Part shown: positions 1 to 64,000 of the stretch, piece after piece
Numbering within the stretch: the first letter of the stretch is position 1
Layout: every line of letters begins with the position of its first letter
Virus record (IMG/VR): IMGVR_UViG_3300009149_000016
Location: 32,001-96,000 of that record
Reading direction: 5' to 3' (one strand)
DNA length: 64,000 nt
Source of the DNA: a virus
Translations under genes and position numbers: made by a program
Notes under the pieces: model-generated
The model's database searches: none
What the model saw: only the letters and a program-made list of their open reading frames with translations
What the model was told of the DNA's origin: nothing

Positions 1-672
1 CCAATTGCCCGCCGCTCTGTCAAACCGAAGCTCGAACGGCAGTTGCCACTGAAGCATCCGGGGAAACGCACGACTGACCGCTCGCCGGTACTTACGCAAG
101 ATCACTTCGATCTTGCCATAGGCTTTGGCATCGGCTTTCGGGTCAAACCCAACGAGCAGCGTATTGAAGCCCTCAATTTCCCTTCGAACAGGCTCCGAGG
201 TGGGCTCCTCGAAACGTTCTTCCCACGCAAGACCATCTTCAAGTACACTCAGGGCGTCAACCCCCGCCGTCTGAAGATCGTTGACCCAATCATCCACTTG
301 GTCTTCGAAAGCAGCGAATTCTTCCTCTTCGTCCGAGTCCTCTGCGTACTCACCACCCCAAAGCGCTGGCTCTTGGATGGGCAACTCCAAAAGCTGGAAG
401 ATCTCCGTTCCGGCAGAAAGGAGCATGTCGCGCATGTCGCCAAGCTCTTCATCCCCTTGGTAACGCTCTTGGAGAGACTTGGCTGTCGCTTTGAAGCGGG
501 CGAGCAAGCGATCTCGAAAGACGTCCAGAGCGTCCTTGATCTGCATGGCTTGCTCGTAGTCTTTGGCCCCCTGCACGAGCCGCACGAGTCGTGACAGATC
601 GCCAAGCCAATCCTCGGAAGCTGTTTGGACCCACCGTTGGGCCACCCGAAGCGCCATTTGCCGATCCGACAT
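1..672 (-). CDS. Hypothetical protein with N-terminal RVAxRW tag (3' end runs off the window; missing from the ORF track)
   Basis: Manual translation: ATG at 672, 1 nt after the TAG of the upstream gene, open to position 1: MSDRQMALRVAQRWVQTASEDWLGDLSRL...; codon usage matches the neighbours. Confidence 0.8.
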   Translation of the reverse strand, partial: MSDRQMALRVAQRWVQTASEDWLGDLSRLVRLVQGAKDYEQAMQIKDALDVFRDRLLARFKATAKSLQERYQGDEELGDMRDMLLSAGTEIFQLLELPIQEPALWGGEYAEDSDEEEEFAAFEDQVDDWVNDLQTAGVDALSVLEDGLAWEERFEEPTSEPVRREIEGFNTLLVGFDPKADAKAYGKIEVILRKYRRAVSRAFPRMLQWQLPFELRFDRAAGNW

Positions 673-673
673 C

Positions 674-1690
674 CTACTTGACCTTGCCGCCCTGCATGAA
701 GTCCTCTTCCAGCCCGGGCACAAGGTACTGACTCCGAAGCGTGGAAGGCTCGTGGCCGACTGCCCCGGCTGTCTCCTCAAGCGCCTTGGCGAACTCGTCC
801 TTCAGTTTCTTCTCACGCTTCTTTGGGTCGCTGGGCAGCGTGCCCTTGCGGTTGGCCTTGAGGCGCTCTCGCATCTCTCGGTTCGCATGGAACCCTCGCA
901 AGTCCTTGGCTGTGACGCCGAATTCCTTCAGGTAGGCGTTGATATCCCCTGCCACCACATCACCGAACAGTTCCTCTGACTCGGCGCCGTCGTAGGCCGA
1001 CTTGAGCGCCTTGACGAGCTTGCTGTCCGTGACGGTCTTGTGTTGCTCGACGCCGGACTTGCCGATGTACTTGACCGTCGCACTGCCACCACTGAACGTG
1101 ACGTGCTTCTTTCGCCATTCCGAAACACCGAAGTGTCCGTCTTTGGCTGAACCCGGGTTGCCAATGCGCTCGAAGGTCGCGTCGATGAGCCCAACGATCA
1201 AAGCCGCTTTGGAAGTGCTGAGATCCTTGTTGACCTTCGACCGAAGCTTGCCGATGGCCTTTTCGAGCTTGGCGAGCCGCTCGGCCTTCTTTCGGTTGCG
1301 GTCGGCTACCTGACGATCGCTGTACTCGTAGACGGTCATTTCATCGCCGTCTTGCGTCTTGACCTTCTTTTTGTTCTGGTAACGCGCTGCGACACGCTCG
1401 GCCATGGAGGCTGAGAACGGAACCCGGTCGTAAGAGTCCTCGAAGTCTTCGCAGGTCTCTTGGGCTTTTTCCCTCAACCGCTCTAGCTTACGCTTTTCCT
1501 TGGTCGCCCGTTCTTGCTCCCTGTACCAAGCGGTCTCGTACTGGTCCTGCTTTTTATCGCAGTCCTTTTCGAGCTTTGCCTTCTCCCGCTGGTCTTTCTC
1601 CCACTCTCGAATCGCCTTGGAGAGTTCATTGAAGGCGTTGTCCTGAAGCCATTCCTCGCTCTCACCCGGATGCTCTTCCAGGTACTCCAT
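674..1690 (-). CDS. DNA topoisomerase IB-like protein (probably the C-terminal part of a longer read-through ORF 674-2752)
   Basis: TopIB catalytic-type motifs ERIGN, YIGKSG, INAYL, TAKDLR, GH...LRSQY; no RBS before ATG 1690; in frame with the upstream ORF. Confidence 0.8.
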   Translation of the reverse strand: MEYLEEHPGESEEWLQDNAFNELSKAIREWEKDQREKAKLEKDCDKKQDQYETAWYREQERATKEKRKLERLREKAQETCEDFEDSYDRVPFSASMAERVAARYQNKKKVKTQDGDEMTVYEYSDRQVADRNRKKAERLAKLEKAIGKLRSKVNKDLSTSKAALIVGLIDATFERIGNPGSAKDGHFGVSEWRKKHVTFSGGSATVKYIGKSGVEQHKTVTDSKLVKALKSAYDGAESEELFGDVVAGDINAYLKEFGVTAKDLRGFHANREMRERLKANRKGTLPSDPKKREKKLKDEFAKALEETAGAVGHEPSTLRSQYLVPGLEEDFMQGGKVK

Positions 1691-1744
1691 GAACTGTTCG
1701 GCCCGCTGATCGGGAGTGCCCTTGAACTTGTTCTTGAGCTTGTT

Positions 1745-2752
1745 CTAAGCGTGGGTGTACTCAGGCGGGATGTTGTTCAGCGCCCGCTCGTCATTTTCCT
1801 TCCGGCGCTGCCAACCAAGCTGCTGAGGGGACAGTTTGGCTTGGAAGCGAGACGCCACACGTTCGGCCATGATGTCGCTGAGAATGCGGTCTGACATTGC
1901 TTTGCTCCGATCTCGAACCTCTGCGAGCATCTTGGGGTCGGCATTGCGACCAATCTCTTCCAATTCCTCCCGAGTTGTAATCCGGGCGATCTTGGAGGCA
2001 AACTTTTGCAAGTCCTTGAAAGTCATGAAGCGTGCGGGGCCGGCTGCCTCGTGTTCCTCGACCTTGTTGCTCACCTCGTTGGGGGGTGAGGCCAAACACC
2101 AGTTCCAAAACTCAGGGGTGTCGCAGAACTTGCACGAGGTACCGGCTTCCTGCCAATCCTTCGAACCCGGCGCATAGCCCCAACTGAGGCCGAAGCGCCA
2201 AGCAAGGGTGTTGAGGCACCGCTCACAAGACCGGGCGGAAGCGATGATTGCATCCCCAAAGGGCAGCATGGGGGGCTTGCCGGCACGCTCAGTGGCTGTT
2301 TGAAACTCGTGGGGGGTAGGACGCACCATAGCGAGCACAAGGTCAGGAGAGTAGCCTGAGTGCCCCGTCATGACGTTGTCGAAACCGTGCGCTTCCCACT
2401 TCGTAGGCCACGGGGTGCCAATATCATGAAGCTGCGAACCCCCACACTCGACGCACTTGCGGCCTTCGAGGTGATCTTCCCACCCGTAGGTTGGAAGCAC
2501 CTTGGTATGGGGGCATCCTTCGACGACGCTGGGAAGAATCCGCTTCCTGACGTTCTCGGTCAACGTCATGGGGTCTTGGCTGATATAATAGGGGAAGGAA
2601 TCGGGAGGCTTGTCCTCCCAGGTGTCGACCTTGCCAGGGTCCCCATCACCCGGAATCCACTGCTCCCCTTCCTGATTCTCGTACCACATGGTCGGGAAAG
2701 GCGGTCGGATCGCGATCAAATATCGTGTGGCAATGCGCAGAGCGAGCGACAT
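1745..2752 (-). CDS. Cys-rich hypothetical protein with two RVA/RIA-x-R tags
   Basis: 335 aa ORF with CxxC pairs (CVEC, CERC, CKFC), N-terminal ALRIATRYL and internal AERVASRF. Confidence 0.7.
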   Translation of the reverse strand: MSLALRIATRYLIAIRPPFPTMWYENQEGEQWIPGDGDPGKVDTWEDKPPDSFPYYISQDPMTLTENVRKRILPSVVEGCPHTKVLPTYGWEDHLEGRKCVECGGSQLHDIGTPWPTKWEAHGFDNVMTGHSGYSPDLVLAMVRPTPHEFQTATERAGKPPMLPFGDAIIASARSCERCLNTLAWRFGLSWGYAPGSKDWQEAGTSCKFCDTPEFWNWCLASPPNEVSNKVEEHEAAGPARFMTFKDLQKFASKIARITTREELEEIGRNADPKMLAEVRDRSKAMSDRILSDIMAERVASRFQAKLSPQQLGWQRRKENDERALNNIPPEYTHA

Positions 2753-2755
2753 TGT

Positions 2756-3157
2756 TCAGCCCGCCTTGATTCGATCTCGAATGATCTGGCGTACGTCGAT
2801 CGGCTGAATCTCGATTTCGGTGGCGAGGCGCAAGTACCACCCGGTCTGCTTTTCGAAGGTGTCGATGAGTGAGTCGGCGTAGATCCCCCGATACTCTTTG
2901 ACTTTCTTGAGCCCCCGGGCCGACCCGTTGAAGAACGTCATATCGTAGGTGTCGTCCCCACGAAGCTCGACTTCACAGATGTTGCCCTTGCTCCGCTGCT
3001 TGTTGGGCCACTTGAACATGACACTTTTGCCGGTCTTTTTGATGACCGACGCGCCAAGCATGGCGAACATGCGTCCACCACCCATTTGCTCCAAGATGGT
3101 TCGGGCAACGTCCGCTTGTTTCAGGTAGCGCTCTGCGACTCGTTCGACGATCGACAT
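2756..3157 (-). CDS. Conserved phage hypothetical protein with N-terminal tag
   Basis: VARTILEQMGG...DDTYDM...IYADSL..FEKQTG resembles a recurrent small phage protein family (from recall); begins MSIVERVAERYL. Confidence 0.75.
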   Translation of the reverse strand: MSIVERVAERYLKQADVARTILEQMGGGRMFAMLGASVIKKTGKSVMFKWPNKQRSKGNICEVELRGDDTYDMTFFNGSARGLKKVKEYRGIYADSLIDTFEKQTGWYLRLATEIEIQPIDVRQIIRDRIKAG

Positions 3158-3191
3158 GCCTAGCCAACCTTAGAAAAAGAACATCGATTGG

Positions 3192-3220
3192 TGGATTGGA
3201 ACCAGCCTGCCGCCTTAGAA
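3192..3220 (+). promoter_or_regulatory. Class-1 promoter-like motif (TGGATT-N17-TTAGAA)
   Basis: One of 5 copies with exact 17-nt spacing, followed by GGGGCAC. Confidence 0.6.
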
Positions 3221-3291
3221 GGGGCACAACAACGCGACTCAACGTCCCGAGTGCTAAAACGAAAGCCCGGGACGTTGCCGTTTAAGGGCTC

Positions 3292-3298
3292 GGTGTAG
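3292..3298 (+). promoter_or_regulatory. Class-2 motif GGTGTAG, 8 nt before ATG 3307
   Basis: One of 12 copies at 8-9 nt from a start codon. Confidence 0.65.
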
Positions 3299-3306
3299 AG
3301 GTTATC

Positions 3307-3528
3307 ATGGGTGTTCGAATACTCGAAGGTACGAAAATCAACGACGGACCGAATGCAGGAACCGGCGCCGTGCTGTATTGCTCGACGTCTGGCATCGCCA
3401 TGGCCCCCATGTTCACCGACGGCGTGGAAGCTCAGCGGTTCCTCGACTGGTTCAAGGATGACCCCCGTACCAATGACCATCGCACCTACCAGGAATGGCA
3501 GCGCTGGGTTCGGGAAGGGAAACCTTGA
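3307..3528 (+). CDS. Small hypothetical protein
   Basis: 73 aa ORF preceded by the class-2 motif. Confidence 0.7.
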   Translation: MGVRILEGTKINDGPNAGTGAVLYCSTSGIAMAPMFTDGVEAQRFLDWFKDDPRTNDHRTYQEWQRWVREGKP

Positions 3529-3618
3529 CTGACGCGCCCCCGCCACACCATACTGGTCATGCCGATGGGGGATGACCATCGTGCCTAACTGCCCAAGAGG
3601 GCACGAAAGGATACCCCC

Positions 3619-3936
3619 ATGGTCAATATCACAATTGGACGTTTCGAAGATGATCCCGAAGCTCAGGGAGTCGTTCGCCCTGAAGACGGCCGGTGGCAAC
3701 TCGTCATCGACAAGGACGGCTACCCCCACCTGTACATCCAAGTCAACATTGAGCATGAGGGAAGCAAGGGCAAAGGTTTGCTCTGCATCGACGACATGCT
3801 TCATGGGAAGATGTCCATTCGGGATCTCATGGATGGTGGCGAAGCATTCGGGATCCCCACCCCCGAAGACGAAGCGGCGGCGTACCAAGAATTCTTGGAC
3901 GACCGAAAGGCCAATCCGATTCCTTGCCCTCGATAG
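3619..3936 (+). CDS. Hypothetical protein
   Basis: 105 aa; AAGGA Shine-Dalgarno upstream; coding-like composition. Confidence 0.7.
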   Translation: MVNITIGRFEDDPEAQGVVRPEDGRWQLVIDKDGYPHLYIQVNIEHEGSKGKGLLCIDDMLHGKMSIRDLMDGGEAFGIPTPEDEAAAYQEFLDDRKANPIPCPR

Positions 3937-3953
3937 TCGGTGTAAAGCCCCTC

Positions 3954-4289
3954 ATGGGAAAGAAGGACTTCGAACAGATCAAAAAAGATGGCGGTTACCA
4001 CCCTCGTCTCGGCGACAAGATCCTTGAGGACAAGACCAAGATCGAATGCCTATGGCCGGACGGCTCCATCACGAGGCACAAGTGCCGGGTCGTGTCCGTG
4101 ACCGTTCACGTCGACCACCTGGGACGGTACCCGGGCGACGGCTGGACTTCGAAAGAGAATCGAGATCGAGCCTACATCACCATCGAGCACAACGGGTTGA
4201 AGCTTGACGTTCCCCTCACCGACGAAGGGATCAAGTGCCGGCGAGCCCCTAAGAAGTCCGAAGCCTCCACCCAGTGGGAAAGACTCTAG
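3954..4289 (+). CDS. Hypothetical protein ending STQWERL
   Basis: Start reassigned to ATG 3954, 8 nt after GGTGTAA (3939-3945). Confidence 0.7.
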   Translation: MGKKDFEQIKKDGGYHPRLGDKILEDKTKIECLWPDGSITRHKCRVVSVTVHVDHLGRYPGDGWTSKENRDRAYITIEHNGLKLDVPLTDEGIKCRRAPKKSEASTQWERL

Positions 4290-5245
4290 TCCTTGGGCAA
4301 AACCCAGCCACCCTCGAACATGTCGAGGATCTCAATGAACATGTCATAGGGGTTCTTCCCCTCGTGGTTCACGAGGGTGTTGAAGCCTGCCGCCGCCGTG
4401 TGACCCCCACCCCCGGGAAACATCTTGGCGAGCGCCTTACAGTCGAAACCCGTGTGGCTCCGTGTCGAGTAGATGATCTTGCGCTCACCACCCTCGACGA
4501 ACATGTTGAAGCCCACGACCAAATCGGCATCCTTGTCGATAAGCTCGGCGGCATCGCTCGACGAACGCGTTCCTTCAAACAAGACAACCTTCGTGCCCTT
4601 CTCGCTCTTGGTGCGCCACGCCTCCCGCACCTTGCGAAGGATGCTCTCGTTCCAATCATCGTCGATGAATGCTGGAAGCGTTCCATTGAGAAGGTCGATT
4701 GCCTCGGCCAGGTCGATCGACATCCAAAAGTCCCGGGGCAAACGCATGAGAGTTTGCGCCTGCTTTTTTGCCAAAAACCAATCCGGTGATTTCGTCTGCC
4801 AGGTGTCCCGGATCCCTGCAAGCTCAGCGAACCGGCTCACCTCTTGCTCGCCGACCATTTTGCCCAGACGCTTGATTCGATAGACTGACGGTTGCCAGAT
4901 GTGACGGAAAGCCAGCACGGCCCCGCTCACCCCTGGCTCTTCTTTCTCGTCGGCGTAGACCCCCCGCTCACCGAACGCCGCAACCACGTCTTTGGCACCC
5001 TTGTGGTGGTCGAGACAGAACGCGCCACCGTCGATGAATTCCTGGTACCGGCTGTGGTGGGGGGAGAAATCGACGAACGTCAGACCCTCCTGCACCACCA
5101 TATTTTCGTGCTCTGGTGTGTTGTACTGCATGAATTCGATTGGGACGCTCGGCAACGCGTCTCGCACGATCATGGCAGAGGCAATACCGTCAGGGCAGTT
5201 GGCGTGAGAAACGACCTTGGTGATCTTCTCAACTGGGATTGTCAT
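4286..5245 (-). CDS. DHH/DHHA1 family phosphoesterase (NrnB-like oligoribonuclease)
   Basis: Motifs SHANCPDG, FVDFS, LDHHK, GGGHTAAAGF; ATG 5245 overlaps the upstream TGA (ATGA). Confidence 0.85.
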   Translation of the reverse strand: MTIPVEKITKVVSHANCPDGIASAMIVRDALPSVPIEFMQYNTPEHENMVVQEGLTFVDFSPHHSRYQEFIDGGAFCLDHHKGAKDVVAAFGERGVYADEKEEPGVSGAVLAFRHIWQPSVYRIKRLGKMVGEQEVSRFAELAGIRDTWQTKSPDWFLAKKQAQTLMRLPRDFWMSIDLAEAIDLLNGTLPAFIDDDWNESILRKVREAWRTKSEKGTKVVLFEGTRSSSDAAELIDKDADLVVGFNMFVEGGERKIIYSTRSHTGFDCKALAKMFPGGGGHTAAAGFNTLVNHEGKNPYDMFIEILDMFEGGWVLPKD

Positions 5246-5895
5246 GACAGCTTCGCTTTCTTGGCCCTGATCGCGTCGAACAGGACATTCCGAAGGGTTG
5301 TTGACGTGACCTTGTTTCGAATCTCGGCGCTCGCTGTGTACCACTCGTTGAGCGCTACCAGGGTGTCGAGCCCCTCCAACTCGCCGAGAAGCTGCTTTTG
5401 GGCGTCATACTCGACTGTGTTGAACTCTGTCTGCTTGAATTCTTCCGCCGACTTGCTTGAAGCGGCTTCCGGCACGTCGCTCAGCTTGTTGGTCACCTCG
5501 GTGACTTGGCCGGCGACTTCGAGTGCCTTCTCAAGCGTGCCCCGGCCCCGCATGACAGCAGCCGGATCCCCAGCGAAGATCGCATCGACCGTGAACTTGA
5601 GCGCGTCGAATGCCGCCATGAAGGCGTTGAACTGCGCCTGGCTCTTCATGTGGGGCAAGCCCATCTTGAGAGCATCCATCATGGCATCGTTGCCCACGCC
5701 GCCAACCGGCCCCACAGTCTCCGGACCTGGTTCCTCGATGACTTCCGCAAAAGCTTTACGGGCGAACTTTTCAGCGTCGCCCCCCTGTGCGATGAGGCTC
5801 TTTGCGACGTCCTTGGTAGCGGACTTCCAAGCCTCCTCTCCATGGGTCGCTTTGATCTGGTCGAGTTGCTTTTGGAGTTGGTCGAAATGGCTCAT
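5242..5895 (-). CDS. Hypothetical helical protein
   Basis: 217 aa ORF with GAGGA RBS. Confidence 0.75.
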   Translation of the reverse strand: MSHFDQLQKQLDQIKATHGEEAWKSATKDVAKSLIAQGGDAEKFARKAFAEVIEEPGPETVGPVGGVGNDAMMDALKMGLPHMKSQAQFNAFMAAFDALKFTVDAIFAGDPAAVMRGRGTLEKALEVAGQVTEVTNKLSDVPEAASSKSAEEFKQTEFNTVEYDAQKQLLGELEGLDTLVALNEWYTASAEIRNKVTSTTLRNVLFDAIRAKKAKLS

Positions 5896-5960
5896 GTCCG
5901 GTCCTCAAGACGCTCCCAGATCGTCGGTTGCGTCCGCTGTCGTTGGATTGACCCCGCACT

Positions 5961-6236
5961 TCATTTCTTTCCCATCAAAACATCGAACATCTTGGCCGAA
6001 TTCTTTTCGGAAGTTGCGGCCCCCATCTCTCGCAAGCCAGTCTGGAAGAGACCTTGAAGTAGCCGGGCCCCTTGCTCCCGGTCCTTCGTGATCGCCCCCC
6101 AACAGCCCTTGCAGAAGGAAAGCCGTTCTCTATTTACACCACTGGCACGAAGATACACGCGCTCTTGTGGAGTGAGATCCAAAAACTCGAAGCCCTCATC
6201 CGGCTTCTCTTTGGTGCAAAGGTCACAAATTGCCAA
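5961..6236 (-). CDS. Small Zn-finger protein
   Basis: CDLC...CKGC; GGAGG RBS. Confidence 0.7.
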   Translation of the reverse strand: MAICDLCTKEKPDEGFEFLDLTPQERVYLRASGVNRERLSFCKGCWGAITKDREQGARLLQGLFQTGLREMGAATSEKNSAKMFDVLMGKK

Positions 6237-6861
6237 AATGAGCCTCCGTGAACTGCTTGAGCATAAGACCCATCAAATCGAGAAGCTGCAAGTCCCCCTC
6301 CTCAATCTTCGACCCGAGCAAGACCGCTTGCCCAAGAGGTAGGTGAACGTAGGGCATGGAATGCCGCCATAGAAGCTCACGTTCCAAGGCATAGAAGGTT
6401 TTCAGGACAGGGGCGGATGGGAGGATCTCGACAGAGGCGTCAAACCTGTGCGGGTGGCAAAGCGTTGGGTCATCAATCGAGGACATCATCCGGCAGCGCA
6501 AGGGTCGCCCCTTGTACGCAGAACACTTGTTGTCCCGAAGCAGGGGGCATGGGACAGCGCTCAAGAGCCAAACCTTGTAGTCGAGCCCATTCACCTTGTT
6601 GGACGCCTCCTGAAGGCGGTTCCGGAGCGTTGACGTCCATAGCCGCTCTTTCTTCAGATGCCGGTACAGCAAGATCCCTTCGAAGAAGCTGATAAGCACC
6701 GGGTGGTGACAGCAGTGGTCACAACCCTTTCGGCACGTGATCGGGCGGCGCATCTTGGTCAGAAGCGCTTTGCTTTGCTGCAACCACCGCCCCTCAATCT
6801 CGATCCGGGTCGCCTTGACGTCTGCAACCGCCTGTCGGAATTCAGGGGTCGTCATCGTCAT
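6223..6861 (-). CDS. YkgJ/CxxCxxCC family cysteine-cluster protein
   Basis: CRKGCDHCC...CPLL...CSAYKGRPLRCR. Confidence 0.8.
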   Translation of the reverse strand: MTMTTPEFRQAVADVKATRIEIEGRWLQQSKALLTKMRRPITCRKGCDHCCHHPVLISFFEGILLYRHLKKERLWTSTLRNRLQEASNKVNGLDYKVWLLSAVPCPLLRDNKCSAYKGRPLRCRMMSSIDDPTLCHPHRFDASVEILPSAPVLKTFYALERELLWRHSMPYVHLPLGQAVLLGSKIEEGDLQLLDLMGLMLKQFTEAHFGNL

Positions 6862-7327
6862 CCTCTAGGATGTGATCAAACGCCGTGAGGGGCGCCCGGG
6901 GAACCTCTTCCGCCCGCTGCGCCCGCTCGGCCATCGTCCCAAAGCTACGAGGAATGGCAACCCGGACGCCGGGGGAGCCAGGGCGGTAGGTGATGATCAG
7001 AGCGTCCCCGTACCGAAGGGCCAAGTCCGGATGCACGTACAAGGGGCCACCCCGGGAATCGATGTCCGGCGTCACCCACTGCATGAACCGGGTGAGGTTC
7101 TCAAGTCCCTGCCGCACGCCCTGAATGCTGCCACGTCCAATAGGGACGGTCAGGAAGGGCCACTCTTCGGGCGGGTTCCAAAGGGTCGTCCACTCAGCAT
7201 CATCGTCGGCGACATCATAGGAGCGGCCGGTCTCATCGGCGCATCGTCCCATCTTGATTGCGCGATTGAAAGCGATGACCTGACGCCGAAGCCCCGCCGA
7301 ATTCACGATGATGTCGCCAATCCTCAT
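6842..7327 (-). CDS. Hypothetical protein
   Basis: 161 aa, coupled to neighbours; ends PLTAFDHILEDDDDDP. Confidence 0.7.
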   Translation of the reverse strand: MRIGDIIVNSAGLRRQVIAFNRAIKMGRCADETGRSYDVADDDAEWTTLWNPPEEWPFLTVPIGRGSIQGVRQGLENLTRFMQWVTPDIDSRGGPLYVHPDLALRYGDALIITYRPGSPGVRVAIPRSFGTMAERAQRAEEVPRAPLTAFDHILEDDDDDP

Positions 7328-7653
7328 CGGAACACCTCACCACCATTGAAGCCGTCCAGGTACAGTTGGACGAGCCCCTTGAGGACTTCCGGGGAAACGG
7401 TGTTTTCGTAGGGGAGCGTTGCGTTCTCGACGGCCTTCGAAAGGGCTTGCGGTACGATCTGTGTCAGAGGTGGCTTGCCGTGTCGCTCGACCAGGGCTTG
7501 CCAGTCTTCCCGGGCGTCTCGTTCGAAGCCTTCTGCTAACCAAAGAAGATTCGTCCAAACATCGTCGGGATGCCGTACATTCATCTTCTCACAGACAAAC
7601 CGTTGCAGGTTCGTCCGGATGAGCCGGCGTGCCGCTTGCTGAATTTCGTCCAT
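7324..7653 (-). CDS. Hypothetical protein
   Basis: 109 aa; AAGGA RBS. Confidence 0.7.
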   Translation of the reverse strand: MDEIQQAARRLIRTNLQRFVCEKMNVRHPDDVWTNLLWLAEGFERDAREDWQALVERHGKPPLTQIVPQALSKAVENATLPYENTVSPEVLKGLVQLYLDGFNGGEVFR

Positions 7654-7683
7654 AGTGTTGTCCTTACCTAGAACAACACCAAG

Positions 7684-8349
7684 TCATGGGGTCTGGTTGA
7701 TCTCTTCGTTGAGGGAGTCCAGCAGCGCATCATCCTTGGACTTGCCCGGCTCGGCCTTGGTGGGCTCGGCGACAGTCTCGGCCTTGCCGTTCGTCTTGAA
7801 GTAGTAGCCCCGCTTGCCGGCGTGCTTGAACTCCGGGCACTTCGACAGCAGATGGTAGACGTACGTCTGCGGGTTCTTCGACTTCGGCATCAACTTGCGT
7901 TCTTCAAGCTGCTTCATGATGTCTTGAACGCTGATCGGATCAGCAGTGACGATCAGGTTGAGCGACTTGCGAAGCGTCGGGCCCGCACGCTTGCCCTTGG
8001 GCTTGGGGCCTGGCTTACCCTTGGTGGTCTTGGCCTTGGGAGCCGCCTTCGCCTTGGGAGCCGCCTTCGCCTTGGGGCCGGGCTTGCTCTTCGTGAGCGG
8101 CTTGGGGGCCTTGCTGCTCTTGGTCTCGTCCGTCTTGATGGTACCCTCGGAGACAGGCTCGACGGGGGGCGCCTCGACAACCGGGGTCTCGCCGGGGGTC
8201 TCATCGGTCGGGAAGATGTCGTTGAACTTCGCGAGCCGCTCGGCGTCGGCGTTGGCCGTGCGCATCAACTCGGCAAGTGCCGCTTGGCTTTTCTTGGCCT
8301 CAGCTTGGAGTTGTGCTCGGAACTTTTTGATACTGATCTGATCGTTCAT
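7684..8349 (-). CDS. Histone-H1-like K/A/P-rich protein with possible C-terminal winged helix
   Basis: PKAKAAPKAKAAPKAK repeats followed by an ISVQDIMKQLEER...VYHLLS...GYY segment; GAGGAG RBS. Confidence 0.7.
   Translation of the reverse strand: MNDQISIKKFRAQLQAEAKKSQAALAELMRTANADAERLAKFNDIFPTDETPGETPVVEAPPVEPVSEGTIKTDETKSSKAPKPLTKSKPGPKAKAAPKAKAAPKAKTTKGKPGPKPKGKRAGPTLRKSLNLIVTADPISVQDIMKQLEERKLMPKSKNPQTYVYHLLSKCPEFKHAGKRGYYFKTNGKAETVAEPTKAEPGKSKDDALLDSLNEEINQTP
8033..8076. repeat. 18-bp tandem repeat (GCCTTGGGAGCCGCCTTC x2.4) encoding PKAKAA
   Basis: Direct inspection. Confidence 0.85.
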
Positions 8350-8366
8350 GGGGATCTCCTCTGATT

Positions 8367-8585
8367 TCAGCGGGCAGGAAATTCCCGCTCGATGTCAGCA
8401 TCGGTTACGATGCTGAGGGACCGTAGATGCGCTTCTGATCGGTCATTCGCCAGTGCATGCTGCAATCCCGGCAATCGCCGGTCTTTGCGGCTCTTGGCCG
8501 TCGCAATCACCTTGCGCATCAACTTCGTCCACTCCTCCGGTCGGCTCGGAAGCCTCGACTTCTTTTTGTTGTACACCCGGGGCAT
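8367..8585 (-). CDS. Small basic hypothetical protein
   Basis: MPRVYNKKKSRLPSRP...; start placed at ATG 8585. Confidence 0.55.
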   Translation of the reverse strand: MPRVYNKKKSRLPSRPEEWTKLMRKVIATAKSRKDRRLPGLQHALANDRSEAHLRSLSIVTDADIEREFPAR

Positions 8586-8892
8586 GGGTTCGATCGTACT
8601 CAGTTTCGAATCGTTTGACAAGTTCAGGAATTTGCATTTGTCTATCTGGACAAATGTCCATGAGTGCCCGAGTGAAAGCAAACCGTAACCTGGCGAGCTT
8701 TTGTTCGTGCTCGGCCTGATCCTGAATCAGCATCGCCACGGCTGTCGAAATCTCATCCAAAGCCGGACCGAGTTGCTCCAAGGTTTTCAGTTCCCCGATT
8801 GCCTTTATGGTTGCGGCGAGATCAGGGGCTTTCTGACTCAGATTCGAAAGCCCTTTTTTTGCCTTTCGGCGGCGGTTTCGTGCTTGGCTCAT
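8443..8892 (-). CDS. Coiled-coil hypothetical protein
   Basis: ATGA overlap with upstream gene; tail overlaps the next ORF. Confidence 0.6.
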   Translation of the reverse strand: MSQARNRRRKAKKGLSNLSQKAPDLAATIKAIGELKTLEQLGPALDEISTAVAMLIQDQAEHEQKLARLRFAFTRALMDICPDRQMQIPELVKRFETEYDRTHAPGVQQKEVEASEPTGGVDEVDAQGDCDGQEPQRPAIAGIAACTGE

Positions 8893-9260
8893 TGTGCAAA
8901 TGGGGGTCGGCCCTTGAAAACCGTGTAGAACGGAATTGAGCCGGGGTCAGTGTTGGCTTTGTGCTGCATCTCGTCACTGGCATTGCCCGTGGGGAGGCGA
9001 GGCACGTTGTGGGCAAGCTCCAAGAGACGAGCATCGGTCGTGACCCGCTTGAGATCGTTGCGGGCAACCTCATCTCGACTCAGGATCTCGCAGACTTGCC
9101 ATTCGTTCAGGGTGTCCAGAAGGCAAACTTGGCCGTCCATCCAAACGTTGTTTTCCTTGTCCCCATCGCAGAGGCTAGCGGGAGGGCCAGCGTTGCAGGG
9201 GTCCTGGGCGCCGCAAGGATTCTGGTCGTCATCGCATGGGTTGCTCATCGTCCGCTCCAT
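8889..9260 (-). CDS. Hypothetical protein
   Basis: 123 aa with Cys-rich N-terminus. Confidence 0.65.
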   Translation of the reverse strand: MERTMSNPCDDDQNPCGAQDPCNAGPPASLCDGDKENNVWMDGQVCLLDTLNEWQVCEILSRDEVARNDLKRVTTDARLLELAHNVPRLPTGNASDEMQHKANTDPGSIPFYTVFKGRPPFAQ

Positions 9261-9484
9261 TTCTCCCCGGTCAACCGGAATATGTAGACTGTAACATGCC
9301 CTTCAAAGCACGTCTGCGTGATCCGACTGAACAGATAAGGCCTGCGCCGCCTCAATTCAACAGAAGCTCGGACTTCAGCACTACATTTGGGACACTTGGG
9401 ATCAGGTATGACGGGTTCGGAAGAATCGATCGCAGAAAGGATCTCATCGTCGGTCAGATCGGGAGAGTCTTCACGCTCGTCCAT
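9245..9484 (-). CDS. Small Zn-ribbon protein
   Basis: CPKC...CFEGH. Confidence 0.6.
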   Translation of the reverse strand: MDEREDSPDLTDDEILSAIDSSEPVIPDPKCPKCSAEVRASVELRRRRPYLFSRITQTCFEGHVTVYIFRLTGEKWSGR

Positions 9485-10334
9485 GGTTCAAAAGGGGAAG
9501 CCTCTTGGTGGTGTCCCGTTTGAGGGGCGAAAGGCTTTCATCGGCACTGTAGCAGTATTGGCAGCCATACGTACAGGCTTCGTTGATCGTGAAGGGCTCG
9601 ACGCAGATGGCGCATCCGCACCCTTCCTTGACGGGCTCCGTCACGGGGGCGAACATGCTGCCATCCTCGCACACGCCGTGGGTGACGTACGTCGTGAGCC
9701 CATTATGTTGGGTCGGACCCGGCAAGGGGGTCGATTCCTCTCGGCAGACCTGCATCACGATGCCGTAGCGCTTGGCAATGGCCGACAGCCGGATCATGAG
9801 CTTGGCTCGTTGCTCCGGGGACCGCTTCTCAGGCATGCGGTCATTCTCCTGCAAGAACGACACGTACACCTTGTTGACGTGCCATTCGAGCCCCTGGGCG
9901 ATCTGTTCGAACCGAGCAACCACTTGCTCATCCGGGATCATGGGTATCGGGCTGAACCGCCACACGACCCGGTCAGGACCGAGAGCGTCCGCAAGCTGGC
10001 GGGTGTGAAAGAGCACCTCCGACAGCGGGGGTACCTTCCACTCAACCTCGTGCCACCCCGTGATCGTCACATGCGCCCGCATGGAGTACCGCTGGCGGTT
10101 GAGCTTGGCCCACTTCGCAAGAGGCTCCGGGTTCTTGGTCCAGAACACGAGCCCGAGTACATCGGCGGGTTGAAGGCTCCAACGATAGGGGAAGGCACTG
10201 CGAGGATCGAAAGCCACCATGTAGCCCTGATCGATTTGTTGCTCGAACCATGCCCACTTGTCCCCCGCACAGATGTCGGTCCACCGGCTCAGACTGTAGG
10301 GTAGGTTCTCCGCTCTGCCCGTCTTCATCTCCAT
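9471..10334 (-). CDS. DUF1848 family (radical-SAM-related) protein
   Basis: SLSRWTDI, VFWTKNP, VVWRFSPI, C-terminal CGCA and CTYGCQYCY; start at ATG 10334, 9 nt after a class-2 motif. Confidence 0.8.
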   Translation of the reverse strand: MEMKTGRAENLPYSLSRWTDICAGDKWAWFEQQIDQGYMVAFDPRSAFPYRWSLQPADVLGLVFWTKNPEPLAKWAKLNRQRYSMRAHVTITGWHEVEWKVPPLSEVLFHTRQLADALGPDRVVWRFSPIPMIPDEQVVARFEQIAQGLEWHVNKVYVSFLQENDRMPEKRSPEQRAKLMIRLSAIAKRYGIVMQVCREESTPLPGPTQHNGLTTYVTHGVCEDGSMFAPVTEPVKEGCGCAICVEPFTINEACTYGCQYCYSADESLSPLKRDTTKRLPLLNHGRA

Positions 10335-10863
10335 GCCCATCGTCTACACCGGCAAGACGGTTCCATATGGTTGGGGCAAAGGGGACCGGTTCCTCACGCT
10401 CAATCTTCGAAAGCTTCATGAAAGCCCGCAGTCCATCGTAGACTTCCAGGTCGTTTTCAACAGCACGTCCGTTGACGAAAATGTCGCCATTCGACTTGAG
10501 CATGATCTGGGCAGGCTCTGGTACCGGCCCACCCATCGGATCGTAATCCATCCCCGCCGTAAAAGTGAGGTTGCCCCCATTGGCATACGCTGGGTCAGCG
10601 ATGGTGCGATGTTCAAGCTCGGCGTCGACGACTTGGATGCTCGACCCTCTGTCGTCGGCCGAATCCAAGAAAATGTTGACTTCCGTTGGCTCAGAATCTG
10701 CTATCCACGTAGAGGAATTCGTAAACGGGGAGGCGGGATGCTCGGCTGGGACTTGCGCCGCTTCACGCTGGCGGATCTCGGCTTCCGTCTCCTCAGGATT
10801 CCAGAATGAGGAAAGCATTTCCCTCTCATCAACGTGGTGTAGATCAGAAGGGTCGTCAGGCAT
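10042..10863 (-). CDS. Hypothetical protein containing APTIWNRL
   Basis: Class-2 motif 9 nt upstream; last ~95 codons overlap DUF1848 in another frame. Confidence 0.65.
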   Translation of the reverse strand: MPDDPSDLHHVDEREMLSSFWNPEETEAEIRQREAAQVPAEHPASPFTNSSTWIADSEPTEVNIFLDSADDRGSSIQVVDAELEHRTIADPAYANGGNLTFTAGMDYDPMGGPVPEPAQIMLKSNGDIFVNGRAVENDLEVYDGLRAFMKLSKIEREEPVPFAPTIWNRLAGVDDGHGDEDGQSGEPTLQSEPVDRHLCGGQVGMVRATNRSGLHGGFRSSQCLPLSLEPSTRRCTRARVLDQEPGASCEVGQAQPPAVLHAGACDDHGVARG

Positions 10864-10886
10864 TGTGAGATTCTACACCAAGTTGG

Positions 10887-10915
10887 TTGATCGAGGCCAC
10901 CCCAGCACCTTAGAA
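10887..10915 (+). promoter_or_regulatory. Class-1 promoter-like motif TTGATC-N17-TTAGAA
   Basis: Repeat copy; back-to-back with a divergent class-2 motif at 10873-10879. Confidence 0.7.
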
Positions 10916-10943
10916 GGGGCACACACCAACCCCGGAGACTGAC

Positions 10944-11456
10944 ATGGGCTTTTTCTCGTACAATTGCAAATGCTGCGGACACTCACTCATCTCCCAGTCG
11001 GCTTCCTGCGCTGTGACTGCATGGATGGTCGAAGCCGTTGCGATTGAAGCGAATGGCTCCGTGCTCGTGGGCGAGTATGACGGCTACGGACGCATTGGCG
11101 ACCATGAGATCGACGCCTACGGTGAAGGCCCCGTGGCCTATCACAAGGAGTGCTGGGACCACGCAGGACGCCCTACGAACGACCTGACGCCCAGTGAGCA
11201 CGCAGGCGACCAAGGGTTCTTCTTCAACGACGGCGACCACGACATGGCGCCCCCCTCCTGCGAGGATCCCGAGACTTACATCACCGAGAAGCGGATCGAG
11301 CGCACCACGCGCCGCCAAGCCGCCGAGCTTTGCCAGGTGAACAACTGGTTCGAAGAAGCCTGGTACGCCCTCTGCAAGTATCCCGAGGACGAGCCCACCT
11401 GGCTTGAGGACGAGCACAAGCGTGCGGTCAGGCGCTCGGAGTACGGAGACATATGA
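10944..11456 (+). CDS. Cys/His-rich phage hypothetical protein
   Basis: MGFFSYNCKCCGHS...GEYDGYGR...HKECW...DQGFF; GGAGA RBS. Confidence 0.8.
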   Translation: MGFFSYNCKCCGHSLISQSASCAVTAWMVEAVAIEANGSVLVGEYDGYGRIGDHEIDAYGEGPVAYHKECWDHAGRPTNDLTPSEHAGDQGFFFNDGDHDMAPPSCEDPETYITEKRIERTTRRQAAELCQVNNWFEEAWYALCKYPEDEPTWLEDEHKRAVRRSEYGDI

Positions 11457-11815
11457 GCAAGCCCCTCCCCGCCAAGTGGTACGACAAGGCCCCCCGCCTC
11501 GCAACCATTGCCAAGTGGATCAACGCGAACACAACCCTACACGCATGGATCGAGGAAGGATTCTGCGACACGGACCGCAAGTACAAGGGGTCTCGAATCC
11601 GGTTCCCGGGCAAGGGTCGAACCGGCAATCACCTGTTTGTGACCACCGAAAGGGTTTCCCGCCATGCGATGACCCGGGCGGAATTCTACAAGTTCGAAGT
11701 CATCTCCCACAACGCCGCCGAAACCTACCGGTCCAATGACGAAGTGGTCACGAGCCTCGACCACTACTTGAAAAAGAACCCGAAGCGGTTGATTGCGACC
11801 AAGCCCACGCCTTAG
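11453..11815 (+). CDS. Hypothetical protein
   Basis: ATGA overlap; 120 aa. Confidence 0.75.
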   Translation: MSKPLPAKWYDKAPRLATIAKWINANTTLHAWIEEGFCDTDRKYKGSRIRFPGKGRTGNHLFVTTERVSRHAMTRAEFYKFEVISHNAAETYRSNDEVVTSLDHYLKKNPKRLIATKPTP

Positions 11816-11817
11816 AA
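11789..11817 (+). promoter_or_regulatory. Class-1 promoter-like motif TTGATT-N17-TTAGAA
   Basis: Repeat copy; ATG 8 nt downstream. Confidence 0.7.
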
Positions 11818-11825
11818 GGGGCACA

Positions 11826-12206
11826 ATGAGAGCCATCAACAAAAAAGCCGCCGCCATCCTCTCCTCAATCGTCGAAGGCATGGAGCCCGGCACCAGCAAG
11901 AAGATTGACAACACGGGCGGCACGTTCATGCCCCTGTCCGTCGAGCGCCTCACCGAGGACCGATACTCGATGGCGCACTACTTCACGCAGAATGGTGACT
12001 TGTGCGCCGACCCGGACATGGAGTTCTGGCGTGGACCCGATGGCAAGTTCTACCCCATCGCCATCCAACAGATCTACGGCTACCAGGTCGCGATGACCTT
12101 CGGAGCCGATGACAAGCCTTCCGGCACGTACCCCCGTGCCCAGCGCGAGCAAGCGGTCTTCGCCGCTCAGTGGCTCGACAACATCAAGAGTCAACAGGGG
12201 CTCTGA
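11826..12206 (+). CDS. DUF6908/DUF1249-like protein
   Basis: FMPLSVE...YSMAHYFTQNGDLCADPDMEF...WLDNIKSQ pattern (from recall). Confidence 0.7.
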   Translation: MRAINKKAAAILSSIVEGMEPGTSKKIDNTGGTFMPLSVERLTEDRYSMAHYFTQNGDLCADPDMEFWRGPDGKFYPIAIQQIYGYQVAMTFGADDKPSGTYPRAQREQAVFAAQWLDNIKSQQGL

Positions 12207-12209
12207 GAG

Positions 12210-13439
12210 CTACTTGTCGGTCTTCTTACGGGGCTCGTGCCGCCAGGCCGAGCCCTCTACTTTGTCAGCAAGACTTGCACAGAACGCGCCGGGGTCGTCG
12301 ATCTTGCCTTCCATCTTTTTGATGCAGGCGGTGACCTTGTGCTTGTTGTCGCCCGTGAGCTTGCCCCAGAACTTTTTGACGCTCTCATCCGTCCAGCCCT
12401 TCGGCAGCTTGTTCCACTTGCCAGCCTCTACGGTCACCAAGTCGCTTCCGAACACCAGGGAGGCCCGAACGCACCGGATGCTGTTGGAAGCCATCTTCTC
12501 GGCGCACTTGGGGCAGATCTCGGCCATCATCTTCTGATCGACCCAGAAGTCCGACAACGGCTGCGAACCGATGTGCTCGGCTGCGACCCGAAGGGTCATG
12601 TCGGAAGCGGTCTTGTTTTCTTTTCTGAGGTGGTCAAACAGTGCGCCCATGGCGTATTTCTCCCGTGGGGCAATTTCATTCCACATCTCGTCAACGACGT
12701 CTTTGATTGCCCAATCGATCTCTTGCGGCTGGTTTTCGACGTCAAGCCCCTGGTCCGTCAGGTACTTCCAGACCTTGTCGTAGGAGAATTCGCTCCCCCG
12801 GCCTGTCAACTTCGCCATGATGTGGCTGATCGCCTGGCGCTCCGGGGTCCAAAGGTCAGACATCGACGGGTCTACTTTGAAGTCGAACGGAAAGACCCCT
12901 CGACGAACGTTGTCGATGGCTCGTTCCAGGTCGCGCCGGATGAATTTGTCGAAGTAGTAGCGAACCTGAACCTCGATCTCCCGGGTCCAATCGTCCTTGT
13001 TCTCTTCAATGGAATCTTGGAGGCTTTTGAGAACCTTGTCTGCAAGCTTGCGCATGAAGCGCTCAATCCGGCGAAACGTCTTGTTGTCAACCCGGTTGAT
13101 CTGTCCCTTGCGGTCAAGCTGGACAATCTTGGCTGACATCTGGTTCGCTCGGCCGTAGACCTTTTCGTTGCCGTCGGTCGCACGCCACATGGCGACCATC
13201 TTGCGTTCCGTGTCGTAAACCCAAAGGTACTTCCACTTGTTGCCGGAAGGGAGCTTGATCAACCGTGCGCCGCCAGGTACCTCTTCCTCATCCCCTAAGG
13301 CATCCATGAGGGGACCAGCATCGGTCGAGAGGTTATAGGTCTCACCATCGATCTTGACGGTGGGCACACCCGGCTTGCGTTGCAGCGGGATCACATCACC
13401 AGAAAAGCGTTGAACGATTCTTTGTACCAAGGGATCCAT
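12210..13439 (-). CDS. Two-module hypothetical protein with tags LVQRIVQRF and TLRVAAEH
   Basis: Start at ATG 13439 after AAGGGG; C-terminal Cys-containing module (CPKC, AFCASL). Confidence 0.75.
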   Translation of the reverse strand: MDPLVQRIVQRFSGDVIPLQRKPGVPTVKIDGETYNLSTDAGPLMDALGDEEEVPGGARLIKLPSGNKWKYLWVYDTERKMVAMWRATDGNEKVYGRANQMSAKIVQLDRKGQINRVDNKTFRRIERFMRKLADKVLKSLQDSIEENKDDWTREIEVQVRYYFDKFIRRDLERAIDNVRRGVFPFDFKVDPSMSDLWTPERQAISHIMAKLTGRGSEFSYDKVWKYLTDQGLDVENQPQEIDWAIKDVVDEMWNEIAPREKYAMGALFDHLRKENKTASDMTLRVAAEHIGSQPLSDFWVDQKMMAEICPKCAEKMASNSIRCVRASLVFGSDLVTVEAGKWNKLPKGWTDESVKKFWGKLTGDNKHKVTACIKKMEGKIDDPGAFCASLADKVEGSAWRHEPRKKTDK

Positions 13440-13464
13440 CACCCCTTGTTGAACCATCAAAAGT

Positions 13465-13860
13465 CTAGTTGTCGATGAGTTGGGCAAGCTCAGCGTAGGT
13501 TTCCGAAAGGGTACGAAAACACTTCGCCATCTTCGCGTGCTTTTGCTGTGACGGGGCGGGTGTCCCGGGCCTCGAAAAGTGCTCTTTGATTCGGTTGGTG
13601 TCCTCGGTGCACATGCAGAAGCTCTCGATTTGGTCCCAAAGCGTCAAGCCCGAGCCTGTTTGCATGGTGCGCTCTAGAATTCCAAGGGTGACGGCAACAT
13701 CTCGCACCCGACGCCGCCGTTCTTTTGTTGAAAGCCGTTGAGCCCCTAAAATCCGGTCGTATTCGTTCCGACGGATGGGCCGTCCAAGGATACTTCCGAG
13801 CTTGAGCATGATTTCCATACCAAGCTTCCGGTAGTTGTAGTGCTGTTGTTTCGTCGGCAT
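13465..13860 (-). CDS. Basic hypothetical protein
   Basis: ATG 13860 is 8 nt after a class-2 motif (13869-13875). Confidence 0.65.
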   Translation of the reverse strand: MPTKQQHYNYRKLGMEIMLKLGSILGRPIRRNEYDRILGAQRLSTKERRRRVRDVAVTLGILERTMQTGSGLTLWDQIESFCMCTEDTNRIKEHFSRPGTPAPSQQKHAKMAKCFRTLSETYAELAQLIDN

Positions 13861-13868
13861 GGGAAGAC

Positions 13869-14306
13869 CTACACCATCCGGCCGTCTTTCGGGTACCACA
13901 GGCGAGGCATGAGACGACGCAAGGTCAGGATGGTCGAATCACGAGCAGTTCCGTTGAGAGTGAACCGGGATGGGCGTCGCGCATTTCTAACCACCGCATG
14001 GGGTTGGTTCATCCGCTCCGTGTAGTCGAGCCACGCCTCCCACGCTTGCTGGGGCGTGAAGTGTGACGGCACGTTGAACTCGATTCCCCGTTTCGAAAGC
14101 CACACTTCCCAGTTCGGACGCTCCCAGACCCAGTAGCGGCGATGCCCCAAGACAAGGCACTGGGTTTGACGCCCGAGCCAATGCCTGTGGGCATCTACGA
14201 GCCGCCCTCCCTCATCAGAAAGGGCAAACGAGAATCTCAGGTAGTCTTTAGCGAATTCAGGCCCGAACAGGTCTGATTGACTCACGATGTTGAGGATGGG
14301 GACCAT
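13869..14306 (-). CDS. Hypothetical protein
   Basis: Start at ATG 14306, just after the RNA ligase stop. Confidence 0.55.
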   Translation of the reverse strand: MVPILNIVSQSDLFGPEFAKDYLRFSFALSDEGGRLVDAHRHWLGRQTQCLVLGHRRYWVWERPNWEVWLSKRGIEFNVPSHFTPQQAWEAWLDYTERMNQPHAVVRNARRPSRFTLNGTARDSTILTLRRLMPRLWYPKDGRMV

Positions 14307-14307
14307 G

Positions 14308-15171
14308 TTACTGAGCTTGTAGTTTCGCTTGGAAGTATTTCTTGAACAGCTTTGCTGTCGTCGAACCAATGGCTTTTCGAGCCTCCTTGCTATCGACGAT
14401 CTCCCCTGCACCCTCGCGCAAGACATCCTCCGTCATCGCTTGGATGACTTCTTTGGTCCGTTCCATCCCGATGTCGCCCTCGATCTTGTCCAGGACATGC
14501 TCAAGGCGAGTCGGAGTCACCCACTCATCGGCGATGGCTTGCGCTTCCTCCAACACCTTGAGCTTTTCCGGGTCGACTACCTGGCGAGGCGTATTGGTCT
14601 CCCGCTCCTCATCTCGCTTGTGCTTCGAAAGGACACGCTCCCCCCGGTGGTCTCGGTATTCCGTCAACGGACGAAGCACGACACCTTCACGGGGTTGAGG
14701 TTCTTCAATCCCATTGCGAACCGCTTGAACACTCGGCGCATCCCGCTGCTTGTCGATCTCTTCCACGGTGGCCGCAATCCGCTCATAGTGGACGAATTCC
14801 AAGCTAAGTTTGGTCGCAACATTATGGGCGTTTTCGACGGACAGCCACGTGTCATCGATCTTGACCTCAAAGGCAGCGAACTTCAGATCCTTGCCGTATC
14901 TCCAGGTCTGCTTTTGCTGACTCCCACCATACGCTTCGCCGTAGACAACCACGGTCGGATGACCCAGCGCCTCGAAGGCTTTCACAAGCGCAGCCTCATC
15001 GAACAGCGACCGAAAGCGTTCCGCCTTCGCGCCGCCCGACGAGAATTGCAACTTGCCATCCCGCCATTGGATGCTGGTTGACGTCCCATGGAGCTTTTCC
15101 AAGGCAAAGCATTCCTTGAAGGCTAGGATTCCCTGGTTCTTATAGAGGTTCTCGATGTGTCGGTAGCCCAT
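14308..15171 (-). CDS. RNA ligase, Rnl2-like
   Basis: Nucleotidyltransferase motifs EKLHGTS (I), VYGEAYG (III), AFEV (IIIa), EGVVLRP (IV), SKHK (V). Confidence 0.85.
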   Translation of the reverse strand: MGYRHIENLYKNQGILAFKECFALEKLHGTSTSIQWRDGKLQFSSGGAKAERFRSLFDEAALVKAFEALGHPTVVVYGEAYGGSQQKQTWRYGKDLKFAAFEVKIDDTWLSVENAHNVATKLSLEFVHYERIAATVEEIDKQRDAPSVQAVRNGIEEPQPREGVVLRPLTEYRDHRGERVLSKHKRDEERETNTPRQVVDPEKLKVLEEAQAIADEWVTPTRLEHVLDKIEGDIGMERTKEVIQAMTEDVLREGAGEIVDSKEARKAIGSTTAKLFKKYFQAKLQAQ

Positions 15172-15177
15172 TTGATC

Positions 15178-15363
15178 TCATCTTTCGTTGCAGAAAGGAA
15201 TCTTCTTCCGCTCCATCTCGGCCTTGGCCTGGCAAGAGATACACCAGGCCACTTCAGGCCAGTTGGCTCGGCTTTTTTGACAGGTGGTGCCCTGCATCAT
15301 GCAAGGCTTCTTTCCAAGCTCTAGAAGCTTCGCATAGGGCAGGGCTTCGAGGGGGCGTTTCAT
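15178..15363 (-). CDS. Small Cys-containing protein
   Basis: 61 aa, ATGA-coupled to clpX; C..C..CISC. Confidence 0.55.
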   Translation of the reverse strand: MKRPLEALPYAKLLELGKKPCMMQGTTCQKSRANWPEVAWCISCQAKAEMERKKIPFCNER

Positions 15364-16622
15364 CCCTTGGCCTGCTTTTTCTCCTCTTGCTGGATCGCTT
15401 CATCGATCCGGGCTTCGGCCCCCTCGACCACCAACTCAGTAACGTGGATCGCCTTCATGTCGGGGTCAGAGGGCGCGTCGAACATGTAGGGCTCCAAGAT
15501 AGCCTCAACGATCCCTCGGAGCGCTCTTGCCCCCGTGGGCTTCTCGCAAGCCTTGCGAGCGATGGCATGCAGGGCATCATCGTCGAACGAAAGGGCAACC
15601 TCATCGATCGTGAACAGCGCTTCGAACTGCTTGACCAGGGCGTTCTTGGGTTCGGTCAGGATACGCACCATCTCATCCTCGGTCAGGGGAAGCGTGCTGG
15701 TGATCACCGGCAGCCGGCCGAGAAGCTCAGGGATCAGACCAAAGTCGAGGATATCATCCTCGGTAATGTTGCCGTAAACCTCATCGGCCTTGATCCTGTT
15801 GGGCTGCCCCCCGCCGAATCCGAGCCGGGCGCCCTTGTTCCGGCGCTCGCCCACGACTTCCTCGATCCCGGCGAACGATCCCGAACAGATGAACAGGATG
15901 TTGGTTGTGTCGATCATGTCGGAAGTACCCATCCCGATCTTCGAACCCATCCCACGAGGCACGGGCACAACCCCACCCTCGACAAGCTTCAGAAGGGCTT
16001 GCTGGACGCCTTCACCGGACACATCTCGGTACCCCGTCGCTCCCCGCCCGCTCTTGCGGGTGAGCTTGTCGATCTCGTCCACGAAGATGACGCCCCACTC
16101 GGCGCGCTCGATATCCCCATCGGCGTCCTGAATGAGCCCCTGAAGCATCGTCTCGACGTCATCACCGACGTAGCCAGCTTGCGTCATGCGCGTCGCATCC
16201 GACACGTAGAAGGGCAGCTTGAGCATACGTGCCACCGACCGAGCGATGTGGGTCTTGCCGGTACCCGACGGGCCCATGAGCAAGATGTTGGACTTGTCGA
16301 TTTCGATATCGCCCGCAATCCCGTCCTTGACTACGCCACGTCGTTTGAAGTGGTTGTAGACCGCAATGGCAATCGCTCGCTTGGCACGGTCTTGGCCGAT
16401 CACATGCTCGCTGAGGATCTTGAAGATCTCACGGGGCTTGAGAAGGATGTCATCCCCGCCCTGTTCCGCAGCTTCCTTGTTGCGGTTGGTGATCGCCTTG
16501 ACGGCAGAATCAATGCAGCGGTTGCAAATGAAGGGTCCTTCGTCACCACCCGAGATGATGTGCTTCACCTCGTTGGAAGGGCGACCGCAGAAGGAGCAGA
16601 CTTGACGCTTGGCTCTGGGCAT
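15360..16622 (-). CDS. clpX: ATP-dependent Clp protease ATPase subunit ClpX
   Basis: CSFCG...ICNRC zinc domain, VIGQ, AVYNHFKR, GPSGTGKT, GYVGDDVE, VDEIDK, RDVSGEGVQQALLK, LGF loop, TGARALR. Confidence 0.95.
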   Translation of the reverse strand: MPRAKRQVCSFCGRPSNEVKHIISGGDEGPFICNRCIDSAVKAITNRNKEAAEQGGDDILLKPREIFKILSEHVIGQDRAKRAIAIAVYNHFKRRGVVKDGIAGDIEIDKSNILLMGPSGTGKTHIARSVARMLKLPFYVSDATRMTQAGYVGDDVETMLQGLIQDADGDIERAEWGVIFVDEIDKLTRKSGRGATGYRDVSGEGVQQALLKLVEGGVVPVPRGMGSKIGMGTSDMIDTTNILFICSGSFAGIEEVVGERRNKGARLGFGGGQPNRIKADEVYGNITEDDILDFGLIPELLGRLPVITSTLPLTEDEMVRILTEPKNALVKQFEALFTIDEVALSFDDDALHAIARKACEKPTGARALRGIVEAILEPYMFDAPSDPDMKAIHVTELVVEGAEARIDEAIQQEEKKQAKG

Positions 16623-16658
16623 GCCTCAATCTACACCGGCACGGAGCCGGGAGCGAGG

Positions 16659-17393
16659 CTAGATCTCACCCATCACGAAGCAAGGCTCACTCCACTTGAG
16701 ACCTTCACATTCGACCAATCCGTGCGGATGAATCACGCACACGCCACCTTCCCCGAAATTGTTGGGAAGCTCTTTGCCATATCGGTTGGCAACGACCAAC
16801 ACACACTTATTGTCCTTGGCGAATTCCATCCATGTAACGGCAGGAAAACCCCCATCGCCCCAGTTGGCACTCATCGCCACGATATCCGCATCCCCGGGAT
16901 CGTAGAAGTAAGACCCTTTCTCGGTGGCCTTGTCTCGAATGTCCCGACAGATCAACAACCCCATCTTCAGCATCCGCTTGCCGTCAAGGATATGGATCAC
17001 GGGAGGATTGTCGAAACCAGGATCAGCCCAAAGAAAGTCGTTCCCCCACCGGTTGATCTTGTTGTAGCTCTGGTAGTAGCCCCCCGGCGTCACCAGCACT
17101 TGGCTATTGAACAGATGATCGTCGACATGGGAGACCATTCCCCACACGATATCCACGTTATATCGCCGAGCGACTTCCATCATGACCTTGAGCGTTGGCC
17201 CAGTGCTGATGTTCTCGGAGAGCTTCCAGGCGTCTTCCTTGTTCATGATGGAATAGCCCGTCGTGCAAAGCTCTGGTAGCACCACTAGCCTCGCGCCCGC
17301 TTTGGCAGCATCGACCACCAGCCGGGCTGCTTGTAGCAGGTTGACCTCTTTTTTTCCAAAGACGGGCTGAAACTGAACGGCTGCAACCTTCAT
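16659..17393 (-). CDS. Carbon-nitrogen hydrolase (nitrilase superfamily)
   Basis: VAAVQF, VLPELCTTGY (E), YNKI (K), LLICRD (C), VANRYG. Confidence 0.9.
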   Translation of the reverse strand: MKVAAVQFQPVFGKKEVNLLQAARLVVDAAKAGARLVVLPELCTTGYSIMNKEDAWKLSENISTGPTLKVMMEVARRYNVDIVWGMVSHVDDHLFNSQVLVTPGGYYQSYNKINRWGNDFLWADPGFDNPPVIHILDGKRMLKMGLLICRDIRDKATEKGSYFYDPGDADIVAMSANWGDGGFPAVTWMEFAKDNKCVLVVANRYGKELPNNFGEGGVCVIHPHGLVECEGLKWSEPCFVMGEI

Positions 17394-18733
17394 GCGTCTA
17401 CCACCAATTCCTCGAACAAAGCTGCTTGGGACGGGGGAAGCTCGCCCAAACAGTAAAAAGCGAACATTTCGGCAAAGTTCTCATCTGGGCTTGTCTTGGC
17501 GTACGGGGTGATGAACCCCTTGAAATCGTTCTTGAGCATCCTTGGGTCGATGCCCTTGAGTCTCAGGTACCCGAACAGGTTGATCTCCGCTGTATCAATA
17601 GAGAAGCTGCGGCGGGTGATGATGTCGATGAGCATCTTCTTTTCCCGCTCTTGCTCTGGCGTGAGAACCCCTTTGAACAGATCGGGAGCCTGCTTTTCCG
17701 CAGAACGAAGCACCTGAGCTTCAAGCTCTTTCTTGTCCTTGTCCGTCAGGACTTTCCGAAGATGAACCTTGTCTTTCTTCATGTACGTGACTTCGTACGT
17801 CTCGCCCTTATCCGTGATGGTGTCACCACGTTCGGGACGATAACCAAGGAAGTCGCTCTGATACCCATCCTCGGCGGCATTGTAGAGGATCTTGGGCACA
17901 CGCTTGTTTTTCAAGAACTTGTTTTCGTACCGATGACCAAGCTCATGAATGATGGTGCGCACGGAGCTTCCCGCCGCAATTTTCTTGTCAGCACGAACGA
18001 AGAATTCATCCGACCCGTAAACGTAGAACGCAAGTACGTTCCCTTTGTCGATCGACTGGCTGATATGAACCTCGCCGTAGCAGACCTTGCCAAGCCCAGC
18101 GGTTGTGATCTCCGATGCAGCCTCTTTGACTGCCTTAGCGCAGATGTCCATCACACCATCGGGGAAGCCACCCATGTTGATGAGGGTGAAGGGTCCGGCC
18201 TTGACCTTCACGGGGTCGTCGGCATCACCCACCGCAATCTCACGACCCTTGCTCAGCGCTTCTTCCAGCGTACTGAAATGCGCCCGAAGGGTATCGAGGT
18301 ACTTGAGATAGTACGTCAGGTAAGCATCGGTGCGCTCCAAGTCCTTCCTTGGGAGGCGGGGGCGGCGGTTGGTTTTCTTCGTCGCCCAAAACTTGACGAG
18401 CTTCTCGACCTTCTTACGCAGCGTTGCTGACAGGCTGTAGGTCTGGAGGATCGCCATCGAGATCCCCCACATCTGGTTGAACCGCTGATTGAAGCCGACC
18501 ACCTCGGACATGATTGTGAACATGTCCCGACCGAAATCGGGTTTTGCCACGTCCTTGCCACGAGCCAAGTCCTTTTTGTACTGCGAAAGGATGGCTTGGA
18601 ACCGCTCGGCGTCCTTCTCAGCGTTGTCGTAAAGGTCGAACTTGCGCCGAAGCTCTTTGAGAAGTGCTTTCGGATCCTCGACGACCGCTGCCTCCAAGTA
18701 CCGGGTGGCGACTCGCTCAGCATGAACGCTCAT
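17390..18733 (-). CDS. Zincin-like metallopeptidase-domain protein with N-terminal tag
   Basis: IIHELGH plus distal TPYAKTSPDENFAEMF; starts MSVHAERVATRYL at ATG 18733 (ATGA overlap). Confidence 0.7.
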   Translation of the reverse strand: MSVHAERVATRYLEAAVVEDPKALLKELRRKFDLYDNAEKDAERFQAILSQYKKDLARGKDVAKPDFGRDMFTIMSEVVGFNQRFNQMWGISMAILQTYSLSATLRKKVEKLVKFWATKKTNRRPRLPRKDLERTDAYLTYYLKYLDTLRAHFSTLEEALSKGREIAVGDADDPVKVKAGPFTLINMGGFPDGVMDICAKAVKEAASEITTAGLGKVCYGEVHISQSIDKGNVLAFYVYGSDEFFVRADKKIAAGSSVRTIIHELGHRYENKFLKNKRVPKILYNAAEDGYQSDFLGYRPERGDTITDKGETYEVTYMKKDKVHLRKVLTDKDKKELEAQVLRSAEKQAPDLFKGVLTPEQEREKKMLIDIITRRSFSIDTAEINLFGYLRLKGIDPRMLKNDFKGFITPYAKTSPDENFAEMFAFYCLGELPPSQAALFEELVVDA

Positions 18734-19938
18734 GCCAACCACCGGTTGGCAACTCGGAGGGCCACACGATCCGCCCCGGACTGAACGAGCCTCGTGAGCC
18801 GGTCTTGAAGCTCTCGTGGCTTGACGAAGGGGTCGTCCAGGATCAGATCCCGGGCCATGTCCACAGCTTTGCTAATGGCGGCTCCCTTGATGCCCGTATC
18901 CTGAATGAGCCGTCGGGTATCAATCGGCGGCTTCAAAAGCTTGTTGTAGACATCTTCCAAGTCGTCATAGCCGAGCTTGCTCTCAATCCGGCGAAGCATC
19001 CGGAGATGTTCAGGACGGAGCTTGTCCAACCCTACCGGAATCTCGAAACCGGCGAGCGTCAAAAGCAGATCGATGTTCTTGACTCGTTGTCCCACGGCTC
19101 GACGCAAACGGCTTGCCGGAAACATCGAAAGCACAGGATCGAGAAGTCCGAGCCCCTTCATGATGGTGAGCGCCTTTTTAGCGCCGGGCAGCTTCAGGAT
19201 CTTGTCGAAGAAAAGCTCGTCGATCGCCTCGTACGAAACCCTTTTGATTTCCTTGGCTTTGCTCTTGATCGCCCGCCGAGTCGCCGGGTCCAATTCGAAA
19301 CCGTATTTCACAGCAAAACGAATCGCCCGAAGCATCCGGGTCGGGTCGTCATCGAAGGTCTCGTTGGGGTCAAGAGGCGTCTTGACGATCTTGTCCTGCA
19401 AGTCCTTGAGCCCAAGCCCGGTCAAGTCGAGGATGGCTTTCTTGTCGGGACCTTGAGCCACATCGAGAAGCCGCCACACGAGCGCGTTGAACGTGAAGTC
19501 CCGGCGAAGCATGTCTTCGAGGATTGTTCCGGGCTCGACCTTCGAAGGCTTGTGACTCCCCTTTTCCTCTCCCTTGCCCTTTTCGTACTTCTCTTTGCGA
19601 GAAGTCACGATCTCGATCTTCTGTCCTTTGAGGTTGACCCCGTCGAATTCAACGTCCACGGGGACAGGTCCAATGTGCACGACGCCGTATTGGTCGGCCT
19701 TGACGTTGGGTACCTGAAGGGCATCGGCAACCGCTTCGGCGAGCGTGACGGCATTCTTGCCGTTTTTCGGCTCGACCACCACGTCGACATCTTTGAAGTC
19801 GAACCCCAAAGCGAAGTCCCGGGGGGCCCCGCCCACGATGTAACTGTGACTGGCCATACCAAGCCGTTTGGCGGTGGCTGACAGCAGTTTGACCAAGGCG
19901 TTGGCCTGTTGGGGGGTGGCGTCGGCAAGTCGGAACAT
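18730..19938 (-). CDS. tRNA nucleotidyltransferase (CCA-adding)/poly(A) polymerase family with C-terminal tag
   Basis: IVGGAPRD, KDVDV, EDMLRRDFTFNA, DDPTRMLRAIRF; ends ALRVANRWLA. Confidence 0.9.
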   Translation of the reverse strand: MFRLADATPQQANALVKLLSATAKRLGMASHSYIVGGAPRDFALGFDFKDVDVVVEPKNGKNAVTLAEAVADALQVPNVKADQYGVVHIGPVPVDVEFDGVNLKGQKIEIVTSRKEKYEKGKGEEKGSHKPSKVEPGTILEDMLRRDFTFNALVWRLLDVAQGPDKKAILDLTGLGLKDLQDKIVKTPLDPNETFDDDPTRMLRAIRFAVKYGFELDPATRRAIKSKAKEIKRVSYEAIDELFFDKILKLPGAKKALTIMKGLGLLDPVLSMFPASRLRRAVGQRVKNIDLLLTLAGFEIPVGLDKLRPEHLRMLRRIESKLGYDDLEDVYNKLLKPPIDTRRLIQDTGIKGAAISKAVDMARDLILDDPFVKPRELQDRLTRLVQSGADRVALRVANRWLA

Positions 19939-19973
19939 TTCAACCTCAGTCTGCCCGCCTCATAGGAAAATTG

Positions 19974-20002
19974 TTGATCGTGAACAACCCTACACCTTAG
20001 AG
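19974..20002 (+). promoter_or_regulatory. Class-1 promoter-like motif TTGATC-N17-TTAGAG
   Basis: Repeat copy; ATG only 5 nt downstream. Confidence 0.7.
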
Positions 20003-20007
20003 GGTGC

Positions 20008-20325
20008 ATGAAGACTCTCGAAGCCCCCTCAGCCGTCACCGTCAACGCAGTCGCCCGCAAGTGGGCCAAGGCGCGTCCCGAGAGCGCTCAGCGCATCAAG
20101 CGGGCGGTCGCCCTGGTCGCCACCGTCGAGCGCACCGGCTCCCACACGTTCGCCGTCGAAGGCTCGGACGGTCGCAGCTACCAGGTGTGGGTCAACTGGC
20201 AGAAGCACACGAGCACATGCACATGCCCTGACTCGATGGGTCGGGGAGCCAAGTGCAAGCACCGCTGGGCTGCGGCGCTCGTCATCGCCGGCCGGTCAAC
20301 CGACCGCAAGGCTGCCCAAGCCTAG
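20008..20325 (+). CDS. SWIM zinc-finger protein
   Basis: VEGSDGRSYQV...CTCPD...CKH. Confidence 0.85.
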   Translation: MKTLEAPSAVTVNAVARKWAKARPESAQRIKRAVALVATVERTGSHTFAVEGSDGRSYQVWVNWQKHTSTCTCPDSMGRGAKCKHRWAAALVIAGRSTDRKAAQA

Positions 20326-20753
20326 ACGGTCGCTTGGGGTGCCTGGGACTTGCGCTTGAGGAACTGGCGCTCCCAATGCTTGCTCCGGGTTCCCAAGTAC
20401 AGGACCCGGTCGTTCGGACACGGCGTGACGATCACGTTTGTCATCGGCACCCGCCCAACCTTTTTCCCACACTGAAGCTTGTAGCCGGTCCCATTGGTCC
20501 AAACGGCGCCCCGCCCGCTCGTGAGCAGTTCGCTCGCAAGGTCCATCGCGTGCGTCCGGTCAATCCGAAACCGAATGAACGTGAGAGCGCCGATGTTGAG
20601 CGGGCCGTTCGCTTCGAGGAAATCAAACTTGATCTGGGCTTTCGCTGCGGTTCGCAAGACTGCTTCTGCGACGTCTTGGACCGATTCGAGGGATTGTTGT
20701 TCGACAGCGAAGTACGTCGCCGGGGTGTTCGAAGGAAAGAAGTGGTGCATCAT
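20322..20753 (-). CDS. Hypothetical protein
   Basis: 143 aa, coupled to DHFR. Confidence 0.65.
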   Translation of the reverse strand: MMHHFFPSNTPATYFAVEQQSLESVQDVAEAVLRTAAKAQIKFDFLEANGPLNIGALTFIRFRIDRTHAMDLASELLTSGRGAVWTNGTGYKLQCGKKVGRVPMTNVIVTPCPNDRVLYLGTRSKHWERQFLKRKSQAPQATV

Positions 20754-21541
20754 GTTCGTACGTAGTAGCGGTGGAGAAGGTCAGGGTCGTCGGGGTTGTG
20801 GCTCTCGGATTCGAGAGTGAATGCTTCCATGGGCAGGCGAGGCATCGGGGTGATGTCACCCATTGAGAGAACCACAAGATCTGGCACGATTGTCAGATCC
20901 AATGCGTCGACGAATGGCAGCGCCGCCTCATAGACCATCGCACCACCCGCTACCCACCTTGGTCGTCCAGCAAAGTACATTCTCGAAAGTTCGAACGCAA
21001 GCTCGATTTCGTTGACTGCCCGCACGCCCGTGTCTTGAAACGGACCTGGGTTGCTCGTGAGCACGATGATCTCACGCCCCTTGAGCTTTTTCCGTCCAAG
21101 CGACTCGTAGGTCTTGCGCCCCATGATGAGCACACCGCCCATCGTCCGCTGTTTGAATCGGCGCATGTCGGCCTTACGATGCCACGGGATGCCTCCGTCG
21201 GCTCCGATGACACCTTGGGGGTTGATGGCGGCGATAAGCGTCGTCTTGACCTGTTTCTCTTCCACTATGCGCTCCCAGATGGTTGGGCGACCGGCGAGGG
21301 GCCCCCAAATCTCCAAAGCTTCCTCTTGGGTGGCCTCTCGCTCTGGGATCTTGTCCAAATCCATGATCTGCTCAGGCTTGTAGACATGCCCCCGGTCGAC
21401 GAAGTAGCTCTTGTGGTCGGAAGGCATCTCTCCGGGCTTGAGGAAACGCCCCATGTTGAGCACGAGAAGCAGAAATCCATCCGTCGTTCGATGCCATTTG
21501 ACGATCTGCTTCGTTGCCAGGATGTAGGTGCGGCCCATCAA
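20750..21541 (-). CDS. folA: Dihydrofolate reductase fused to a ~95 aa N-terminal domain
   Basis: LIAAINPQGVIG..GGIPW...DMRRFK..T...IMGRKTYES...GR..IVLT...VAGGAMVY. Confidence 0.9.
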   Translation of the reverse strand: MMGRTYILATKQIVKWHRTTDGFLLLVLNMGRFLKPGEMPSDHKSYFVDRGHVYKPEQIMDLDKIPEREATQEEALEIWGPLAGRPTIWERIVEEKQVKTTLIAAINPQGVIGADGGIPWHRKADMRRFKQRTMGGVLIMGRKTYESLGRKKLKGREIIVLTSNPGPFQDTGVRAVNEIELAFELSRMYFAGRPRWVAGGAMVYEAALPFVDALDLTIVPDLVVLSMGDITPMPRLPMEAFTLESESHNPDDPDLLHRYYVRT

Positions 21542-21795
21542 AACACTCCAAGGTGAACACAGGGGGTCTCATTGACCGGAGAAGTCCACCCCAAGATCAG
21601 ACATAGAGGACAAGGGATGTGCTCAAACTCGATACCATGCACCTTTTCCACCCGCAAGATCGCCTGAAGGTACCTCTTGGACATCGGAAAGTGATGCCTT
21701 CGAAGATACCTCCAGCCTGTCACGTACCACAGGATACAGCACGGGTGGATATCCGAGCGCAGCCCGTTGACCATGTGCTCAAAGGTGTCACTCAC
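21538..21795 (-). CDS. Small hypothetical protein
   Basis: GTGA-coupled between thyA and folA. Confidence 0.55.
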   Translation of the reverse strand: MSDTFEHMVNGLRSDIHPCCILWYVTGWRYLRRHHFPMSKRYLQAILRVEKVHGIEFEHIPCPLCLILGWTSPVNETPCVHLGVF

Positions 21796-22907
21796 ACGGC
21801 GACCTTGAACTTGATGTTTTCCCGGGGCATGTAGTTCTCGATCCGGAACAGCTTCATGATCTGCTCCGTCGTCACCGAAGGATCCAAAAGGGCCTCAACG
21901 TCTTCGAGCGTCCGAATGGAATCGTCAATGAAAAGATTGGGGGGCGAGTCAATGTCCCGCTCAAGCTGTTCTTCGAGCCCGGGTACGTGGTCGTACTCGG
22001 CTTGGGTACCGTCGGCTTTCTTCGTGTAGATGTGGGTATCCACGAGCGTGTGGCCGAAGATCCCAGCTTCCATGTCGGCAAACCGAGCCATGAGCGAACA
22101 CAGAAGGGCGTAGCTTGCGAGGTTGTACGGCACCCCCAACGCCACATCGCATGAGCGCTGGGTCAAGTGCAGGCAAAGCCGTCGGGGGTCGTCATAGGCC
22201 GGACCATCCTTGAAAGGTTCACTCTTGTGAATCTTGTTCAAGATTTGTTTGCACTTGGGACACCAAGCTTGCCCCCGATCAAGCACAGCAATTCCGGTTC
22301 GGGTTTGCGAACCACGAGGTGCGCCGCAGACAGGATCAAATCCGTCGTTGTGCCCATAGTGGAACACCTTGTCCACGCCCTGGTTCTGGACGTTGAAGAT
22401 GAACATGCAGTGGCAGGGGGCCCAATAGGTCTTGAGGGTCGGGGGCGTTTGCACGATGTGAGGCTGCCAGGCGCTTACCACGAGATCCCGCCGCATCGGG
22501 TTGGTCTGAAGCTGCCCCATCACCCACTTGATTTGGTCGTTCCATTCGGTGACCGGCCCATCGTAGCCGAGCCCCGTCTCATCCATACGGTAGCCGGGGG
22601 TCTCGAACCGGCGCCAGGCGGGCCCATAGGCGGCGTTGACCTTCCCGTCGTCCCGGTACCAGGGTCGCCAGAACTTGATCCCATGCCGCTCAAGGAAGTC
22701 TTGCCCGTTGGTACCCGACAGGAACCACAGAAGCTCGATCACAATGTTCTTCCACTGGATTTCCTTCGTGGTCAGAAGCGGGAAGCCATCCCTCAGATCG
22801 TGCTCGTAGTAGTACCCAAACGTTGACAAGGTGTCTACGCCAGTTCGGTTTTCCTTGCGAACGCCGTGCTTGAGCACATGGCGCACGAGATCATGATATT
22901 GTCTCAT
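21792..22907 (-). CDS. thyA: Thymidylate synthase with insertions
   Basis: ENRTGVDT, GFPLLTTK, ELLWFLSG, YG..WR, APCH, QRSCD..LGVPYNLASY, DTHIY. Confidence 0.95.
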   Translation of the reverse strand: MRQYHDLVRHVLKHGVRKENRTGVDTLSTFGYYYEHDLRDGFPLLTTKEIQWKNIVIELLWFLSGTNGQDFLERHGIKFWRPWYRDDGKVNAAYGPAWRRFETPGYRMDETGLGYDGPVTEWNDQIKWVMGQLQTNPMRRDLVVSAWQPHIVQTPPTLKTYWAPCHCMFIFNVQNQGVDKVFHYGHNDGFDPVCGAPRGSQTRTGIAVLDRGQAWCPKCKQILNKIHKSEPFKDGPAYDDPRRLCLHLTQRSCDVALGVPYNLASYALLCSLMARFADMEAGIFGHTLVDTHIYTKKADGTQAEYDHVPGLEEQLERDIDSPPNLFIDDSIRTLEDVEALLDPSVTTEQIMKLFRIENYMPRENIKFKVAV

Positions 22908-23133
22908 TTTCCACTTTCACGGGGAGGGGGTAGTGAATGAAGTCGAAGGTGGCGCAGGTTCCGCAGCTTCGGCACTTGTAGACGTAGATTCCATCCCGAA
23001 TGGCCTTGAACACCGGATCCACGTTGAGAAACTCACCACATTTGCAGCGGGTCACGAAGCCTTGGTCGGCAAGTAGCTTCTGTTCCAGCCGTTTCCGAAG
23101 ATAGGCGTGGTACCAGTCAACCAAGAACTTCAT
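22891..23133 (-). CDS. Small Zn-ribbon protein
   Basis: CKCG...CRSCG; start at ATG 23133 (ATGA overlap). Confidence 0.65.
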   Translation of the reverse strand: MKFLVDWYHAYLRKRLEQKLLADQGFVTRCKCGEFLNVDPVFKAIRDGIYVYKCRSCGTCATFDFIHYPLPVKVENETIS

Positions 23134-23408
23134 AGCCTCTCCCAGATGGTTGGGCGCTTCTGGTCCCACCCCAGTTCGGCCTCACGCACCCTGGAAGCGT
23201 GCACGAAGGCTTCCAGGGCGTCGTAGAAGTCCGTCGTGTGCAAGGTTATGCGCTCGTTGGAGCACAAGAGTCCATCCTTGACTCGCAGGGTGACCACCGG
23301 AACCTTTTCCCTCCGGTCGATCTTGAGATAAACCACATCACCTACGGCAAAAACGGTGACGTCATCCTCATCGGAGTTGGCTTCCGGGCCGATAACAACG
23401 GTCCTCAT
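23130..23408 (-). CDS. Hypothetical protein ending RPTIWERL
   Basis: 92 aa, coupled both sides. Confidence 0.7.
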   Translation of the reverse strand: MRTVVIGPEANSDEDDVTVFAVGDVVYLKIDRREKVPVVTLRVKDGLLCSNERITLHTTDFYDALEAFVHASRVREAELGWDQKRPTIWERL

Positions 23409-23974
23409 TGGTACCTTCGTCCGGTCCAGGCGGCGACGTGGTTGTAGACGTCACCCCAGTTGTACGCCCGGGTCAAATGCTCGTCCTCTTGGTTGTATGT
23501 CGTGTCCCAGAGGATTCCCTCACCGTTCGGGTGCGCTGCGAGCCACTTCTGAACGTTTTCCGGCTTGTCATCGATCAGGATGTCGCCGTCGACGACTTCC
23601 TTATAGCCCGTCTGGACGATCTTCCTCGGGTCGAAGCCGAACTTGCCAGCGAGCCAGAAGCTTCGCTCATAGGCCCACGTAGGGCTCGTGTGGAACGGTG
23701 TGGTGACCGGAACCACCTCCCCGAACGTCTGAAGCCGCTTGACGGCTTCGGGAGCCTCTGGGAAGGGCTCGATCCCCGCACAGAACCCTGGCTGGTTCAT
23801 GGCGAACCGCAAGTGCTCGTGGTGCTCAGATGGGATGAGCTTCTGGATGTCCCAATCGACAACCTGCTCCGGGCGCAAGGTGATGCCCATGTGCTGCTTG
23901 ATCAGCTTGAGAACGGCTCCCGTGAAGTCCCCGACGACTCCATCAACGTCCAGCAAGATTCGTGGCTTTGGCAT
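23405..23974 (-). CDS. 5'(3')-deoxyribonucleotidase, HAD superfamily (NT5C-like)
   Basis: LLDVDGV, VTTP, GDILIDDKPEN, YN. Confidence 0.9.
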   Translation of the reverse strand: MPKPRILLDVDGVVGDFTGAVLKLIKQHMGITLRPEQVVDWDIQKLIPSEHHEHLRFAMNQPGFCAGIEPFPEAPEAVKRLQTFGEVVPVTTPFHTSPTWAYERSFWLAGKFGFDPRKIVQTGYKEVVDGDILIDDKPENVQKWLAAHPNGEGILWDTTYNQEDEHLTRAYNWGDVYNHVAAWTGRRYQ

Positions 23975-24292
23975 TTACTTCCTCTTGAAATGGATCTGGC
24001 TTCGAGCAAGAGCTTCTACCAGCCCAGGCGGGTCCGCATCTTCCCCCGCATCCTCGAACACGTCAAGATCGTTGGCAGCCCGCAAAAGGTGACTGTACTG
24101 GTCACCCCCCGTCTTCCATTCAGCGATGACGCCATGCATCGCACGGCTCACCTCTTGAAATTCAGAATCCGAACGGCACCGACGAAACATAAGGGTGAAA
24201 GTCTCGGCTTGCTCAGCGGTAAGCTCGCCAATCTTTCGGAACCCCTCAACGATGGTTTGGAACTTCTGCTTTTGTCGACGCTTGTTCGTCAC
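23975..24292 (-). CDS. Hypothetical protein
   Basis: GTG start 9 nt after a class-2 motif (24302-24308). Confidence 0.7.
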   Translation of the reverse strand: MTNKRRQKQKFQTIVEGFRKIGELTAEQAETFTLMFRRCRSDSEFQEVSRAMHGVIAEWKTGGDQYSHLLRAANDLDVFEDAGEDADPPGLVEALARSQIHFKRK

Positions 24293-24301
24293 CCAGAAGT
24301 G

Positions 24302-24523
24302 CTACACCAGCTTGTAACCCAGAGCGCACCCAGATCCCTGCCCACCGACCTTGGTCAGTCGACCCTCTTTGACCAACTCGTTGAGAAGCGCTTCGGCTTG
24401 CTCAAGGGACACGCGACCCTTGTAGCTTGAGACTACAGTCCCGACCAGCAAAGGACGGTACCGCTGTTTCTTTGCCAGGGTGAGCGCGAACTCTTTCACT
24501 CGAAGTTCTTCAGCTTCGTCCAT
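24302..24523 (-). CDS. Small winged-helix-like protein
   Basis: SLEQAEALLNELVKEGRL...GYKL pattern. Confidence 0.55.
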   Translation of the reverse strand: MDEAEELRVKEFALTLAKKQRYRPLLVGTVVSSYKGRVSLEQAEALLNELVKEGRLTKVGGQGSGCALGYKLV

Positions 24524-24791
24524 GCTCGATCCGTATGGGGGGAAGCTCGGGCATTTCGGAATCAAGCCCGAATGCTTTCATTTGGTCTTCGACCGGCGCC
24601 ACCGCTTCCAACTCGTCAAGTTGGTCTACACTCTTGATCGTGGCGCCCTTTTCTTCCAGCCGGGCCGTCAAGCCTTCGATGTCATCTGTGATCACCGAAA
24701 ATACGTTCGTGCCGGAATCAAGGACAATCTCCTCAGCCTCATCGATGATGAGATCCCGACAGAACGCTTGGACAGAATAGTGACCCATCAC
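24510..24791 (-). CDS. Hypothetical protein
   Basis: 93 aa acidic ORF in a coupled series. Confidence 0.6.
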   Translation of the reverse strand: MMGHYSVQAFCRDLIIDEAEEIVLDSGTNVFSVITDDIEGLTARLEEKGATIKSVDQLDELEAVAPVEDQMKAFGLDSEMPELPPIRIEHGRS

Positions 24792-25009
24792 GAAGCGAGG
24801 AACGAGGGTTGCCCACCCAAGACCAGTTCCCGGTAGGCTTCCGTGAGGACGCCGCTCGGCTTGAGGTTGCCCTCGTACGCCAAAGCGGTTGAAGTGCCCC
24901 CACCCTCCGTTGCCCAGCGAGCCGAGTAGTTCGGATCTGAGTAGGATTGGTTTTTACCGATCGGAGCGTTCCAATCGGGAAGAGTCGGAAGTGGATCGCC
25001 GGCTGCCAT
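24788..25009 (-). CDS. Hypothetical protein
   Basis: 73 aa; AGGAG RBS. Confidence 0.65.
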   Translation of the reverse strand: MAAGDPLPTLPDWNAPIGKNQSYSDPNYSARWATEGGGTSTALAYEGNLKPSGVLTEAYRELVLGGQPSFLAS

Positions 25010-25020
25010 GATTAGATCTC

Positions 25021-25386
25021 CTATTCAGCGAGAACGCCAGCTTCGACCGTACCCGGTCGAGCCCATAGGATGGTACCACTCGGCCACTCCGTGATGGTAG
25101 TCGCTTCTGCCAAAATGGTGTTCCTATCCGAAACTGCCCCGGCGCCCTCGCCCTCCAACCGGACAGCGAACCAAGCGATCTCCCCAATAACTGAGCTATC
25201 ACCGGGGATGAGCGCTTCGATGGTCGTGTCGTCCCAGCTTTCAGGGATTACCTCAAAAGCTCCTGCATTCTCGCAGTAGAAAACCAAGACGCTATCACCC
25301 TGAGAGGCGCCGAAACCTGAACCCTGAAGGGTTACCGTCGCGTCTTGTTCCCAGGTGGTTGTGGTACCTTCAATTGACGGGGGCAT
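25021..25386 (-). CDS. IPT/TIG Ig-like domain protein
   Basis: VTLQGSGFGASQG...SWDDTTIEALIP pattern. Confidence 0.7.
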   Translation of the reverse strand: MPPSIEGTTTTWEQDATVTLQGSGFGASQGDSVLVFYCENAGAFEVIPESWDDTTIEALIPGDSSVIGEIAWFAVRLEGEGAGAVSDRNTILAEATTITEWPSGTILWARPGTVEAGVLAE

Positions 25387-25410
25387 ACCCTTTGCCCCTT
25401 CATAAGACGA

Positions 25411-26571
25411 CTAGCGGACCACCTCAGCAAGGTGGGAATCCTCGATCTTTGGTACCTCGAAGACCCGAAGCTCTTCCGTCCACAGATGCACCGTCAAATC
25501 AACGTGGGCTTGGATGCGCCACTTGTCGTGAAGCTCGACGCTCGTCAGTTCCTTGAATTCAGTGAGAACGGATCCAGCCGGGTTCATAATCCCGACGACA
25601 ACGGGCGCGCTGTCGACGGACCGACAGGCCAAGCGAAGCCGTTGCATTGCCAAAGCCACCGAGGGAGGGGCCAACCACATCCGGCAATTCATTTCCTTGA
25701 ATTCGTCCATCGTGGCCGATTCCAAAAGCTGGGACCCCTCGCACATCTGCGTGATGGCGTGGGCCACGTCGTTCATCAAACCTCGGTACAGAGCCGAGAG
25801 CACCTGGTTTTTCCGGTTGAAGTGAACGTTCGTGGTCGACGGGTCCTGAATGGGGATCGTCACCAGCGGGGAAGCGTGAACGAGCCGCTTGGTCCCATGC
25901 GCTGGTACCTTATCGGAAAAGGTCATGAGCCCATGAAGATGGGCGGCGGGTCCGCTTTCCGTCAGAAGGTTTTCCAGGAAAGTTTCTCGGATCTCCTCTG
26001 CCATGGTCTTTCGGCCATTGCGGGTAGCGATCCGAAGGCGCCGGTCACCGGTCTGCACGAGAAAGTCAGTCTGGGCGCCTTTCTTGGCAAGGGTCGCCTG
26101 GTTCGCCAACTCCCGCCCCTTCTCGTGGAAGTCGTGGATGACCTGGGCTTCGATCTCAGGATGCACCCGGGGAAGGGGCGTCACCATGTTGCCCGACTCA
26201 CGAGGGACTGTGGCTGGCGTGTAGATGGCTTCCGGCGTGACCTTGCGAATCAAACGGCCGGTCTCCGTGTTGACCATGTAGATCGAACCGTCCCCACCGT
26301 CGACGACCTGTTCGTATTCGTCGGCGATGTACTGGGCAGATGCCATGGCAACCGAGAAGTCGTGACCACCCCACTTGGCGCTCAGGCGCACAGCGAGGTT
26401 GTCAGCGAGCCACGTGTTGTCCCGCTTTTCTTCGGTAAATTGGGTGAATAGAGCGGTTAGCTCTGGGTCTCGCTGGATCTCCCCCCGGGCTGCCATCAAG
26501 GCATCGGAGGGAGGCTCAGCGGTTGATAAGACGACCACATCGGTCGCCTTTTTGGTGATGTCAGTCGTCAT
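25411..26571 (-). CDS. Hypothetical protein (~386 aa)
   Basis: Start placed at ATG 26571, overlapping the end of the AAA gene. Confidence 0.7.
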   Translation of the reverse strand: MTTDITKKATDVVVLSTAEPPSDALMAARGEIQRDPELTALFTQFTEEKRDNTWLADNLAVRLSAKWGGHDFSVAMASAQYIADEYEQVVDGGDGSIYMVNTETGRLIRKVTPEAIYTPATVPRESGNMVTPLPRVHPEIEAQVIHDFHEKGRELANQATLAKKGAQTDFLVQTGDRRLRIATRNGRKTMAEEIRETFLENLLTESGPAAHLHGLMTFSDKVPAHGTKRLVHASPLVTIPIQDPSTTNVHFNRKNQVLSALYRGLMNDVAHAITQMCEGSQLLESATMDEFKEMNCRMWLAPPSVALAMQRLRLACRSVDSAPVVVGIMNPAGSVLTEFKELTSVELHDKWRIQAHVDLTVHLWTEELRVFEVPKIEDSHLAEVVR

Positions 26572-28135
26572 CGTTGGTGATGAGTCGAAGGCTTTCGCTC
26601 TTGCCATCACTGGCGAACCGAGCACGAATGCCTTCCTTGGCGTCAGGGTCATACCCAACCCACTCGATAAGCTCTTGAACCTCGTCGACCATGGTCCGAT
26701 GGATCCGGGGCTTGCTCTCCAACTCGATCTTCAGGATGTCCTGATCGAGCTTGGGCTTCTCCTGCGAAAACGATTCGACCATGGCAGCGTAGATCGCTTG
26801 CTCAATCTCACGCCCGACCATCCGTTGAGACGATTCCGCCAGCATTGCCAGGTTGTAGTCCTCCGGGTCAGCGTTGACCTTTTTCAGGTGGATCTTGAGG
26901 ATCTCGATGCGTTCCTCCTCGTTGGGCATGTCGAAGAAGAATCGCTCATCCATGCGGTTGACGAACTCGGCGGGCATGCTCGTCAAGCTGTTTGCCGTCA
27001 TCGCCAAGCACACGGGTGCTTTCGTCTCCTGAAGCCAGGTCGACAGGATGCCGATGGTCCGGCTCGTGGTACCTGCATCCGACTGTGCCGACGACGCGTT
27101 GCCCGACAAGGACTTGTCAGCTTCGTCGAGCCACACGATGCACGGGGCGACCGATTCGATCAGGCGGCATGCCCGATAGACGTTGGCTTCCGACTCGCCC
27201 ACGCCGCTCGACCGCAGCTTGCCCATCTCCATCTGGACGACCGGCAGTTGCCACGCCGCTCCCATCGCCTTGACGCTCAGGGACTTGCCGCACCCCCACA
27301 CGCCCACAGCGAGCACTCCCTTGGGCGGCTTGAGCCCGTACTCCTGCCCCTTCTCGCTCCACGTCGCCTTCTGCTTGCGGGTCCACTGCTTGAACCGCTG
27401 GACCCCGCCCACGACGTCGAAGTTGAATTCGTCCGTGTCCACGTAGGTGAGCAGATCCGTCTTGGCAAGCTGCCGGCGCCGGAATTCGGCGACATAGGAC
27501 GGGTCGATTCGCTTCGGGTCCTTCTTGTCCTTCTTGGTCTTGATGACGCTCTGCGCAATCGCCGCTCGCACCTCGAAGCTCGTAAGCCCAGCGAACACCT
27601 TGGAAGCGTTGGGCAGCGGGGGGCGCTTCAGGAATCCGCACGTTTCCGTGACGATTTCCTCGATCTCGGGATCCGTGAGCCCGTGGTCATGCACTACCTC
27701 GAAGTAGCGCGAAAGCTTCTCAGGGATCATCAACCGGGGCCCGACGAAGATCAGGATCTTGACGGTCCGGATGTTGTTGTGCAACTGGTGCACGATGTTG
27801 AGGATTCGCCGCTGCGTGTGCTCGTCCCGCAACCACCGCTCAGGGTCCGTGATGATGTAGAAGTTCTGCTCCTCACGAGGGTCATCCCGGTAGATCTTGA
27901 TCAGAGCGTCGTGGATCGAACCACACTCACGGTTCTCAGCGTGGGCTCTGGTGGACCAATCCTTCGTCAGGGCTTCGATGGGTTGCAGCCCCATGGCAGC
28001 GTTGAACACCCACGTTCGCTTGACTTGCTTGCTCAAGACCTGTTGGAATCGCAGCAGGAAGCGGTCCTCTTCGTCAGTGACGAAAAAGATGCACTTGGCG
28101 AGACTGCGGAGAAAAAAGGCTAGTTCCGAATTCAT
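26561..28135 (-). CDS. Ycf46-like AAA+ ATPase
   Basis: GVWGCGKSL, GVGESEAN, APCIVWLDEADK, TAN, RMDERFFFDMP, GREIEQ; ATG 28135 is 8 nt after a class-2 motif. Confidence 0.85.
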   Translation of the reverse strand: MNSELAFFLRSLAKCIFFVTDEEDRFLLRFQQVLSKQVKRTWVFNAAMGLQPIEALTKDWSTRAHAENRECGSIHDALIKIYRDDPREEQNFYIITDPERWLRDEHTQRRILNIVHQLHNNIRTVKILIFVGPRLMIPEKLSRYFEVVHDHGLTDPEIEEIVTETCGFLKRPPLPNASKVFAGLTSFEVRAAIAQSVIKTKKDKKDPKRIDPSYVAEFRRRQLAKTDLLTYVDTDEFNFDVVGGVQRFKQWTRKQKATWSEKGQEYGLKPPKGVLAVGVWGCGKSLSVKAMGAAWQLPVVQMEMGKLRSSGVGESEANVYRACRLIESVAPCIVWLDEADKSLSGNASSAQSDAGTTSRTIGILSTWLQETKAPVCLAMTANSLTSMPAEFVNRMDERFFFDMPNEEERIEILKIHLKKVNADPEDYNLAMLAESSQRMVGREIEQAIYAAMVESFSQEKPKLDQDILKIELESKPRIHRTMVDEVQELIEWVGYDPDAKEGIRARFASDGKSESLRLITNDDD

Positions 28136-28177
28136 GTTGTCCTCTACACCGAGTGTTCCGACCCCTGAAATGCGACA

Positions 28178-28204
28178 GCCCGTCACCAGTTGAGGGTGAC
28201 GGGC
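28178..28204 (-). terminator. 10-bp hairpin GCCCGTCACC/GGTGACGGGC, loop CTCAACT
   Basis: Perfect inverted repeat downstream of the DUF1257-like gene; no clear U-tract. Confidence 0.5.
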
Positions 28205-28244
28205 CGCAGACGGCGCACGTGTGACGTGTTCAGCCGGTGTTGTG

Positions 28245-28571
28245 TCAGCCGATGGCGTACATGAGGACGACGTTGTCGCCTTCCTGGCTCACCGACTCGA
28301 TCGTGCCGCCCTGCTTGAAAACCTCTTCCTTGTACTTGGCGAGGTTGTAGTAGCAGCGCAACTTGCTGAAGGTCGTCTGGTTGTTACCGTAGTCCGTGTC
28401 GCCCGTGATGGTGCCGTCGCGAAGGTTGATCGTCGCGTCACGCAGCCCGTTGCCGCCCGTGATGCGCAGCGTGTCGCCGCTCTCGGAGAACGAAAGGCCC
28501 GCTTCCTTCAGGGCTTCCTTCGCCAAGCGCTTGTCGGTCATGTCAATCTTGGTAGTTACTCGATGGCTCAT
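28245..28571 (-). CDS. DUF1257 (Ycf35-like) protein
   Basis: MSH..T.I.M.D...L..AL..AG pattern; context next to a Ycf46-like AAA. Confidence 0.7.
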   Translation of the reverse strand: MSHRVTTKIDMTDKRLAKEALKEAGLSFSESGDTLRITGGNGLRDATINLRDGTITGDTDYGNNQTTFSKLRCYYNLAKYKEEVFKQGGTIESVSQEGDNVVLMYAIG

Positions 28572-28609
28572 GGTATTCTCCTACACCGTGTGCGCCGCTA
28601 GAAGCGGAT

Positions 28610-28780
28610 CTAGTTCTGGATTTCCTCGACCCGGTCACACTCGGGGCCGGTCTGTTCATCGTTGATCTGGTGGCCCACGGCGGTCGTGATCTTCAAGACT
28701 TCGGAGCAATTCTGCCCGCTGCGTTCCTGAACTTCCGTGATAACTTTGTTCGTAGGGGTGAACGTGACCTTGACTCGCAT
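28610..28780 (-). CDS. DUF2997-like small protein (56 aa; missing from the ORF track)
   Basis: Manual translation MRVKVTFTPTNKVITEVQERSGQNCSEVLKITTAVG...; GGGAG RBS; G-x-x-C motif. Confidence 0.65.
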   Translation of the reverse strand: MRVKVTFTPTNKVITEVQERSGQNCSEVLKITTAVGHQINDEQTGPECDRVEEIQN

Positions 28781-28814
28781 TGTACTAGCTCCCTGGCTTG
28801 TTGCCTCATTCGGT

Positions 28815-29378
28815 TCACTTGGGGTCTACACCAGGACTGCCCAATCTTACCTGGGCTCCCGACGGAATCACAACCTCATTTGTCGGTGCCGGCTTCTTTT
28901 TGGGCTCCCAAGGATCCGTTTGCGCTGGTTTTGTAGGGGCTCCCGCTAAAACACGCCCCTGATTCATAATAGGTTGAAATTGATCCGGTGGTGGCGCCGG
29001 GTCAGTAGGGTCCATGGCATCGTCCAGAGGTAACTCCACAAGTGGCTCACGCTGCGTGTCAGGTGGCGCTTCCTCGTCCTCTTCACCCTCTTGTAGGGGG
29101 TCGATCCATTGCGCCCCTAACTCGGGCATACGCTCCTCAGGAGCGGGGGCCCCGACGAAACGCTTGGCTTTGATACCTTGGTACCGTTCGTCGAGAGGGT
29201 CCATGCGGGGAACGTCAAGAAACAGGCGGCTTTCCCAGGTTTGGGTTCGCTTGTCGAACAGGCTCTTGCCCGCCATGCTCCGATGACATTCCGTTTGAAC
29301 GCAGAATGCGCACCACGTCGCCTGGAAGTCTACCAGGGGCTCGCCTTGAGCATTGCATTCGCCTAGAAAGTCCCGCAT
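28815..29378 (-). CDS. Hypothetical protein (Cys N-domain, Pro-rich C-terminus)
   Basis: 187 aa; WCAFCVQTEC. Confidence 0.7.
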   Translation of the reverse strand: MRDFLGECNAQGEPLVDFQATWCAFCVQTECHRSMAGKSLFDKRTQTWESRLFLDVPRMDPLDERYQGIKAKRFVGAPAPEERMPELGAQWIDPLQEGEEDEEAPPDTQREPLVELPLDDAMDPTDPAPPPDQFQPIMNQGRVLAGAPTKPAQTDPWEPKKKPAPTNEVVIPSGAQVRLGSPGVDPK

Positions 29379-29394
29379 CCCCGTAACCTAGCGC

Positions 29395-32300
29395 TTAATT
29401 GTCGTCGAGCAAGCCTGGTACCCCGGTCCCCAGATTTTGCTCTCGAATGGATTGACCGAACACCTCTGCGTCGATCTTGAGGCCAATACCACGAAAGTCC
29501 GGCCCAATCAACGTGTTGCCAGCGATGTCGACCAGGTGCAGCACACTGACCGGGTTTGTCTCCGGGAACCGAGCCTTCATGGCTGCCAAGCACACGCTCT
29601 GAACCGAGACTTCGTCCAGCTTGTTGATCTTGAAGATCGCCACCTTGGGCGGCTCTTTGCGCTTGGGGAAGCTCGCCGATGGCTTCGGTGGCTCGGCTTG
29701 AGTCTCGCTGGCGCCGTGGTCGAACTTCAGGGTGAGCCAATCAGGGCTCTTGGCGTAGACCTTATCCCCCTGCCTGAAGTGGGAATCCTTGATCTCTTGC
29801 CCATCCTCATAGGCTTCGCCGTACTTCATCTGACGCCAGTCGTAAGTCGCTGCCCAGGACCGACCGAGAAGCGGTTCAACGATGAGCGGTACCTCCCACC
29901 CAACCATTCGACTGTACTCTTCCATGTAGAATTCGATGACTTCCATGATCTCTTGAGCCATGTCGTCCCGAATCTCAAACACGATTTCATCGTGGACGTT
30001 CAAGAGGATGCGTGCGCAGTCGAGACCGTTCTTGAGCCAGCCCCGCTTGTAGAATTCCCGGTGCAGCAAGATGAACGACACCTTGAGAACGTCGGCGCCC
30101 GTGTTCTTGTTGATCGCCCCCTCACACTCAAAGCGATGACCTTCATCCTGAACGGATAGAGTGAAGGTTGGACCCTCCTGAGAAAGGGTGCGGGTTTCCT
30201 TGACCCGTTGGTACCCATAGACCGGCTGGGTAATCGTCCAACCCATTGTGTCGAGCATGTGCTGAAAGGTGATGAGCGTCACGGTGCCACCCGACCGCAT
30301 GCGCAAGTAGAGATTGTAGAGAGACTCGTTGGGGAAAGCAGACCGCTTTTCCTCTGGGTAGACTTCAAGCAACTCATCGATCAGGAAAGAAGGCGCGTAC
30401 AGATCGACCATCTTCGGAAGCCGGGCCGATGTGTGCTCTACAGCAGACCGGAACATCCGCTGATTGATGTCCAAGCGGTAACTCACCTGTCCTTTGTAGG
30501 TGTATGGGCCATAAAGTGTGGAATCCACCCCTAATGTACGCAGCAAGAGCTTCACATCACGCAACAACTCTTTCTGGCAGAGGTGGATGCTGTAAGGGTC
30601 ACCATTCGTGGTGCGATGCCCATCTGAAGACATCAACCCCAACACAAACTGTTGTCGGTTGACCAACAACCCGGAGAAAATCCGAGACGAAAGTCGCTTG
30701 GTGTGAGCAGTAGCGGCGGGAATTCCCAACTCGTCAAGCCACCGAACCAAATCCACACTGTGAACACTCACGATGTATCGGGTGGAAACCTTTTCGTGTG
30801 GTTGGTGTGTGGCTTCACGAATGGTTGGGTTGAGCCCCCATCGCCGCCAGAAGCCCACACATTGATCCATTTTGGCCGTTTCATGAGCACCGAAGATGTA
30901 GTGGAGCCCATCGTCCCCCTTCCAACCATCCCCGAAGTAGTAACCCAACCAGAACCACAGGTCACCTTCATTGTCGGGAGGCATCACAGGCGTGTGCGTT
31001 GAGCGCTCGCCAGACACAAGAGGGGGGAGTGGAAGCTCAGGGAATGTGACTGGTTTGGGGATCGATGTTGCTACCATATCCCCAACACACAAATCCGAGA
31101 AATCTTTCCAGATATACCCGTGTTCCGAAAAGACAAGCACCTTGTGACGAGTATCGCAAGGGATGAGGGTTCCATCTGCAAGCTCGATCTCGGCGTATTG
31201 CCATGGGCCCATATCGCGAAGTTGGAAAGATGCCCAATTGGTCCCCGTCCAAACCCGGCAATCCTTCTGCCTGGAAAGCTCGGCAATCGTCAGGTATCCA
31301 TGATCTGTTAGGATGCGAGCCGAAGGCTGGAGACAACCTTGAATCGGATAGTTCGTCGAGTACCGCTCACATGCAGCCCGCAGCTTGTTGGCGTCCTCTT
31401 TGTTGAGGAAACGCCCCATGCTGTCCTTCGTGCCTTCTTTGCAAGCGGCATCCGGGATGGAGATCCAGCGGCCCGAAGCCGTTTTGACTCCGAGGTTGGT
31501 CTTGACGTAGGCGTGCTGCCCCTTGACCCATGTGGCGAACTTGCTGACTTTCTTGTCGAAGTTTTGCTTACGACGTCGGGCTTCCTGCTTGTTGCAACCC
31601 GTGGCCCGCATGATGGCTGCCGGCCCGCCACCGTAGACGAGCGCGAAGTTGGCAGCCTTGCCCATCTTGCGCTTGTCTGTGTCGTCCCTTGTGATGTGCG
31701 CCCCGAAGAACGCTTGAGCCGTGATTGTGTGAAGGTCACCCGTGCCGTGGATGAATTCCTTAAGCCAAACGGGTTCCTGACTCAAGTTGGTGACAATTCG
31801 AAGCTCTTGGCCTGCATAGTCGCTCTTGACTATCGTGTAGCCGGGCCGGGAGATGAACAGCCGACGCAGGCTGTGGGCGACCTTGGGACGCTTCGGGTCC
31901 TTGCGGGCAGGGATCCCGTGGATGGGAATGCTGGTACCCCCATGGTCAGACTTACCAGCGGGAGCCGAGAAACGCCCCGTCGTGGTCCCCGTCTGCTTGA
32001 AGTCGAACCGAAGCTGGTCAAACTCATCAACGTCGTGGAGCATGCCTTCCAAGTAGGTCCCGATGATCTTGTCGATCTGACGCCATTTGACGATATCGAC
32101 AAGGATATCGGGCGCATCGCCAGCCTCTGCCAGCTTCTCAAGGATGTCAGCCGACGTCGAGTATTGCTGCGAACCCGCCTTTTCAGCCGCTTTCGTGAGA
32201 GGGGGCTTGGGTTCTAAATCGAACCCCTTGCTCGTGAACAGCAAGTCACTCACTTGCGGGGGGCTGCCGGGGTTGAAGTCCTTAAACCCTACGGACTTGG

Positions 32301-33417
32301 CAACATCGACGATCCTCTTTTCGGTTTCAGCAAGCTCGATCTTTGCTTCCTCAATGAGGATGGCGACTTCCTTCAGATCGATCTTGACCCGGTTGCGGTC
32401 CATCACCCGGCAGACCTGGACGACCTTCTTTTCCATCTGGTAGGCACCAGAGAATTTCTTGTCCTTCCACGCCTTGGTGATCTCTGGGTGTCGGCAAAGA
32501 AGCAACGTACAGATGCCGTCGCCGCCGACGTATTCCTTCACGCCGAAGCTCGCCGGATCGAGAGAAGCGAAGTCGACCGTCTGCCCTCGCTCGAACAGTT
32601 CCTTCATCTCGACCATCTCGTAGGGTTCATCGTCCGGCGTCCGAAGCAACTGCTTTGCCTTGGGCTTCAGACCAATGCGCTTGTCCCCTGAGAAAATCGT
32701 GAATGCCGCAAGCATTCCGTCTTGGAAAGAACTTGGATGCCAGTAGTCGATCCCGGTGACCGGGTAGAGGAATTCTTGGTCGAACTTGGAGTGCCAGAAA
32801 CAGATGACGACCTTGCCTGGTACCGCAACCTTACCGGCAAGTGGGTCCTCTTTGGCTGACTCTGGGTCGAGGGTGGGCTGTGAGGCCAAGCACAACCGCT
32901 TGATCTGCTCTTCAACCGCTTTGACGTCTGGGATGTTCGGATTGACATCCGGTGTCAGCGGATCTGGACGGTGCCGGACGGGCAGGTAGTAGCCCGTGAC
33001 ACCGTCGACGCTCATACAGTAGCCGACGATCTTGTGCGGAGTGCTTGGGGCTCCGTTCTCATCGTAATTGATCCGGTTGTCGAAGCCCTGGGTTTCCAGG
33101 TCAAGTGAACACTCACCCGCTTCGATAGCCTCATCTACGAGCTTGACGACTTCCTCCACCGTCGAGAGCAAGACGAACTTGTGGTGTTTCATCCACGGCT
33201 TGATCACGGCTCGGGTGACAGATGCCGCCTTCAGCGTCCCATCGGCGAACATGCTCGCCGGGTCGTCCCCTACGTCGTCATCGTCATCGTCGTCCGGTTC
33301 GGGGGCCTTAGCCTTTGGGGGCTCGGGCTTGGGAGGATCAGGCTTCGGTTCCGGGACGGGTGGAAGCTCTGCGTCGTCCATGTCGAATTCGTCATCGTCG
33401 AAGTCAGACTCATCCAT
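29395..33417 (-). CDS. polA: Family A DNA polymerase with 3'-5' exonuclease, intein-containing
   Basis: DLET exonuclease motif, TTTGRFS, motif A SDYAGQELR, motif B RKMGKAANFALVYG, NYPIQG/TGAD, motif C NVHDE. Confidence 0.95.
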   Translation of the reverse strand: MDESDFDDDEFDMDDAELPPVPEPKPDPPKPEPPKAKAPEPDDDDDDDVGDDPASMFADGTLKAASVTRAVIKPWMKHHKFVLLSTVEEVVKLVDEAIEAGECSLDLETQGFDNRINYDENGAPSTPHKIVGYCMSVDGVTGYYLPVRHRPDPLTPDVNPNIPDVKAVEEQIKRLCLASQPTLDPESAKEDPLAGKVAVPGKVVICFWHSKFDQEFLYPVTGIDYWHPSSFQDGMLAAFTIFSGDKRIGLKPKAKQLLRTPDDEPYEMVEMKELFERGQTVDFASLDPASFGVKEYVGGDGICTLLLCRHPEITKAWKDKKFSGAYQMEKKVVQVCRVMDRNRVKIDLKEVAILIEEAKIELAETEKRIVDVAKSVGFKDFNPGSPPQVSDLLFTSKGFDLEPKPPLTKAAEKAGSQQYSTSADILEKLAEAGDAPDILVDIVKWRQIDKIIGTYLEGMLHDVDEFDQLRFDFKQTGTTTGRFSAPAGKSDHGGTSIPIHGIPARKDPKRPKVAHSLRRLFISRPGYTIVKSDYAGQELRIVTNLSQEPVWLKEFIHGTGDLHTITAQAFFGAHITRDDTDKRKMGKAANFALVYGGGPAAIMRATGCNKQEARRRKQNFDKKVSKFATWVKGQHAYVKTNLGVKTASGRWISIPDAACKEGTKDSMGRFLNKEDANKLRAACERYSTNYPIQGCLQPSARILTDHGYLTIAELSRQKDCRVWTGTNWASFQLRDMGPWQYAEIELADGTLIPCDTRHKVLVFSEHGYIWKDFSDLCVGDMVATSIPKPVTFPELPLPPLVSGERSTHTPVMPPDNEGDLWFWLGYYFGDGWKGDDGLHYIFGAHETAKMDQCVGFWRRWGLNPTIREATHQPHEKVSTRYIVSVHSVDLVRWLDELGIPAATAHTKRLSSRIFSGLLVNRQQFVLGLMSSDGHRTTNGDPYSIHLCQKELLRDVKLLLRTLGVDSTLYGPYTYKGQVSYRLDINQRMFRSAVEHTSARLPKMVDLYAPSFLIDELLEVYPEEKRSAFPNESLYNLYLRMRSGGTVTLITFQHMLDTMGWTITQPVYGYQRVKETRTLSQEGPTFTLSVQDEGHRFECEGAINKNTGADVLKVSFILLHREFYKRGWLKNGLDCARILLNVHDEIVFEIRDDMAQEIMEVIEFYMEEYSRMVGWEVPLIVEPLLGRSWAATYDWRQMKYGEAYEDGQEIKDSHFRQGDKVYAKSPDWLTLKFDHGASETQAEPPKPSASFPKRKEPPKVAIFKINKLDEVSVQSVCLAAMKARFPETNPVSVLHLVDIAGNTLIGPDFRGIGLKIDAEVFGQSIREQNLGTGVPGLLDDN
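30103..31335 (-). mobile_element. Intein (411 aa) with LAGLIDADG homing endonuclease
   Basis: Splits PIQG|TGAD; starts CLQPSARILT, block B CDTRHKV, LAGLIDADG blocks LGYYFGDG and VLGLMSSDG, ends INKN before Thr; more AT-rich codon use. Confidence 0.92.
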
Positions 33418-33850
33418 CGGTGTCCTCCAGGACTACAATCACATACACGCCTTTTCGCCAATGACTGAGGATGTCAGCGGTGAAGGGCGCACCTCCCACG
33501 TCGGCAGGCTCATAGCACCAAGGCATCAATTTCGAAAAGGGGTGGCACTTGTGTTTCTCGAAGAAAATGCACTTCTGGCGTTGCTCGCACTGCTTGGCCG
33601 AAGCCGGCATTTTACGAAGGGAGCCTTCCGGGGGCAACCCCAAAGCGTCGACCAACGGCTTTGTCCATCCACGGAGCGCATGATCCATCACCGACTGGGG
33701 TATGACGCTGAGTAGGGGGGCAAACGAAGTGGTCCGCACGGCGTCCCAGGTCCCCCACCCATCCTCTGACGCCCAGATGATGAACAGCGTGATCTCACCC
33801 ATCTCAGTGGTGGCGAGCGTTAGCTGTCTGGGCACGGACCTTTTCCCCAA
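33410..33850 (-). CDS. Cys-rich hypothetical protein
   Basis: CEQRQKC...C...PWC; exact start uncertain. Confidence 0.65.
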   Translation of the reverse strand: MGKRSVPRQLTLATTEMGEITLFIIWASEDGWGTWDAVRTTSFAPLLSVIPQSVMDHALRGWTKPLVDALGLPPEGSLRKMPASAKQCEQRQKCIFFEKHKCHPFSKLMPWCYEPADVGGAPFTADILSHWRKGVYVIVVLEDTDG

Positions 33851-34439
33851 TCTTGTCGAGAATCTTCTGACAACGCTTACACGCCTGGGTCGCTGTCAGC
33901 TTGTCGCTCTTCATTCCGACGTGGATTCGGTCGAGAAGCGTACAAAGGGTGAGGTACGTCCGCATGTCGAACGCCGATTTCTCAGCGAGCAACCGGTTTT
34001 CACAGGCCACAATGAGTTGCTGGTACCTCTCCAGCGCTGGATCGACCGGGATGATCTCGGGCAACTTGGGCATCGGGGGGGTCTTGAGCCCGAAGTCCTT
34101 CTCGATCGCCAACAGCATTTGAGAGAACGACCCGCTCTGCCCGTGGAATTCCTTCCACAGCCCAATCACATCCCAGCTTTTCCGGCAGTAGTAGCACCAA
34201 ATGTGGCTCTTGCTCGACGAAGTCTCAGGATAGGCCCGGGCGCTCGGCTTGTTGTCTTCCCCATGGAAGGGGCAACGGATCTGGTATTCTCGATCAGCGC
34301 TCGGTATGTCGTGATGATGGTGCTGAAGCATGTCGTATGCCGAAATGCTCGCATGGATGTTGTCGATCCGGGTTCGGATCCAATCTCGGATGAGCTTCCC
34401 TCGAAGAATCTCGTCCCGGGCTTCGTCCTCAAAGCTCAT
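33804..34439 (-). CDS. Stand-alone CHC2 zinc-finger (primase Zn-binding domain) protein
   Basis: CPFHGEDNKPS...WCYYC...WDVI; no TOPRIM motifs visible. Confidence 0.8.
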   Translation of the reverse strand: MSFEDEARDEILRGKLIRDWIRTRIDNIHASISAYDMLQHHHHDIPSADREYQIRCPFHGEDNKPSARAYPETSSSKSHIWCYYCRKSWDVIGLWKEFHGQSGSFSQMLLAIEKDFGLKTPPMPKLPEIIPVDPALERYQQLIVACENRLLAEKSAFDMRTYLTLCTLLDRIHVGMKSDKLTATQACKRCQKILDKIGEKVRAQTANARHH

Positions 34440-35893
34440 ATCACATCCATCAACACCTCTCGGTGATCGGAAACCTCCATTCCGTTTCCGGTTTGCCCTC
34501 CATACGGGTTTTCGTTCTGCATTCGCCGGCAGATAAAATTGACGCTCGCCAGGAACGGCTCGAAAAGCGGGTTGTCCCGGTTCTTCAGGTTGCAGAACTT
34601 CGTGGTGCCGTCCCCTCGGTGGTCCTCGTTGAGGTACGTGGTCGTGATGACGTCGGCACTGCGTTCGGCTTCATTGGCGTAGCTCAACGCCCGCATCCGG
34701 TAAAGACCTTCGTTCTTGTCGGCGTAGTCCTTACCATCCCGGTTGATTTGGAACAGGAGTAGGATGGGGATGCCTTCGCCGTGGTTGAAGTGAAGGGCGA
34801 ACTTCTTTGCCCCTCGAAGCACGCTGTTCAAGGCGATCGTGTAGTCGCTGCTCCGTTTCGTCTTTTCGATCTCGATGAGCCCGCCGTGGTCGAGCACCAC
34901 CAGGCCAATCTCCATCTCCCGGTGCATCAACTCCGCTTCCATGCGGATGTCTGGGATCGTCACGTCACGGTCGGGTGCCCAAACCTCGAAACGGCAGTAT
35001 TCTGGGTTCGTGGAGAAGTCCTTGATCACCAGTTCGTAGAACTTCTCTTCCTCTTCTGTCAGTTCGCCGTCCCGAACCTTGCGGTAGTCAAGCGGTTGAT
35101 ACCCCTCAAGCCGGAACCTCGCGTGCGCCGAGTGCAGCACGTAGATCAACCGCATGAGGTGCTCGTACTTCATTTCCAGGCTCACGTAGAACACGTTCGT
35201 CCGGTACCGAGTCACCAGGTTGTAAGCCCAGTTGATCGCGAAGGTCGTCTTCAGTTCACCGGCAAACCCGGCGTGAACCCACAGGTCGCCTTTCTTGATC
35301 CCGTGGCAAACCCGGTCGATGTGGTTGAGCCCCGTGAAGCGCCCCCACGCCTTGGACTTGTCTCGCTTGGCAGCCTGGTAGTCGTCCCAAGCTTTCTGAC
35401 CGTCCTGGCGGATGTCGCCACGGGTCTTGGCGTTGCCCTCTGGGACGATCAGACCGTTGGTGTGCTGGACGAAGTGAAGGATGCCGTCCCGCACCCCCCG
35501 ACGCATCTCCCCCTCGACCTTGGCCCCCTTCAGGATGATCTCACGGGCCTCTTGGAGATAGGCGACCGCCCGGCTCTGGTGCTGTTCGTTCAGAAGCGAC
35601 TGAAGGTGGAACGTGAAGTTGCTTCTCGTGTAGGCGGAATCGGCCTTGACGTCCTGAAGCCGCTCAAGCGCCTCGATGTTGTCGTGCTTCCGAAAGAAGT
35701 CCCGAACCGTTCGCTCGCTGGGAAGCTCAAGGTGGCTCTGAAAGAACGTGACGCAGAACTGATAGAGGCGCTGGTCGTCTTTCCGGTCCCATTGGAAGGT
35801 CGTATTCTGGACCTTCCGCATGTTGAGGACCAACTCCTCTTGCTCAACGTCGCCGAAGTCAATCAGTGAACGCAGAATTGTCTTGGTATCCAC
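34436..35893 (-). CDS. DnaB-like replicative helicase
   Basis: TGLNHID, GFAGELKTT, YVSLEM, VLDH, FQINR, AERSADV, KNRD; GTG start at 35893 overlaps upstream TAG. Confidence 0.85.
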   Translation of the reverse strand: MDTKTILRSLIDFGDVEQEELVLNMRKVQNTTFQWDRKDDQRLYQFCVTFFQSHLELPSERTVRDFFRKHDNIEALERLQDVKADSAYTRSNFTFHLQSLLNEQHQSRAVAYLQEAREIILKGAKVEGEMRRGVRDGILHFVQHTNGLIVPEGNAKTRGDIRQDGQKAWDDYQAAKRDKSKAWGRFTGLNHIDRVCHGIKKGDLWVHAGFAGELKTTFAINWAYNLVTRYRTNVFYVSLEMKYEHLMRLIYVLHSAHARFRLEGYQPLDYRKVRDGELTEEEEKFYELVIKDFSTNPEYCRFEVWAPDRDVTIPDIRMEAELMHREMEIGLVVLDHGGLIEIEKTKRSSDYTIALNSVLRGAKKFALHFNHGEGIPILLLFQINRDGKDYADKNEGLYRMRALSYANEAERSADVITTTYLNEDHRGDGTTKFCNLKNRDNPLFEPFLASVNFICRRMQNENPYGGQTGNGMEVSDHREVLMDVI

Positions 35894-36633
35894 TAAATGT
35901 TCCCAAGTCCTGTTGGGCCCGAACCCTGGCTCTCTTTTCGAGCCTTGTCCTGTTTCCACTTCGGCTCACTGCTCACATCGTCGACCCCATGAATCGGTTC
36001 GCTGGTGCACGAGGACATATGCTGGATTGCCGTCGCATGCTTTTCAGTCCTGCGTTGGGCCTTAGGAGCCATGTTGAGCCTTTTGAACCGCCGACGGATG
36101 TAGTTTTCCGTTTCCTGGCTCCATGAAAGGTGGCCCGCCTGAAAGAAATTTTCCGGCTCATTGATGATCCACGTTGGGGCTCCCGCCATCTCCCGCATCA
36201 CGAGCGTCTCATGCAAAACGCCGGGGGCCGCAATGTTCTTGTACTTCAGACCGCCGAGCCGGATGATCAAAAGCTTGATATCCTCAGGGCCAACCAGGTC
36301 TCGGAGGGAGAAGTTGTCCTCCTCCCCGACGTACACCCGAACGAGCCGTTGGTCCGTGACGAGCCGATACTGAAAGGTTGGGCCCTTGCACCCAAGCGCC
36401 CACTTCAGGTGCCCACGGGCAGTCTCCCACGAGACTTCAATCATCAAGTTCTTATCCGTCAGGTCGCGAGTCTCACTCCACAAGGGGCTTCTCGATGGAA
36501 GCTTGGCGTCGGCCAGTGAACCCAGGTAGGTCTTGAGCAGTTTGCGGTAGCGGCAGACGCACTGCGTCACCGTGTCGTCGGTCGTGAAGATGACCCCGGC
36601 ACCTTTGCAGATGGTGCAAACGTCATCCTCCAT
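35893..36633 (-). CDS. Zn-binding protein, possible degenerate helicase-loader
   Basis: CTICKGAG...CVC N-terminus; directly upstream of the helicase; no intact Walker A. Confidence 0.55.
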   Translation of the reverse strand: MEDDVCTICKGAGVIFTTDDTVTQCVCRYRKLLKTYLGSLADAKLPSRSPLWSETRDLTDKNLMIEVSWETARGHLKWALGCKGPTFQYRLVTDQRLVRVYVGEEDNFSLRDLVGPEDIKLLIIRLGGLKYKNIAAPGVLHETLVMREMAGAPTWIINEPENFFQAGHLSWSQETENYIRRRFKRLNMAPKAQRRTEKHATAIQHMSSCTSEPIHGVDDVSSEPKWKQDKARKESQGSGPTGLGNI

Positions 36634-36787
36634 TTTGCCGCTCTTGCTGTCGGAGTTGCTCATCTAGCTTTTTCCTCCGTCGTTCGTCCTGCCACGCTCG
36701 AAGTCGATCCATGAAGGTCGATCGGTACTGGCGAACGTCCTTGTCGGGTACCTTGTGAGGGTCCCAACCCCCGTACTTTGTTGTCAT
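36623..36787 (-). CDS. Small hypothetical protein (54 aa; missing from the track)
   Basis: MTTKYGGWDPHKVPDK...; ATGA overlap with the SNF2 stop; GGGAGG RBS. Confidence 0.55.
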   Translation of the reverse strand: MTTKYGGWDPHKVPDKDVRQYRSTFMDRLRAWQDERRRKKLDEQLRQQERQNGG

Positions 36788-38529
36788 TTATCCCTCCCTT
36801 GCAGCATCCCAACGAGATCCCGGATGCTGTTGCGCCCCTTCTCGAATTCCAAAGCGCCCACAGCCGCCTCACCAAGCACCTTGTTGATGACGTTGCGCTT
36901 CTTTCGTAGGAGAGTCAGGACGTAGTGGTCGATGGTGTGGACCCCCTCTTCTGGCTTGCCGTGCCGCTCGGCGATGAGGTGGTAGCACAGGACGTTCGGA
37001 TGGGGGCTACCGATCCGGATGGGACGGCCCAAGATCTGGACGTAATTGCCGTAGCTCCACGGAGCATCGTAGAACACGATGGCTGCCGCCGCCTGCAAGT
37101 TGATCGATTCTGAACCGGCATCCGTAATGAAGATTACATGGATATCGCTTTTCATATCCGTGAAGACTTTCTTGGCCTCTTCACGTTTGGCGTCATTCTC
37201 TTTGCCGGTGATCCGGACGGACTTGATACCGACCTGGTCGAGAAGTCCCCGGAGCCGAGCGACGACCGATTCGAACCGGGTGTAGACGATGACCTTCTCA
37301 CCGTCCAACTCCTCTGCCATGAGCGCTTGGAGCATCTGTTCCTTCGAACCGAGCTTGCCCACCTCCAAGTCTTCGTCGAAGTCGATGATGAAATCTCCTT
37401 CCCGGTACTTGAGCAAGTCCAGGGAGTTGACCACCTTTTGGCACATCATCAAACTCGTCAGGGCTTTGCTGTCCTCATAATCAAGGACTTCGCCGGACCC
37501 AAGCTCCAAAACTCCGCTGAGCGCCTCGCAATACTTGGCGTCCTCGACCTTGCTCATCGGGAAGCGAACCTCACGGGTCGTGAGTGTCGGAAGCTCGGCC
37601 GATACCTCGTGCTTCTGGCGCCCCAAGAAAAACGTGTCGATTCGGTCCCGGAACCGGTCCAGGTTCTTGAACCCGAGCACGATCGGGATCTTGCGACGAC
37701 CCACCGGCTGCATCTTCACGAAACAGAAGTCGTCCATGAACTTCGTCTTCGTGGTGAACACCCCCGGCATGATAACGCCGTAGATGCTGAAGCCTTCCAT
37801 CAAGTGGTTCTTCAGAAGGGTTGCGGTCAGGCCGTAGACCCGGTGGGAGCGGCTCGCCACCTGGGCGCATACGTCCCAGGTCTGGGTTCGGCTGTTTTTG
37901 AAGGCACTCGCTTCGTCGAAGATCATGACCAAGCTCTCGACCGAGTCGGTGATCCTGTCGAGAAGGCCAGGCACGACGGACGCGCCTTTCTTGAGGGCTT
38001 TCTTCTCTGGGATGAATCGGCCCTGTTTCCAATCCCGCACGAGGATGTGGTAGTTCATGATGAGAACTACCTTCTCGGCATCGGGGCCCGTGGGGGCCTC
38101 CTGCCACGCCTTGTATGCCGCCTCACGCTTGGCGAGGGTGCCGGATGCGATGACGGTCCGGACCCCCTTGGCAAAGCGCTGGATCTCCCCAGCCCACTGC
38201 CGAAGGGCGCTCTTTGGGGCGACCACGATCACCTTGTTGTTGTGCTCGATGCTCCACAGGTAGCACAGGGCGGCAATCGTCTCGATCGTCTTGCCTAGCC
38301 CGCACGCGTCCCCAAGGACCATGCGTTTGAGCTTGAGCATGTGGAAGGTGCCTTGGACCTGGTAGTACCGGAGCCGGAAGGGCTCTCGACCCCCGTCAAA
38401 GCTGGAGATTTCCTCCCGAAGCATTGGGCACGGTTTGAGTGAAACCGTCTTGGAAGCCCGGACCTTCTGGAGTTGCTCGTAGATGGGTCGATGGGTCTCG
38501 ACCGGATCAGCAATCGGCTTGGCTGGCAT
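36784..38529 (-). CDS. SNF2-family (SF2) helicase/ATPase
   Basis: GDACGLGKT, VVAPKS...QW, FDEAS, GLTAT, SESINLQ, QILGRPIRIG. Confidence 0.9.
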   Translation of the reverse strand: MPAKPIADPVETHRPIYEQLQKVRASKTVSLKPCPMLREEISSFDGGREPFRLRYYQVQGTFHMLKLKRMVLGDACGLGKTIETIAALCYLWSIEHNNKVIVVAPKSALRQWAGEIQRFAKGVRTVIASGTLAKREAAYKAWQEAPTGPDAEKVVLIMNYHILVRDWKQGRFIPEKKALKKGASVVPGLLDRITDSVESLVMIFDEASAFKNSRTQTWDVCAQVASRSHRVYGLTATLLKNHLMEGFSIYGVIMPGVFTTKTKFMDDFCFVKMQPVGRRKIPIVLGFKNLDRFRDRIDTFFLGRQKHEVSAELPTLTTREVRFPMSKVEDAKYCEALSGVLELGSGEVLDYEDSKALTSLMMCQKVVNSLDLLKYREGDFIIDFDEDLEVGKLGSKEQMLQALMAEELDGEKVIVYTRFESVVARLRGLLDQVGIKSVRITGKENDAKREEAKKVFTDMKSDIHVIFITDAGSESINLQAAAAIVFYDAPWSYGNYVQILGRPIRIGSPHPNVLCYHLIAERHGKPEEGVHTIDHYVLTLLRKKRNVINKVLGEAAVGALEFEKGRNSIRDLVGMLQGRDK

Positions 38530-38547
38530 CCTTCTTACCTACACTGG

Positions 38548-38576
38548 TTGATTGGCTTGGGCACCATGTCTTATGG
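38548..38576 (+). promoter_or_regulatory. Class-1 promoter-like motif TTGATT-N17-TTATGG
   Basis: Repeat copy; ATG 5 nt downstream; back-to-back with a divergent class-2 motif at 38539-38545. Confidence 0.65.
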
Positions 38577-38581
38577 GGTGC

Positions 38582-38836
38582 ATGGAGCCTTTCAACGTTA
38601 CGACCGAGACCACCCACCACCGACTAACTGCCGTGGTCATCCGTGAGGAGAACAGCGGACGTCGTTGGCGAAGCAACCGTGCGTTTGGCTCGGAGATGAG
38701 CGCCACCCGTTTCGCTATCGAACAGGTGGTTCCGGCGCTTCAAAAAGGTGCTCACCCGGGCACATCCACCAAGTGGACGGAGATCGAGCCGGTTCACCAG
38801 AGCCCGGCCTGGTACCTGCAACAGCGGGCAGGCTAA
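38582..38836 (+). CDS. Small hypothetical protein
   Basis: ATG 38582 directly after the class-1 motif. Confidence 0.65.
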   Translation: MEPFNVTTETTHHRLTAVVIREENSGRRWRSNRAFGSEMSATRFAIEQVVPALQKGAHPGTSTKWTEIEPVHQSPAWYLQQRAG

Positions 38837-39234
38837 GCCTGCTTGCCTCCGTGGCGAAAGGATCGCGTCTGATTGTACGCATCCTTGACCGCCACCGCCT
38901 TGCCGATGTCCACCCCGTAGAAGCCCGCCATATCGAGCGCTCGGATGATCACGTCGGCAAGCTCTTCCTCGAAATACGTGAGCGGCTCTAGCCCCAGCGC
39001 TTTCATCTCTTCAGCCTTGTCGCAGGGCTCGTTGAGGAGACCCTTTCGATAGGCGGTCCAGATCTCAGCCACCTCTTCGTGAAGGTTGGACGTGTAACGA
39101 CCGACCCCCTGGGCTTCCAACTCTGGGTCGTGGAAGCCTTTTGCGGTGTGGATCTTGAGGATGTGGTCGCCGAGCGTGTTGAGGATGACCAAATCGAGCG
39201 GCTGGTACTGCTTGTATGGAGTCTGGTCAGACAT
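38833..39234 (-). CDS. MazG-like nucleotide pyrophosphohydrolase
   Basis: LHEEVAE...EEELADVIIR...K..YN.TR..RHGGK. Confidence 0.85.
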   Translation of the reverse strand: MSDQTPYKQYQPLDLVILNTLGDHILKIHTAKGFHDPELEAQGVGRYTSNLHEEVAEIWTAYRKGLLNEPCDKAEEMKALGLEPLTYFEEELADVIIRALDMAGFYGVDIGKAVAVKDAYNQTRSFRHGGKQA

Positions 39235-39460
39235 GCCCGGATCTTACACCCTTGAAGGGTATGAATCGAGCAAGACGACGGCCTTCAGGCCAATCGACGA
39301 TCTCATTCCACATCTCAAGCGGACGGATCCACGTGCCCTCTTGGTCCATGTTGACGTAGACCACCATCTTGGACTGGTCCTCCGAGTGTTTCCCCACCGC
39401 AATGACCTGGTACAGACCGCCCTTGAAGTGTCGGTAGAGTTTGCCAACTTTCGGTTGCAT
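39227..39460 (-). CDS. DUF1653 family protein
   Basis: YRHFKGGLYQV...HSE...VVY...WIRPLEM...RF; second ATG (39460) fits class-2 spacing. Confidence 0.85.
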   Translation of the reverse strand: MQPKVGKLYRHFKGGLYQVIAVGKHSEDQSKMVVYVNMDQEGTWIRPLEMWNEIVDWPEGRRLARFIPFKGVRSGHV

Positions 39461-39489
39461 GCTCATACCCTACACCCCTTAAATTAGTT

Positions 39490-39580
39490 GGGCCCTGGTT
39501 GAGTTGTCAGGGCCCGAATATAGGCACAGTTGAGTTGTCGCGCCTACTAGAGCGGCCATAGTTGAGTTGTCATGCCCGCT
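39490..39580 (-). ncRNA. Array of three stem-loops with identical 10-nt loop ACAACUCAAC (putative structured RNA or ssDNA element)
   Basis: Stems 39490-97/39508-15, 39521-28/39539-46 and 39551-60/39571-80 differ in sequence but pair; G-U pairs form only on the minus strand. Confidence 0.65.
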
Positions 39581-39614
39581 ACAAGAATCAAAGTATCGTT
39601 CGGGGAGCGAATTG

Positions 39615-40907
39615 TCAAGTGGGTTCCAAGCAGATCGTGACATTCGCATGGCGGCGAGACACGTTGAACTTGCGCTGGAAGGGCTCGGATCGAACGCCTG
39701 TGGACGAATCGAGCGCGTACATCTGCACCCTGCTTGCAATCTCAGAGGAATCCAGGTTGAGTCCAGCCCCCTTGGTGACTTCCAGAGATACGTGAATGTT
39801 GTGCGGACCGTCCACGTTATCCCAAGCATCCCAGCCCACAGAGGAGATCGACTTGCGCCGGGAAGGAATTCCCCGTGTGCCGACGTACTCCCCGATCACC
39901 CGAATCGAACCGCCTTGGTCAACACCGATCCCGAAGTGGTCGATCCCGTAGGGCTTCAGGTAGAATGCGTAGAAGGTGTCGGGGCCAGCAACGCGTGTGA
40001 GGGGGTAAACAACCAGTCCCTCACGGTGCTGGTTGAAGTATCGACCGCCTCGAAGGTCTGCCATGGTTTCGAGAGTCCTGACGGTCGGAGACGGTAGTCC
40101 TTGAAGCCCGAAGAACCGAGGCGTTCCGACTTGGAAGGTATCGCCGACGCCCGTTGCGGCGTAGTTGGCGGTTCCTGTGTTGTACGCCTGGCGTTGAGTC
40201 GAACCCGAGATCACGTAGGACCCCACCTTGGGTTGATGGTAGAGGTTCTTTTTGGTGTGAGACCAGATAAGGCATGAACTGTTCAAGGGGGCCACAGGTG
40301 TGACGATTGAGTGAAATGCGTTCATGAAGTCACGACCGGGCTCCGTGAAGGCATCGGTCCAATGACCGCCACCGCCTTCAAACGCAGTATCGATTCCACA
40401 CGTTGGCGGAAGCCCACTACGATAACGCCGGTTGTAGGAGCCGCCCCCTCGCATGCTGCTGTACATCCGGTTGTGGCAAGAGACCCGAACTTGGTTCATG
40501 TCGGGGTCGAACACCTCGAAGACCCGAACCACAGCTTGGTCATCGAAAAAACCGCCGCTCGACGCCGTGTTGGCCCAAACATAGGAGATCACCTCAGCAA
40601 TCGTGCCTTGTGCTTGATAGTGTTTCGTCCCGGTGCCGCCTGGAAAGTCGATCTCGAAGAACGCACCTTGCAAAGTGTCGTCCCACTGCTGTGCCGTGTG
40701 GCCCGGGGTGACTGCATTTGCGCTCACGGTGATTGGACGCGTTCGCAAGTAAAACGTGATTTGGTCCGTCTGCCGCAAGTACCAGCGAGGACGACGGGTC
40801 CATGTCTGAGTCACGTTGTCCCACTGCCAAATCGTGCGCTCAGCGTCGACGTAAACTTGACGGGGCGATGTCGGGATTGGCTTTGTGACGGTGTTCCACT
40901 CAAACAT
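39615..40907 (-). CDS. Putative tail-associated protein
   Basis: 430 aa, beta/Gly/Thr-rich; AAGGA RBS; end of the structural block. Confidence 0.65.
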   Translation of the reverse strand: MFEWNTVTKPIPTSPRQVYVDAERTIWQWDNVTQTWTRRPRWYLRQTDQITFYLRTRPITVSANAVTPGHTAQQWDDTLQGAFFEIDFPGGTGTKHYQAQGTIAEVISYVWANTASSGGFFDDQAVVRVFEVFDPDMNQVRVSCHNRMYSSMRGGGSYNRRYRSGLPPTCGIDTAFEGGGGHWTDAFTEPGRDFMNAFHSIVTPVAPLNSSCLIWSHTKKNLYHQPKVGSYVISGSTQRQAYNTGTANYAATGVGDTFQVGTPRFFGLQGLPSPTVRTLETMADLRGGRYFNQHREGLVVYPLTRVAGPDTFYAFYLKPYGIDHFGIGVDQGGSIRVIGEYVGTRGIPSRRKSISSVGWDAWDNVDGPHNIHVSLEVTKGAGLNLDSSEIASRVQMYALDSSTGVRSEPFQRKFNVSRRHANVTICLEPT

Positions 40908-40952
40908 GATGTGTCCTTAGTTGCAGGTATCGGACTGCACTCCGCTGGTCAA

Positions 40953-41537
40953 TTAGAAGGCGAACCAGAGCCCAAAGTGAGGGTTGTGTGTCCAGGATGC
41001 CCAAGCCAGTGCATAGCCTGCGTGCGCCCCGAAGTTCTTGGTGACATCGACCCCAAAGCTCAAGCCTGTCGACCTGATCCCGACGTTGGCGTTGAGGTTG
41101 GCCCACTGCCAATGGAAGAAATCGAGCATGGCAGAGATCTCAAGACCCTCACGCAAGTCCTTGGCGTTCCACGCCTCGACCGCCAAAAGCCCCATCGCCG
41201 CCTTGGGTCGCAGCCGAAAGCCCCACGTTGAAGGCTCGACCATCCCCACCACGACATCGATCTTGCCCGCAGCGTCGGCTTCGTACGTGCACCACTGCAT
41301 CCGCAGCTTGTATGGATGAGGCTGGGCGCCCGAGTAGAAGATGCGTCCCTCACGATCACGGATGATGGTGATCGGATCCAACTCGAAAGTCGGGTCCTGG
41401 GTCTGCAAGCACTTCTTTTCCTTCAGAAGCTCGACGAACACGTTCATGTCCGGCTCTGGGACACAGGTTCCGTCAGGGCATTCTTGCGCCGCAGCGAGCG
41501 ACGGAAGGAAAACGAGCGCTAGGGGGGCCCACCGCAT
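40953..41537 (-). CDS. Exported protein with beta-barrel-like C-terminus
   Basis: Signal peptide MRWAPLALVFLPSLAAA|Q; amphipathic strands ending FGLWFAF. Confidence 0.7.
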   Translation of the reverse strand: MRWAPLALVFLPSLAAAQECPDGTCVPEPDMNVFVELLKEKKCLQTQDPTFELDPITIIRDREGRIFYSGAQPHPYKLRMQWCTYEADAAGKIDVVVGMVEPSTWGFRLRPKAAMGLLAVEAWNAKDLREGLEISAMLDFFHWQWANLNANVGIRSTGLSFGVDVTKNFGAHAGYALAWASWTHNPHFGLWFAF

Positions 41538-41887
41538 CACTTCTCCCGATAGTAGGAGTAGACCTTGGGGGCGTTCTTCGACTTGTAGGCGTCCAACTTG
41601 GTCTTGAGCGCCGTCCACAAGCGAGGGTCGGACCCAAGATGGTTGGAGATGAGCCGGTAGCGTCCCCAGTTCGTGATCAGTTCTTCCAACTTGAACGGAA
41701 GCTTTTCCAATGCACCAAGGGACTTGAGCCATGGCATCAAGATGTGGTTTCGCCCAAAAACCAAAGCGATCTGCTCAATCGCAACGACAACGTCACCTCG
41801 GTGAGGCACCGTCACTCTGTCTTTCAACAGTTGCTGGGCTTCCATCTTGACGTCGACGGGGAGCTTGAGATCTGCTGTCGGATTCAT
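41537..41887 (-). CDS. Hypothetical protein ending VYSYYREK
   Basis: 116 aa, coupled both sides. Confidence 0.65.
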   Translation of the reverse strand: MNPTADLKLPVDVKMEAQQLLKDRVTVPHRGDVVVAIEQIALVFGRNHILMPWLKSLGALEKLPFKLEELITNWGRYRLISNHLGSDPRLWTALKTKLDAYKSKNAPKVYSYYREK

Positions 41888-42162
41888 CGCACCACCGAAA
41901 TTGCTTTTTCGAGAATCTTCCGAGCATCCGCAGAGGCCCTCGCTGGAGTGTCCCCCTCACCCGTGACAACAGGGGCACCCCCACCGAAGTACAACGCGCA
42001 GAACCATTTGTTGGACAAGGGGCCATACCCTTTTTTCATGGTCGCACGACCAATCTTCCTTCCTTTCGCAACCAAAGGAAGGGTGAAGCCCTCAGCCCCG
42101 GAGATGTCATCTACCCAAGGTTTCCAAGCAGCGATGTGGGTTCGGTCGTAGGAGTACATCAC
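41884..42162 (-). CDS. Hypothetical protein starting MYSYDR
   Basis: 92 aa, coupled both sides. Confidence 0.65.
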   Translation of the reverse strand: MMYSYDRTHIAAWKPWVDDISGAEGFTLPLVAKGRKIGRATMKKGYGPLSNKWFCALYFGGGAPVVTGEGDTPARASADARKILEKAISVVR

Positions 42163-42677
42163 TCACCGTATTTCTTCAAAAGATCATCGACGTCCTTGCC
42201 CGTCACCGGGCTGCTGTCCTTGACCGTGACAACGGTGATCTCTGGGCTCACAATCACGACTTGGTCGACATCCTTGGCCTTGACGCCGTCAGGAAGCTCG
42301 ATCTCGATCGTCTCTTCACCCGGGGGAGTAATCTTCACGACGTCAGGATCGTCGAAAAGACCAGGAAGCTCGACAGGGACCACCTTGGCTTGGGTGACGC
42401 CCTTCGAATCAGGTGTGCCCGGCCGGATGATGTTGCCATCCTTGTCGACTCGACCCTCCGGAATGGAGTTGGCAATGTCGATGGCGCGCTTGGCCGACTT
42501 CCGGTCACGCCCAAAAAGCTTGCCGAGAAGCCCACCGATCTGAGGCTTGAACCCCAAAACGATGAGAAGCCCGGCGCCGACCACGATGAGGATGGCGACA
42601 CCCGGAGCGAAGATCGTACGAGAGATCTTCTTTAGCCATCGCCAGGTGGCTTGCCAGAAGGTCTCTTCCTCGCTCAT
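42159..42677 (-). CDS. Single-pass membrane protein
   Basis: Hydrophobic IFAPGVAILIVVGAGLLIVLGF near the N-terminus; ATG 42677 (ATGA overlap). Confidence 0.75.
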   Translation of the reverse strand: MSEEETFWQATWRWLKKISRTIFAPGVAILIVVGAGLLIVLGFKPQIGGLLGKLFGRDRKSAKRAIDIANSIPEGRVDKDGNIIRPGTPDSKGVTQAKVVPVELPGLFDDPDVVKITPPGEETIEIELPDGVKAKDVDQVVIVSPEITVVTVKDSSPVTGKDVDDLLKKYGE

Positions 42678-42871
42678 TTTCTTTCCTGAACGGGGATTGC
42701 CCCCGCTTCCCAAGCCGCCAGCTTCTGAAGTTGCTTCATGATGACCTTGGCTTGAAGCTGGTCCATGATCGGGTTGGCGAGCATCGCCTTGAGGTGGGTC
42801 CGGCGCGTAGCAGCGGCTTCGCGCCGCTGCTGTGGGCTCAGATCCAAGTAGGACATGTGCTTGACGCTCAT
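42674..42871 (-). CDS. Small hypothetical protein
   Basis: 65 aa; AGGAG RBS. Confidence 0.65.
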   Translation of the reverse strand: MSVKHMSYLDLSPQQRREAAATRRTHLKAMLANPIMDQLQAKVIMKQLQKLAAWEAGAIPVQERK

Positions 42872-42879
42872 GGTAGCTC

Positions 42880-45800
42880 CTAGAAGTCGATGTCGTAGAT
42901 GGCCGGGCTCAGGGTGATGGTGTTCGGATCAAGCTCGAAACGAACGTTGTCCCGAACCAGAGGGTGACCCTCAATCCGGTAGAAGTCCGCTGCCGAGTAG
43001 CCTTCACCCGTTCCCTGCGTACCGATGAGGGCCATTGCCAAACTTGAGATTGTGATGTCCTGCACCGTCGTGGTGATGAGCATCATCAATTCGTCGCCCG
43101 CCGAGACTTCTGTTGACGACACACTTGTGACCGTGTTGCGCACCAAGTGCGCATGCCCGGTCAGGCTCCGTGTGTGTCCAGCGCCACCACCGTTGATGAG
43201 TTGGTGACTCGTGAAGCATTCACCGCCAGGACGGAAGCCGGATCCAGAGAACGCACTTCCACCCCGATTGACTCGGTAGTTCGTAAGGAGGCTGTAGTTG
43301 GCCGGCTCACCATCCACATGGATGATGACGTCGCCAGCTTGCCCGCTCACGAGGTGGACGTTGGAGAGGTTGACTTCTCGAACGCCCAAGGTCGATTCAG
43401 GGGCGAGACTCGTGGCAAACACGCCGGGGGTTGCGTTGCCCCAGTAAATGAACGGGCTGTCATGTGCGGCTCCAACCTTGTCTCCCCGGAAGTCCTTGTC
43501 CCGGTACAGAGCACCGATTGGCAGAGTTTCCGTGCAGCCAAGATAGGTCGTCGAGACGGCGAACATGTCTTCCGAAGTGCCGCCCGGGTAGAACAAGGGA
43601 CGATCCTGCAAGACGCTGGTCGGGGGATACGCAAAAGGATCCTCGTAGCCCACGTTGCGGAAGTCCGGCAGGTTCGTGTTGACCGAGTCACCGCTCAAGC
43701 GGCCGGTTCCGAGCGTCGTGGTGAAGCCAACCGAAGCCAGGACTTCGAACATCTTCTGGTCGGGCCGGGTGAGGTTGGTCTCGTCGAGGCGCGTTGAATC
43801 CACCTGGAAGGCCAGTGCTGTTGTCATGGGGCCCGGCTTGTATGGGTTGTCCATGTAGTTCGACCCGCTGCCCCATGCATCGCCCTGGTAGGGGGTGCGG
43901 CTGTAGTTCACCAAGATCTGGTCGGACACAGCCGGGGGTGCCGGAACGATGAGGCTGGGGTTATCGAAAGCTCCCGCCACGGGCAAGCCGATGTTGGCGT
44001 ACCGGTCAACGATGCTGTTTGCCTGTTGACGCTCACGGGTCGTCAGAAGGCGGAATTCCCCTTCCAAGTCGAAGCTTCCACGGTCGAACCCGAAGATGCT
44101 TGCTTCGATGACGAAGTGCGCCGTATCGAAGTCCGTAATCGGATTGGGGCTGCGGTCCAAGTCGATCGCGTCCCGGTTGAGAATGAACGTCGAGTCGCCA
44201 TCTTCGTCAAGCTCGACCCAGAAGGTCGGCCCATCGAAGTCTTGCCGAAGCAAGTTCGTGGCGTCGGTGTTGTCAAGTTCACGAGTCGACAGGCTGTAGT
44301 TGGAACCTGCCGCCTTGTAGTCTTCGGATTCGTAGACGGAGAACAGCCGAGCGATGCCGTAGAAGGGAGGAAGCTCCAAGCCTTCTCGACCCATTCCCCG
44401 GCTGTCCGTGTAGTGCTGCATTCCGGCGAGAGAGATTGCACCGTACAGGAACTTGGAATTGTAGATGGCCGGCGCCGAAGTGTTCAGGTCGACCGTCGAG
44501 AACGTTGCGAACGATGCGGTTCCTGTCCCCGTGTACGGAATGTAGTTCCGCTCGGAGTTGGGCATCGTGGTCGCTTGGCCCTTGGTGGACAGGACCATGT
44601 AGTTGACGCCCTCGTAGAAGGGGGCGACGTCCAGATGCCGGATCGGAACCCGAACCGCACCCCAACCAGGGATAAGCTCCCGGGGGGCCGTCACGAAGAT
44701 GTTCTTCATGAAGTAGGAGTTGCCGCCCGACCAAGTCGAACCATTGAAAAGCTCCAAGGGGTCTGTGTTGGTCCACTTGGGAACGACAGCAAAACCGTCC
44801 CACCGGTCCATGGGCATCAAACCGAAGCACTCACGGAAGTAATAATTAACGCCCAACGTTGGGAACGCTGTGGGAATGATCCGATCCACCGTGACAACGT
44901 TGACCGCCACTGACCGAACTGTGTAGAAGCCGTTCCACGGACCGGGCTGTACGATGGTCAGTTGCATCCCTTCGACGACGCCCAAAGCCACGAAGTCCAC
45001 GGTGGTATCCGTGAGCGTATCGCCCATCACACCCAATTGACCTTGGTTGTTACCATACAGGTCGATGGGGATCGGGTTTGCCGACACGCCGTCGTAGGTG
45101 AGGTATTCGGCCGGCATCTGCACACGACGGAACGGGGAGAGGATGACCGTCTTGCTCGACGGGTCCGCATAGGCTTCTGCCGTCACCGGAAGCAACCCGC
45201 TGTACAAGTCGTTGCGGTAGCGGGACCAAAGAGCCGTCCAAGCCGTTCGAAGATCAATGTTGTGGGTCGGAATTCCGACCTGTTGAACCATCGCATCCGA
45301 AGGGGGGTCGAGGTAGGCGACATTCTGAAGTGAACCAGGTCGACGGCTCAATCCACGCCCGGGGCCGTACATGACATGGAAGCCAATGTAAAGCTGAGCT
45401 TCCGTGCCGGCTGGGAAGTCAGAACCGAGTGTGATTTCGATAGCCTCGTTCGGCGTGGGGTCGGCCGGGGTGACCGTGAAGAACGTCGAGCTTTCAAGAG
45501 GTTCAGACTGTCCTTCGATCCGAAGCTCGATGACATTAGGCATGTTCGTGATGAACCGCACCTGATCTTGATCGCCGCCCGGGAGGCCTGCCTTGAAGTC
45601 GCTGATATTGATCCGGAGCACGTCGCCAGGGTTGAACTGACCAGCGACTGAACGCACCGATTGGAAAACATCCACGCCGAGTGTCCAGGTCACACCCACT
45701 TGCGCCGGAAGCACCAACCCGTTGGGCTTGGCAACCGTGTAGACCCGCTGGAGACTCGCTGCATCTGAGAACACCTGGCGGATGTTGTCCGGTCCGTCGA

Positions 45801-47214
45801 GAAGCGTGATGCCAGTCGAAATGCCCGAGCCCACCGGAGCGATTTTGTCCTGGTAGGGAATGAACGGTCCTTGGGGTCCAGCGCCCGTGCGCTTCCAATT
45901 GCCCCGCATCTCGGCACGCAAGAGCTTGTCGAGGTTCGCCGTCAAAAGCGCTTGGTAGTCGAACCTGTTCGGATTGACTGCATGACGCAAGTCGAGGATG
46001 TCCGTCGAGTTGATTTGGTCGGAGAACAAGCCGTCAGGACGAATCGCCAAGAGCTTGACTTCGTCGCCAGCCTTGTGGGTTTCCGCCCGGGTCTGGTACT
46101 GCGCCCGAGCGTCGATCGAGACCGTCGTGCCGGTGATCGTTGCGTAGGTCAGGATCTCATCGCCGATCTGAAGGGCGACCGGCGTGGCAGGGGTCGTGGG
46201 CAGCGGGATGTCAGCCACAGAAGCCAACGTGAAGGTCATGTCCGTCTTGGACATGTCGGCTCCGAGCGTCGGGGTCGTGGTGAAGGTCGTGTAGCCGGTC
46301 CGGTCGACAGCGGTCGGGTTGCGGTCAAACCCTCCGTTGAGGTTCTGACTGGGCTCACCGTTCCATGGGACCGAGTTGCGGCGGAACACAGCGGAGATCG
46401 GCACGGCGTAGACGTAGCCATCCACAGTGCCCAGGGAGTTGGCCGTCCCGTCGCCAGCACGCCACAGTCCAGGGTCGTTGAGTTCCTTGCGCATGTTCTC
46501 GTACACGAAGCTCGTCGGCGCCGTTGCCCCGCCCTGCGCTTTGACCACAGACGGATCGAAGCCATCCGGGTAGGAAGCAAGACCAACGAGGCCCGTGACG
46601 ACCCGAATCCTGTACTGAAGCTGGACCCGCTGCGTGGTCTCGAAGCCAATGGCCGGGTCCTGAATGTCGTCGGGCAGATACGTGTAACCACCCTCGACGT
46701 TGCCGTACCGGTAGACCGAGGATGCGGCTGGCTTGTTGAGCGTGGACGGATCTGGCGGGATCCGAGCTTTCCAAACTTCCAGGAAGATGTAATCGATCCG
46801 GAAGTCGCCCGAGTTGGCCGGGGGCGGCGAAAGCGTCACGAGGTTGTAGGTGTCGGTGTCGTTGGGGCTGCCGGGTGGGGTTCCGGTGTGAGTCCCGGTC
46901 ACTGGGATGAGCCAGCCATTGACAACCGCCCACATGACGGCTTGTTTCTCGCCGACACGTTGCCGTCCGAATTGGAACCAGTTCGACCAAATGGGATTCG
47001 TGATGAAATCCTGGTCGGGGTTCGTTTCGTTTCCAAGGAACCCGGAAGGGCACCCACTGAGCATAATCTTGCGATCCCACTGGTCGCTGATCTGCTCCAT
47101 CAAATTCAACTCTGCATCGAGCGGCGGCTTGCCCTTTTGCCAAATGGGCATCGTGAATCCCGATGCCGTTGGATCCAGAACTCTCGAAACCCCACTCCCG
47201 TAGTTGTCAGCCAT
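42880..47214 (-). CDS. Large virion structural protein (baseplate/tail), paralog of 56927-59497
   Basis: 1444 aa, P/G/T-rich; shares many blocks with the 856-aa protein. Confidence 0.75.
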   Translation of the reverse strand: MADNYGSGVSRVLDPTASGFTMPIWQKGKPPLDAELNLMEQISDQWDRKIMLSGCPSGFLGNETNPDQDFITNPIWSNWFQFGRQRVGEKQAVMWAVVNGWLIPVTGTHTGTPPGSPNDTDTYNLVTLSPPPANSGDFRIDYIFLEVWKARIPPDPSTLNKPAASSVYRYGNVEGGYTYLPDDIQDPAIGFETTQRVQLQYRIRVVTGLVGLASYPDGFDPSVVKAQGGATAPTSFVYENMRKELNDPGLWRAGDGTANSLGTVDGYVYAVPISAVFRRNSVPWNGEPSQNLNGGFDRNPTAVDRTGYTTFTTTPTLGADMSKTDMTFTLASVADIPLPTTPATPVALQIGDEILTYATITGTTVSIDARAQYQTRAETHKAGDEVKLLAIRPDGLFSDQINSTDILDLRHAVNPNRFDYQALLTANLDKLLRAEMRGNWKRTGAGPQGPFIPYQDKIAPVGSGISTGITLLDGPDNIRQVFSDAASLQRVYTVAKPNGLVLPAQVGVTWTLGVDVFQSVRSVAGQFNPGDVLRINISDFKAGLPGGDQDQVRFITNMPNVIELRIEGQSEPLESSTFFTVTPADPTPNEAIEITLGSDFPAGTEAQLYIGFHVMYGPGRGLSRRPGSLQNVAYLDPPSDAMVQQVGIPTHNIDLRTAWTALWSRYRNDLYSGLLPVTAEAYADPSSKTVILSPFRRVQMPAEYLTYDGVSANPIPIDLYGNNQGQLGVMGDTLTDTTVDFVALGVVEGMQLTIVQPGPWNGFYTVRSVAVNVVTVDRIIPTAFPTLGVNYYFRECFGLMPMDRWDGFAVVPKWTNTDPLELFNGSTWSGGNSYFMKNIFVTAPRELIPGWGAVRVPIRHLDVAPFYEGVNYMVLSTKGQATTMPNSERNYIPYTGTGTASFATFSTVDLNTSAPAIYNSKFLYGAISLAGMQHYTDSRGMGREGLELPPFYGIARLFSVYESEDYKAAGSNYSLSTRELDNTDATNLLRQDFDGPTFWVELDEDGDSTFILNRDAIDLDRSPNPITDFDTAHFVIEASIFGFDRGSFDLEGEFRLLTTRERQQANSIVDRYANIGLPVAGAFDNPSLIVPAPPAVSDQILVNYSRTPYQGDAWGSGSNYMDNPYKPGPMTTALAFQVDSTRLDETNLTRPDQKMFEVLASVGFTTTLGTGRLSGDSVNTNLPDFRNVGYEDPFAYPPTSVLQDRPLFYPGGTSEDMFAVSTTYLGCTETLPIGALYRDKDFRGDKVGAAHDSPFIYWGNATPGVFATSLAPESTLGVREVNLSNVHLVSGQAGDVIIHVDGEPANYSLLTNYRVNRGGSAFSGSGFRPGGECFTSHQLINGGGAGHTRSLTGHAHLVRNTVTSVSSTEVSAGDELMMLITTTVQDITISSLAMALIGTQGTGEGYSAADFYRIEGHPLVRDNVRFELDPNTITLSPAIYDIDF

Positions 47215-47258
47215 GGTCTACATCGTCTCCGATAGGATGTCTGCTAAGAGTCCAGATC

Positions 47259-47894
47259 TTAGTAAATCACCGCCCAAGATCCCAGCCCGATGACGGTGCC
47301 CGGGGTGGAATTCGTAATGCGGATCACGAAGTTCGTTCCTTGGTGCGGGGGTGGGATGTTCAAAAAGCCGCCGTCGGTCGCCGGGTAGAAGTTCACCCCG
47401 TTGTTGAAGCTCACCTCACACGTCGTGACCAAGTCGGTTGTCGCTTCTTTGTACGTTCGCTGGAAACGCCCCGTCGTCGAATCCGTGTCGAGCCACTCGT
47501 TGGCTTCCCAAACGATCGTTGCTTGCGCAGGCGCCGGGCCCGTCAGAGAGACGGCCACCGACTCCATGAGCCCGCCTGGGTACAATGAGACTGAACCCCG
47601 GTCACCAAACTTGCCAGCGGTGCCAACTGCCGCCGTGTTGATGTCGGTCGAGTCGAGAAGATCGTCATAGGTGATCCGAGTCGCCAAGCCGGCGTACTGC
47701 CCCAAGATCCCTTGGTATTTCTTCGTGAGAAGATCGCCAAGGTTGGTAGGGTCACGCACCGGAATGCCCTCGCCGACCCGAACAATGAAGCTTCCGCCCG
47801 CCTCCGTCTCCCCATTTTCAGACAAGCGGACATCGTTGATCCCGCTCGCGCTGATTGGGTTGCCGAAGATGTCGACGAGGTAGTGTGTGCTCAT
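47259..47894 (-). CDS. Putative structural protein
   Basis: 211 aa beta-rich ORF in the structural operon. Confidence 0.7.
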   Translation of the reverse strand: MSTHYLVDIFGNPISASGINDVRLSENGETEAGGSFIVRVGEGIPVRDPTNLGDLLTKKYQGILGQYAGLATRITYDDLLDSTDINTAAVGTAGKFGDRGSVSLYPGGLMESVAVSLTGPAPAQATIVWEANEWLDTDSTTGRFQRTYKEATTDLVTTCEVSFNNGVNFYPATDGGFLNIPPPHQGTNFVIRITNSTPGTVIGLGSWAVIY

Positions 47895-50800
47895 CGTCTA
47901 TGTCCATACTTGGTTGCCGTCCGGGAGCGGACATTGGTCAACCGAAGGGTTTCGACTTTCTTGTCCGGCGACAGCAATGACCGTGAATAGTTCAGGACGT
48001 GCTGAATGCCGTTCTCATTCGTGATGTTGAGCGGGCTGCCGACCGATTGACCAGCGTTGCGCCAAGTGGGTCGAGCCATCACAGGATAGGTTTCCTCAAT
48101 GTCGACCACCTTACCGGAGATCTCGACGTCATCCAAGTAGCAAGAGTCAGCGTCTTGGAGTTTGACAGCGGCGTCGTCATAGCCGAGCGTCCAGCAAATG
48201 ACGTCTTCCCGAGTCGAGATGAAGAACCAGCCAGGCGTGGCACCTTGGACAAGGTTCCTCATGGTCAAGTCGGCATCGGCGAAGTTGACGTCCACCGTGA
48301 TGTTGCCGTAGTAGTCGGCTTCACCAGCCGGATCGGGAACCACACCACCCACGCGCAGGATAGTCATGACGCCCCCGACCTTGCCGGTCGCCTGGTTCCT
48401 GAAAACAATCCGAGTGCCCGGCTGGAACAGCGGGGTGATGAACATCCCGAAAAGGGTGTTACCCACCCAACTCGTCACCGGCCAATCATAGGAAGGACCG
48501 CCGCCAGCGTTGTACCAGGTGTAAAGGTTCCAACCCCAGTTTTGGAAGGAATAACCCCTCGCGAGGTTGGAATAACCTTCGAGCGCCCACAAGTAGGACG
48601 CCGAGACGATCCACCGGCCCATCTTGTCGTTCCACTTGATCTGGGATTTCTTGAGTCGGGCCTGCATCCGACCCCGTTGAGAAACGAACCAAGTTTGGTC
48701 CCCGCTCCAAGCATAGTCGCCGTAGAGTGCACCGGGCACGGTACCGGCCACACGCCCGATAACGGTCTTTTGTGGGTTGGCAACGAGTGAGTTGTTGAAG
48801 TGGTCGGCGATCTGTTCAGCCTCAACGAACGCAAGCTGCGCCGTGTACAAGGCATACCAAGGACTCTCGGATCCGTCGAGATCCCCTACCACCAAGTAGT
48901 GACGACCGTTCCAACCGAGCGATGCATTTTTAGCCAAAGCCAACGAGACAGGATTTTGTCGAATTGCTTCCCGCCGATTGAGATTGAAACCTTCACGCTT
49001 GAAGGTCGCCAAGTACGTGATCCGATCGGCAGTGATGTACAACAACGCGTATTCATCGTCCACGTCGTTGTAAACGAAGCCCAGAACCCGGGCTGCATTC
49101 ACGGTATCGCCATCGAGCCACCGTTCGTCAAGAGGCGTGGGATCGTAGTTCGTCCCCGACGGCGGCAAGCTCGTGATGTCCGAAATGAAGGGATCGCCGA
49201 ACTGAAGCTGTTGTCGGTTCGAAGCCAGACCACCCGAGATGATGGAACCGAAGACGTCATTTCCGGCAATGCTACTCAGATCGTAGATGTCCAAGTAGAT
49301 CCTTTGGTTCGGCATGTCGTAGTCCTTGACAACATGCCAACCCACATGATCGAAGCTATCGATTGCGCCCGCCTTTGACTTCGTGAGCACAAGAATATCG
49401 CCCGGCTGACACCGATCGGTCTCGATGCCAGTAAAGGAAATGTAATCTGGTTGCGTGATTGACGAAGCGTCGACCCCAACATTTCCGAGCACGGAGAAGG
49501 AGCCCGCAATCCTGGAGCTTTCCGCAGCGAGCCGGCGTACTTGCGTGGGGTTTCCAATTCCTAGTTCAGGAACCACCCACGTGTAGATACGAGGGTCGGG
49601 GGGGCTCAACGGCTGGCTTTCGAGCTTCGCTACGATCACGAACTGCTTGCCGTCCCACAAAATCTTGGGGTTCGAATACTGCCCTTGGGTGTTAGTGGTG
49701 GCGAGAAGGTAGTTCGATGACGAACCAGCGCCATCGAAGACAGCAATGCCAAGCGCCGAACCGGACCTGAGGGTATCCGTGTTGAGGGAGTTCATCCCAG
49801 CAACCCACACGACGGCATAGCTCTTCCCGGAGAACGCAGCGTCACACACGTAAATCTGGTTGTAATCGAAGTGGTGTGGGTAGGCGGTGATCCCGAAAAC
49901 ATCGCGAGGGATATTTCCGCACGACACGCGAACGACGTCAGCAATCTCAGGAACTTCGAACGAATCCCGAGCCGTCGTCAGTTTAGAGTCAATGTTCCCA
50001 ACTGCATCGTCTCCCGGGAAGAACGCCATGCAGATGTTGCCGCCGTTCGTGTGAGCACCCTTTGTGAACGTCGGATCCTCATTGCGCTGGGATTCCGTCC
50101 AGAAGGCTGCAAAACGCTGGCCGTCCCAGATGACCTTGGGAGAAGAGGGCTCCTGGTAGCTCTTAGCCGGATCATAAACGAACAAGGGTGCCGTGTCAGT
50201 CCCGGTCCATCCATCCTGGACGTACGTCGAGAAGTGGCCCGTGCCCACATCGTACTTGGGTTCCGGCCCCCACACTTCGAGGGGGTTGCCACCCTTGGCA
50301 TCCGTGTAGGTTGCCATCATCCGAAGATGGATGTTCTGGTTCGAGCTACCAGAACCAGGCAGCGACCGCATGTTGGTCCAAGTCAAGTCTGTCGTGAAAG
50401 TCGGGTCCTCGATTGGGGTTGCCACCATCGAGGGGTAGACGAAGCAATTGCGGTAACCGTCCGTGTCGAACCCAGCCGTGGGGGTGGCCGGGAAGCCGTG
50501 ACGTGTGAACACGTTGTGTTTCGACTTGACCGTGAGGTGCTTCGGGAGGGTGAAGTGTCCAGGGGTCCGACGCTCCAACCCGTGGATGTTGAGAGATTCC
50601 GCTCCGCTGCGGTAAGGCCCGAAGCTTTGGCGGTAGACCACCGTCTCATTGACTGTGCCGCCATGGGCGGGCGATCCCGAGATGTTGCGGTCGACAAGGG
50701 CGTAGAAGTTCTCGCCCCAAGCCATCGCCACTTGAGGCACCTCGAAGGGGGCACGCTCGTTGTAGCCCTTGGGGGCGCCGGGGCAAACGCCACGGAACCC

Positions 50801-53800
50801 AAGGTGACCGGCGATTCGAGTCGTCGGGTAGCTCCAATCCCAACCAGTGCCCAAGTCGTAGATGTTCTCACCTGGCTCACGGTCACCGAATGTGATGGGT
50901 CCGTTGCCGCCGCCTGACGAGAAGGTGGGGAAAGCTCCACCCTGCCACCGACGGCTGACCGTCTGGACCTTGTCCGGCCGGTCTTGCGTGACGTTGTTCA
51001 ATTCAACGTCATGAGAGTCCGTCAAGCGCGACGCGCCCATGATGAGCCGACCTTCAGGATCGACCCGGATGCCCATGTTCTTGATGCCCGAGTCCAGATG
51101 CCAGTTGCCCACCCGAGTCTCGATGGAAACGAGAGTCCAAGGCATCCGGTCACCATCGAGCAACGACCAAGCGCCACCAAGCATGAGTGCCACGTGCTCG
51201 GAGACCGGGATGATGTCGATGTACTGCGGTCCGGTGATGGGGTCGACCACATACAGCAAACTGTTTGAGAACGGTTCCACCGTGGGCAGCAAGTAGTTAC
51301 CGTCAGAAGCGGACCCGCTGTTTCCGAAGTAGAAAGTCGGGTCGACCACATACTGTTGGCCGGCGACATCTCGGAAAGTGCCAATCGGTGAAGTGATCGT
51401 GCGACGCGTCGGGCTTACGATAGCCCAATCGCTTCCGGTCCAAGCCACATCCGGGATGAGCGACACTGCACGTGCCATCGACCAAGGATGCAACAGGTGC
51501 CGTGCTGAGATCTCCAGATTGTAGCCACGCAAGTCCGACTTCCCAAAGGGAATGAAGTTGCCACCTGAAAGCGCCCAGTTCATCCACATGGCATTCGGTC
51601 GTGGAACGAGCGGGTCGCTTGCGCCAGCGCTCATAGAGGCAAGCTCGATGGGCCGGTCGACTTGCTGCATGTAGTCCGTCGTGGCAGCGTAGGTCGTCGG
51701 CGCCGCACGTCGGGGGTACATGGGGTCCGCTGCAAGATTTGTAGAAAGGATGACGTAGCAAACACCAAGATGCTCACGTTGTGCCGTCTGATCGAGACAA
51801 GCGGCGCCCGCCACATCGATGAAAACGGCGTTGTGACCGTCATCAAAGTTGCTGATCAGGTCCCGAGCCAGGAACCCCGTGGTGTTGAACGCCTGGAAAG
51901 CGATGATCCACTGGTTTTCCCCACGACTGATTCGAACGAAGTCCGGCTCACGGGGGTTGGGGTTGAAAATAGCGGTATTCGCGTTTTCGTAAGCGCCCGC
52001 CACCGGCAACGGTGTGCCGCCGCCAAACTCGTAGTAAACCTGGATGCGGCTTTGAGGAACGATTGCCCAGTGAACGTTGGTCGCTGCGGCGTACGTGATC
52101 TCGTGCGGGGTGTTCTGAGGCTTGATGGCAGCAACGAGAGGGGCCAAGGCCCAAACGACGCCATCGGTGCCACCATTACCGTTTCCACCACCTGTGACGT
52201 TCAAGTGCAAGAACTTCGAACCCCCCGTAACGCCTTCGTTTGCGAAGTCGACCCCGCTGGCGTCGGAAAGCTCACGAGTCCCACCACCAACATCGGTGAT
52301 CGTGCCCAAGGTGCCGGTCAGGAGTGCGTGGTCACGCTCGGACCACACAAAGACTGCGTAACCATCCTCGTTGATGCCGATGTCCGTCGAGGACACGACG
52401 TACTTATTTGCGAGAGCATGGGTCAGGATGCCAACCGGAGCGCCACCAACCATCCGGAACGCTTCCAGACGGCTAAAGGTTGGGCTTGTCCACCACCAGA
52501 GCACCCGCAAGTCCGCATCGGCGGGATCTGTCTCGTTGTACGCCAGGGAAGGATGGTCCCGGTAGCTCGACGAAATAGCACCCAATGTGTAGTTGACGTT
52601 GATCGTCGGATCTGTGGCCGGATCGAAAAGCTCGAAAGCCTTGAGTTGGATGCCCGAGCTTCCGGCTCCGTCCTCAACCCAGATGACAGCGTACTCGTTC
52701 GTGAACTTGTTGTACGCGATGCGAGGGTAGTGACCGCTCGTGTGATTCCCAGCACCAAACGATGAACTGGTGAACAAAGGGGTCGCCGAGTTCTTGAGAT
52801 CCACCCCGGCACCAGAGTAGAGCATCGAGCCGTCCGTTGACATCTCGTTGAACCAGATTGCCTGTCCGGTTGCATCCGCCTGGACGATGCCCCACACGCG
52901 CCGGGTCGGATTCCAAACGATCCCAATCCCTTCCATGGCGGTACCATCGGCGAAAGCCATCGTCGAGGGAGCCGGGGGTTCACCAGGACCGTCCGCTGAC
53001 AGGTCGTAGACGCCCCAATCCGTGTTCGGTCCAAACCGTAGGACTGTCTCACCCGAGATGTTGTGGAGCGTCGTGGACTGCCCTTCACCCTCGATGACCA
53101 CGCCTGGAGGCACGAACAGCGTGTCCTGCGTGTAGAAGTGGCCCTTGCGAAGATGCAGCTTGCCGAAGCCATCCTCAGCAGTCTTGACGAGTTGCTCTTT
53201 GAGCGACGTGTCGGACTTCCGGATCCCCCGGACATTGGATGTGAACGACTGCACGGGGTTTTGGTCCGCACCGGGGCTCTTAGGCGGGTTGGCTCCGTCG
53301 CCAACGGACAAGGCATGCTTGTCCCCAACGCCGACTTCCCAATCACGAGCCGAGTCAATACCCGAGTCGAGGTTGAGCATCCGCCAATAGCCCTCGGTCG
53401 GGCGGTAGACGAAGTAGCGACGACGTTCAGTTCCCGAGGAAACCTGCGTTCCGAATTCGGTTGCCTTGGGGGATTCCTCTGCTTGAGGGAGCGACTTGAC
53501 GTAGAAGTCGAGCAACGAAAGGGACGAATCCGCTCCGATGTGCCAAGCGTTCGTGGTCACGTCGAAGTACATGCGGGCGGGGCCCTTGGGCTCCGTCTCG
53601 GTCCCACGAACCTCGTAGAGACTGCGAGCGCCCCCCTCAGTGAGGGACTGATCAACCGCCCAGTAGACGGCATACAGGTTGAGCCGCCCCGTCAGGGGGT
53701 TGGTTCCGCTCGAAGCGCCAGCCGGCTTGATGTCGTCGCCCGTGGCAGGAGCCACCGAGAAGCGAACGAGCCCCGCCTGGAAGTCCATGGTCATGCGCTG

Positions 53801-54730
53801 CTCATCGGGAGCAATGCTGCCATCGATGACCGGGTTGAGTTGGGCGATTGGTGCCGCTAGGTTGGGCCCAGAACCGTCTCCAACGTCAGGATACAGAATC
53901 ACTCGATAGCCAAGCTTGTCGAGGCTCTGGAAGGGTCCTGGGGAGGGGAAGACCCCATCTGAACGGTCAACCGACGAGTCAGCCCCAAAGTGGGGAGGAA
54001 CAACGTTCTGGATCCGGACGGCGTTGATCTGATCGATCGTCGGGCCTGGATCGTTGTGCAGGGGCGTTCCCGGCTGCACCATCATGAACGTCTGCTCTTG
54101 ACCGAGCGGACCGCTTCCCGGAACTGCGAGAAGCTGCGCCACATTGGGGCGAACGATGACGTATGGGTACTCGGCTGTCGGGTCGACGTCGAATTGCGTC
54201 GTGACCGCACCGTTCGGGTTGAAGACCTGACTGCAACCAAGTTGGTCCGGAAGCACTGCGGAGACGCGCCCCACAGCGTATTGGTTCGCCGTGGTACCCG
54301 CCACGATGGGGTACTTGACGAGCACGAGATCGCCCGCAAGGACGAACAACGTGAAGTTGAGCCCCGGGGTCGGGTCCCGCCAGCGATTTGCTAGGTTGGC
54401 GTAACCAATGTTTCCGTCGTACAGGTAATCCGGCCCGAACCACGAAACCGTCTCGGAGGGAACGCCCGCCACATGGGTGGTCGTACTCAGACCATTGCCA
54501 GGATTCGCCGGGGGCGTGATGGTGTAGATGTCATCGAGAGGAAGAGACGGGCCCGTGAAGTACGGTTCCGCATTGACATCGCCCTTTCCCACGACTCCGT
54601 AAGGGGGGGCACCATCGTCTCCGACCGTGAGCGCCTTCCCGTTCGTCCAAAAATCGGCACGACGGAGTTGCTCCAATTCGAGAGATTCGAGGTTAGAGTA
54701 CGTCGAAGTGGGGGTGTAGCTCGCCGCCAT
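47891..54730 (-). CDS. Giant tail fibre/receptor-binding-like protein
   Basis: 2279 aa; tailspike-type start LHLRKGHFY...VPPGVVIEGEG followed by repeated W[ND]G-x2-[FY]-like blades. Confidence 0.7.
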   Translation of the reverse strand: MAASYTPTSTYSNLESLELEQLRRADFWTNGKALTVGDDGAPPYGVVGKGDVNAEPYFTGPSLPLDDIYTITPPANPGNGLSTTTHVAGVPSETVSWFGPDYLYDGNIGYANLANRWRDPTPGLNFTLFVLAGDLVLVKYPIVAGTTANQYAVGRVSAVLPDQLGCSQVFNPNGAVTTQFDVDPTAEYPYVIVRPNVAQLLAVPGSGPLGQEQTFMMVQPGTPLHNDPGPTIDQINAVRIQNVVPPHFGADSSVDRSDGVFPSPGPFQSLDKLGYRVILYPDVGDGSGPNLAAPIAQLNPVIDGSIAPDEQRMTMDFQAGLVRFSVAPATGDDIKPAGASSGTNPLTGRLNLYAVYWAVDQSLTEGGARSLYEVRGTETEPKGPARMYFDVTTNAWHIGADSSLSLLDFYVKSLPQAEESPKATEFGTQVSSGTERRRYFVYRPTEGYWRMLNLDSGIDSARDWEVGVGDKHALSVGDGANPPKSPGADQNPVQSFTSNVRGIRKSDTSLKEQLVKTAEDGFGKLHLRKGHFYTQDTLFVPPGVVIEGEGQSTTLHNISGETVLRFGPNTDWGVYDLSADGPGEPPAPSTMAFADGTAMEGIGIVWNPTRRVWGIVQADATGQAIWFNEMSTDGSMLYSGAGVDLKNSATPLFTSSSFGAGNHTSGHYPRIAYNKFTNEYAVIWVEDGAGSSGIQLKAFELFDPATDPTINVNYTLGAISSSYRDHPSLAYNETDPADADLRVLWWWTSPTFSRLEAFRMVGGAPVGILTHALANKYVVSSTDIGINEDGYAVFVWSERDHALLTGTLGTITDVGGGTRELSDASGVDFANEGVTGGSKFLHLNVTGGGNGNGGTDGVVWALAPLVAAIKPQNTPHEITYAAATNVHWAIVPQSRIQVYYEFGGGTPLPVAGAYENANTAIFNPNPREPDFVRISRGENQWIIAFQAFNTTGFLARDLISNFDDGHNAVFIDVAGAACLDQTAQREHLGVCYVILSTNLAADPMYPRRAAPTTYAATTDYMQQVDRPIELASMSAGASDPLVPRPNAMWMNWALSGGNFIPFGKSDLRGYNLEISARHLLHPWSMARAVSLIPDVAWTGSDWAIVSPTRRTITSPIGTFRDVAGQQYVVDPTFYFGNSGSASDGNYLLPTVEPFSNSLLYVVDPITGPQYIDIIPVSEHVALMLGGAWSLLDGDRMPWTLVSIETRVGNWHLDSGIKNMGIRVDPEGRLIMGASRLTDSHDVELNNVTQDRPDKVQTVSRRWQGGAFPTFSSGGGNGPITFGDREPGENIYDLGTGWDWSYPTTRIAGHLGFRGVCPGAPKGYNERAPFEVPQVAMAWGENFYALVDRNISGSPAHGGTVNETVVYRQSFGPYRSGAESLNIHGLERRTPGHFTLPKHLTVKSKHNVFTRHGFPATPTAGFDTDGYRNCFVYPSMVATPIEDPTFTTDLTWTNMRSLPGSGSSNQNIHLRMMATYTDAKGGNPLEVWGPEPKYDVGTGHFSTYVQDGWTGTDTAPLFVYDPAKSYQEPSSPKVIWDGQRFAAFWTESQRNEDPTFTKGAHTNGGNICMAFFPGDDAVGNIDSKLTTARDSFEVPEIADVVRVSCGNIPRDVFGITAYPHHFDYNQIYVCDAAFSGKSYAVVWVAGMNSLNTDTLRSGSALGIAVFDGAGSSSNYLLATTNTQGQYSNPKILWDGKQFVIVAKLESQPLSPPDPRIYTWVVPELGIGNPTQVRRLAAESSRIAGSFSVLGNVGVDASSITQPDYISFTGIETDRCQPGDILVLTKSKAGAIDSFDHVGWHVVKDYDMPNQRIYLDIYDLSSIAGNDVFGSIISGGLASNRQQLQFGDPFISDITSLPPSGTNYDPTPLDERWLDGDTVNAARVLGFVYNDVDDEYALLYITADRITYLATFKREGFNLNRREAIRQNPVSLALAKNASLGWNGRHYLVVGDLDGSESPWYALYTAQLAFVEAEQIADHFNNSLVANPQKTVIGRVAGTVPGALYGDYAWSGDQTWFVSQRGRMQARLKKSQIKWNDKMGRWIVSASYLWALEGYSNLARGYSFQNWGWNLYTWYNAGGGPSYDWPVTSWVGNTLFGMFITPLFQPGTRIVFRNQATGKVGGVMTILRVGGVVPDPAGEADYYGNITVDVNFADADLTMRNLVQGATPGWFFISTREDVICWTLGYDDAAVKLQDADSCYLDDVEISGKVVDIEETYPVMARPTWRNAGQSVGSPLNITNENGIQHVLNYSRSLLSPDKKVETLRLTNVRSRTATKYGHRR

Positions 54731-54752
54731 TACGTCGTTACCTCAATCGGGG

Positions 54753-56927
54753 TCATGCCACCGACCATTCAATGTCTGCGATTTCCAGGGTTTGGCCGAT
54801 GCCGTTCTTGATCAAGATGACTCGAATGAACAGCAAGAACTCCCCGGATCCGTTGTCTTGTGTGTACTGCGTCGTGTCGAACGTGTACGTGAAGTCGAAC
54901 CCGCTGCCCGTCACTGCCGTGCGGCAGCCGTAGAAGTCGAGGGTTCCCACGCCAGGATCGCCCTTGGGACGTCCAACGTCGAGCCAGCCCGTCTTACCAG
55001 GCACCTTCACCTGAACGATACAACCACCAGCATGACCGGTCTGTTCGTTGCCGTCGAAAGGTGCCGTCGTTTCCAGATTCGTGAAAGTAACGCCCTGAAC
55101 CCGGAGCTTGCCGGTGTTGCGGGGGATTCCTGTGTCGAAAGCCCGGACATACCGACGAAGAACGGCTCCCGAGTCCGAGGCCAAAACCGCAGCGTAGTTC
55201 GGCTGCCCGAGCGGCTTGTAACCGGACGTGTAGTTCTGATTCGGGTAGACAAGATCGTGGCCCACGACCTGAAGGTCAGGCCCGTCCGTCAGGAACACGG
55301 CAGCCGAGTTGAAGTCGTCAGGGTCACCGCTGGGATCGAGAGGCTTCGTCGGGTCATTTCCATTGTAGTTGGAAAGGAAGCGGTACTTCTCATCCGTGAA
55401 CGGTTCGGAGACTGCATCTGAGGATGTCGTCGGACCGCTCTGCGGGTAGCTGTTGAACATGTACTTGGTCAGGTCCAAGTACATTGACGTTGTGAACGGG
55501 GTCGAAAGCTGCATCCGAAGAACACCGCCGCCACCTTTGGGGGTCTCTGCGTTCGGAGCACCGATCGCCAACGTCGTGTTGAGGTACTGAGCGACATCGG
55601 TCAGACCCGGGGGCACGCTCACGTCATAGTTCGTGCCGGGGGGGAGCGACGCATCCTGCAAGCCGAAGTACGGGATCGGGACATCCGCCCCACCAAAGTC
55701 CCGGAAAAGCACTTCCATGGGAGCGAACACCGACTCAAAGCCCACCGGAAGGTCAGGGGGACTGGCAAGCGTTCCGGTCACATAGGAATCGTCGAACAGG
55801 TTGGTCGCCTGCACGTCCACGTTCCATGTGAGAGGGGTCGCGCCGTTGTCGTAATGAGCGACACCCGAGAGCAGGAAGGTCGTCGGGACGCCATTCTCCA
55901 CGCTCGTGAACACGCTGCCAACAGGGCCAAGCGACCAATTGGCGTCCTGGTAAACCCAGTGCCGGTTGACGTTTTCGACGTCTCCATTGTCGAAGTCTGG
56001 GCTCGTATCGAGCGTCGCCGAGAAGCAGTTGGCGTCGACGAAGTTGGCCGGGATCAGAGCGGCTCCCTGAATATCCGCCAGCGCTGTAACGTAAGTCTCA
56101 CGCCAGTGGACCATGACCCACGAACCAGCATCGGCCGGTCCCACGGTGATGGGATCGAACGTGTAGGTCGCCAACTGGTAGGTCGGGAAGTTCAAGGGGA
56201 ACACTGAGTACGGAGCGCCTGGGAATCCCGAGTAGTCAGCGAGGTACGGAAGACGCCACGTGAGTGAGATGATGTCTTCCGGGGTGCTGAGGGACGCCAC
56301 GTAGTCGAGTTGCTGTCCAAGCTGAAGTGCCTGGTCGTAAGCCGCCGATGCGATTCCGGGGGGAGCCGGGTTGGCGCCTAGCCAGAGAGCACCAACGAGC
56401 GTCGAGGCCCCATCGAGGTAGCTGCCCGTCGTCGAATAGTAGAGCGCCACAACGCCCCGGTCGGCCGGGTAGATCATCCCTGTCGCTTGGTAGTCGATGG
56501 TCGTGGACGGCACCAGGTAGTGACTGAACTGAACGTTTGGTCCAGTGTTGGTCCAACCGCCTGTGTTCTTGACGTTGAGGTTTCCCCAATTGGGAATCCC
56601 GCTGTTGGGCACGCCGGTATCAAAACCGAGCTTGTCGGGCTTCGGGGGAATGAGCGCCATCAAAGTGTAGAGTGCATCGAGGACGGATTCCCCCTCGTAA
56701 GGCCCCCCAACTGACGTGAGCATGGGCACGATCGGGTTGGGGTAGTAGGGGTTGACTCCGATGGCCGATGCCATGTGGGCGTCAACCGGGTCGTTGATGT
56801 GCGCCGCCAAAGCAGCACCGCCGCCACCACCAGGGGAGAACGTGAAGGACGAAGCGGTCGCAACCCCGGCTGGGAGCTTCCCCGGACCCGGGTTGACAAC
56901 CAACGCTGGTCTTTTCGTTGAAGGCAT
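54753..56927 (-). CDS. Putative virion structural protein
   Basis: 724 aa; HINDPVDAHMASAI is a motif type seen in tail-fibre N-termini. Confidence 0.7.
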   Translation of the reverse strand: MPSTKRPALVVNPGPGKLPAGVATASSFTFSPGGGGGAALAAHINDPVDAHMASAIGVNPYYPNPIVPMLTSVGGPYEGESVLDALYTLMALIPPKPDKLGFDTGVPNSGIPNWGNLNVKNTGGWTNTGPNVQFSHYLVPSTTIDYQATGMIYPADRGVVALYYSTTGSYLDGASTLVGALWLGANPAPPGIASAAYDQALQLGQQLDYVASLSTPEDIISLTWRLPYLADYSGFPGAPYSVFPLNFPTYQLATYTFDPITVGPADAGSWVMVHWRETYVTALADIQGAALIPANFVDANCFSATLDTSPDFDNGDVENVNRHWVYQDANWSLGPVGSVFTSVENGVPTTFLLSGVAHYDNGATPLTWNVDVQATNLFDDSYVTGTLASPPDLPVGFESVFAPMEVLFRDFGGADVPIPYFGLQDASLPPGTNYDVSVPPGLTDVAQYLNTTLAIGAPNAETPKGGGGVLRMQLSTPFTTSMYLDLTKYMFNSYPQSGPTTSSDAVSEPFTDEKYRFLSNYNGNDPTKPLDPSGDPDDFNSAAVFLTDGPDLQVVGHDLVYPNQNYTSGYKPLGQPNYAAVLASDSGAVLRRYVRAFDTGIPRNTGKLRVQGVTFTNLETTAPFDGNEQTGHAGGCIVQVKVPGKTGWLDVGRPKGDPGVGTLDFYGCRTAVTGSGFDFTYTFDTTQYTQDNGSGEFLLFIRVILIKNGIGQTLEIADIEWSVA

Positions 56928-59497
56928 TATCCGCTCCTGCCGATCAGGTTGCCCTTGAGCCGGTACACACTCGCCGACGAGGTGCTAATGTTCAAGTCCG
57001 TGTCGAAGTAGATGCCGTTGTTGGCATCGAAGCTGGCCCACCGACCGAGCACAACCAAGACAAGCTCACCATCCTTTGCAAAGCCGCCGCTCTGTTTGAC
57101 TTCCGCAATGAACGGAACCATGACCTTGTGACGCTTCGCGTCACTCAAGCCCTGACCGTAAGCGTTCGGAAGGTAGCCACCCACCGGCACGCTCTTGAAG
57201 TAGGTTCGAGCTTCTGCGTCAACGTCGGTACCAACACGGTCGAAAACAACCGTTTGGGGTTCCGGGACGTAGCCGATGTACATCGGGAGCTTGAGCCAGC
57301 CCGTGTCGGCATTGAAGTCCGTCACCGAAGTCTTTGCCCGAGCGTCAAGGTCGTGAGACCCATTGAAGATTCCGCCAAGCCCAGGGTAGACGCCAGGGGA
57401 CTGAACGTAGCCGAAGGGGAATGGGTACGCTTCGTCGATCGAGCCACTTCCCACGGTGAGCGTGTGGACGAACTCTGAGGTGAGCCGGGGGATCACCGTC
57501 ATCTGGGTTCCGAGGTTGACGTTCCGCACGGTCTGGGGCATCCGAGACTCGGAATAGAGCGTCATCTGGGGTGTCCCAAACAAGCTGTTCTGCGGGATCG
57601 GCCGGATCGCCAGGTAGTCGACCGTGATTGTGTCGCCTGGGTTGATGCTCGCCGGGGGAACCGTCACGATGCGCCCCGTGGGATCGAGTGTGAACGGCGT
57701 CAAGATGGCGTTCACCAGCACTTGGATGATGGACGAGGCGCGCTCGATGAGCCAGATTTCTGTCTGACCTGGAACTGTGTCAGCCCCGAAGACAAGCTGC
57801 ACCGGAAGCGTTTCGTACTGAAGGTTCACTTCCCGGTGGGGCCAATCCATCACGAAGTTCGTGAAGGTCGAGAAAAACGTTGGCAGTGCGGGAGACAACG
57901 TCGCCGGGTTGTTGAAGTACAGACTGTTGGTCACGCCATAGTCGAGCGTGGGGGTCTTCGCCAAGCCAGCGCCAGGGGGGTAGCACACGAGAAGATCAAT
58001 GAAGATGTCTTCGTTCGTGATGCCAGGGGGAATCACTCCCACCGTGCCGTTGAGGGTCACGACGGGTTGCGTACCAAGGTTCTCGATCTTGGCAATGTCA
58101 GCGTCGGCGCAAACGGCACCGCCGCCCCCGCCAACGTACCGGGCCCTTAGGGCGTCAACGATGAATGTGGTGCCAGGTACACGGTTTGCCCAGTTCGAAG
58201 TCCCCCAAGGGTAGATCTCGAACGCCGTTGGGTTGATCGCGAAGGTGTCGCCGACCACCCACTGAACAGCGGGACCAAAGACCTGGACCGTGACGACTTC
58301 GTAGGTGGGCCGATCAGAGAAGCGTCGGCGAACCCAGTCGAACTGACCACGGAATTCCGCTCCGGGCGTGTCACCGGTTGTGATGCCATCGCCAGGGAGG
58401 GTACCAATTTCATCGGCGGTCAGGACCGTGTGGCCCCAATAGCCGTTGCCATGCACCGTGGAGTCCCACTCCGAGCACAAGGCGTTGTCGAGCAAGAGGT
58501 TCATGCTCTTGTCGAGAAGTTCTTGCATCGGCCAATCGCCGCTCGCCGCCATGCCGGGACGCAAGTCGACAACGTCGTTTGACTCAACGATGTCGTTGAA
58601 GAAACCATCGGGTCGGTCCGAGGGGCCGGGTCGAGGGACGCCGCCGTTGTGGTTCGTGTTGCGGTCGAAGGCCGTTCGGTTGCGACGGAACACCGCCCAC
58701 ATAGGCACGGCGTACATGTAGCCATCGACCGTGTCCAAGGCGTTCGCCGGCAGTCCATCGCCAGCCCGCCACAAACCCGGGTCATCCGGGGCTTGGGAGA
58801 CGTAGTTGAACGTTGTGACGACGCCATCGGGGGCGGCAGCGCTCGCCGGTACCGTGTGGGCAAAGACCGTGGGGTCGTCAATGCCGTCTGGGTAGGCGAA
58901 CATGTCCACACCCGGGATCACTCGCAAGCGATACTGGATCTGGACCCGCTTGGTTGTCTCGGCGCCCACGTTGGTATCGAACAAGTCATCGGGGAAGTTG
59001 AGGATTGCATCCTGTGCTGGATCAATCTTCACGTTGCCCCGCCACCAAATGCGCCCACCACCGGACTTGCCGTCGATGTCGGGGGCCGGGCTCAAAAGCT
59101 TTCGCCAAACTTCCAACACGACCAGGTCAACCCGGTGGGAGCCAGCGCCGATGGGGCCCGCTCCCAAGTCCAGGTAGTTGAAGCCAGCGCCAAGGGGGTC
59201 AACGCTATTCGAGATGTCGATGAGCCATCCGTTGACACGAGCCCCCATCCCATAGAACTGCCCAATGTTGGGACCAGTTCCAGAAACGAAGAACTGCGCA
59301 TGCTCTGAAGAGTCGAGGTAGTCGGAACCGAAAACGCCCGAACTCAGATTGGGATGCTTGCTAAGCCCTGAGATCCCCTGGAAGAGGTTCAGTTCTTTGT
59401 CGACCACCGGTTTGGCAGCCTGAAAGACAACCGTCTCCCAGTTGCGACCTGAAGGGTCCAACCATCCACTGACTCCGGGTCCAAAATCCTTCGCCAT
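56927..59497 (-). CDS. Virion structural protein (baseplate/tail), paralog of 42880-47214
   Basis: 856 aa; VVFQAAKPVVDKELN, LEVW, ETTKRVQIQYR, DPGLWRAGDG, TVDGYMYAVP. Confidence 0.75.
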   Translation of the reverse strand: MAKDFGPGVSGWLDPSGRNWETVVFQAAKPVVDKELNLFQGISGLSKHPNLSSGVFGSDYLDSSEHAQFFVSGTGPNIGQFYGMGARVNGWLIDISNSVDPLGAGFNYLDLGAGPIGAGSHRVDLVVLEVWRKLLSPAPDIDGKSGGGRIWWRGNVKIDPAQDAILNFPDDLFDTNVGAETTKRVQIQYRLRVIPGVDMFAYPDGIDDPTVFAHTVPASAAAPDGVVTTFNYVSQAPDDPGLWRAGDGLPANALDTVDGYMYAVPMWAVFRRNRTAFDRNTNHNGGVPRPGPSDRPDGFFNDIVESNDVVDLRPGMAASGDWPMQELLDKSMNLLLDNALCSEWDSTVHGNGYWGHTVLTADEIGTLPGDGITTGDTPGAEFRGQFDWVRRRFSDRPTYEVVTVQVFGPAVQWVVGDTFAINPTAFEIYPWGTSNWANRVPGTTFIVDALRARYVGGGGGAVCADADIAKIENLGTQPVVTLNGTVGVIPPGITNEDIFIDLLVCYPPGAGLAKTPTLDYGVTNSLYFNNPATLSPALPTFFSTFTNFVMDWPHREVNLQYETLPVQLVFGADTVPGQTEIWLIERASSIIQVLVNAILTPFTLDPTGRIVTVPPASINPGDTITVDYLAIRPIPQNSLFGTPQMTLYSESRMPQTVRNVNLGTQMTVIPRLTSEFVHTLTVGSGSIDEAYPFPFGYVQSPGVYPGLGGIFNGSHDLDARAKTSVTDFNADTGWLKLPMYIGYVPEPQTVVFDRVGTDVDAEARTYFKSVPVGGYLPNAYGQGLSDAKRHKVMVPFIAEVKQSGGFAKDGELVLVVLGRWASFDANNGIYFDTDLNISTSSASVYRLKGNLIGRSG

Positions 59498-59507
59498 GAT
59501 TAGCCCT

Positions 59508-60146
59508 CTAGGTAGTCAGTCTCCAAACGATGGTCCACGTAGAAGTCGCTGGCTTGTTCACCACAGGAAACGTGAGATAGTTGATCTCTGTCTCGAATGC
59601 GGTGAGATCCACCGTGGGATCGTAAGGGCCGTTGGGAGGTGAAACGGGGTTGCGGACCGACAGGTTGGTCGAGATGTTGCCACCGAGGATGCCCATCTCA
59701 ACGATGGGGCCCACCGCTTCGGCCTCCGAATAGGTGCATGTGTAATCGACGACGTTGGTCGGGTAGGCCACGGGGATGCCGCCGCTGTCGATGAATTCGG
59801 TGTTCGTGAACGTTTTTCGAGTCAGTTCCGAGTACAGGGCACGCTGCGTGTTGGTTGCAGCGGGCGGATTCATCGGATCCCAACCCGAGTCGCCGGTTCC
59901 CACAGCCAGGACGAACGCTCCGAATGGAGGCTCTTGGTTGTCCTTCAGGAGCCGAGCGATGAGGATCGAGGCGTCAAGGACCACGAGGTTCCCGATGCGC
60001 CGCTCATTATGACGTCGACCTGTCCTGGTATCCGTCATGTACCAGAAGATCTCGCCCTTGGGCTTCGGGACCCTGTCTTGAAAGCGGAATTCGAAAAATG
60101 ATGTCACTTCCGACTTCGCTTTTCGTAAAACGTCGTTGAGCCTCAT
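59508..60146 (-). CDS. Tail-collar/fibre-attachment-like protein
   Basis: NLVV...LAVGTGD...LYSELTRK...EAVGPIVEMGI...VNK...W.LT pattern. Confidence 0.7.
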   Translation of the reverse strand: MRLNDVLRKAKSEVTSFFEFRFQDRVPKPKGEIFWYMTDTRTGRRHNERRIGNLVVLDASILIARLLKDNQEPPFGAFVLAVGTGDSGWDPMNPPAATNTQRALYSELTRKTFTNTEFIDSGGIPVAYPTNVVDYTCTYSEAEAVGPIVEMGILGGNISTNLSVRNPVSPPNGPYDPTVDLTAFETEINYLTFPVVNKPATSTWTIVWRLTT

Positions 60147-60198
60147 TTACATCCTCGTGGGTAGCTTCTGCACAATGGGGTTGGGATAAGTAGAACCC

Positions 60199-61011
60199 TC
60201 ACGGCTCCAACAACCGGAACGACGTCGCACCTGGTGGGATGGGCGTCAGGTTGTCGGCCAAGATGAACGGGTGCGCAGACGCCGGATCGAAGATCTCCCA
60301 GTAGGGATTGTTCGTCAAGCTCACCCGGTTCGGATCCCACTGTTCTTGCAGAGTTGACCGGCAATTGGAGGTAGCAGCCCCTCCATACGTATCTTCCCGA
60401 TGATCCTCGATCGTCCACCAAGCTTCCTCAAGCCGGCTCGCTGAGGCGTAACACACTGCGTTATTGAGCGTCGAGGGTGTCCCGCCGTGCGTGAACAATA
60501 CAGGAGGATCGGGAGGAGCAGGAGGACTGTAGACATCGAAAGTTCTCGTGCACGTCGTGACGCTATCGACTTGAATTGCCGAATTCGACACGGGGGTCGA
60601 GAGTGCTGGCGAGAAAAACACCAAACCGTGCGGCGCCCCAAGAATCCCCCCTGAAACCTCTCCTGAAAAATCCCCGATCGGGATGTTCATCTCGCGAGGG
60701 CGTTCAAACCATTGGAAGTTCGAATACAGGGGGTTGAGCGGCTCAATTGCCGCATAGGTGCGCACATTCGGAGAAATGGCGAGCACATAAAGATCAGCAA
60801 ACCGCAACCCGTGTGGGCAATCGAGGACAACACTTTTTGGCGCCGCTGGATTGTCTTCGATCTCGACGGTCGCAACTGTCAGGACCGTTCCAACAGGCTC
60901 TAGGATGAGGTAGTTGAAGGGATTGGTAAGCTCGACATCGGGCCTCATCACCTCGCTGAAGACAAGGCGAACCCGTGTGGGCGAGATGGGAATGGCTTTG
61001 TATGTCGGCAC
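60199..61011 (-). CDS. Ig-like domain structural protein
   Basis: VRLVFSEVM...NYLI...VVL...Y.L pattern. Confidence 0.65.
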   Translation of the reverse strand: MPTYKAIPISPTRVRLVFSEVMRPDVELTNPFNYLILEPVGTVLTVATVEIEDNPAAPKSVVLDCPHGLRFADLYVLAISPNVRTYAAIEPLNPLYSNFQWFERPREMNIPIGDFSGEVSGGILGAPHGLVFFSPALSTPVSNSAIQVDSVTTCTRTFDVYSPPAPPDPPVLFTHGGTPSTLNNAVCYASASRLEEAWWTIEDHREDTYGGAATSNCRSTLQEQWDPNRVSLTNNPYWEIFDPASAHPFILADNLTPIPPGATSFRLLEP

Positions 61012-61020
61012 GGAGAACCC

Positions 61021-64000
61021 CTAGTCGATCAGCACCTTCATGGATGCGGTTTTAACATCTCGGACGATTCTGTACGTGTGGTAGGCACCGTCCAGGAAGT
61101 CGAATGTGACCGACCCGAGGATGTTACCATTGTTAAGGTCCAGAACCTTGACGAATCGCTCGCCCGTGATGGCATCCGTGATGAAAGCCACGCCTAGTGT
61201 CACGCCGGGACTACTCGTTCCGAATCGAATCTGAGAATCACCAAATCCGAGCGTCGTGTCTTGCAAAACCCGAATTCGGAAGGTGACTTCACTCTGCAAA
61301 CTGATCGCGTCGAGTAGCGGGGTGTTGTTCTTGTAAACCGTGCGTGTTCCGACCGTGTCCGTACCGTACGTCAAGACTCCTGAAAAAGCCGACGCATTGA
61401 CATGAGTTGGGTCATCGCTTTCAAGCTCCCAGGGGGTGGGGGCCGTGGTGTCATTTTGGGGCAGCACACTTCCGTCGTAGGTGAAACAGACATTGTGCTG
61501 ATAGTTGAATCCGCCGATGTCCGGCGAGCAACTGTCACAAATTGGCGAGAGCAGATCCTCTTCACCCGTCGTTTGCTCGATGACGTCCAAGCAATTGTAC
61601 AAGACGTCGTCAGGAACAATGATCTCGATACGCTGCGTGGCGTCGTTGAGGGTAAAGTCGCCGTCGTTGTTGAGAAGATCCTCGATCGCGTTGATCTGAG
61701 AGATAGGAACGAACGTCGGCTGCGGGTTCCGAACCTCGTAGGTCTGCGTGAGGGGAACCAGGGGGGTGCCTTCGTTGAGCACCGTGTACGCAATCAGATC
61801 GGGGTCCTCAAGGAAGTCAGGAGCCTTCTTTGGTGGAATCCCCGTCGAGCAACTCATGTAGCCCGTATGGTCGTGCGGGATGGTCGTTCGAAGATGCTCT
61901 GGGCTCGCAACCACGTTCCACTGATTGAGGGTCTGGTGGTGCGGAGCGATTCGAAGCTCGGTCACCGAGCGCGTCACGCCGTAGCGCACGAAGTCCCAAG
62001 ACGTTTGCGAAAGCTCTGAAGCCGAGAAGGCTCCAAAGGCCACCGCTGGCAAGCCCGCCACCATTGATCGGATGATGCCCGCCGTCGAGGGGGGTAAGTC
62101 GATCTGGTTGTAGCCCGTCAGGATGAGAGGGTCGGGGTCTGTGTTCAAGTAGATCCCGATCCCGCCGCCCGGGTCACGCACAATGCGGTATCGATTCTGT
62201 ACCGACCAATCCGTTTCGGCTGGAATCCGGTAATCGACTTCGCTTGGAGACAGCGGGAAGGCCGTCAGGACCGTAAGGGTTTGCTCGCCCGTGACGGCTG
62301 CGATCTCGTAGACGCCCTTGTTGGGGCCATCATTCACCACGAGGGGGTCACCAGCCACAACGTTATCTGTGAGGAACATCGCTTGCGTGTCCTCAAGACC
62401 CATCGAAACAATTCGAGCATTCCGCCCCGACGCCTTGAGGGGCAAGTGGTATCCGATGAGGCTGTCACCATCGGCCCCTCGCCAAAGACCCACGTACTTT
62501 TTAACGTCTGGCAGGATCCGCCAGGCGTTGCAGTAGTTCCAATCGACGCTCGACACGGCTCCCATGGAAATGGACGTCGAGCTTCCGAACCGAACATCAC
62601 CAACTGGGTCAAGTCCCGGGGAGGAGAACAAGGAATAGGCCACGCTCCCGACGAACACGGCATCCACGAACAGACTGACGAGATCTCCCGCAGTGTCCTT
62701 GCGGATGCGGTACGTGTGTGGGGCGTCGTCCAACCATTCGAAGGGGAACGTCACCACGCTCGTGCCATCCGACATCAAGTCGACGTATCGAGTCCCCGCC
62801 ACCTCTGTGAGCATGATGCCCACCGACCGGATCGAGTCGTAGACTTGAGCCATCGTCCCGGCAAAGCCGCCAGCATCGGGGATGTAGCTGTCCACCCGGC
62901 ACCGGAACTCCAAGACGTAGTCATACAGGTGGGAAACGACCCGAGCGTCGTCATTGGCCGGGGCGTTATCTTCGATGTGGTAGATGAGCCCATCCACCGT
63001 TGAAGCATCGTCGATCCGGAGAAGCCGCCCGACCATGGAAGCCGGCTGGGTTCCAAGATCCGTCCAAGCGTAGGGCGTGAAGTCCGTTGGGAAGCTTCGC
63101 CCGCCGTAGCTGATCAAAGGCGCCTTGCGGTCTGACAGGAAGCTCAATTGGGTCAGGAGCGTCCCATCGTCCACCGCAGCCATCACAGCATGTGGGTCGA
63201 ACCCGTGGGTCCAGGACCGGAAGGACAGTGCAACGTCGAGCACGACATCGCTTGAAGCTAGAAGTAGAGGTTCCGCACGGACGAACCCTTTGAAGTTCCC
63301 TTCTATAAGGCCCACGGAAGCGTCCGATCCACTGGTCGAATCAAGAATCAGGAAATCCGTCGCCAGGATTGTCTCTGTTCCATGCGAGCCCACCGGGGTC
63401 CAAGGGGTTGCCGCCTCTTCCGGAACGTAGTTCGCCTCGTACTTGACGAAGATGCTCGGCACCGACTCTTGGGGGTTGGTCGGCAGGATGATGTAGCGGA
63501 AGAAATCCCACGTGCTCTGGTTGCGTGCCGGCCTCGACAGTGAACCGAAGAATACGCCCTGAAGCTCACCGAAGGGGTCGTTCACCTCATGAAGGAATGG
63601 AAGGTCACTTTCCTGCACATGAAGGAACTCGACGATGCTTCCGTCGACGTAGACCCGCACGGTGCCGTCTCGGTCCCGGAAGATTCGGTAGCTTCGAAGG
63701 ATTGACCAATCGAGATCTGCCGGAAGAACTGTTGGATCCCCATTGCCGTCGATCCCACCAACCCACGCGTCCACTTCGGCGATGTCCACGAACCCTTGCT
63801 TCAGAACGCCGAGCTTGGGCACGCCACCGTCCAAGAGGTAGCCGATGACCAAAGCTCGTTCAGCGTTCGAATAGCCCGCTGCAACGCCTGTGAAGACGCC
63901 ATTGGGCTCGGTGACCAAGTCGAGCGTCCCCCGCCATGACGCTGCGAACGCATGGGAGAACGTCAGGTCAACCTCACGTGTCCAATACAAAGGCTGCCCG
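61021..64000 (-). CDS. Large structural protein with repeated ConA/LamG-like modules (5' end outside the window)
   Basis: Frame open to the window edge; four YRI.[RK]D...V.[VL]..D-type repeats. Confidence 0.75.
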   Translation of the reverse strand, partial: GQPLYWTREVDLTFSHAFAASWRGTLDLVTEPNGVFTGVAAGYSNAERALVIGYLLDGGVPKLGVLKQGFVDIAEVDAWVGGIDGNGDPTVLPADLDWSILRSYRIFRDRDGTVRVYVDGSIVEFLHVQESDLPFLHEVNDPFGELQGVFFGSLSRPARNQSTWDFFRYIILPTNPQESVPSIFVKYEANYVPEEAATPWTPVGSHGTETILATDFLILDSTSGSDASVGLIEGNFKGFVRAEPLLLASSDVVLDVALSFRSWTHGFDPHAVMAAVDDGTLLTQLSFLSDRKAPLISYGGRSFPTDFTPYAWTDLGTQPASMVGRLLRIDDASTVDGLIYHIEDNAPANDDARVVSHLYDYVLEFRCRVDSYIPDAGGFAGTMAQVYDSIRSVGIMLTEVAGTRYVDLMSDGTSVVTFPFEWLDDAPHTYRIRKDTAGDLVSLFVDAVFVGSVAYSLFSSPGLDPVGDVRFGSSTSISMGAVSSVDWNYCNAWRILPDVKKYVGLWRGADGDSLIGYHLPLKASGRNARIVSMGLEDTQAMFLTDNVVAGDPLVVNDGPNKGVYEIAAVTGEQTLTVLTAFPLSPSEVDYRIPAETDWSVQNRYRIVRDPGGGIGIYLNTDPDPLILTGYNQIDLPPSTAGIIRSMVAGLPAVAFGAFSASELSQTSWDFVRYGVTRSVTELRIAPHHQTLNQWNVVASPEHLRTTIPHDHTGYMSCSTGIPPKKAPDFLEDPDLIAYTVLNEGTPLVPLTQTYEVRNPQPTFVPISQINAIEDLLNNDGDFTLNDATQRIEIIVPDDVLYNCLDVIEQTTGEEDLLSPICDSCSPDIGGFNYQHNVCFTYDGSVLPQNDTTAPTPWELESDDPTHVNASAFSGVLTYGTDTVGTRTVYKNNTPLLDAISLQSEVTFRIRVLQDTTLGFGDSQIRFGTSSPGVTLGVAFITDAITGERFVKVLDLNNGNILGSVTFDFLDGAYHTYRIVRDVKTASMKVLID

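Follow-up and report, generated by a model that had tools for sequence, protein, structure and literature searches.

Tagged genes at the locus

The genome under study, G0, is the 107,136-bp IMG/VR record IMGVR_UViG_3300009149_000016, and the window analysed here is a stretch of 64,000 nucleotides of it. All features described below lie on the minus strand. At the left edge of the window, a gene extending beyond it encodes zincin 1 (HEMGH), and five residues past its Met stands the peptide ALRVAQRW (631..654). The gene beside it (674..1690) joins a coiled-coil region to topoisomerase IB (TopIB; Pfam PF01028, residues 130-317), with the related peptide AERVAARY (1379..1402) placed internally, immediately before the TopIB module, where its R-Y merges into the N-terminal KYKxKKK element of TopIB. 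A Cys-rich protein of 335 residues (1745..2752) has such a peptide at both ends, ALRIATRY (2720..2743) three residues past the Met and AERVASRF (1844..1867) 32 residues ahead of the stop. A 133-residue protein with a phrog_9437 domain (2756..3157) has VERVAERY (3125..3148), again three residues past the Met. The gene for zincin 2 (HELGH; 17390..18733) has AERVATRY (18698..18721) four residues past the Met, and the gene for a CCA-type tRNA nucleotidyltransferase (18730..19938; PF01743, PF12627) has ALRVANRW (18739..18762; extended form ADRVALRVANRWLA) at the extreme C-terminus of the protein. These last two tags, one at an N-terminus and the other at a C-terminus, are encoded back to back. An eighth strict copy lies beyond the window, at 13301-13324 of the genome.

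The two zincins are recognized by their HEMGH and HELGH motifs, Pfam giving a sub-threshold match to Peptidase_Mx1 alone. An RNA ligase gene lies near the tagged carriers in G0, and a phage clpX gene encoding a zinc-finger N-domain (15360..16622) shares its strand with the genes for the CCA enzyme, zincin 2 and nitrilase. Among GenBank phages, megablast found no match to the first 20 kb. Two other features of the locus were considered and set aside. The in-frame TAG between the ORFs at 1745-2752 and 674-1690 does not indicate recoding of TAG, which terminates 38 of the 109 called genes. The word YCTTCTAAGG, a candidate shared promoter element upstream of the tagged operons, is uninformative (10 matches against 4 expected).

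Recurrence and placement of the tag

An earlier note on this DNA proposed nine copies of the tag, conserved at the protein level and always at a terminus or module boundary. A six-frame scan with the strict motif [AV]xR[VI]AxR[YFW] gives eight matches in the 107,136-bp record, seven of them inside the window and all in minus-strand genes. Only 0.014 matches are expected from amino-acid composition, and the same 0.014 from 2000 per-protein shuffles, no single one of which gave more than one match, so the recurrence is real. The seven copies in the window account for all but two of those in the earlier note. Of these two, LVQRIVQRF, at the N-terminus of a 425-aa protein (13404..13430), is at most a degenerate copy: it scores 3.8 bits with an HMM made from the tag copies, which themselves score 15-24 bits, and this is below the top match in reversed sequences (8.5 bits). 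The other, TLRVAAEH (12573-12596), is missing from the HMM matches, and neither rises above background with either HMM.

The codons for Arg, Val and Ala vary from one copy to the next, and the tag is therefore conserved at the protein level, as the earlier note held. Its placement at termini and boundaries is also borne out. Seven of the eight copies are no more than 12 residues from a start or 35 from a stop (chance of at least seven being so terminal, 2e-5): four begin 3-8 residues past the Met, one stops two residues short of the stop, and two more are within 35 residues of a stop. The remaining copy is the one directly before the TopIB domain. The replication and nucleotide-metabolism genes of G0 represented by polymerase, helicase and thymidylate synthase have no copy, in agreement with the earlier note. 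Seven enzyme-type proteins in this fragment of an uncultured huge phage have a ten-residue helical peptide at their ends. Literature searches gave no account of it.

The tag also occurs in other huge-phage records, on contigs of up to 618 kb. Across TopIB loci, the core R[VI]AxR[YFW] has 39 matches against one in the reversed control. The 44 unique instances in the clade comprise 19 N-terminal, 9 C-terminal and 16 internal ones; in G0, N-terminal copies make up four of the eight. The consensus is [LMVI]-A-x-R-V-A-x-R-[YFW]-[LKQ], predicted to form a short exposed amphipathic helix. Both Arg residues are invariant in the 44 instances, while flanks and codons vary. An Ala 1-4 residues downstream, noticed earlier and thought to mark a cleavage point, is a weak feature: the third position after the aromatic residue is Ala in 30% and Lys in 25% of copies clade-wide, and cleavage after that Ala has no support.

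The tag lies outside the folds of its carriers

Tagged and untagged homologues can be compared directly in the phrog_9437 family. Five members have the tag at the N-terminus and one, P0011, at the C-terminus; most have none, and the PHROG profile of the family begins downstream of the tag. In an AF2 model of the 133-aa protein of G0, the domain has a pLDDT of 85-94 and the tag of about 49, in keeping with the position of VERVAERY outside the family profile; against the PDB, the model has no Foldseek match at E <= 0.001. Since the tag is N-terminal, C-terminal or absent within one small domain family, it is portable and outside the fold. Its portability is a direct observation, as is the tag itself, and the earlier proposal of a portable helix, working at N-terminal, C-terminal and internal positions outside the conserved domains, agrees with these results, the helix being a prediction from modelling.

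The merging of AERVAARY into the start of TopIB raises the possibility that the tag is a part of the TopIB fold. This was rejected, as TopIB of L068 and L073 retains the KYKxKKK start without a tag and in L071, L079 and L080 the tag stands apart from that start.

In L065, TopIB and zincin 1 are fused and the junction is without a tag; the split zincin 1 of G0 and G3 has an N-terminal tag of its own. When the CCA enzyme and zincin 2 are split, there is a tag on both sides. To judge from these sequences, the rule appears to be one label per polypeptide, with split modules each keeping their own.

Carriers in G0 are modules of polyproteins in relatives

The earlier note saw the tag as attached to many unrelated proteins. 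This view has to be given up: the carriers are modules of one polyprotein family, split and dispersed in G0, with at least one terminal tag on each polypeptide. In relatives, polyproteins of 2000-3100 residues contain the CCA enzyme, a 2H esterase, zincins, TopIB and the Cys-rich domain as modules, with tags at the joints. The carriers of G0 align to modules of L071 (2103 aa; domains 2H, PolyA_pol, a zincin and Topoisom_I), L078 (2048 aa) and L062 (2026 aa), and also of L068 (711 and 3133 aa) and G2 (1267 aa). Individually, zincin 2 corresponds to a module in L071, the CCA enzyme to modules in L071, L078, L068 and L063, and the core of the Cys-rich protein to modules in L062, L063, L068 and L075. 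The proteins shared among tag-bearing genomes are only 25-65% identical.

Common descent allows the motif to be read as functionless, a linker left over from an ancestral repeated polyprotein, and every carrier does trace to one polyprotein family. This is highly improbable, since both Arg residues have remained invariant in 44 unique instances despite such low identity and varying codons and flanks, and since members of the phrog_9437 family have gained or lost the tag at one end or the other.

The polyprotein genes fall between those of the portal and head maturation protease in L062, L068, L071, L078, G2 and G3. A tagged gene immediately follows the portal in G1, L067 and the complete relative G004. 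The relation of the carriers to polyproteins and the head-module position in relatives are both seen directly. Neither the head protease nor the post-portal protein could be placed in a Pfam family. Tunturi_5, the closest cultured phage by portal similarity (34%), showed no tag with model A1, a weak negative in that the first-look filter gave no candidates.

Proximity to the protease suggests another role, that the tag is only a recognition or cleavage site through which modules are released from the polyprotein, either by the prohead protease or by the resident zincin peptidases, the terminal copies in split genes being relics. Tags do stand at module joints of polyproteins encoded beside the head maturation protease. 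Moreover, about a quarter of the copies have Glu at position -1 and a hydrophobic residue at -3, which recalls the L/I-x-E sites of T4 gp21 (PMC9026906). The proposal of Iyer et al. that polyvalent proteins are processed by their own zincin domains also fits (PMC5512222). However, the best conserved tags, 3-8 residues past a Met or 2-8 ahead of a stop, separate nothing; the split of CCA enzyme and zincin 2 leaves a tag on both sides; the single-domain phrog_9437 family has the tag at either end; and the residue at -1 varies (L, E, S or H, with Glu in 10 of 44 copies clade-wide). As the sole function of the tag, cleavage is unlikely, although it is compatible with loading of the same proteins into the capsid.

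Possible loading into the capsid and alternative readers

The best-supported reading, to which we would give a little under an even chance, is that the tag is a portable address label that loads enzymes into the capsid. Independent support for loading comes from relatives, in which genes for these modules, with their tags, are placed between those of the portal and the head maturation protease, although gene position is circumstantial support. Within one clade of huge phages, the tag would label the modules that make up a head-associated family of cargo (polyvalent) proteins. Most relatives have these modules (2H esterase, CCA enzyme, zincin peptidases, a minimal TopIB and the Cys-rich domain) in one giant polypeptide, encoded directly after the portal gene, with tags at the joints; a conserved post-portal head protein contributes its N-terminal element to the chain. 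In G0, the modules have been split into dispersed genes, every polypeptide retaining a tag at one end or both. As the prohead assembles, the helix may dock through its two invariant Arg residues and its small/hydrophobic face on one common component of the head core, the scaffold, the portal and the inner capsid surface being candidates. All tagged proteins would then be co-packaged and delivered with the DNA, and the neighbouring prohead protease may process them afterwards. The wider claim, that a position-independent ten-residue helix is a general capsid-cargo address and that any polypeptide bearing it at either terminus or at a domain joint is loaded into the prohead and injected, is put forward more tentatively still.

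Several findings count against capsid loading. The tagged genes of G0 lie among accessory and replication genes, the 107-kb fragment having no terminase, portal, protease or capsid gene, and polyproteins carry 2-3 tags each, though one would be enough for loading. The negative result in Tunturi_5 weighs on the same side, as does the contrast with the capsid-targeting sequence of T4, which is confined to the N-terminus and removed (PMC9026906).

A different reader is suggested by the clpX gene. The tag could be a docking peptide or degron for phage or host ClpX, bound by the zinc-finger N-domain in the manner of the XB tail of SspB; we consider this improbable, and hold the same opinion of its expected outcome, that the enzymes so delivered would be unfolded, remodelled or destroyed at a set time. 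In its favor, a full-length zinc-finger clpX is directly downstream of the genes for CCA-tag, tag-zincin 2 and nitrilase on the same strand, and ClpX was found in all four of the large G0-like relatives tested (G003, G004, G005 and G007). The tag, at a protein end, also presents a short ALRV.. motif that we take to resemble the ...ALRVVK tail of SspB. However, the XB tail forms a beta strand and the tag is predicted to be helical. Furthermore, clpX is missing from two near-complete tag-bearing relatives, the 618-kb G006 (92% complete) and the 485-kb LR745208.1, and there the tags sit in head-module proteins. Phage ClpX is therefore not an obligatory reader, though host ClpX may be a reader.

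The tags could instead pair with each other through packing of small-residue, Ala-rich helices, and so rebuild the split modules as a cytoplasmic multi-enzyme complex for RNA/DNA repair, much as docking domains join modules in modular synthases. The A-x-x-x-A spacing and hydrophobic face of the tag would suit such pairing, as would the back-to-back C-terminal CCA and N-terminal zincin 2 tags and the one tag per end of the Cys-rich protein; the carriers also make a coherent set (2H esterase, CCA enzyme, the nearby RNA ligase and TopIB). Against this, polyproteins already covalently joined still keep their tags, and single small proteins of unknown function are tagged as well. Pairing is decidedly improbable, more so than a role in cleavage or ClpX binding.

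Comparison with known loading systems

With respect to capsid loading, one of the closest precedents is the capsid-targeting sequence (CTS) of T4, present on IPI-III and Alt, which is strictly N-terminal and removed by gp21 (Mullaney and Black, 1996, as reviewed in PMC9026906). Like the tag, it is a peptide of about 10 residues common to otherwise unrelated proteins; it gives affinity for the prohead core and lets accessory enzymes diversify and enter with the DNA (PMC9026906). Again as for the tag, its carriers are encoded away from the head module, with core head proteins encoded between the portal and the protease. For the tagged proteins, incorporation into the head is suggested by synteny, as those of relatives are encoded between portal and protease. 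The tag differs in not being confined to an extreme N-terminal propeptide, as some copies are C-terminal and others stand between modules. In sequence, the two do not resemble each other.

Short terminal elements that dock inside an HK97-fold shell are also familiar from encapsulin cargo-loading peptides and the C-terminal coat-binding helices of P22 scaffold. They are sufficient to load foreign cargo, and encapsulin families use either terminus. Unlike these, the tag also occurs internally in polyproteins; the sequences differ, and its shell or scaffold partner is hypothetical.

The relatives' polyproteins resemble the polyvalent proteins of phages and conjugative elements (Iyer et al., 2017; PMC5512222): chains of 2-12 enzyme modules, zincin-like HExxH modules included, encoded beside portal and terminase genes. 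The chains are predicted there to be packaged and injected, with modules shuffled between genomes. At least two enzyme or effector domains per polypeptide are found in relatives; unlike polyvalent proteins, the chain in G0 is split into single genes, except for the coiled-coil/TopIB gene. Association with portal/terminase packaging or late genes is likewise seen in the six loci with polyprotein genes between portal and protease and not in the 107-kb G0 fragment. Another departure from the polyvalent proteins is the main cargo here, made up of TopIB, the CCA enzyme and the 2H esterase. The word "linker" does not occur in PMC5512222, and among its listed passages with "cleav", "processed" or "capsid" none speaks of a recurring junction peptide.

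Implications

What is known of huge phages comes almost entirely from metagenomes, and we know of no account of how they choose the contents of their very large capsids. If the tag is a capsid address, the injected proteome of uncultured phages could be read from sequence, with up to a dozen or more proteins marked per genome. The injected kit would then comprise tRNA-end repair, a 2H esterase, topoisomerase IB and zincin peptidases. It would also become clear how an enzyme module can pass from polyprotein to single gene, or back, with its destination retained, and phages could assemble, split and reshuffle the kit gene by gene. For the engineering of phage capsids, the tag would offer a compact, position-tolerant loading signal. 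Should the reader prove to be ClpX or another protein, the tag would remain a short linear motif system in wide reuse, something seldom seen in phages.

A recurring peptide tag

A six-frame scan of the 107,136-bp record gives eight matches to the strict tag motif [AV]xR[VI]AxR[YFW], all on the minus strand, against 0.014 expected, whether from composition or from 2000 shuffles, so the recurrence reported in the earlier note is well above chance. The window contains seven of them, at 631-654, 1379-1402, 1844-1867, 2720-2743, 3125-3148, 18698-18721 and 18739-18762 (all minus strand). The eighth is at genome positions 13301-13324 (minus strand), within the C-terminal portion of a 113-aa ORF; the 2H phosphoesterase gene (genome 12706-13278, minus strand) lies just downstream of this ORF. 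Scored with an HMM built from them, the copies reach 15-24 bits, and the top match in reversed sequence 8.5 bits; two other copies listed in the note, LVQRIVQRF and TLRVAAEH, are at background level. The arginine codons vary among the copies (AGG, CGG, CGT, CGC, CGA), as do those for valine and alanine. Conservation is therefore in the protein and not in the DNA, as had been claimed.

The placement is mostly terminal. Four of the eight copies start 3-8 residues past the Met, one ends two residues short of the stop, two are at most 35 residues from it, and one directly precedes the topoisomerase IB (TopIB) domain. The probability of so strong a terminal bias is about 2e-5, in agreement with the note. 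If the tag were purely a cleavage site, copies only a few residues from a terminus would be unexplained. The 2H protein ends in LASRVVLRHRLA, which is probably a degenerate copy, because in relatives the tag occupies the same place after the 2H domain.

The carriers are zincin 1 (HEMGH), zincin 2 (HELGH), a coiled-coil/tag/TopIB protein (PF01028), a Cys-rich 335-aa protein with the tag at both ends, a 133-aa protein with a phrog_9437 domain, the 113-aa ORF, and a CCA-type nucleotidyltransferase (PF01743/PF12627; gene at window 18730-19938, minus strand) whose last residues are the tag. ORFs 1745-2752 and 674-1690 are in frame, with one TAG and 18 sense codons between them (window 1691-1747, minus strand). 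Recoding of this TAG was rejected, since TAG is an ordinary stop in 38 of the 109 called genes; it therefore looks like a recent split or a site of occasional read-through.

A second tag, [PT]-T-[VIM]-[WY]-[DE]-R-[LIM], in many cases with an acidic tail behind it, ends about 14 ORFs, mostly small plus-strand genes, 0-14 residues from the stop. It is found to the left of the window, at genome 3.6-24 kb, and inside the window at 3924-4289 (plus), 6842-7327 (minus) and 23133-23450 (minus). A relaxed pattern, counted at all positions, terminal or not, has 24 matches versus 5 in reversed sequence. It is a separate address-like label.

The tag in related phages

The record, whose bases 32001-96000 make up the window, has genes for a large DNA polymerase, thymidylate synthase, and helicases of the DnaB and SNF2 types. 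It also has a block of very large late proteins, one of them a tail fibre bearing an endosialidase-chaperone domain. Terminase, portal and head protease were not found in the 107,136 bp, and the record is therefore a fragment. The closest match to its polymerase is in LR745208.1, an uncultured 485-kb phage; among cultured phages, those whose portals come nearest to the portals of relatives are Tunturiibacter phage Tunturi_5, at 34% identity, and Bacillus phage G, at 23%.

Two large IMG/VR contigs matched a degenerate DNA pattern for MAERVAxRY, each with several tag copies, and a TopIB protein search gave 24 loci, the largest contig among them reaching 618 kb. In six-frame translations of these loci, the core R[VI]AxR[YFW] has 39 matches versus 1 in reversed sequence. 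Iterated HMM searches yielded 44 unique instances (19 N-terminal, 16 internal and 9 C-terminal), bearing out the use of all three positions proposed earlier. Their consensus is [LMVI]-A-x-R-V-A-[AST]-R-[YFW]-[LKQ]-x-[AK], with both arginines invariant; other genomes have an RVxARF variant. Residues at positions -3, -2, +1, +2, +5 and +6 are hydrophobic or small, and would line up on a single side of a three-turn helix, next to the two arginines. Full-text searching of the literature found no description of the tag; polyvalent proteins (PMC5512222) and work on head targeting in T4 and SPN3US surfaced.

In BLAST against relatives, the tagged proteins of this genome are segments of giant ORFs. 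The tag is indeed on several enzymes, but these are modules of one family and not the unrelated proteins that the note had supposed. The polyprotein of locus L071 (2103 aa) reads 2H, CCA, zincin 2, tag, tag, TopIB, Cys-rich domain, tag and C-terminal region; those of L078, L062 and L063 are of 2048, 2026 and 2278 aa. In L068, a 711-aa ORF (2H, tag, CCA) is followed by one of 3133 aa, and in the relative G2 a 1267-aa polyprotein has 2H, tag, TopIB, tag, coiled coil and tag. The tag is thus the polyprotein's recurring joint, and in this phage the chain has been broken into single genes, each keeping a tag.

Portability of the tag

In the 133-aa protein the PHROG profile starts at residue 17, past the tag, and most of its 26 homologues are without the tag, which thus lies outside the conserved domain, in line with the portable label of the earlier note. 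Of these homologues, P0001-P0004 and P0006 have the tag at the N-terminus and P0011 has it at the C-terminus (...WYLRLASRVATRYLG...). In an AlphaFold model the domain has pLDDT 85-94, and the tag is helical with pLDDT ~49, so it is not packed on the domain. Another N-terminal element, LRxx[LIV]IRLAxxxPxLRPxLLPLL, is in the tag's place in P0010, P0018, P0025 and P0026 of the phrog_9437 family, and also in the G2 homologue of a 425-aa protein (L028 / G2 19946-20830); it may be an alternative label of other phages.

TopIB orthologues keep a KYKxKKK start whether the tag is fused, separated or absent. The TopIB-zincin 1 fusion of L065 has no tag at the junction; separately encoded zincin 1, in this genome and in LR745208.1, bears one at its N-terminus. 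When CCA and zincin 2 are separate genes, each of the two new ends has the tag. The resulting pattern, at least one label per polypeptide, is the one predicted by an address label.

Proposed head loading and the ClpX alternative

PHROG and BLAST searches place the polyproteins between portal and head maturation protease in L062, L068, L071, L078, G2 (88.8-94.8 kb) and LR745208.1 (400-408 kb). In three others (G1, L067 and L070) the first gene after the portal encodes a protein of ~1000-1200 aa, whose N-terminal element, KPxPKxKPPRxDxR ... DLSLNYK ... tag (the tag degenerate in G1), is the very one that it has in common with the polyproteins. The relative G004 (IMGVR_UViG_3300037297_000066), complete at 437 kb and bounded by terminal repeats, has one tag within the 1080-aa ORF that immediately follows the portal, and further tags scattered at 52, 136, 266 and 296 kb.

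A conserved segment of ~75 residues (E-rich, RLVRPxPKxKPPRxDxR, acidic, DLSLNYK) immediately precedes the tag, both where the post-portal head protein begins and within polyproteins (L067 15335-15700; L071 about 11260-11500; G2 90820-91050). It is a candidate element for portal/core binding or for processing. After the head protease of L071, a 504-aa ORF (15772-17283) has an EF-hand pair (PF13499-type matches), unusual for a head-module gene.

Because of this gene position and the label-per-polypeptide pattern, the tag is best read as a docking label that would bring enzymes into the prohead. The role would be analogous to that of the T4 capsid targeting sequence, unlike which the tag would tolerate changes of position. 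ClpX as the tag's reader keeps some weight: clpX shares a strand with the tagged CCA-zincin 2-nitrilase genes, lies immediately downstream of them, and is present in all four large relatives tested that resemble this genome. Two relatives that have the tag, G006 (618 kb, 92% complete) and LR745208.1, nevertheless lack clpX, which among the large relatives tested is confined to the dispersed-module subclade (G003, G004, G005 and G007). The clpX and CN-hydrolase (nitrilase) genes (window 15360-17393, minus strand) come after those for CCA and zincin 2, and the four look like one operon.

The CCA enzyme, the 2H phosphoesterase and an RNA ligase (phrog_548; window 14308-15171, minus strand; 62% identical in LR745208.1) form an RNA-repair-like set. 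This set suggests that the tagged kit counters host defences that target tRNA.

Follow-up and report, generated by a model that had tools for sequence, protein, structure and literature searches.

Programmed read-through of a stop codon is known from the A1 protein of Qbeta, where it occurs at UGA, and from retroviral gag-pol, where it occurs at UAG with a pseudoknot. A programmed stop would be expected to recur in the nearest relative at the very least. TAG is recoded in some large phages. Phage-specific type IB topoisomerases (TopIB) are known in jumbo phages such as phiRSL1, Lu11 and PaBG (PMC7824862). Packaging and injection are presumed for polyvalent proteins, the multi-domain proteins of phages and conjugative elements described by Iyer et al. 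(2017, PMC5512222).

The phage gene described here is split by an in-frame TAG and encodes a predicted TopIB in its downstream part. It shares with the A1 protein and gag-pol an in-frame stop followed by same-frame coding sequence that leads into an enzyme domain. Unlike in those systems, the stop is unconserved, replaces a conserved Trp inside a folded domain and is followed by no RNA structure. From the amber alleles and split genes of phage populations the locus does not differ in substance. It shows the same Trp-codon transition to TAG, an intact sister allele and an undecayed downstream frame; here a multi-module protein is cut, and the downstream enzyme could be made alone. Like the phage, poxvirus and bacterial TopIB, this enzyme keeps the PF01028 core and the Arg-Lys-Arg-His-Tyr set. 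Unlike the poxvirus and bacterial enzymes, it is a module of about 245 aa that occurs within multi-module proteins, behind an RVAxRY helix. As in polyvalent proteins, unrelated modules are joined in one polypeptide and are shuffled among relatives, which range from a stand-alone TopIB of 273 aa to proteins of more than 2,000 aa. The partner domains among these relatives are NUDIX, GNAT, RadC, 2H phosphoesterase, HD and HAD. Unlike in polyvalent proteins, Topoisom_I is the sole Pfam family here, and no embedded peptidase is seen. By analogy, the split protein may resemble a small polyvalent protein.

The window, which is the whole 64,000-nucleotide stretch of DNA that was analysed, covers bases 32001-96000 of a single 107,136-bp contig with a GC content of 0.58. 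The contig is the genome of a tailed phage. Its gene products include a family-A-like DNA polymerase, DnaB-like and SNF2-like helicases, a tail-fibre-like protein, a ClpX-type ATPase, an RNA ligase, a DUF1848 protein, a DHH-like phosphoesterase and a CCA/poly(A)-polymerase-type nucleotidyltransferase. Under translation table 11, three of its ORFs run uninterrupted for 2279, 1444 and 1340 aa. The split TopIB gene is the penultimate gene in a long minus-strand block (Table 1).

Table 1. Features of the split gene. Positions are those of the window.
Feature	Position	Strand	Basis
Presumed ancestral gene, whole: three-module phage protein, 692 aa with TAG read as Trp	674..2752	-	Collinearity with P0004; P0153
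ORF1 as it stands, 335 aa: tag, Cys-rich domain, second tag, first ~24 of ~73 helical-domain residues	1745..2752	-	
Tag copy 1, LALRIATRY, N-terminus of module 1	2720..2746	-	Motif scan
Cys-rich N-terminal domain, residues 4-231, several CxxC-type pairs	2060..2743	-	Four homologues
Tag copy 2, MAERVASRF, head of helical module; modelled within helix 2-20	1844..1870	-	Motif scan, AlphaFold
Conserved helical domain, P0002 residues ~28-100, TAG in third helix	1601..1819	-	238 homologues
In-frame TAG in place of conserved Trp codon; TGG>TAG, one G>A transition on coding strand	1745..1747	-	
18 sense codons between TAG and ATG 1690	1691..1744	-	Residue-for-residue alignment to uninterrupted homologues L019 and P0004
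ORF2 as called, 338 aa: ~30 C-terminal conserved helical-domain residues, coiled-coil helix, tag, TopIB	674..1690	-	
Tag copy 3, MAERVAARY, head of TopIB module	1379..1405	-	Motif scan
Type IB topoisomerase catalytic core (predicted)	740..1303	-	PF01028, ORF2 residues 130-317
Predicted active-site tyrosine codon, TAC	725..727	-	Aligned with Tyr274 of poxvirus TopIB

ORF1, the 18 codons that follow its stop and ORF2 are all in one frame, and reading through the TAG gives a product of 692 residues. The first-pass annotation had described two same-frame ORFs parted by a TAG and 18 sense codons, and this is confirmed on the minus strand (2752..1745 and 1690..674). The gap contains no ATG, GTG or TTG. 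Its codons had been described as typical of coding sequence, and its GC3 of 0.83 is as high as in validated genes. In validated genes, GC by codon position is about 0.59/0.42/0.74, which was taken as the coding signature; both ORF1 and ORF2 show it. Among single-stop junctions between long same-frame ORFs in the whole 107-kb genome, the TAG at 1745-1747 is the only one with the signature on both sides. ORF1 and ORF2 are therefore not chance same-frame neighbours. ORF2 is likewise terminated by TAG. The TAG that divides the two ORFs lies outside any homopolymer or repeat.

The intact form of the gene is on record. An exact-sequence look-up of the 692-aa product with W at the TAG position finds an identical protein (P0153; record sources JGI/IMG, Logan and ENA) on an independent 80,150-bp contig. 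The read-through product and P0153 agree at 691 residues, and their one difference is at residue 336 (W versus stop). The same exact look-up finds records of the 335-aa and 338-aa pieces for the 107,136-bp contig and for no other. Nine further proteins of the phage, with 6,921 residues, are on record. Five are identical to a copy on another contig and the remaining four have one or two substitutions each (5-6 in total), which gives a divergence of about 1 residue per 1,000 from the sister contigs. One of these substitutions, V61E in a 217-aa protein, is on the same 80,150-bp contig, ~3.5 kb from the TAG site. With 5-6 substitutions in 6,921 residues, ~0.6 differences are expected in 692 aa at sister divergence, and one is observed, the change of W to stop. 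From these comparisons, the sister contigs belong to one or more very close yet distinct strains. In viral and metagenome contigs, which may lack near-identical records, an exact DNA pattern across the site (TRG) has no match. A protein-guided scan of metagenome contigs, in which near-identical records are perhaps not included, finds distant TopIB loci only.

More distant relatives are also uninterrupted at this site. The IMG/VR locus L019 has a 481-aa ORF that aligns residue for residue through it (...EYWLTWEKLKGKF... in L019, ...EYTHA(stop)NKLKNKF... here), with the TAG opposite Trp. With the 170-residue middle module as query and its TAG read as W, an exhaustive HMMER search gives 238 homologues at E <= 1e-3, most of which cover query residues ~28-100. 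The column of the TAG is gap-free in 158 homologous stretches and contains W in 128, F in 18, L in 9 and Y in 2. A check of homologues for Trp at this position had been proposed, and W is thus the residue in most of them. Across 75 short homologues, W52 is among the five columns with at least 90% identity.

Four longer relatives contain the Cys-rich, helical and TopIB modules in one polypeptide. P0004 (876 aa) is collinear with read-through residues 3-691 (50% identity, E = 0); it is named 'DNA topoisomerase I' by JGI, lies on a contig of up to 441 kb and has an additional N-terminal NUDIX domain. P0008 (1611 aa), P0169 (959 aa, with an HD domain added) and P0170 (1000 aa) have the three modules in the same order. 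All four (876-1611 aa) have W at the TAG site. Relatives that share modules reach 2,260 aa, and the TopIB module also occurs as a stand-alone protein of 273-351 aa whose start is just before the tag. In GenBank phages, nucleotide and protein searches give one match, to the TopIB part of a 485-kb uncultured phage. Because the homologues are collinear and uninterrupted, the three tag-headed modules are best read as one ancestral protein of ~692 aa. The 18-codon gap, by its alignment, is a portion of the conserved domain and not a spacer. An order of tag-headed Cys, helical and TopIB modules, with the stop in the middle one, had been proposed from the sequence, and the collinear uninterrupted homologues bear it out.

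The tag motif, RVAxR[YFW], heads each of the three modules (2746, 1870 and 1405). Stand-alone TopIB genes of relatives begin at tag copy 3, and TopIB homologues match from about there onward. The tag is common to the IMG/VR relatives, including contigs of 300-450 kb, and to the 485-kb GenBank phage. In L002/L003, L011 and L001, a second tag-like peptide is present at the TopIB C-terminus (for example ...AIRVIQRYL... and ...ATVASRWQ...), so the motif can flank a module on both sides. Both neighbours of the split gene also carry tags. The upstream 133-aa gene (window 2756-3157, minus strand; phrog_9437, of unknown function) has the tag IVERVAERY at its start. Only TGA-ACA-ATG separates it from ORF1, whose frame it shares, and three consecutive tag-headed genes are thus in one frame. 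The common frame may be a coincidence (1 in 9) or may be left over from a still larger fusion. The downstream 509-aa gene (window 1-672, minus strand, continuing to genome position 31143; L022:9146-10672) starts one base past the TopIB stop (TAG-G-ATG). It has the tag MALRVAQRW near its N-terminus and no Pfam or PHROG match.

The Cys-rich domain has no match in Pfam or PHROGs. Its four homologues, P0004, P0008, P0169 and P0170, were found in two separate searches, and all contain TopIB in the same polypeptide. Peptide patterns find no IMG/VR relatives of ORF1 alone. In the protein collection, ORF1 has no relatives of similar length, only longer fused forms.

The helical domain likewise belongs to no Pfam or PHROG family. 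The AlphaFold model of the middle module, built on the homologue alignment, has a pLDDT of 92.4. Downstream of the tag helix, its modelled helices span residues 25-42, 46-58 (which contains W52) and 63-76, followed by a long helix at 78-154. According to this model, the TAG interrupts a folded conserved domain of ~75 residues and not a linker or module boundary. A Foldseek search against the PDB gives nothing at E <= 0.001 for the helical domain, and VIA-align gives generic coiled-coil matches alone (Z ~6). The ESM Atlas has no usable match. The fold of the domain gives no clue to its function. The domain is widespread and uncatalogued, with the consensus ...GWExRRExDExV..NIPP....LW...K..FKGTP..R.E.F..Y.EEHP.E..., and the 238 proteins that contain it have a median length of 216 aa. 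It is also found fused to RadC, Mu-type portal, NUDIX, 2H/Acb1-like, GNAT and transglutaminase domains. In L019 (positions 2972-4417), which is on a 312-kb IMG/VR contig, the long ORF with the helical module overlaps an HNH_3 endonuclease gene in another frame (L019:3172-3660, 5e-9), and this gene is flanked by two near-duplicate segments of the form 'tag + G[YF]FNVGDY'. This arrangement resembles a homing endonuclease inserted between duplicated flanks, or else an intron- or intein-like element that has gone unrecognised. Across the HNH_3 gene, the long ORF may be open by chance.

A TopIB at the C-terminus had been recognised in the first-pass annotation, and the profile search agrees. Pfam Topoisom_I (PF01028) matches ORF2 with E = 7e-21 (75 bits against a cut-off of 23.7), and the protein contains no other Pfam family. 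ORF2 aligns to the TopIB structures of variola/vaccinia virus (2h7f, 1a41) and D. radiodurans (2f4q). In these alignments, the Arg, Lys, Arg, His and Tyr catalytic positions are all kept, which we take to be R130, K167, R223, H265 and Y274 of the poxvirus enzyme. The alignment starts at residue 68 of the 314-aa variola enzyme and at residue 75 of the D. radiodurans enzyme, and the module begins only ~28 residues ahead of this point. At ~245 aa it is very short. Most of the N-terminal DNA-binding domain of the poxvirus and bacterial enzymes seems, from the alignment, to be absent.

The TAG is probably a real, strain-specific nonsense allele produced by a TGG>TAG change. A nonsense mutation or an assembly error of this type had been the fallback explanation of the first-pass annotation, and the near-invariant Trp and the 692-aa Trp form in the sister strain both fit it. 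The competing view within this fallback is a consensus error of sequencing or assembly. In that case, the phage would really have TGG, and the A at 1746 (coding strand) would have been miscalled or would be a minority variant that became fixed in the consensus. Such an error would explain why an otherwise identical W form exists in another assembly, why the difference is one base and why ORF2 is fully intact. It is unlikely, however. Ordinary substitutions occur at ~1 per 1,000 residues between the two assemblies, and at this level real SNPs are far commoner than the consensus substitution errors that would be expected if this is a short-read assembly. The site is outside any homopolymer or repeat, and the rest of the contig is otherwise clean, with its very long intact ORFs. 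These three points favour a real allele over an error. Whichever of the two it is, the event is not programmed.

The first-pass annotation had given preference to programmed amber read-through or suppression, in which a leaky TAG sets the ratio of N-terminal fragment to full-length TopIB fusion and thereby the dose of TopIB. The coding-like in-frame gap, the weak Shine-Dalgarno sequence at ATG 1690 and the A that follows the stop are compatible with this, but none of them is specific to programming. The annotation had stated that ATG 1690 has no ribosome-binding site. This is roughly right, with an anti-SD duplex of -3.4 kcal/mol, but it does not discriminate: of ten JGI-confirmed starts, seven have values of -6.3 to -9.3 kcal/mol and three have values of -2.0 to -4.0 kcal/mol. 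The stop itself is not conserved: Trp is the residue in the nearest relative, and the site is W, F, L or Y, never a stop, across the 158 homologous stretches. By ARAGORN, neither the window nor the complete 107,136-bp contig, treated both as linear and as circular DNA, contains a tRNA, so a phage-encoded suppressor with a CUA anticodon, for which a search had been suggested, is absent together with all other tRNAs. This result covers phage DNA only. The RNA after the TAG is unstructured (121-nt fold, z = -0.32, equalled or bettered by 72 of 200 shuffles). The stop also lies within a helix of a conserved domain and not at a module boundary, and the same gene ends in TAG. Programmed read-through is very improbable on this evidence. 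Genome-wide reassignment of TAG, or two separate genes with an independent start at 1690, is barely credible. The recoding of TAG in some large phages and the JGI gene caller, which gives two proteins here, speak for these options. However, TAG serves as a true terminator of ORF2 and of at least three other coding-signature genes whose downstream frame is non-coding, as the first-pass annotation had also concluded. No other in-frame TAG in the whole genome lies between two coding-signature ORFs. Table 11 leaves ORFs as long as 2279 aa uninterrupted, and in a crude ORF set the median in-frame extensions past TAA, TAG and TGA are alike (23, 20 and 26 codons). Against two genes, the best 150 of the 238 matches include only one that starts past the TAG site and looks split, which is the window's own ORF2 (P0003, the database's own call). 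Among these 150, no other homologue starts at the equivalent of ATG 1690, and the Met is internal there in relatives. Homologues are thus not consistently two genes.

The TGG>TAG change in the sequenced strain is recent, because ORF2 shows no further decay and its catalytic pentad is intact. It is an ordinary kind of nonsense change, already known in phage populations. A G>A transition would have created the TAG from a near-invariant Trp codon that lies in the middle domain, in helix 3. Translation would then end at 1745 and yield an N-terminal fragment of 335 residues, which contains the tag, the Cys-rich domain and the second tag, together with roughly the first third of the helical domain. 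The TopIB part would be made at a low level only, either by re-initiation at ATG 1690 (54 nt downstream, with its weak Shine-Dalgarno sequence) or by basal near-cognate read-through. Because relatives encode stand-alone TopIB proteins of 273-351 aa, a separately made TopIB could remain functional, and the ORF2 product would bear a broken half-domain at its N-terminus. The allele may persist because the protein is accessory and dispensable, or because the two pieces still partly work. It is highly improbable that the allele is a maintained polymorphism, or a leaky stop, that uncouples TopIB from the Cys-rich module or tunes it down. The route would then be a strain-level dosage switch by termination and re-initiation at ATG 1690, or by host amber suppression.

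In relatives, the tag-headed mini TopIB is repeatedly fused to or near RNA-end-processing enzymes (L001:2494-4020, L009, L013, P0004 and P0169). The partners are HAD_SAK_1, a 'Swiss Army Knife RNA repair' HAD domain, in the 485-kb phage, NUDIX in P0004 and HD in P0169. In L009 and L013, 2H-phosphoesterase-like HxT motifs are directly upstream of TopIB. The RNA ligase and the CCA-type nucleotidyltransferase of the phage described here are at 14311-15171 and 18733-19938 of the window. These associations hint that phage TopIBs of this kind may serve RNA repair or RNA-end chemistry, instead of or besides DNA relaxation.

For annotation, the 335-aa and 338-aa calls are to be treated as one interrupted gene, which exists intact in the sister strain as the gene of the 692-aa protein. 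Because the conserved domain was cut in half, the split hid it from profile searches. Exact look-up of a read-through product can decide between a programmed and a mutated stop without reads. The lead worth following is a family of phage proteins, extending up to huge phages, that are built of modules each opening with an RVAxRY helix. A second lead is the recurrent fusion of a minimal TopIB to RNA-end-processing enzymes.

Follow-up and report, generated by a model that had tools for sequence, protein, structure and literature searches.

Three tandem RNA hairpins with an identical loop in the predicted terminator slot of a gene junction in an uncultured giant phage

Background and main finding

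In the window, the whole 64,000-nucleotide stretch of viral DNA analysed here, positions 39490-39580 encode on the minus (coding) strand a real, strongly structured and sequence-constrained RNA hairpin triplet, made of three consecutive stem-loops that have an identical loop and differing stems. The explanation we prefer, to which we assign a probability of about 0.4, is that this array is a terminator or attenuator RNA, placed at a terminator-promoter junction, whose effect is set by a factor that reads the loops. The window is part of a record of 107,136 bases, an estimated 23% of the phage genome. Almost nothing is known about gene expression in uncultured jumbo phages, and an arrangement of a hairpin and a U-tract followed by GGTGTA turns out to be a grammar common to at least 37 related giant phages; in one lineage the anonymous terminator loop would have been swapped for a constrained 10-nt sequence, three times over.

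Architecture of the array and constraint on its sequence

The letters given here are those of the minus strand, 5' to 3'. HP1 (39551-39580, minus strand; AGCGGGCAUG-ACAACUCAAC-UAUGGCCGCU) has a stem of 5 + 4 bp with one internal G.G mismatch and a G.U closing pair, and its loop ACAACUCAAC occupies positions 39561-39570. HP2 (39520-39547, minus strand; (G)UAGGCGCG-ACAACUCAAC-UGUGCCUA(U)) has a 9-bp stem that includes G.U pairs and a loop at 39529-39538, and HP3 (39490-39515, minus strand; GGGCCCUG-ACAACUCAAC-CAGGGCCC) has a perfect, G+C-rich 8-bp stem and a loop at 39498-39507. The loop is 10 nt long and free of G in all three hairpins. Measured from start to start the hairpins are 32 and 31 nt apart, the linkers between them (CUAG and UAUUC) are not conserved, and the tails that follow HP1, HP2 and HP3 read CUAGUAGG, UAUAUUCG and AACUAAUUU, respectively. 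A first-pass annotation, made from the letters of the window, had quoted the hairpin sequences, the three units with the same loop and the period of 31-32 nt, all of which proved exact. The window contains three copies of the loop 10-mer, and so does the whole record, always on the minus strand; ACAACTCAAC has exactly three copies in the 107,136 bases, every one of them inside the array. A detector for tandem hairpins that share a loop and differ in their stems returned the array as the sole site in the record.

Alignment of the units against one another (n = 3) places standard pairs in 23 of the 24 stem cells (95.8%) and double-sided changes at five of the eight stem positions, a result that only 2 of 500 column shuffles equalled, and in a control in which the partner columns were slid by 1-3 positions at most 56% of the cells were paired. 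Pairwise comparison shows identity at 30 of 30 loop positions versus 30 of 66 in the 11-nt flanks on each side (45%, where 26% is expected by chance), which gives a P of about 1e-7 on the assumption that the loop would drift at the rate of the flanks. Because the stems keep pairing through compensatory changes and the loops are frozen relative to their flanks, we conclude that the stem is maintained as structure and the loop as sequence. The first-pass annotation was thus right that the stems differ and nevertheless pair, apart from the single G.G mismatch of HP1, and the invariant loops argue for recognition that is sequence-specific and, as it had proposed, multivalent.

Strand preference and folding

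The RNA fold of a 141-nt segment of the minus strand has an energy of -48.3 kcal/mol (z -3.5), which none of 200 shuffled sequences reached, whereas the plus strand folds on par with its shuffles (z +0.1). The individual hairpins have energies of -11.7, -11.3 and -17.3 kcal/mol for HP1, HP2 and HP3 on the minus strand, versus -8.8, -5.8 and -19.1 kcal/mol on the plus strand, and HP3 on the minus strand reaches a z of -4.6. HP1 and HP2 rely on three G.U pairs, in place of which the opposite strand has A.C mismatches, and the good folding of these two hairpins is limited to the minus strand, whereas HP3 is symmetric; the idea that the wobble pairs work only on the minus strand consequently stands for the first two hairpins and has to be dropped for the third. 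With DNA parameters hairpins form on both strands, the minus strand still being the better one. Since all the neighbouring genes lie on the minus strand, the strand favoured by folding is the sense RNA, in agreement with the original description of a structured element on that strand. A long-range helix that closes the 141-nt fold was discounted, as it takes in the -10 region of the putative promoter described below.

Gene neighbourhood and relatives

Upstream of the array lies the gene for a 430-aa protein (39615-40907, minus strand), preceded by the 259-aa gene (p259, 40953-41732) and by large virion-type genes. The first gene downstream of the array encodes a DUF1653 protein (39227-39460, minus strand; 77 aa from the second ATG, the length also given by the gene caller; PF07866, E 8e-20) and the second a MazG-like nucleotide pyrophosphatase (38833-39234, minus strand; PHROG 3301, E 1e-18); after this cassette come genes for an SNF2 helicase, a DnaB-like helicase and a family-A DNA polymerase, with a primase gene also among the replication genes just downstream. 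The 430-aa protein has no match in Pfam, PHROG, NCBIfam or PADLOC and no relatives were found in the viral or metagenome scans; its family comprises about 50 clusters. Its AF2 model (pLDDT 87) is beta-rich with an Ig/FN3-like part and gives only generic beta-sandwich matches (Z up to 5.8), from which we judge it to be probably a virion-type protein.

The relatives used for comparison are 37 loci retrieved by SNF2 alignment. Many of them are on contigs of 250-450 kb, several of which are complete with terminal repeats, and we therefore regard the group as a clade of uncultured jumbo phages; the closest one, G001, has about 25 genes in common with our record in the same order. Among deposited phages a blastn search gave no match, and the nearest relatives by SNF2 reach only 31-39%; one of them is an Acidobacteria phage and the other an uncultured phage of 485 kb. 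A homologue of the 259-aa gene is found directly upstream of SNF2 in most of the 37 relatives, with gaps of 37-200 nt, and other relatives have different inserts of 0.5-8 kb; the 430-aa gene, DUF1653 and MazG are absent within 10 kb in all 37. Because the 259-aa gene and SNF2 adjoin in most relatives, we interpret the 430-aa gene, the array, DUF1653 and MazG as a lineage-specific insertion at a variable spot. The array had first been described as marking the junction of the structural and replication genes, and a conserved junction of that kind does not hold up across the relatives.

Signals around the array and two similar modules

A putative sigma-70-like promoter, TTGACA-17 nt-TACTTT (39590-39618, minus strand), overlaps the TGA stop codon of the 430-aa gene and has its predicted start about 2-5 nt before HP1. 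The pattern TTGAC[AT]-N16-18-TAnnnT has this one site on both strands of the 107 kb record; the -10 element is weak, with 3/6 matches, and the site fails a stricter consensus scan. Past the array, the UUUAAGGG box (39476-39483, minus strand) lies between HP3 and the start signal and could serve as a degenerate U-tract, as a Shine-Dalgarno-like AAGGGG or as both; the AAGGGG is 8 nt ahead of the first DUF1653 ATG. The start-associated signal itself, GGTGTAG (39470-39476, minus strand), is of promoter type and is 9 nt before the DUF1653 ATG at 39460. It corresponds to the "class-2 motif" that had been noted at the end of the non-coding gap filled by the array. About 18 copies of GGTGTAG occur 8-9 nt before start codons in the record, on both strands, and strong hairpins are found upstream of just 3 of these 18 starts.

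The 107 kb record contains the composite TTT[AC]AGGG followed by GTGTAG within 16 nt at exactly three sites, each directly 3' of one or more strong hairpins, and the three leaders align; the composite is absent from G001 and from G020, a complete relative of 407 kb. The phage thus uses three times a module with the order hairpin(s), UUU(A/C)AGGG, GGUGUAG and ATG, the array being one case and two sites that we call M1 and M2 the others. M1 (3188-3309, plus strand) consists of a putative promoter TTGGAT-17-TTAGAAGGGGCAC, the 15-nt single-stranded stretch ACAACGCGACUCAAC between promoter and hairpin, a 12-bp hairpin (3240-3277) and UUUAAGGGCUCGGUGUAG, in which UUUAAGGG precedes GGUGUAG, and ends at the ATG of a 73-aa gene; the promoter is one of three copies, and the one in M1 lies in a divergent intergenic region. 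M2 (28144-28207, minus strand) has a 13-bp hairpin (28175-28207) with the loop CUCAACU, a degenerate tail CGCAUUUCAGGGG, and then GGUGUAG and the ATG of an AAA-ATPase gene. In M1 and in the array a promoter would fire into the hairpin or hairpins, which is the layout of attenuators, small RNAs and antitermination-controlled operons.

The site orthologous to M2 could be compared in 29 relatives, and 22 of them have a canonical terminator there, a hairpin of 11-24 bp and a T-tract, with GGTGTA(N) about 5-15 nt after the T-tract and the gene start 8-48 nt beyond. The loops of these terminators are unrelated in sequence and 3-12 nt long, mostly 3-7. GGTGTA(N) precedes the orthologous SNF2 and AAA-ATPase genes in the relatives, and clade-wide the most enriched 6-mers upstream of start-associated GGTGTA are T-runs and the inverse motif TACACC. 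The hairpin and T-tract before GGTGTA in 22/29 relatives identify, in our view, the hairpin as an intrinsic terminator and GGTGTA as a promoter-type start signal. On these comparative grounds the array appears to fill the terminator slot of this phage's version of a terminator-promoter junction, and termination, which the first-pass annotation had listed in passing among several options, is the option that the comparison favours.

A terminator or attenuator read by a factor

According to our preferred explanation, the nascent hairpins would stop or attenuate polymerases that come from the upstream 430-aa/late block and from the adjacent promoter, and the three invariant loops would together offer multivalent docking to a factor acting in trans, which is probably a protein, an RNA being less likely. 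The factor would set the balance between termination and read-through into DUF1653-MazG-SNF2, at a junction that heads the lineage-specific DUF1653-MazG cassette and is ahead of the replication genes. That the array region is transcribed, that transcripts end at the hairpins and that there is such a factor are inferences. The stems of the array, of 8-10 bp and at -11 to -17 kcal/mol, follow the stop codon of the 430-aa gene and precede GGTGTAG. The intrinsic terminators of the clade occupy the same slot, after a gene end and before GGTGTAG, and have similar G+C-rich stems, but the array is triplicated, has invariant 10-nt loops and lacks a proper U-tract. Intrinsic terminators are recognised by a short loop (about 3-8 nt) and an adjacent U-tract, and the array has neither: no canonical U-tract follows any of the three hairpins, the sole UUU is 7-9 nt past HP3, and a terminator scan called none at the array. 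Loops of 10 nt are poor for plain termination. Invariant, G-free loops of this length are needless or even unfavourable for it, and this is the reason for which we postulate a reader.

Promoter-proximal terminators are the classical substrate of antitermination, as in lambda pR'-tR', and in the lambdoid phages promoter-proximal hairpins are read for polymerase read-through in the nut/boxB-N system, in the HK022 put RNA and in pR'-tR'-Q. The array resembles these sites in having hairpins just past a promoter and before a long operon. It is not boxB-like, as had been suggested, because boxB, which adjoins boxA, has one stem of 5 bp capped by a GNRA-like pentaloop, whereas the array has stems of 8-10 bp and the 10-nt ACAACUCAAC; the put RNA is also different, consisting of two larger stem-loops. 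We identified no boxA for the array, which has no sequence or Rfam similarity to the lambdoid sites, and no N-, Q- or Nun-like protein in the record (~23% of the genome); for proteins as small as the arginine-rich N-like antiterminators, which the phage itself would encode, reliable profiles do not exist.

Several observations count against a terminator or attenuator that is read by a factor. The array is conserved in none of the relatives and in none of the listed matches from the sequence collections, there is no cross-species covariation or conserved context, strong hairpins accompany only the 3 of 18 GGTGTAG starts mentioned above, and the search of the 107 kb fragment for a partner came up empty. 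A further point against it is that this phage could use GGTGTAG as a signal for translation, and the array would then simply be a 5' leader.

A more specific form of the proposal, which we put forward tentatively and would sooner doubt than accept, is that of sequence-tagged stop signals, with a dedicated phage factor that binds the three ACAACUCAAC loops cooperatively and operates a switch between termination and read-through at module boundaries. If this form were true, a jumbo-phage lineage with GGTGTA-type start signals of its own would have a new regulatory pair of RNA and protein, and the factor would have additional targets in the single sites M1 and M2. A loop-reading factor, if it exists, would make the array a compact and portable RNA switch for the control of read-through and would give a handle on how late and replication genes are kept separate in these phages; if there is no factor, the array is a clean natural case of compensating stems with a frozen loop.

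Searches for further copies and for a partner

No Rfam family reached its gathering score in the 64 kb window, which also has no tRNA genes, and a permissive local Rfam scan gave only a chance-level match of 17.8 bits to a flavivirus stem-loop. A covariance-model search of related phages had been suggested as a check on the array. When the complete records of the 37 relatives were searched with a model built from the hairpin unit, isolated hits of at most 23 bits and no arrays came up; the detector for hairpin pairs with the same loop and different stems likewise gave no comparable site in G001, in G020 or in any of the 37 loci. Scans for pairs of the exact motif yielded 68 loci in viral contigs, all of which were rejected as unrelated tandem repeats without hairpin architecture, and at least 119 loci in metagenomes and at least 120 in cellular genomes, where all those listed were again unrelated tandem repeats without hairpins. 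On the side of the partner, Nop, Hfq and ProQ are absent from the 107 kb record, and the flanking proteins gave no Pfam, PHROG, NCBIfam, PADLOC or informative PDB match to an RNA-binding partner.

Alternative explanations

An unlikely alternative, which we nevertheless rank first among the rivals, is that the array is a stand-alone small RNA of about 105 nt, extending from TTGACA-17-TACTTT to HP3 and AACUAAUUU and acting as a decoy or sponge or through seed loops. As a decoy, its loops would bind a host or phage RNA-binding protein multivalently; as a pairing RNA, it would present three seed loops to GUUGAG-containing targets, and a complementary partner would contain GUUGAGUUGU. The putative promoter directly upstream, unique in the record, would suit such an RNA, as would the strong constraint on the loop sequence and the likeness of M1 (a promoter, the single-stranded ACAACGCGACUCAAC, a hairpin and then UUU), and GGTGTAG past the array could drive the downstream gene independently. 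The terminator after HP3 is weak, however, the 107 kb contain no sense-strand sites complementary to the loop over 8 nt or more, known protein-binding motifs are missing from the loops, and there is no homologue and, among the matches listed, no cellular look-alike that the RNA could mimic. CsrB/RsmZ and the C-rich loops of Staphylococcus RNAIII and RsaE are known multi-hairpin sponge or seed RNAs, and like the array they repeat one short loop motif over several hairpins and are multivalent. Their motifs are GGA or UCCC, whereas that of the array, itself only a putative discrete RNA, is ACAACUCAAC; a CsrB-like sponge in the strict sense, which the first-pass annotation had offered, does not fit loops without GGA.

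We consider it more doubtful that the array is an operator in the 5' leader of the DUF1653-MazG mRNA, where translation would be repressed or activated by a loop-bound protein or a 5' hairpin would stabilise the mRNA. Operators of this kind include those of the MS2/PP7 coat proteins and of T4 gene 43. The array does lie downstream of the promoter-like site and upstream of the cassette's first gene, with HP1 2-5 nt from the predicted 5' end and the AAGGGG 8 nt before the first ATG, but the ribosome-binding region and start codon are 14-30 nt downstream and are not overlapped by the hairpins, and DUF1653 and MazG are without known RNA-binding activity. GGTGTA is moreover promoter-like in the relatives, so that the array would precede the start of the mRNA.

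That the array is a DNA replication element, in which phased sites or single-stranded DNA hairpins would load a primase, helicase or initiator near a bidirectional origin, seems to us improbable. The GC-skew analysis proposed earlier gave the origin reading some weak support: in the record the cumulative GC skew has its minimum around the array, at genome 70-75 kb (window 38-43 kb), and in the complete 407 kb G020 the p259/SNF2 junction is likewise enclosed by the global skew minimum, at 250-270 kb; gene direction is unchanged at the minima of both. The period of 31-32 bp, the helicase, primase and polymerase genes just downstream and the formation of hairpins on both DNA strands point the same way. 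The skew curve of G020, however, has several extrema, and skew may track gene modules. No other hallmark of an origin accompanies the minimum: there is no marked AT-rich unwinding element, the gap being at about the 98.5th percentile and not an outlier, the junction in many relatives is only 37-200 nt long and without repeats, and the array is inside a lineage-specific insertion. Iteron origins have at least three phased repeats by an AT-rich element at a conserved position, and of these features the array has the phasing only. Iterons also keep the arms that contact the protein, whereas the arms of the array vary and covary and its G.U/G.T pairs favour one strand, and on these grounds the suggestion of pure phased iterons can be set aside.

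The odds are also long against a plain tandem terminator, or a protector of the 3' end of the 430-aa transcript, whose loops would be identical owing to recent duplication or gene conversion and would not be read by anything. The array is in the terminator slot, and the flank identity of 45%, compared with 26% by chance, is consistent with duplication. The 20 loop positions have nevertheless stayed unchanged where the arms are at 45% with compensation (P of about 1e-7), and the 10-nt loops weaken the hairpins, which in addition lack U-tracts.

Largely refuted is the reading of the array as a guide-RNA array, TIGR- or CRISPR-like, or as a set of N4-type single-stranded DNA hairpin promoters: a brief invariant "loop repeat" that recurs every 31-32 nt and has a variable segment of about 8-10 nt on either side gives the array a superficial likeness to TIGR units, but the array has no conserved edge repeat, its variable segments are complementary to each other and UG...CCA boxes are not kept. 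TIGR arrays, of the TIGR-Tas systems, are built of 36-nt units and occur in phages, and they have alternating edge and loop repeats, 9-nt spacers A and B without complementarity to each other, and UG...CCA boxes (PMC12045711). They were the only element of similar anatomy that we found described in the literature, and the likeness is that both occur in phages as tandem units of about 30-36 nt, each with a short conserved repeat that is bordered on its two sides by short variable segments. The array differs in the missing edge repeat, the complementary "spacers" and the missing C/D boxes. As for an adjacent Tas protein with a Nop domain, the 107 kb record (~23% of the genome) contains no PF01798 match, and the neighbouring beta-rich 430-aa protein is only Ig/FN3-like. 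A CRISPR has identical repeats of at least 23 nt and spacers that are not self-complementary; the conserved part of the array is a core of 10-11 nt and its variable parts are complementary arms, so the first-pass annotation rightly excluded it. An N4-type promoter, which that annotation had entertained, has a 5-7-bp stem with a 3-nt loop on the template strand and is used by a giant virion RNA polymerase, whereas the array has a 10-nt loop, its better-folding strand is the non-template one, and neither a polymerase catalytic motif nor a signature of a virion RNA polymerase was found in the ORFs of the 107 kb fragment (~23% of the genome). Type III ToxI-like antitoxins, finally, consist of near-identical full-length repeats by an endoribonuclease toxin gene; the array is identical only over the 10-11-nt core, and the genes beside it have no PADLOC match.

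The CUCAAC motif

Matches in G020 and G001 had prompted the candidate of a clade-wide "CUCAAC loop signal", which was rejected: CTCAAC is not enriched in hairpin loops, and upstream of GGTGTA in the relatives it was observed 6 times where 7.5 are expected. Within the phage studied here, CUCAAC occurs in all three modules, and near GGTGTA signals it is observed 3 times versus 0.9 expected (p ~0.06); we take its sharing by M1, M2 and the array as a hint only.

A start-associated GGTGTA signal and other promoter-like elements

The sequence GGTGTA(N) is found ahead of start codons throughout the clade, that is, in this record and in the loci of 37 related jumbo phages retrieved by alignment of the SNF2 helicase gene (L078-L114). 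The 107 kb record contains about 18 copies, located 8-9 nt 5' of start codons and spread window-wide, for example at window 39470-39476, 28144-28150 and 3292-3298. In the relatives the signal lies around positions 9950-10000 of the loci, 8 to 48 nt ahead of the orthologous gene, and in many cases a canonical terminator stands 5' of the signal. The regular presence of canonical intrinsic terminators ahead of GGTGTA in the relatives contrasts with their near-absence in this phage, where only five candidates were found in the whole 107 kb record. The top enriched 6-mer upstream of the GGTGTA signals is TACACC, its inverse, which indicates that signals lie back to back in divergent orientation. 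GGTGTA(N) behaves like a promoter element, which would give rise to short-leader or leaderless mRNAs.

Three near-identical promoter-like elements were found on the plus strand, at window 3188-3228, 10883-10923 and 11785-11825. Each consists of a (G)TTGAT-type box, 17 nt and then TTAGAAGGGGCACA. Because in one of them the A that follows CAC is also the A of an ATG, the mRNA transcribed from this element would be leaderless.

The region from the 259-aa gene to SNF2

Comparison of the interval between the 259-aa gene (p259) and SNF2 (window 38530-40952; positions 1-10000 of L078-L114) identifies it as an insertion hotspot. The interval is only 37-200 nt long in many relatives, others carry unrelated inserts of 0.5 to 8 kb at this place, and in several (L099, L105, L107, L108 and L112) a long N-terminal extension is fused to SNF2, giving open reading frames of 964-1410 aa. 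The p259/SNF2 junction coincides with the cumulative GC-skew minimum of this record (window 38000-43000), and the minimum of the complete 407 kb relative G020, at 250-270 kb, likewise falls at this junction. Gene direction does not change at the minimum in either genome. The junction may be a replication origin zone.

About 50 clusters make up the family to which the 430-aa protein (window 39615-40907, minus strand) belongs. AlphaFold models the protein with confidence (pLDDT 87, pTM 0.84), and comparison of the model with the PDB gave no significant match except to a generic Ig/FN3-like sandwich, so the modeled fold may be undescribed.

Additional observations

A 10-bp hairpin with G.U pairs at window 5218-5244 (plus strand) has a CUCAACU loop identical to that of M2, the hairpin module ahead of the AAA-ATPase gene. 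In the closest relative, G001, the match to the homologue of this ATPase (65201-68074) falls into two segments, which cover residues 3-333 and 332-510 and are about 1.35 kb apart; the split suggests an intervening element, for example an intein or an intron with a homing endonuclease.
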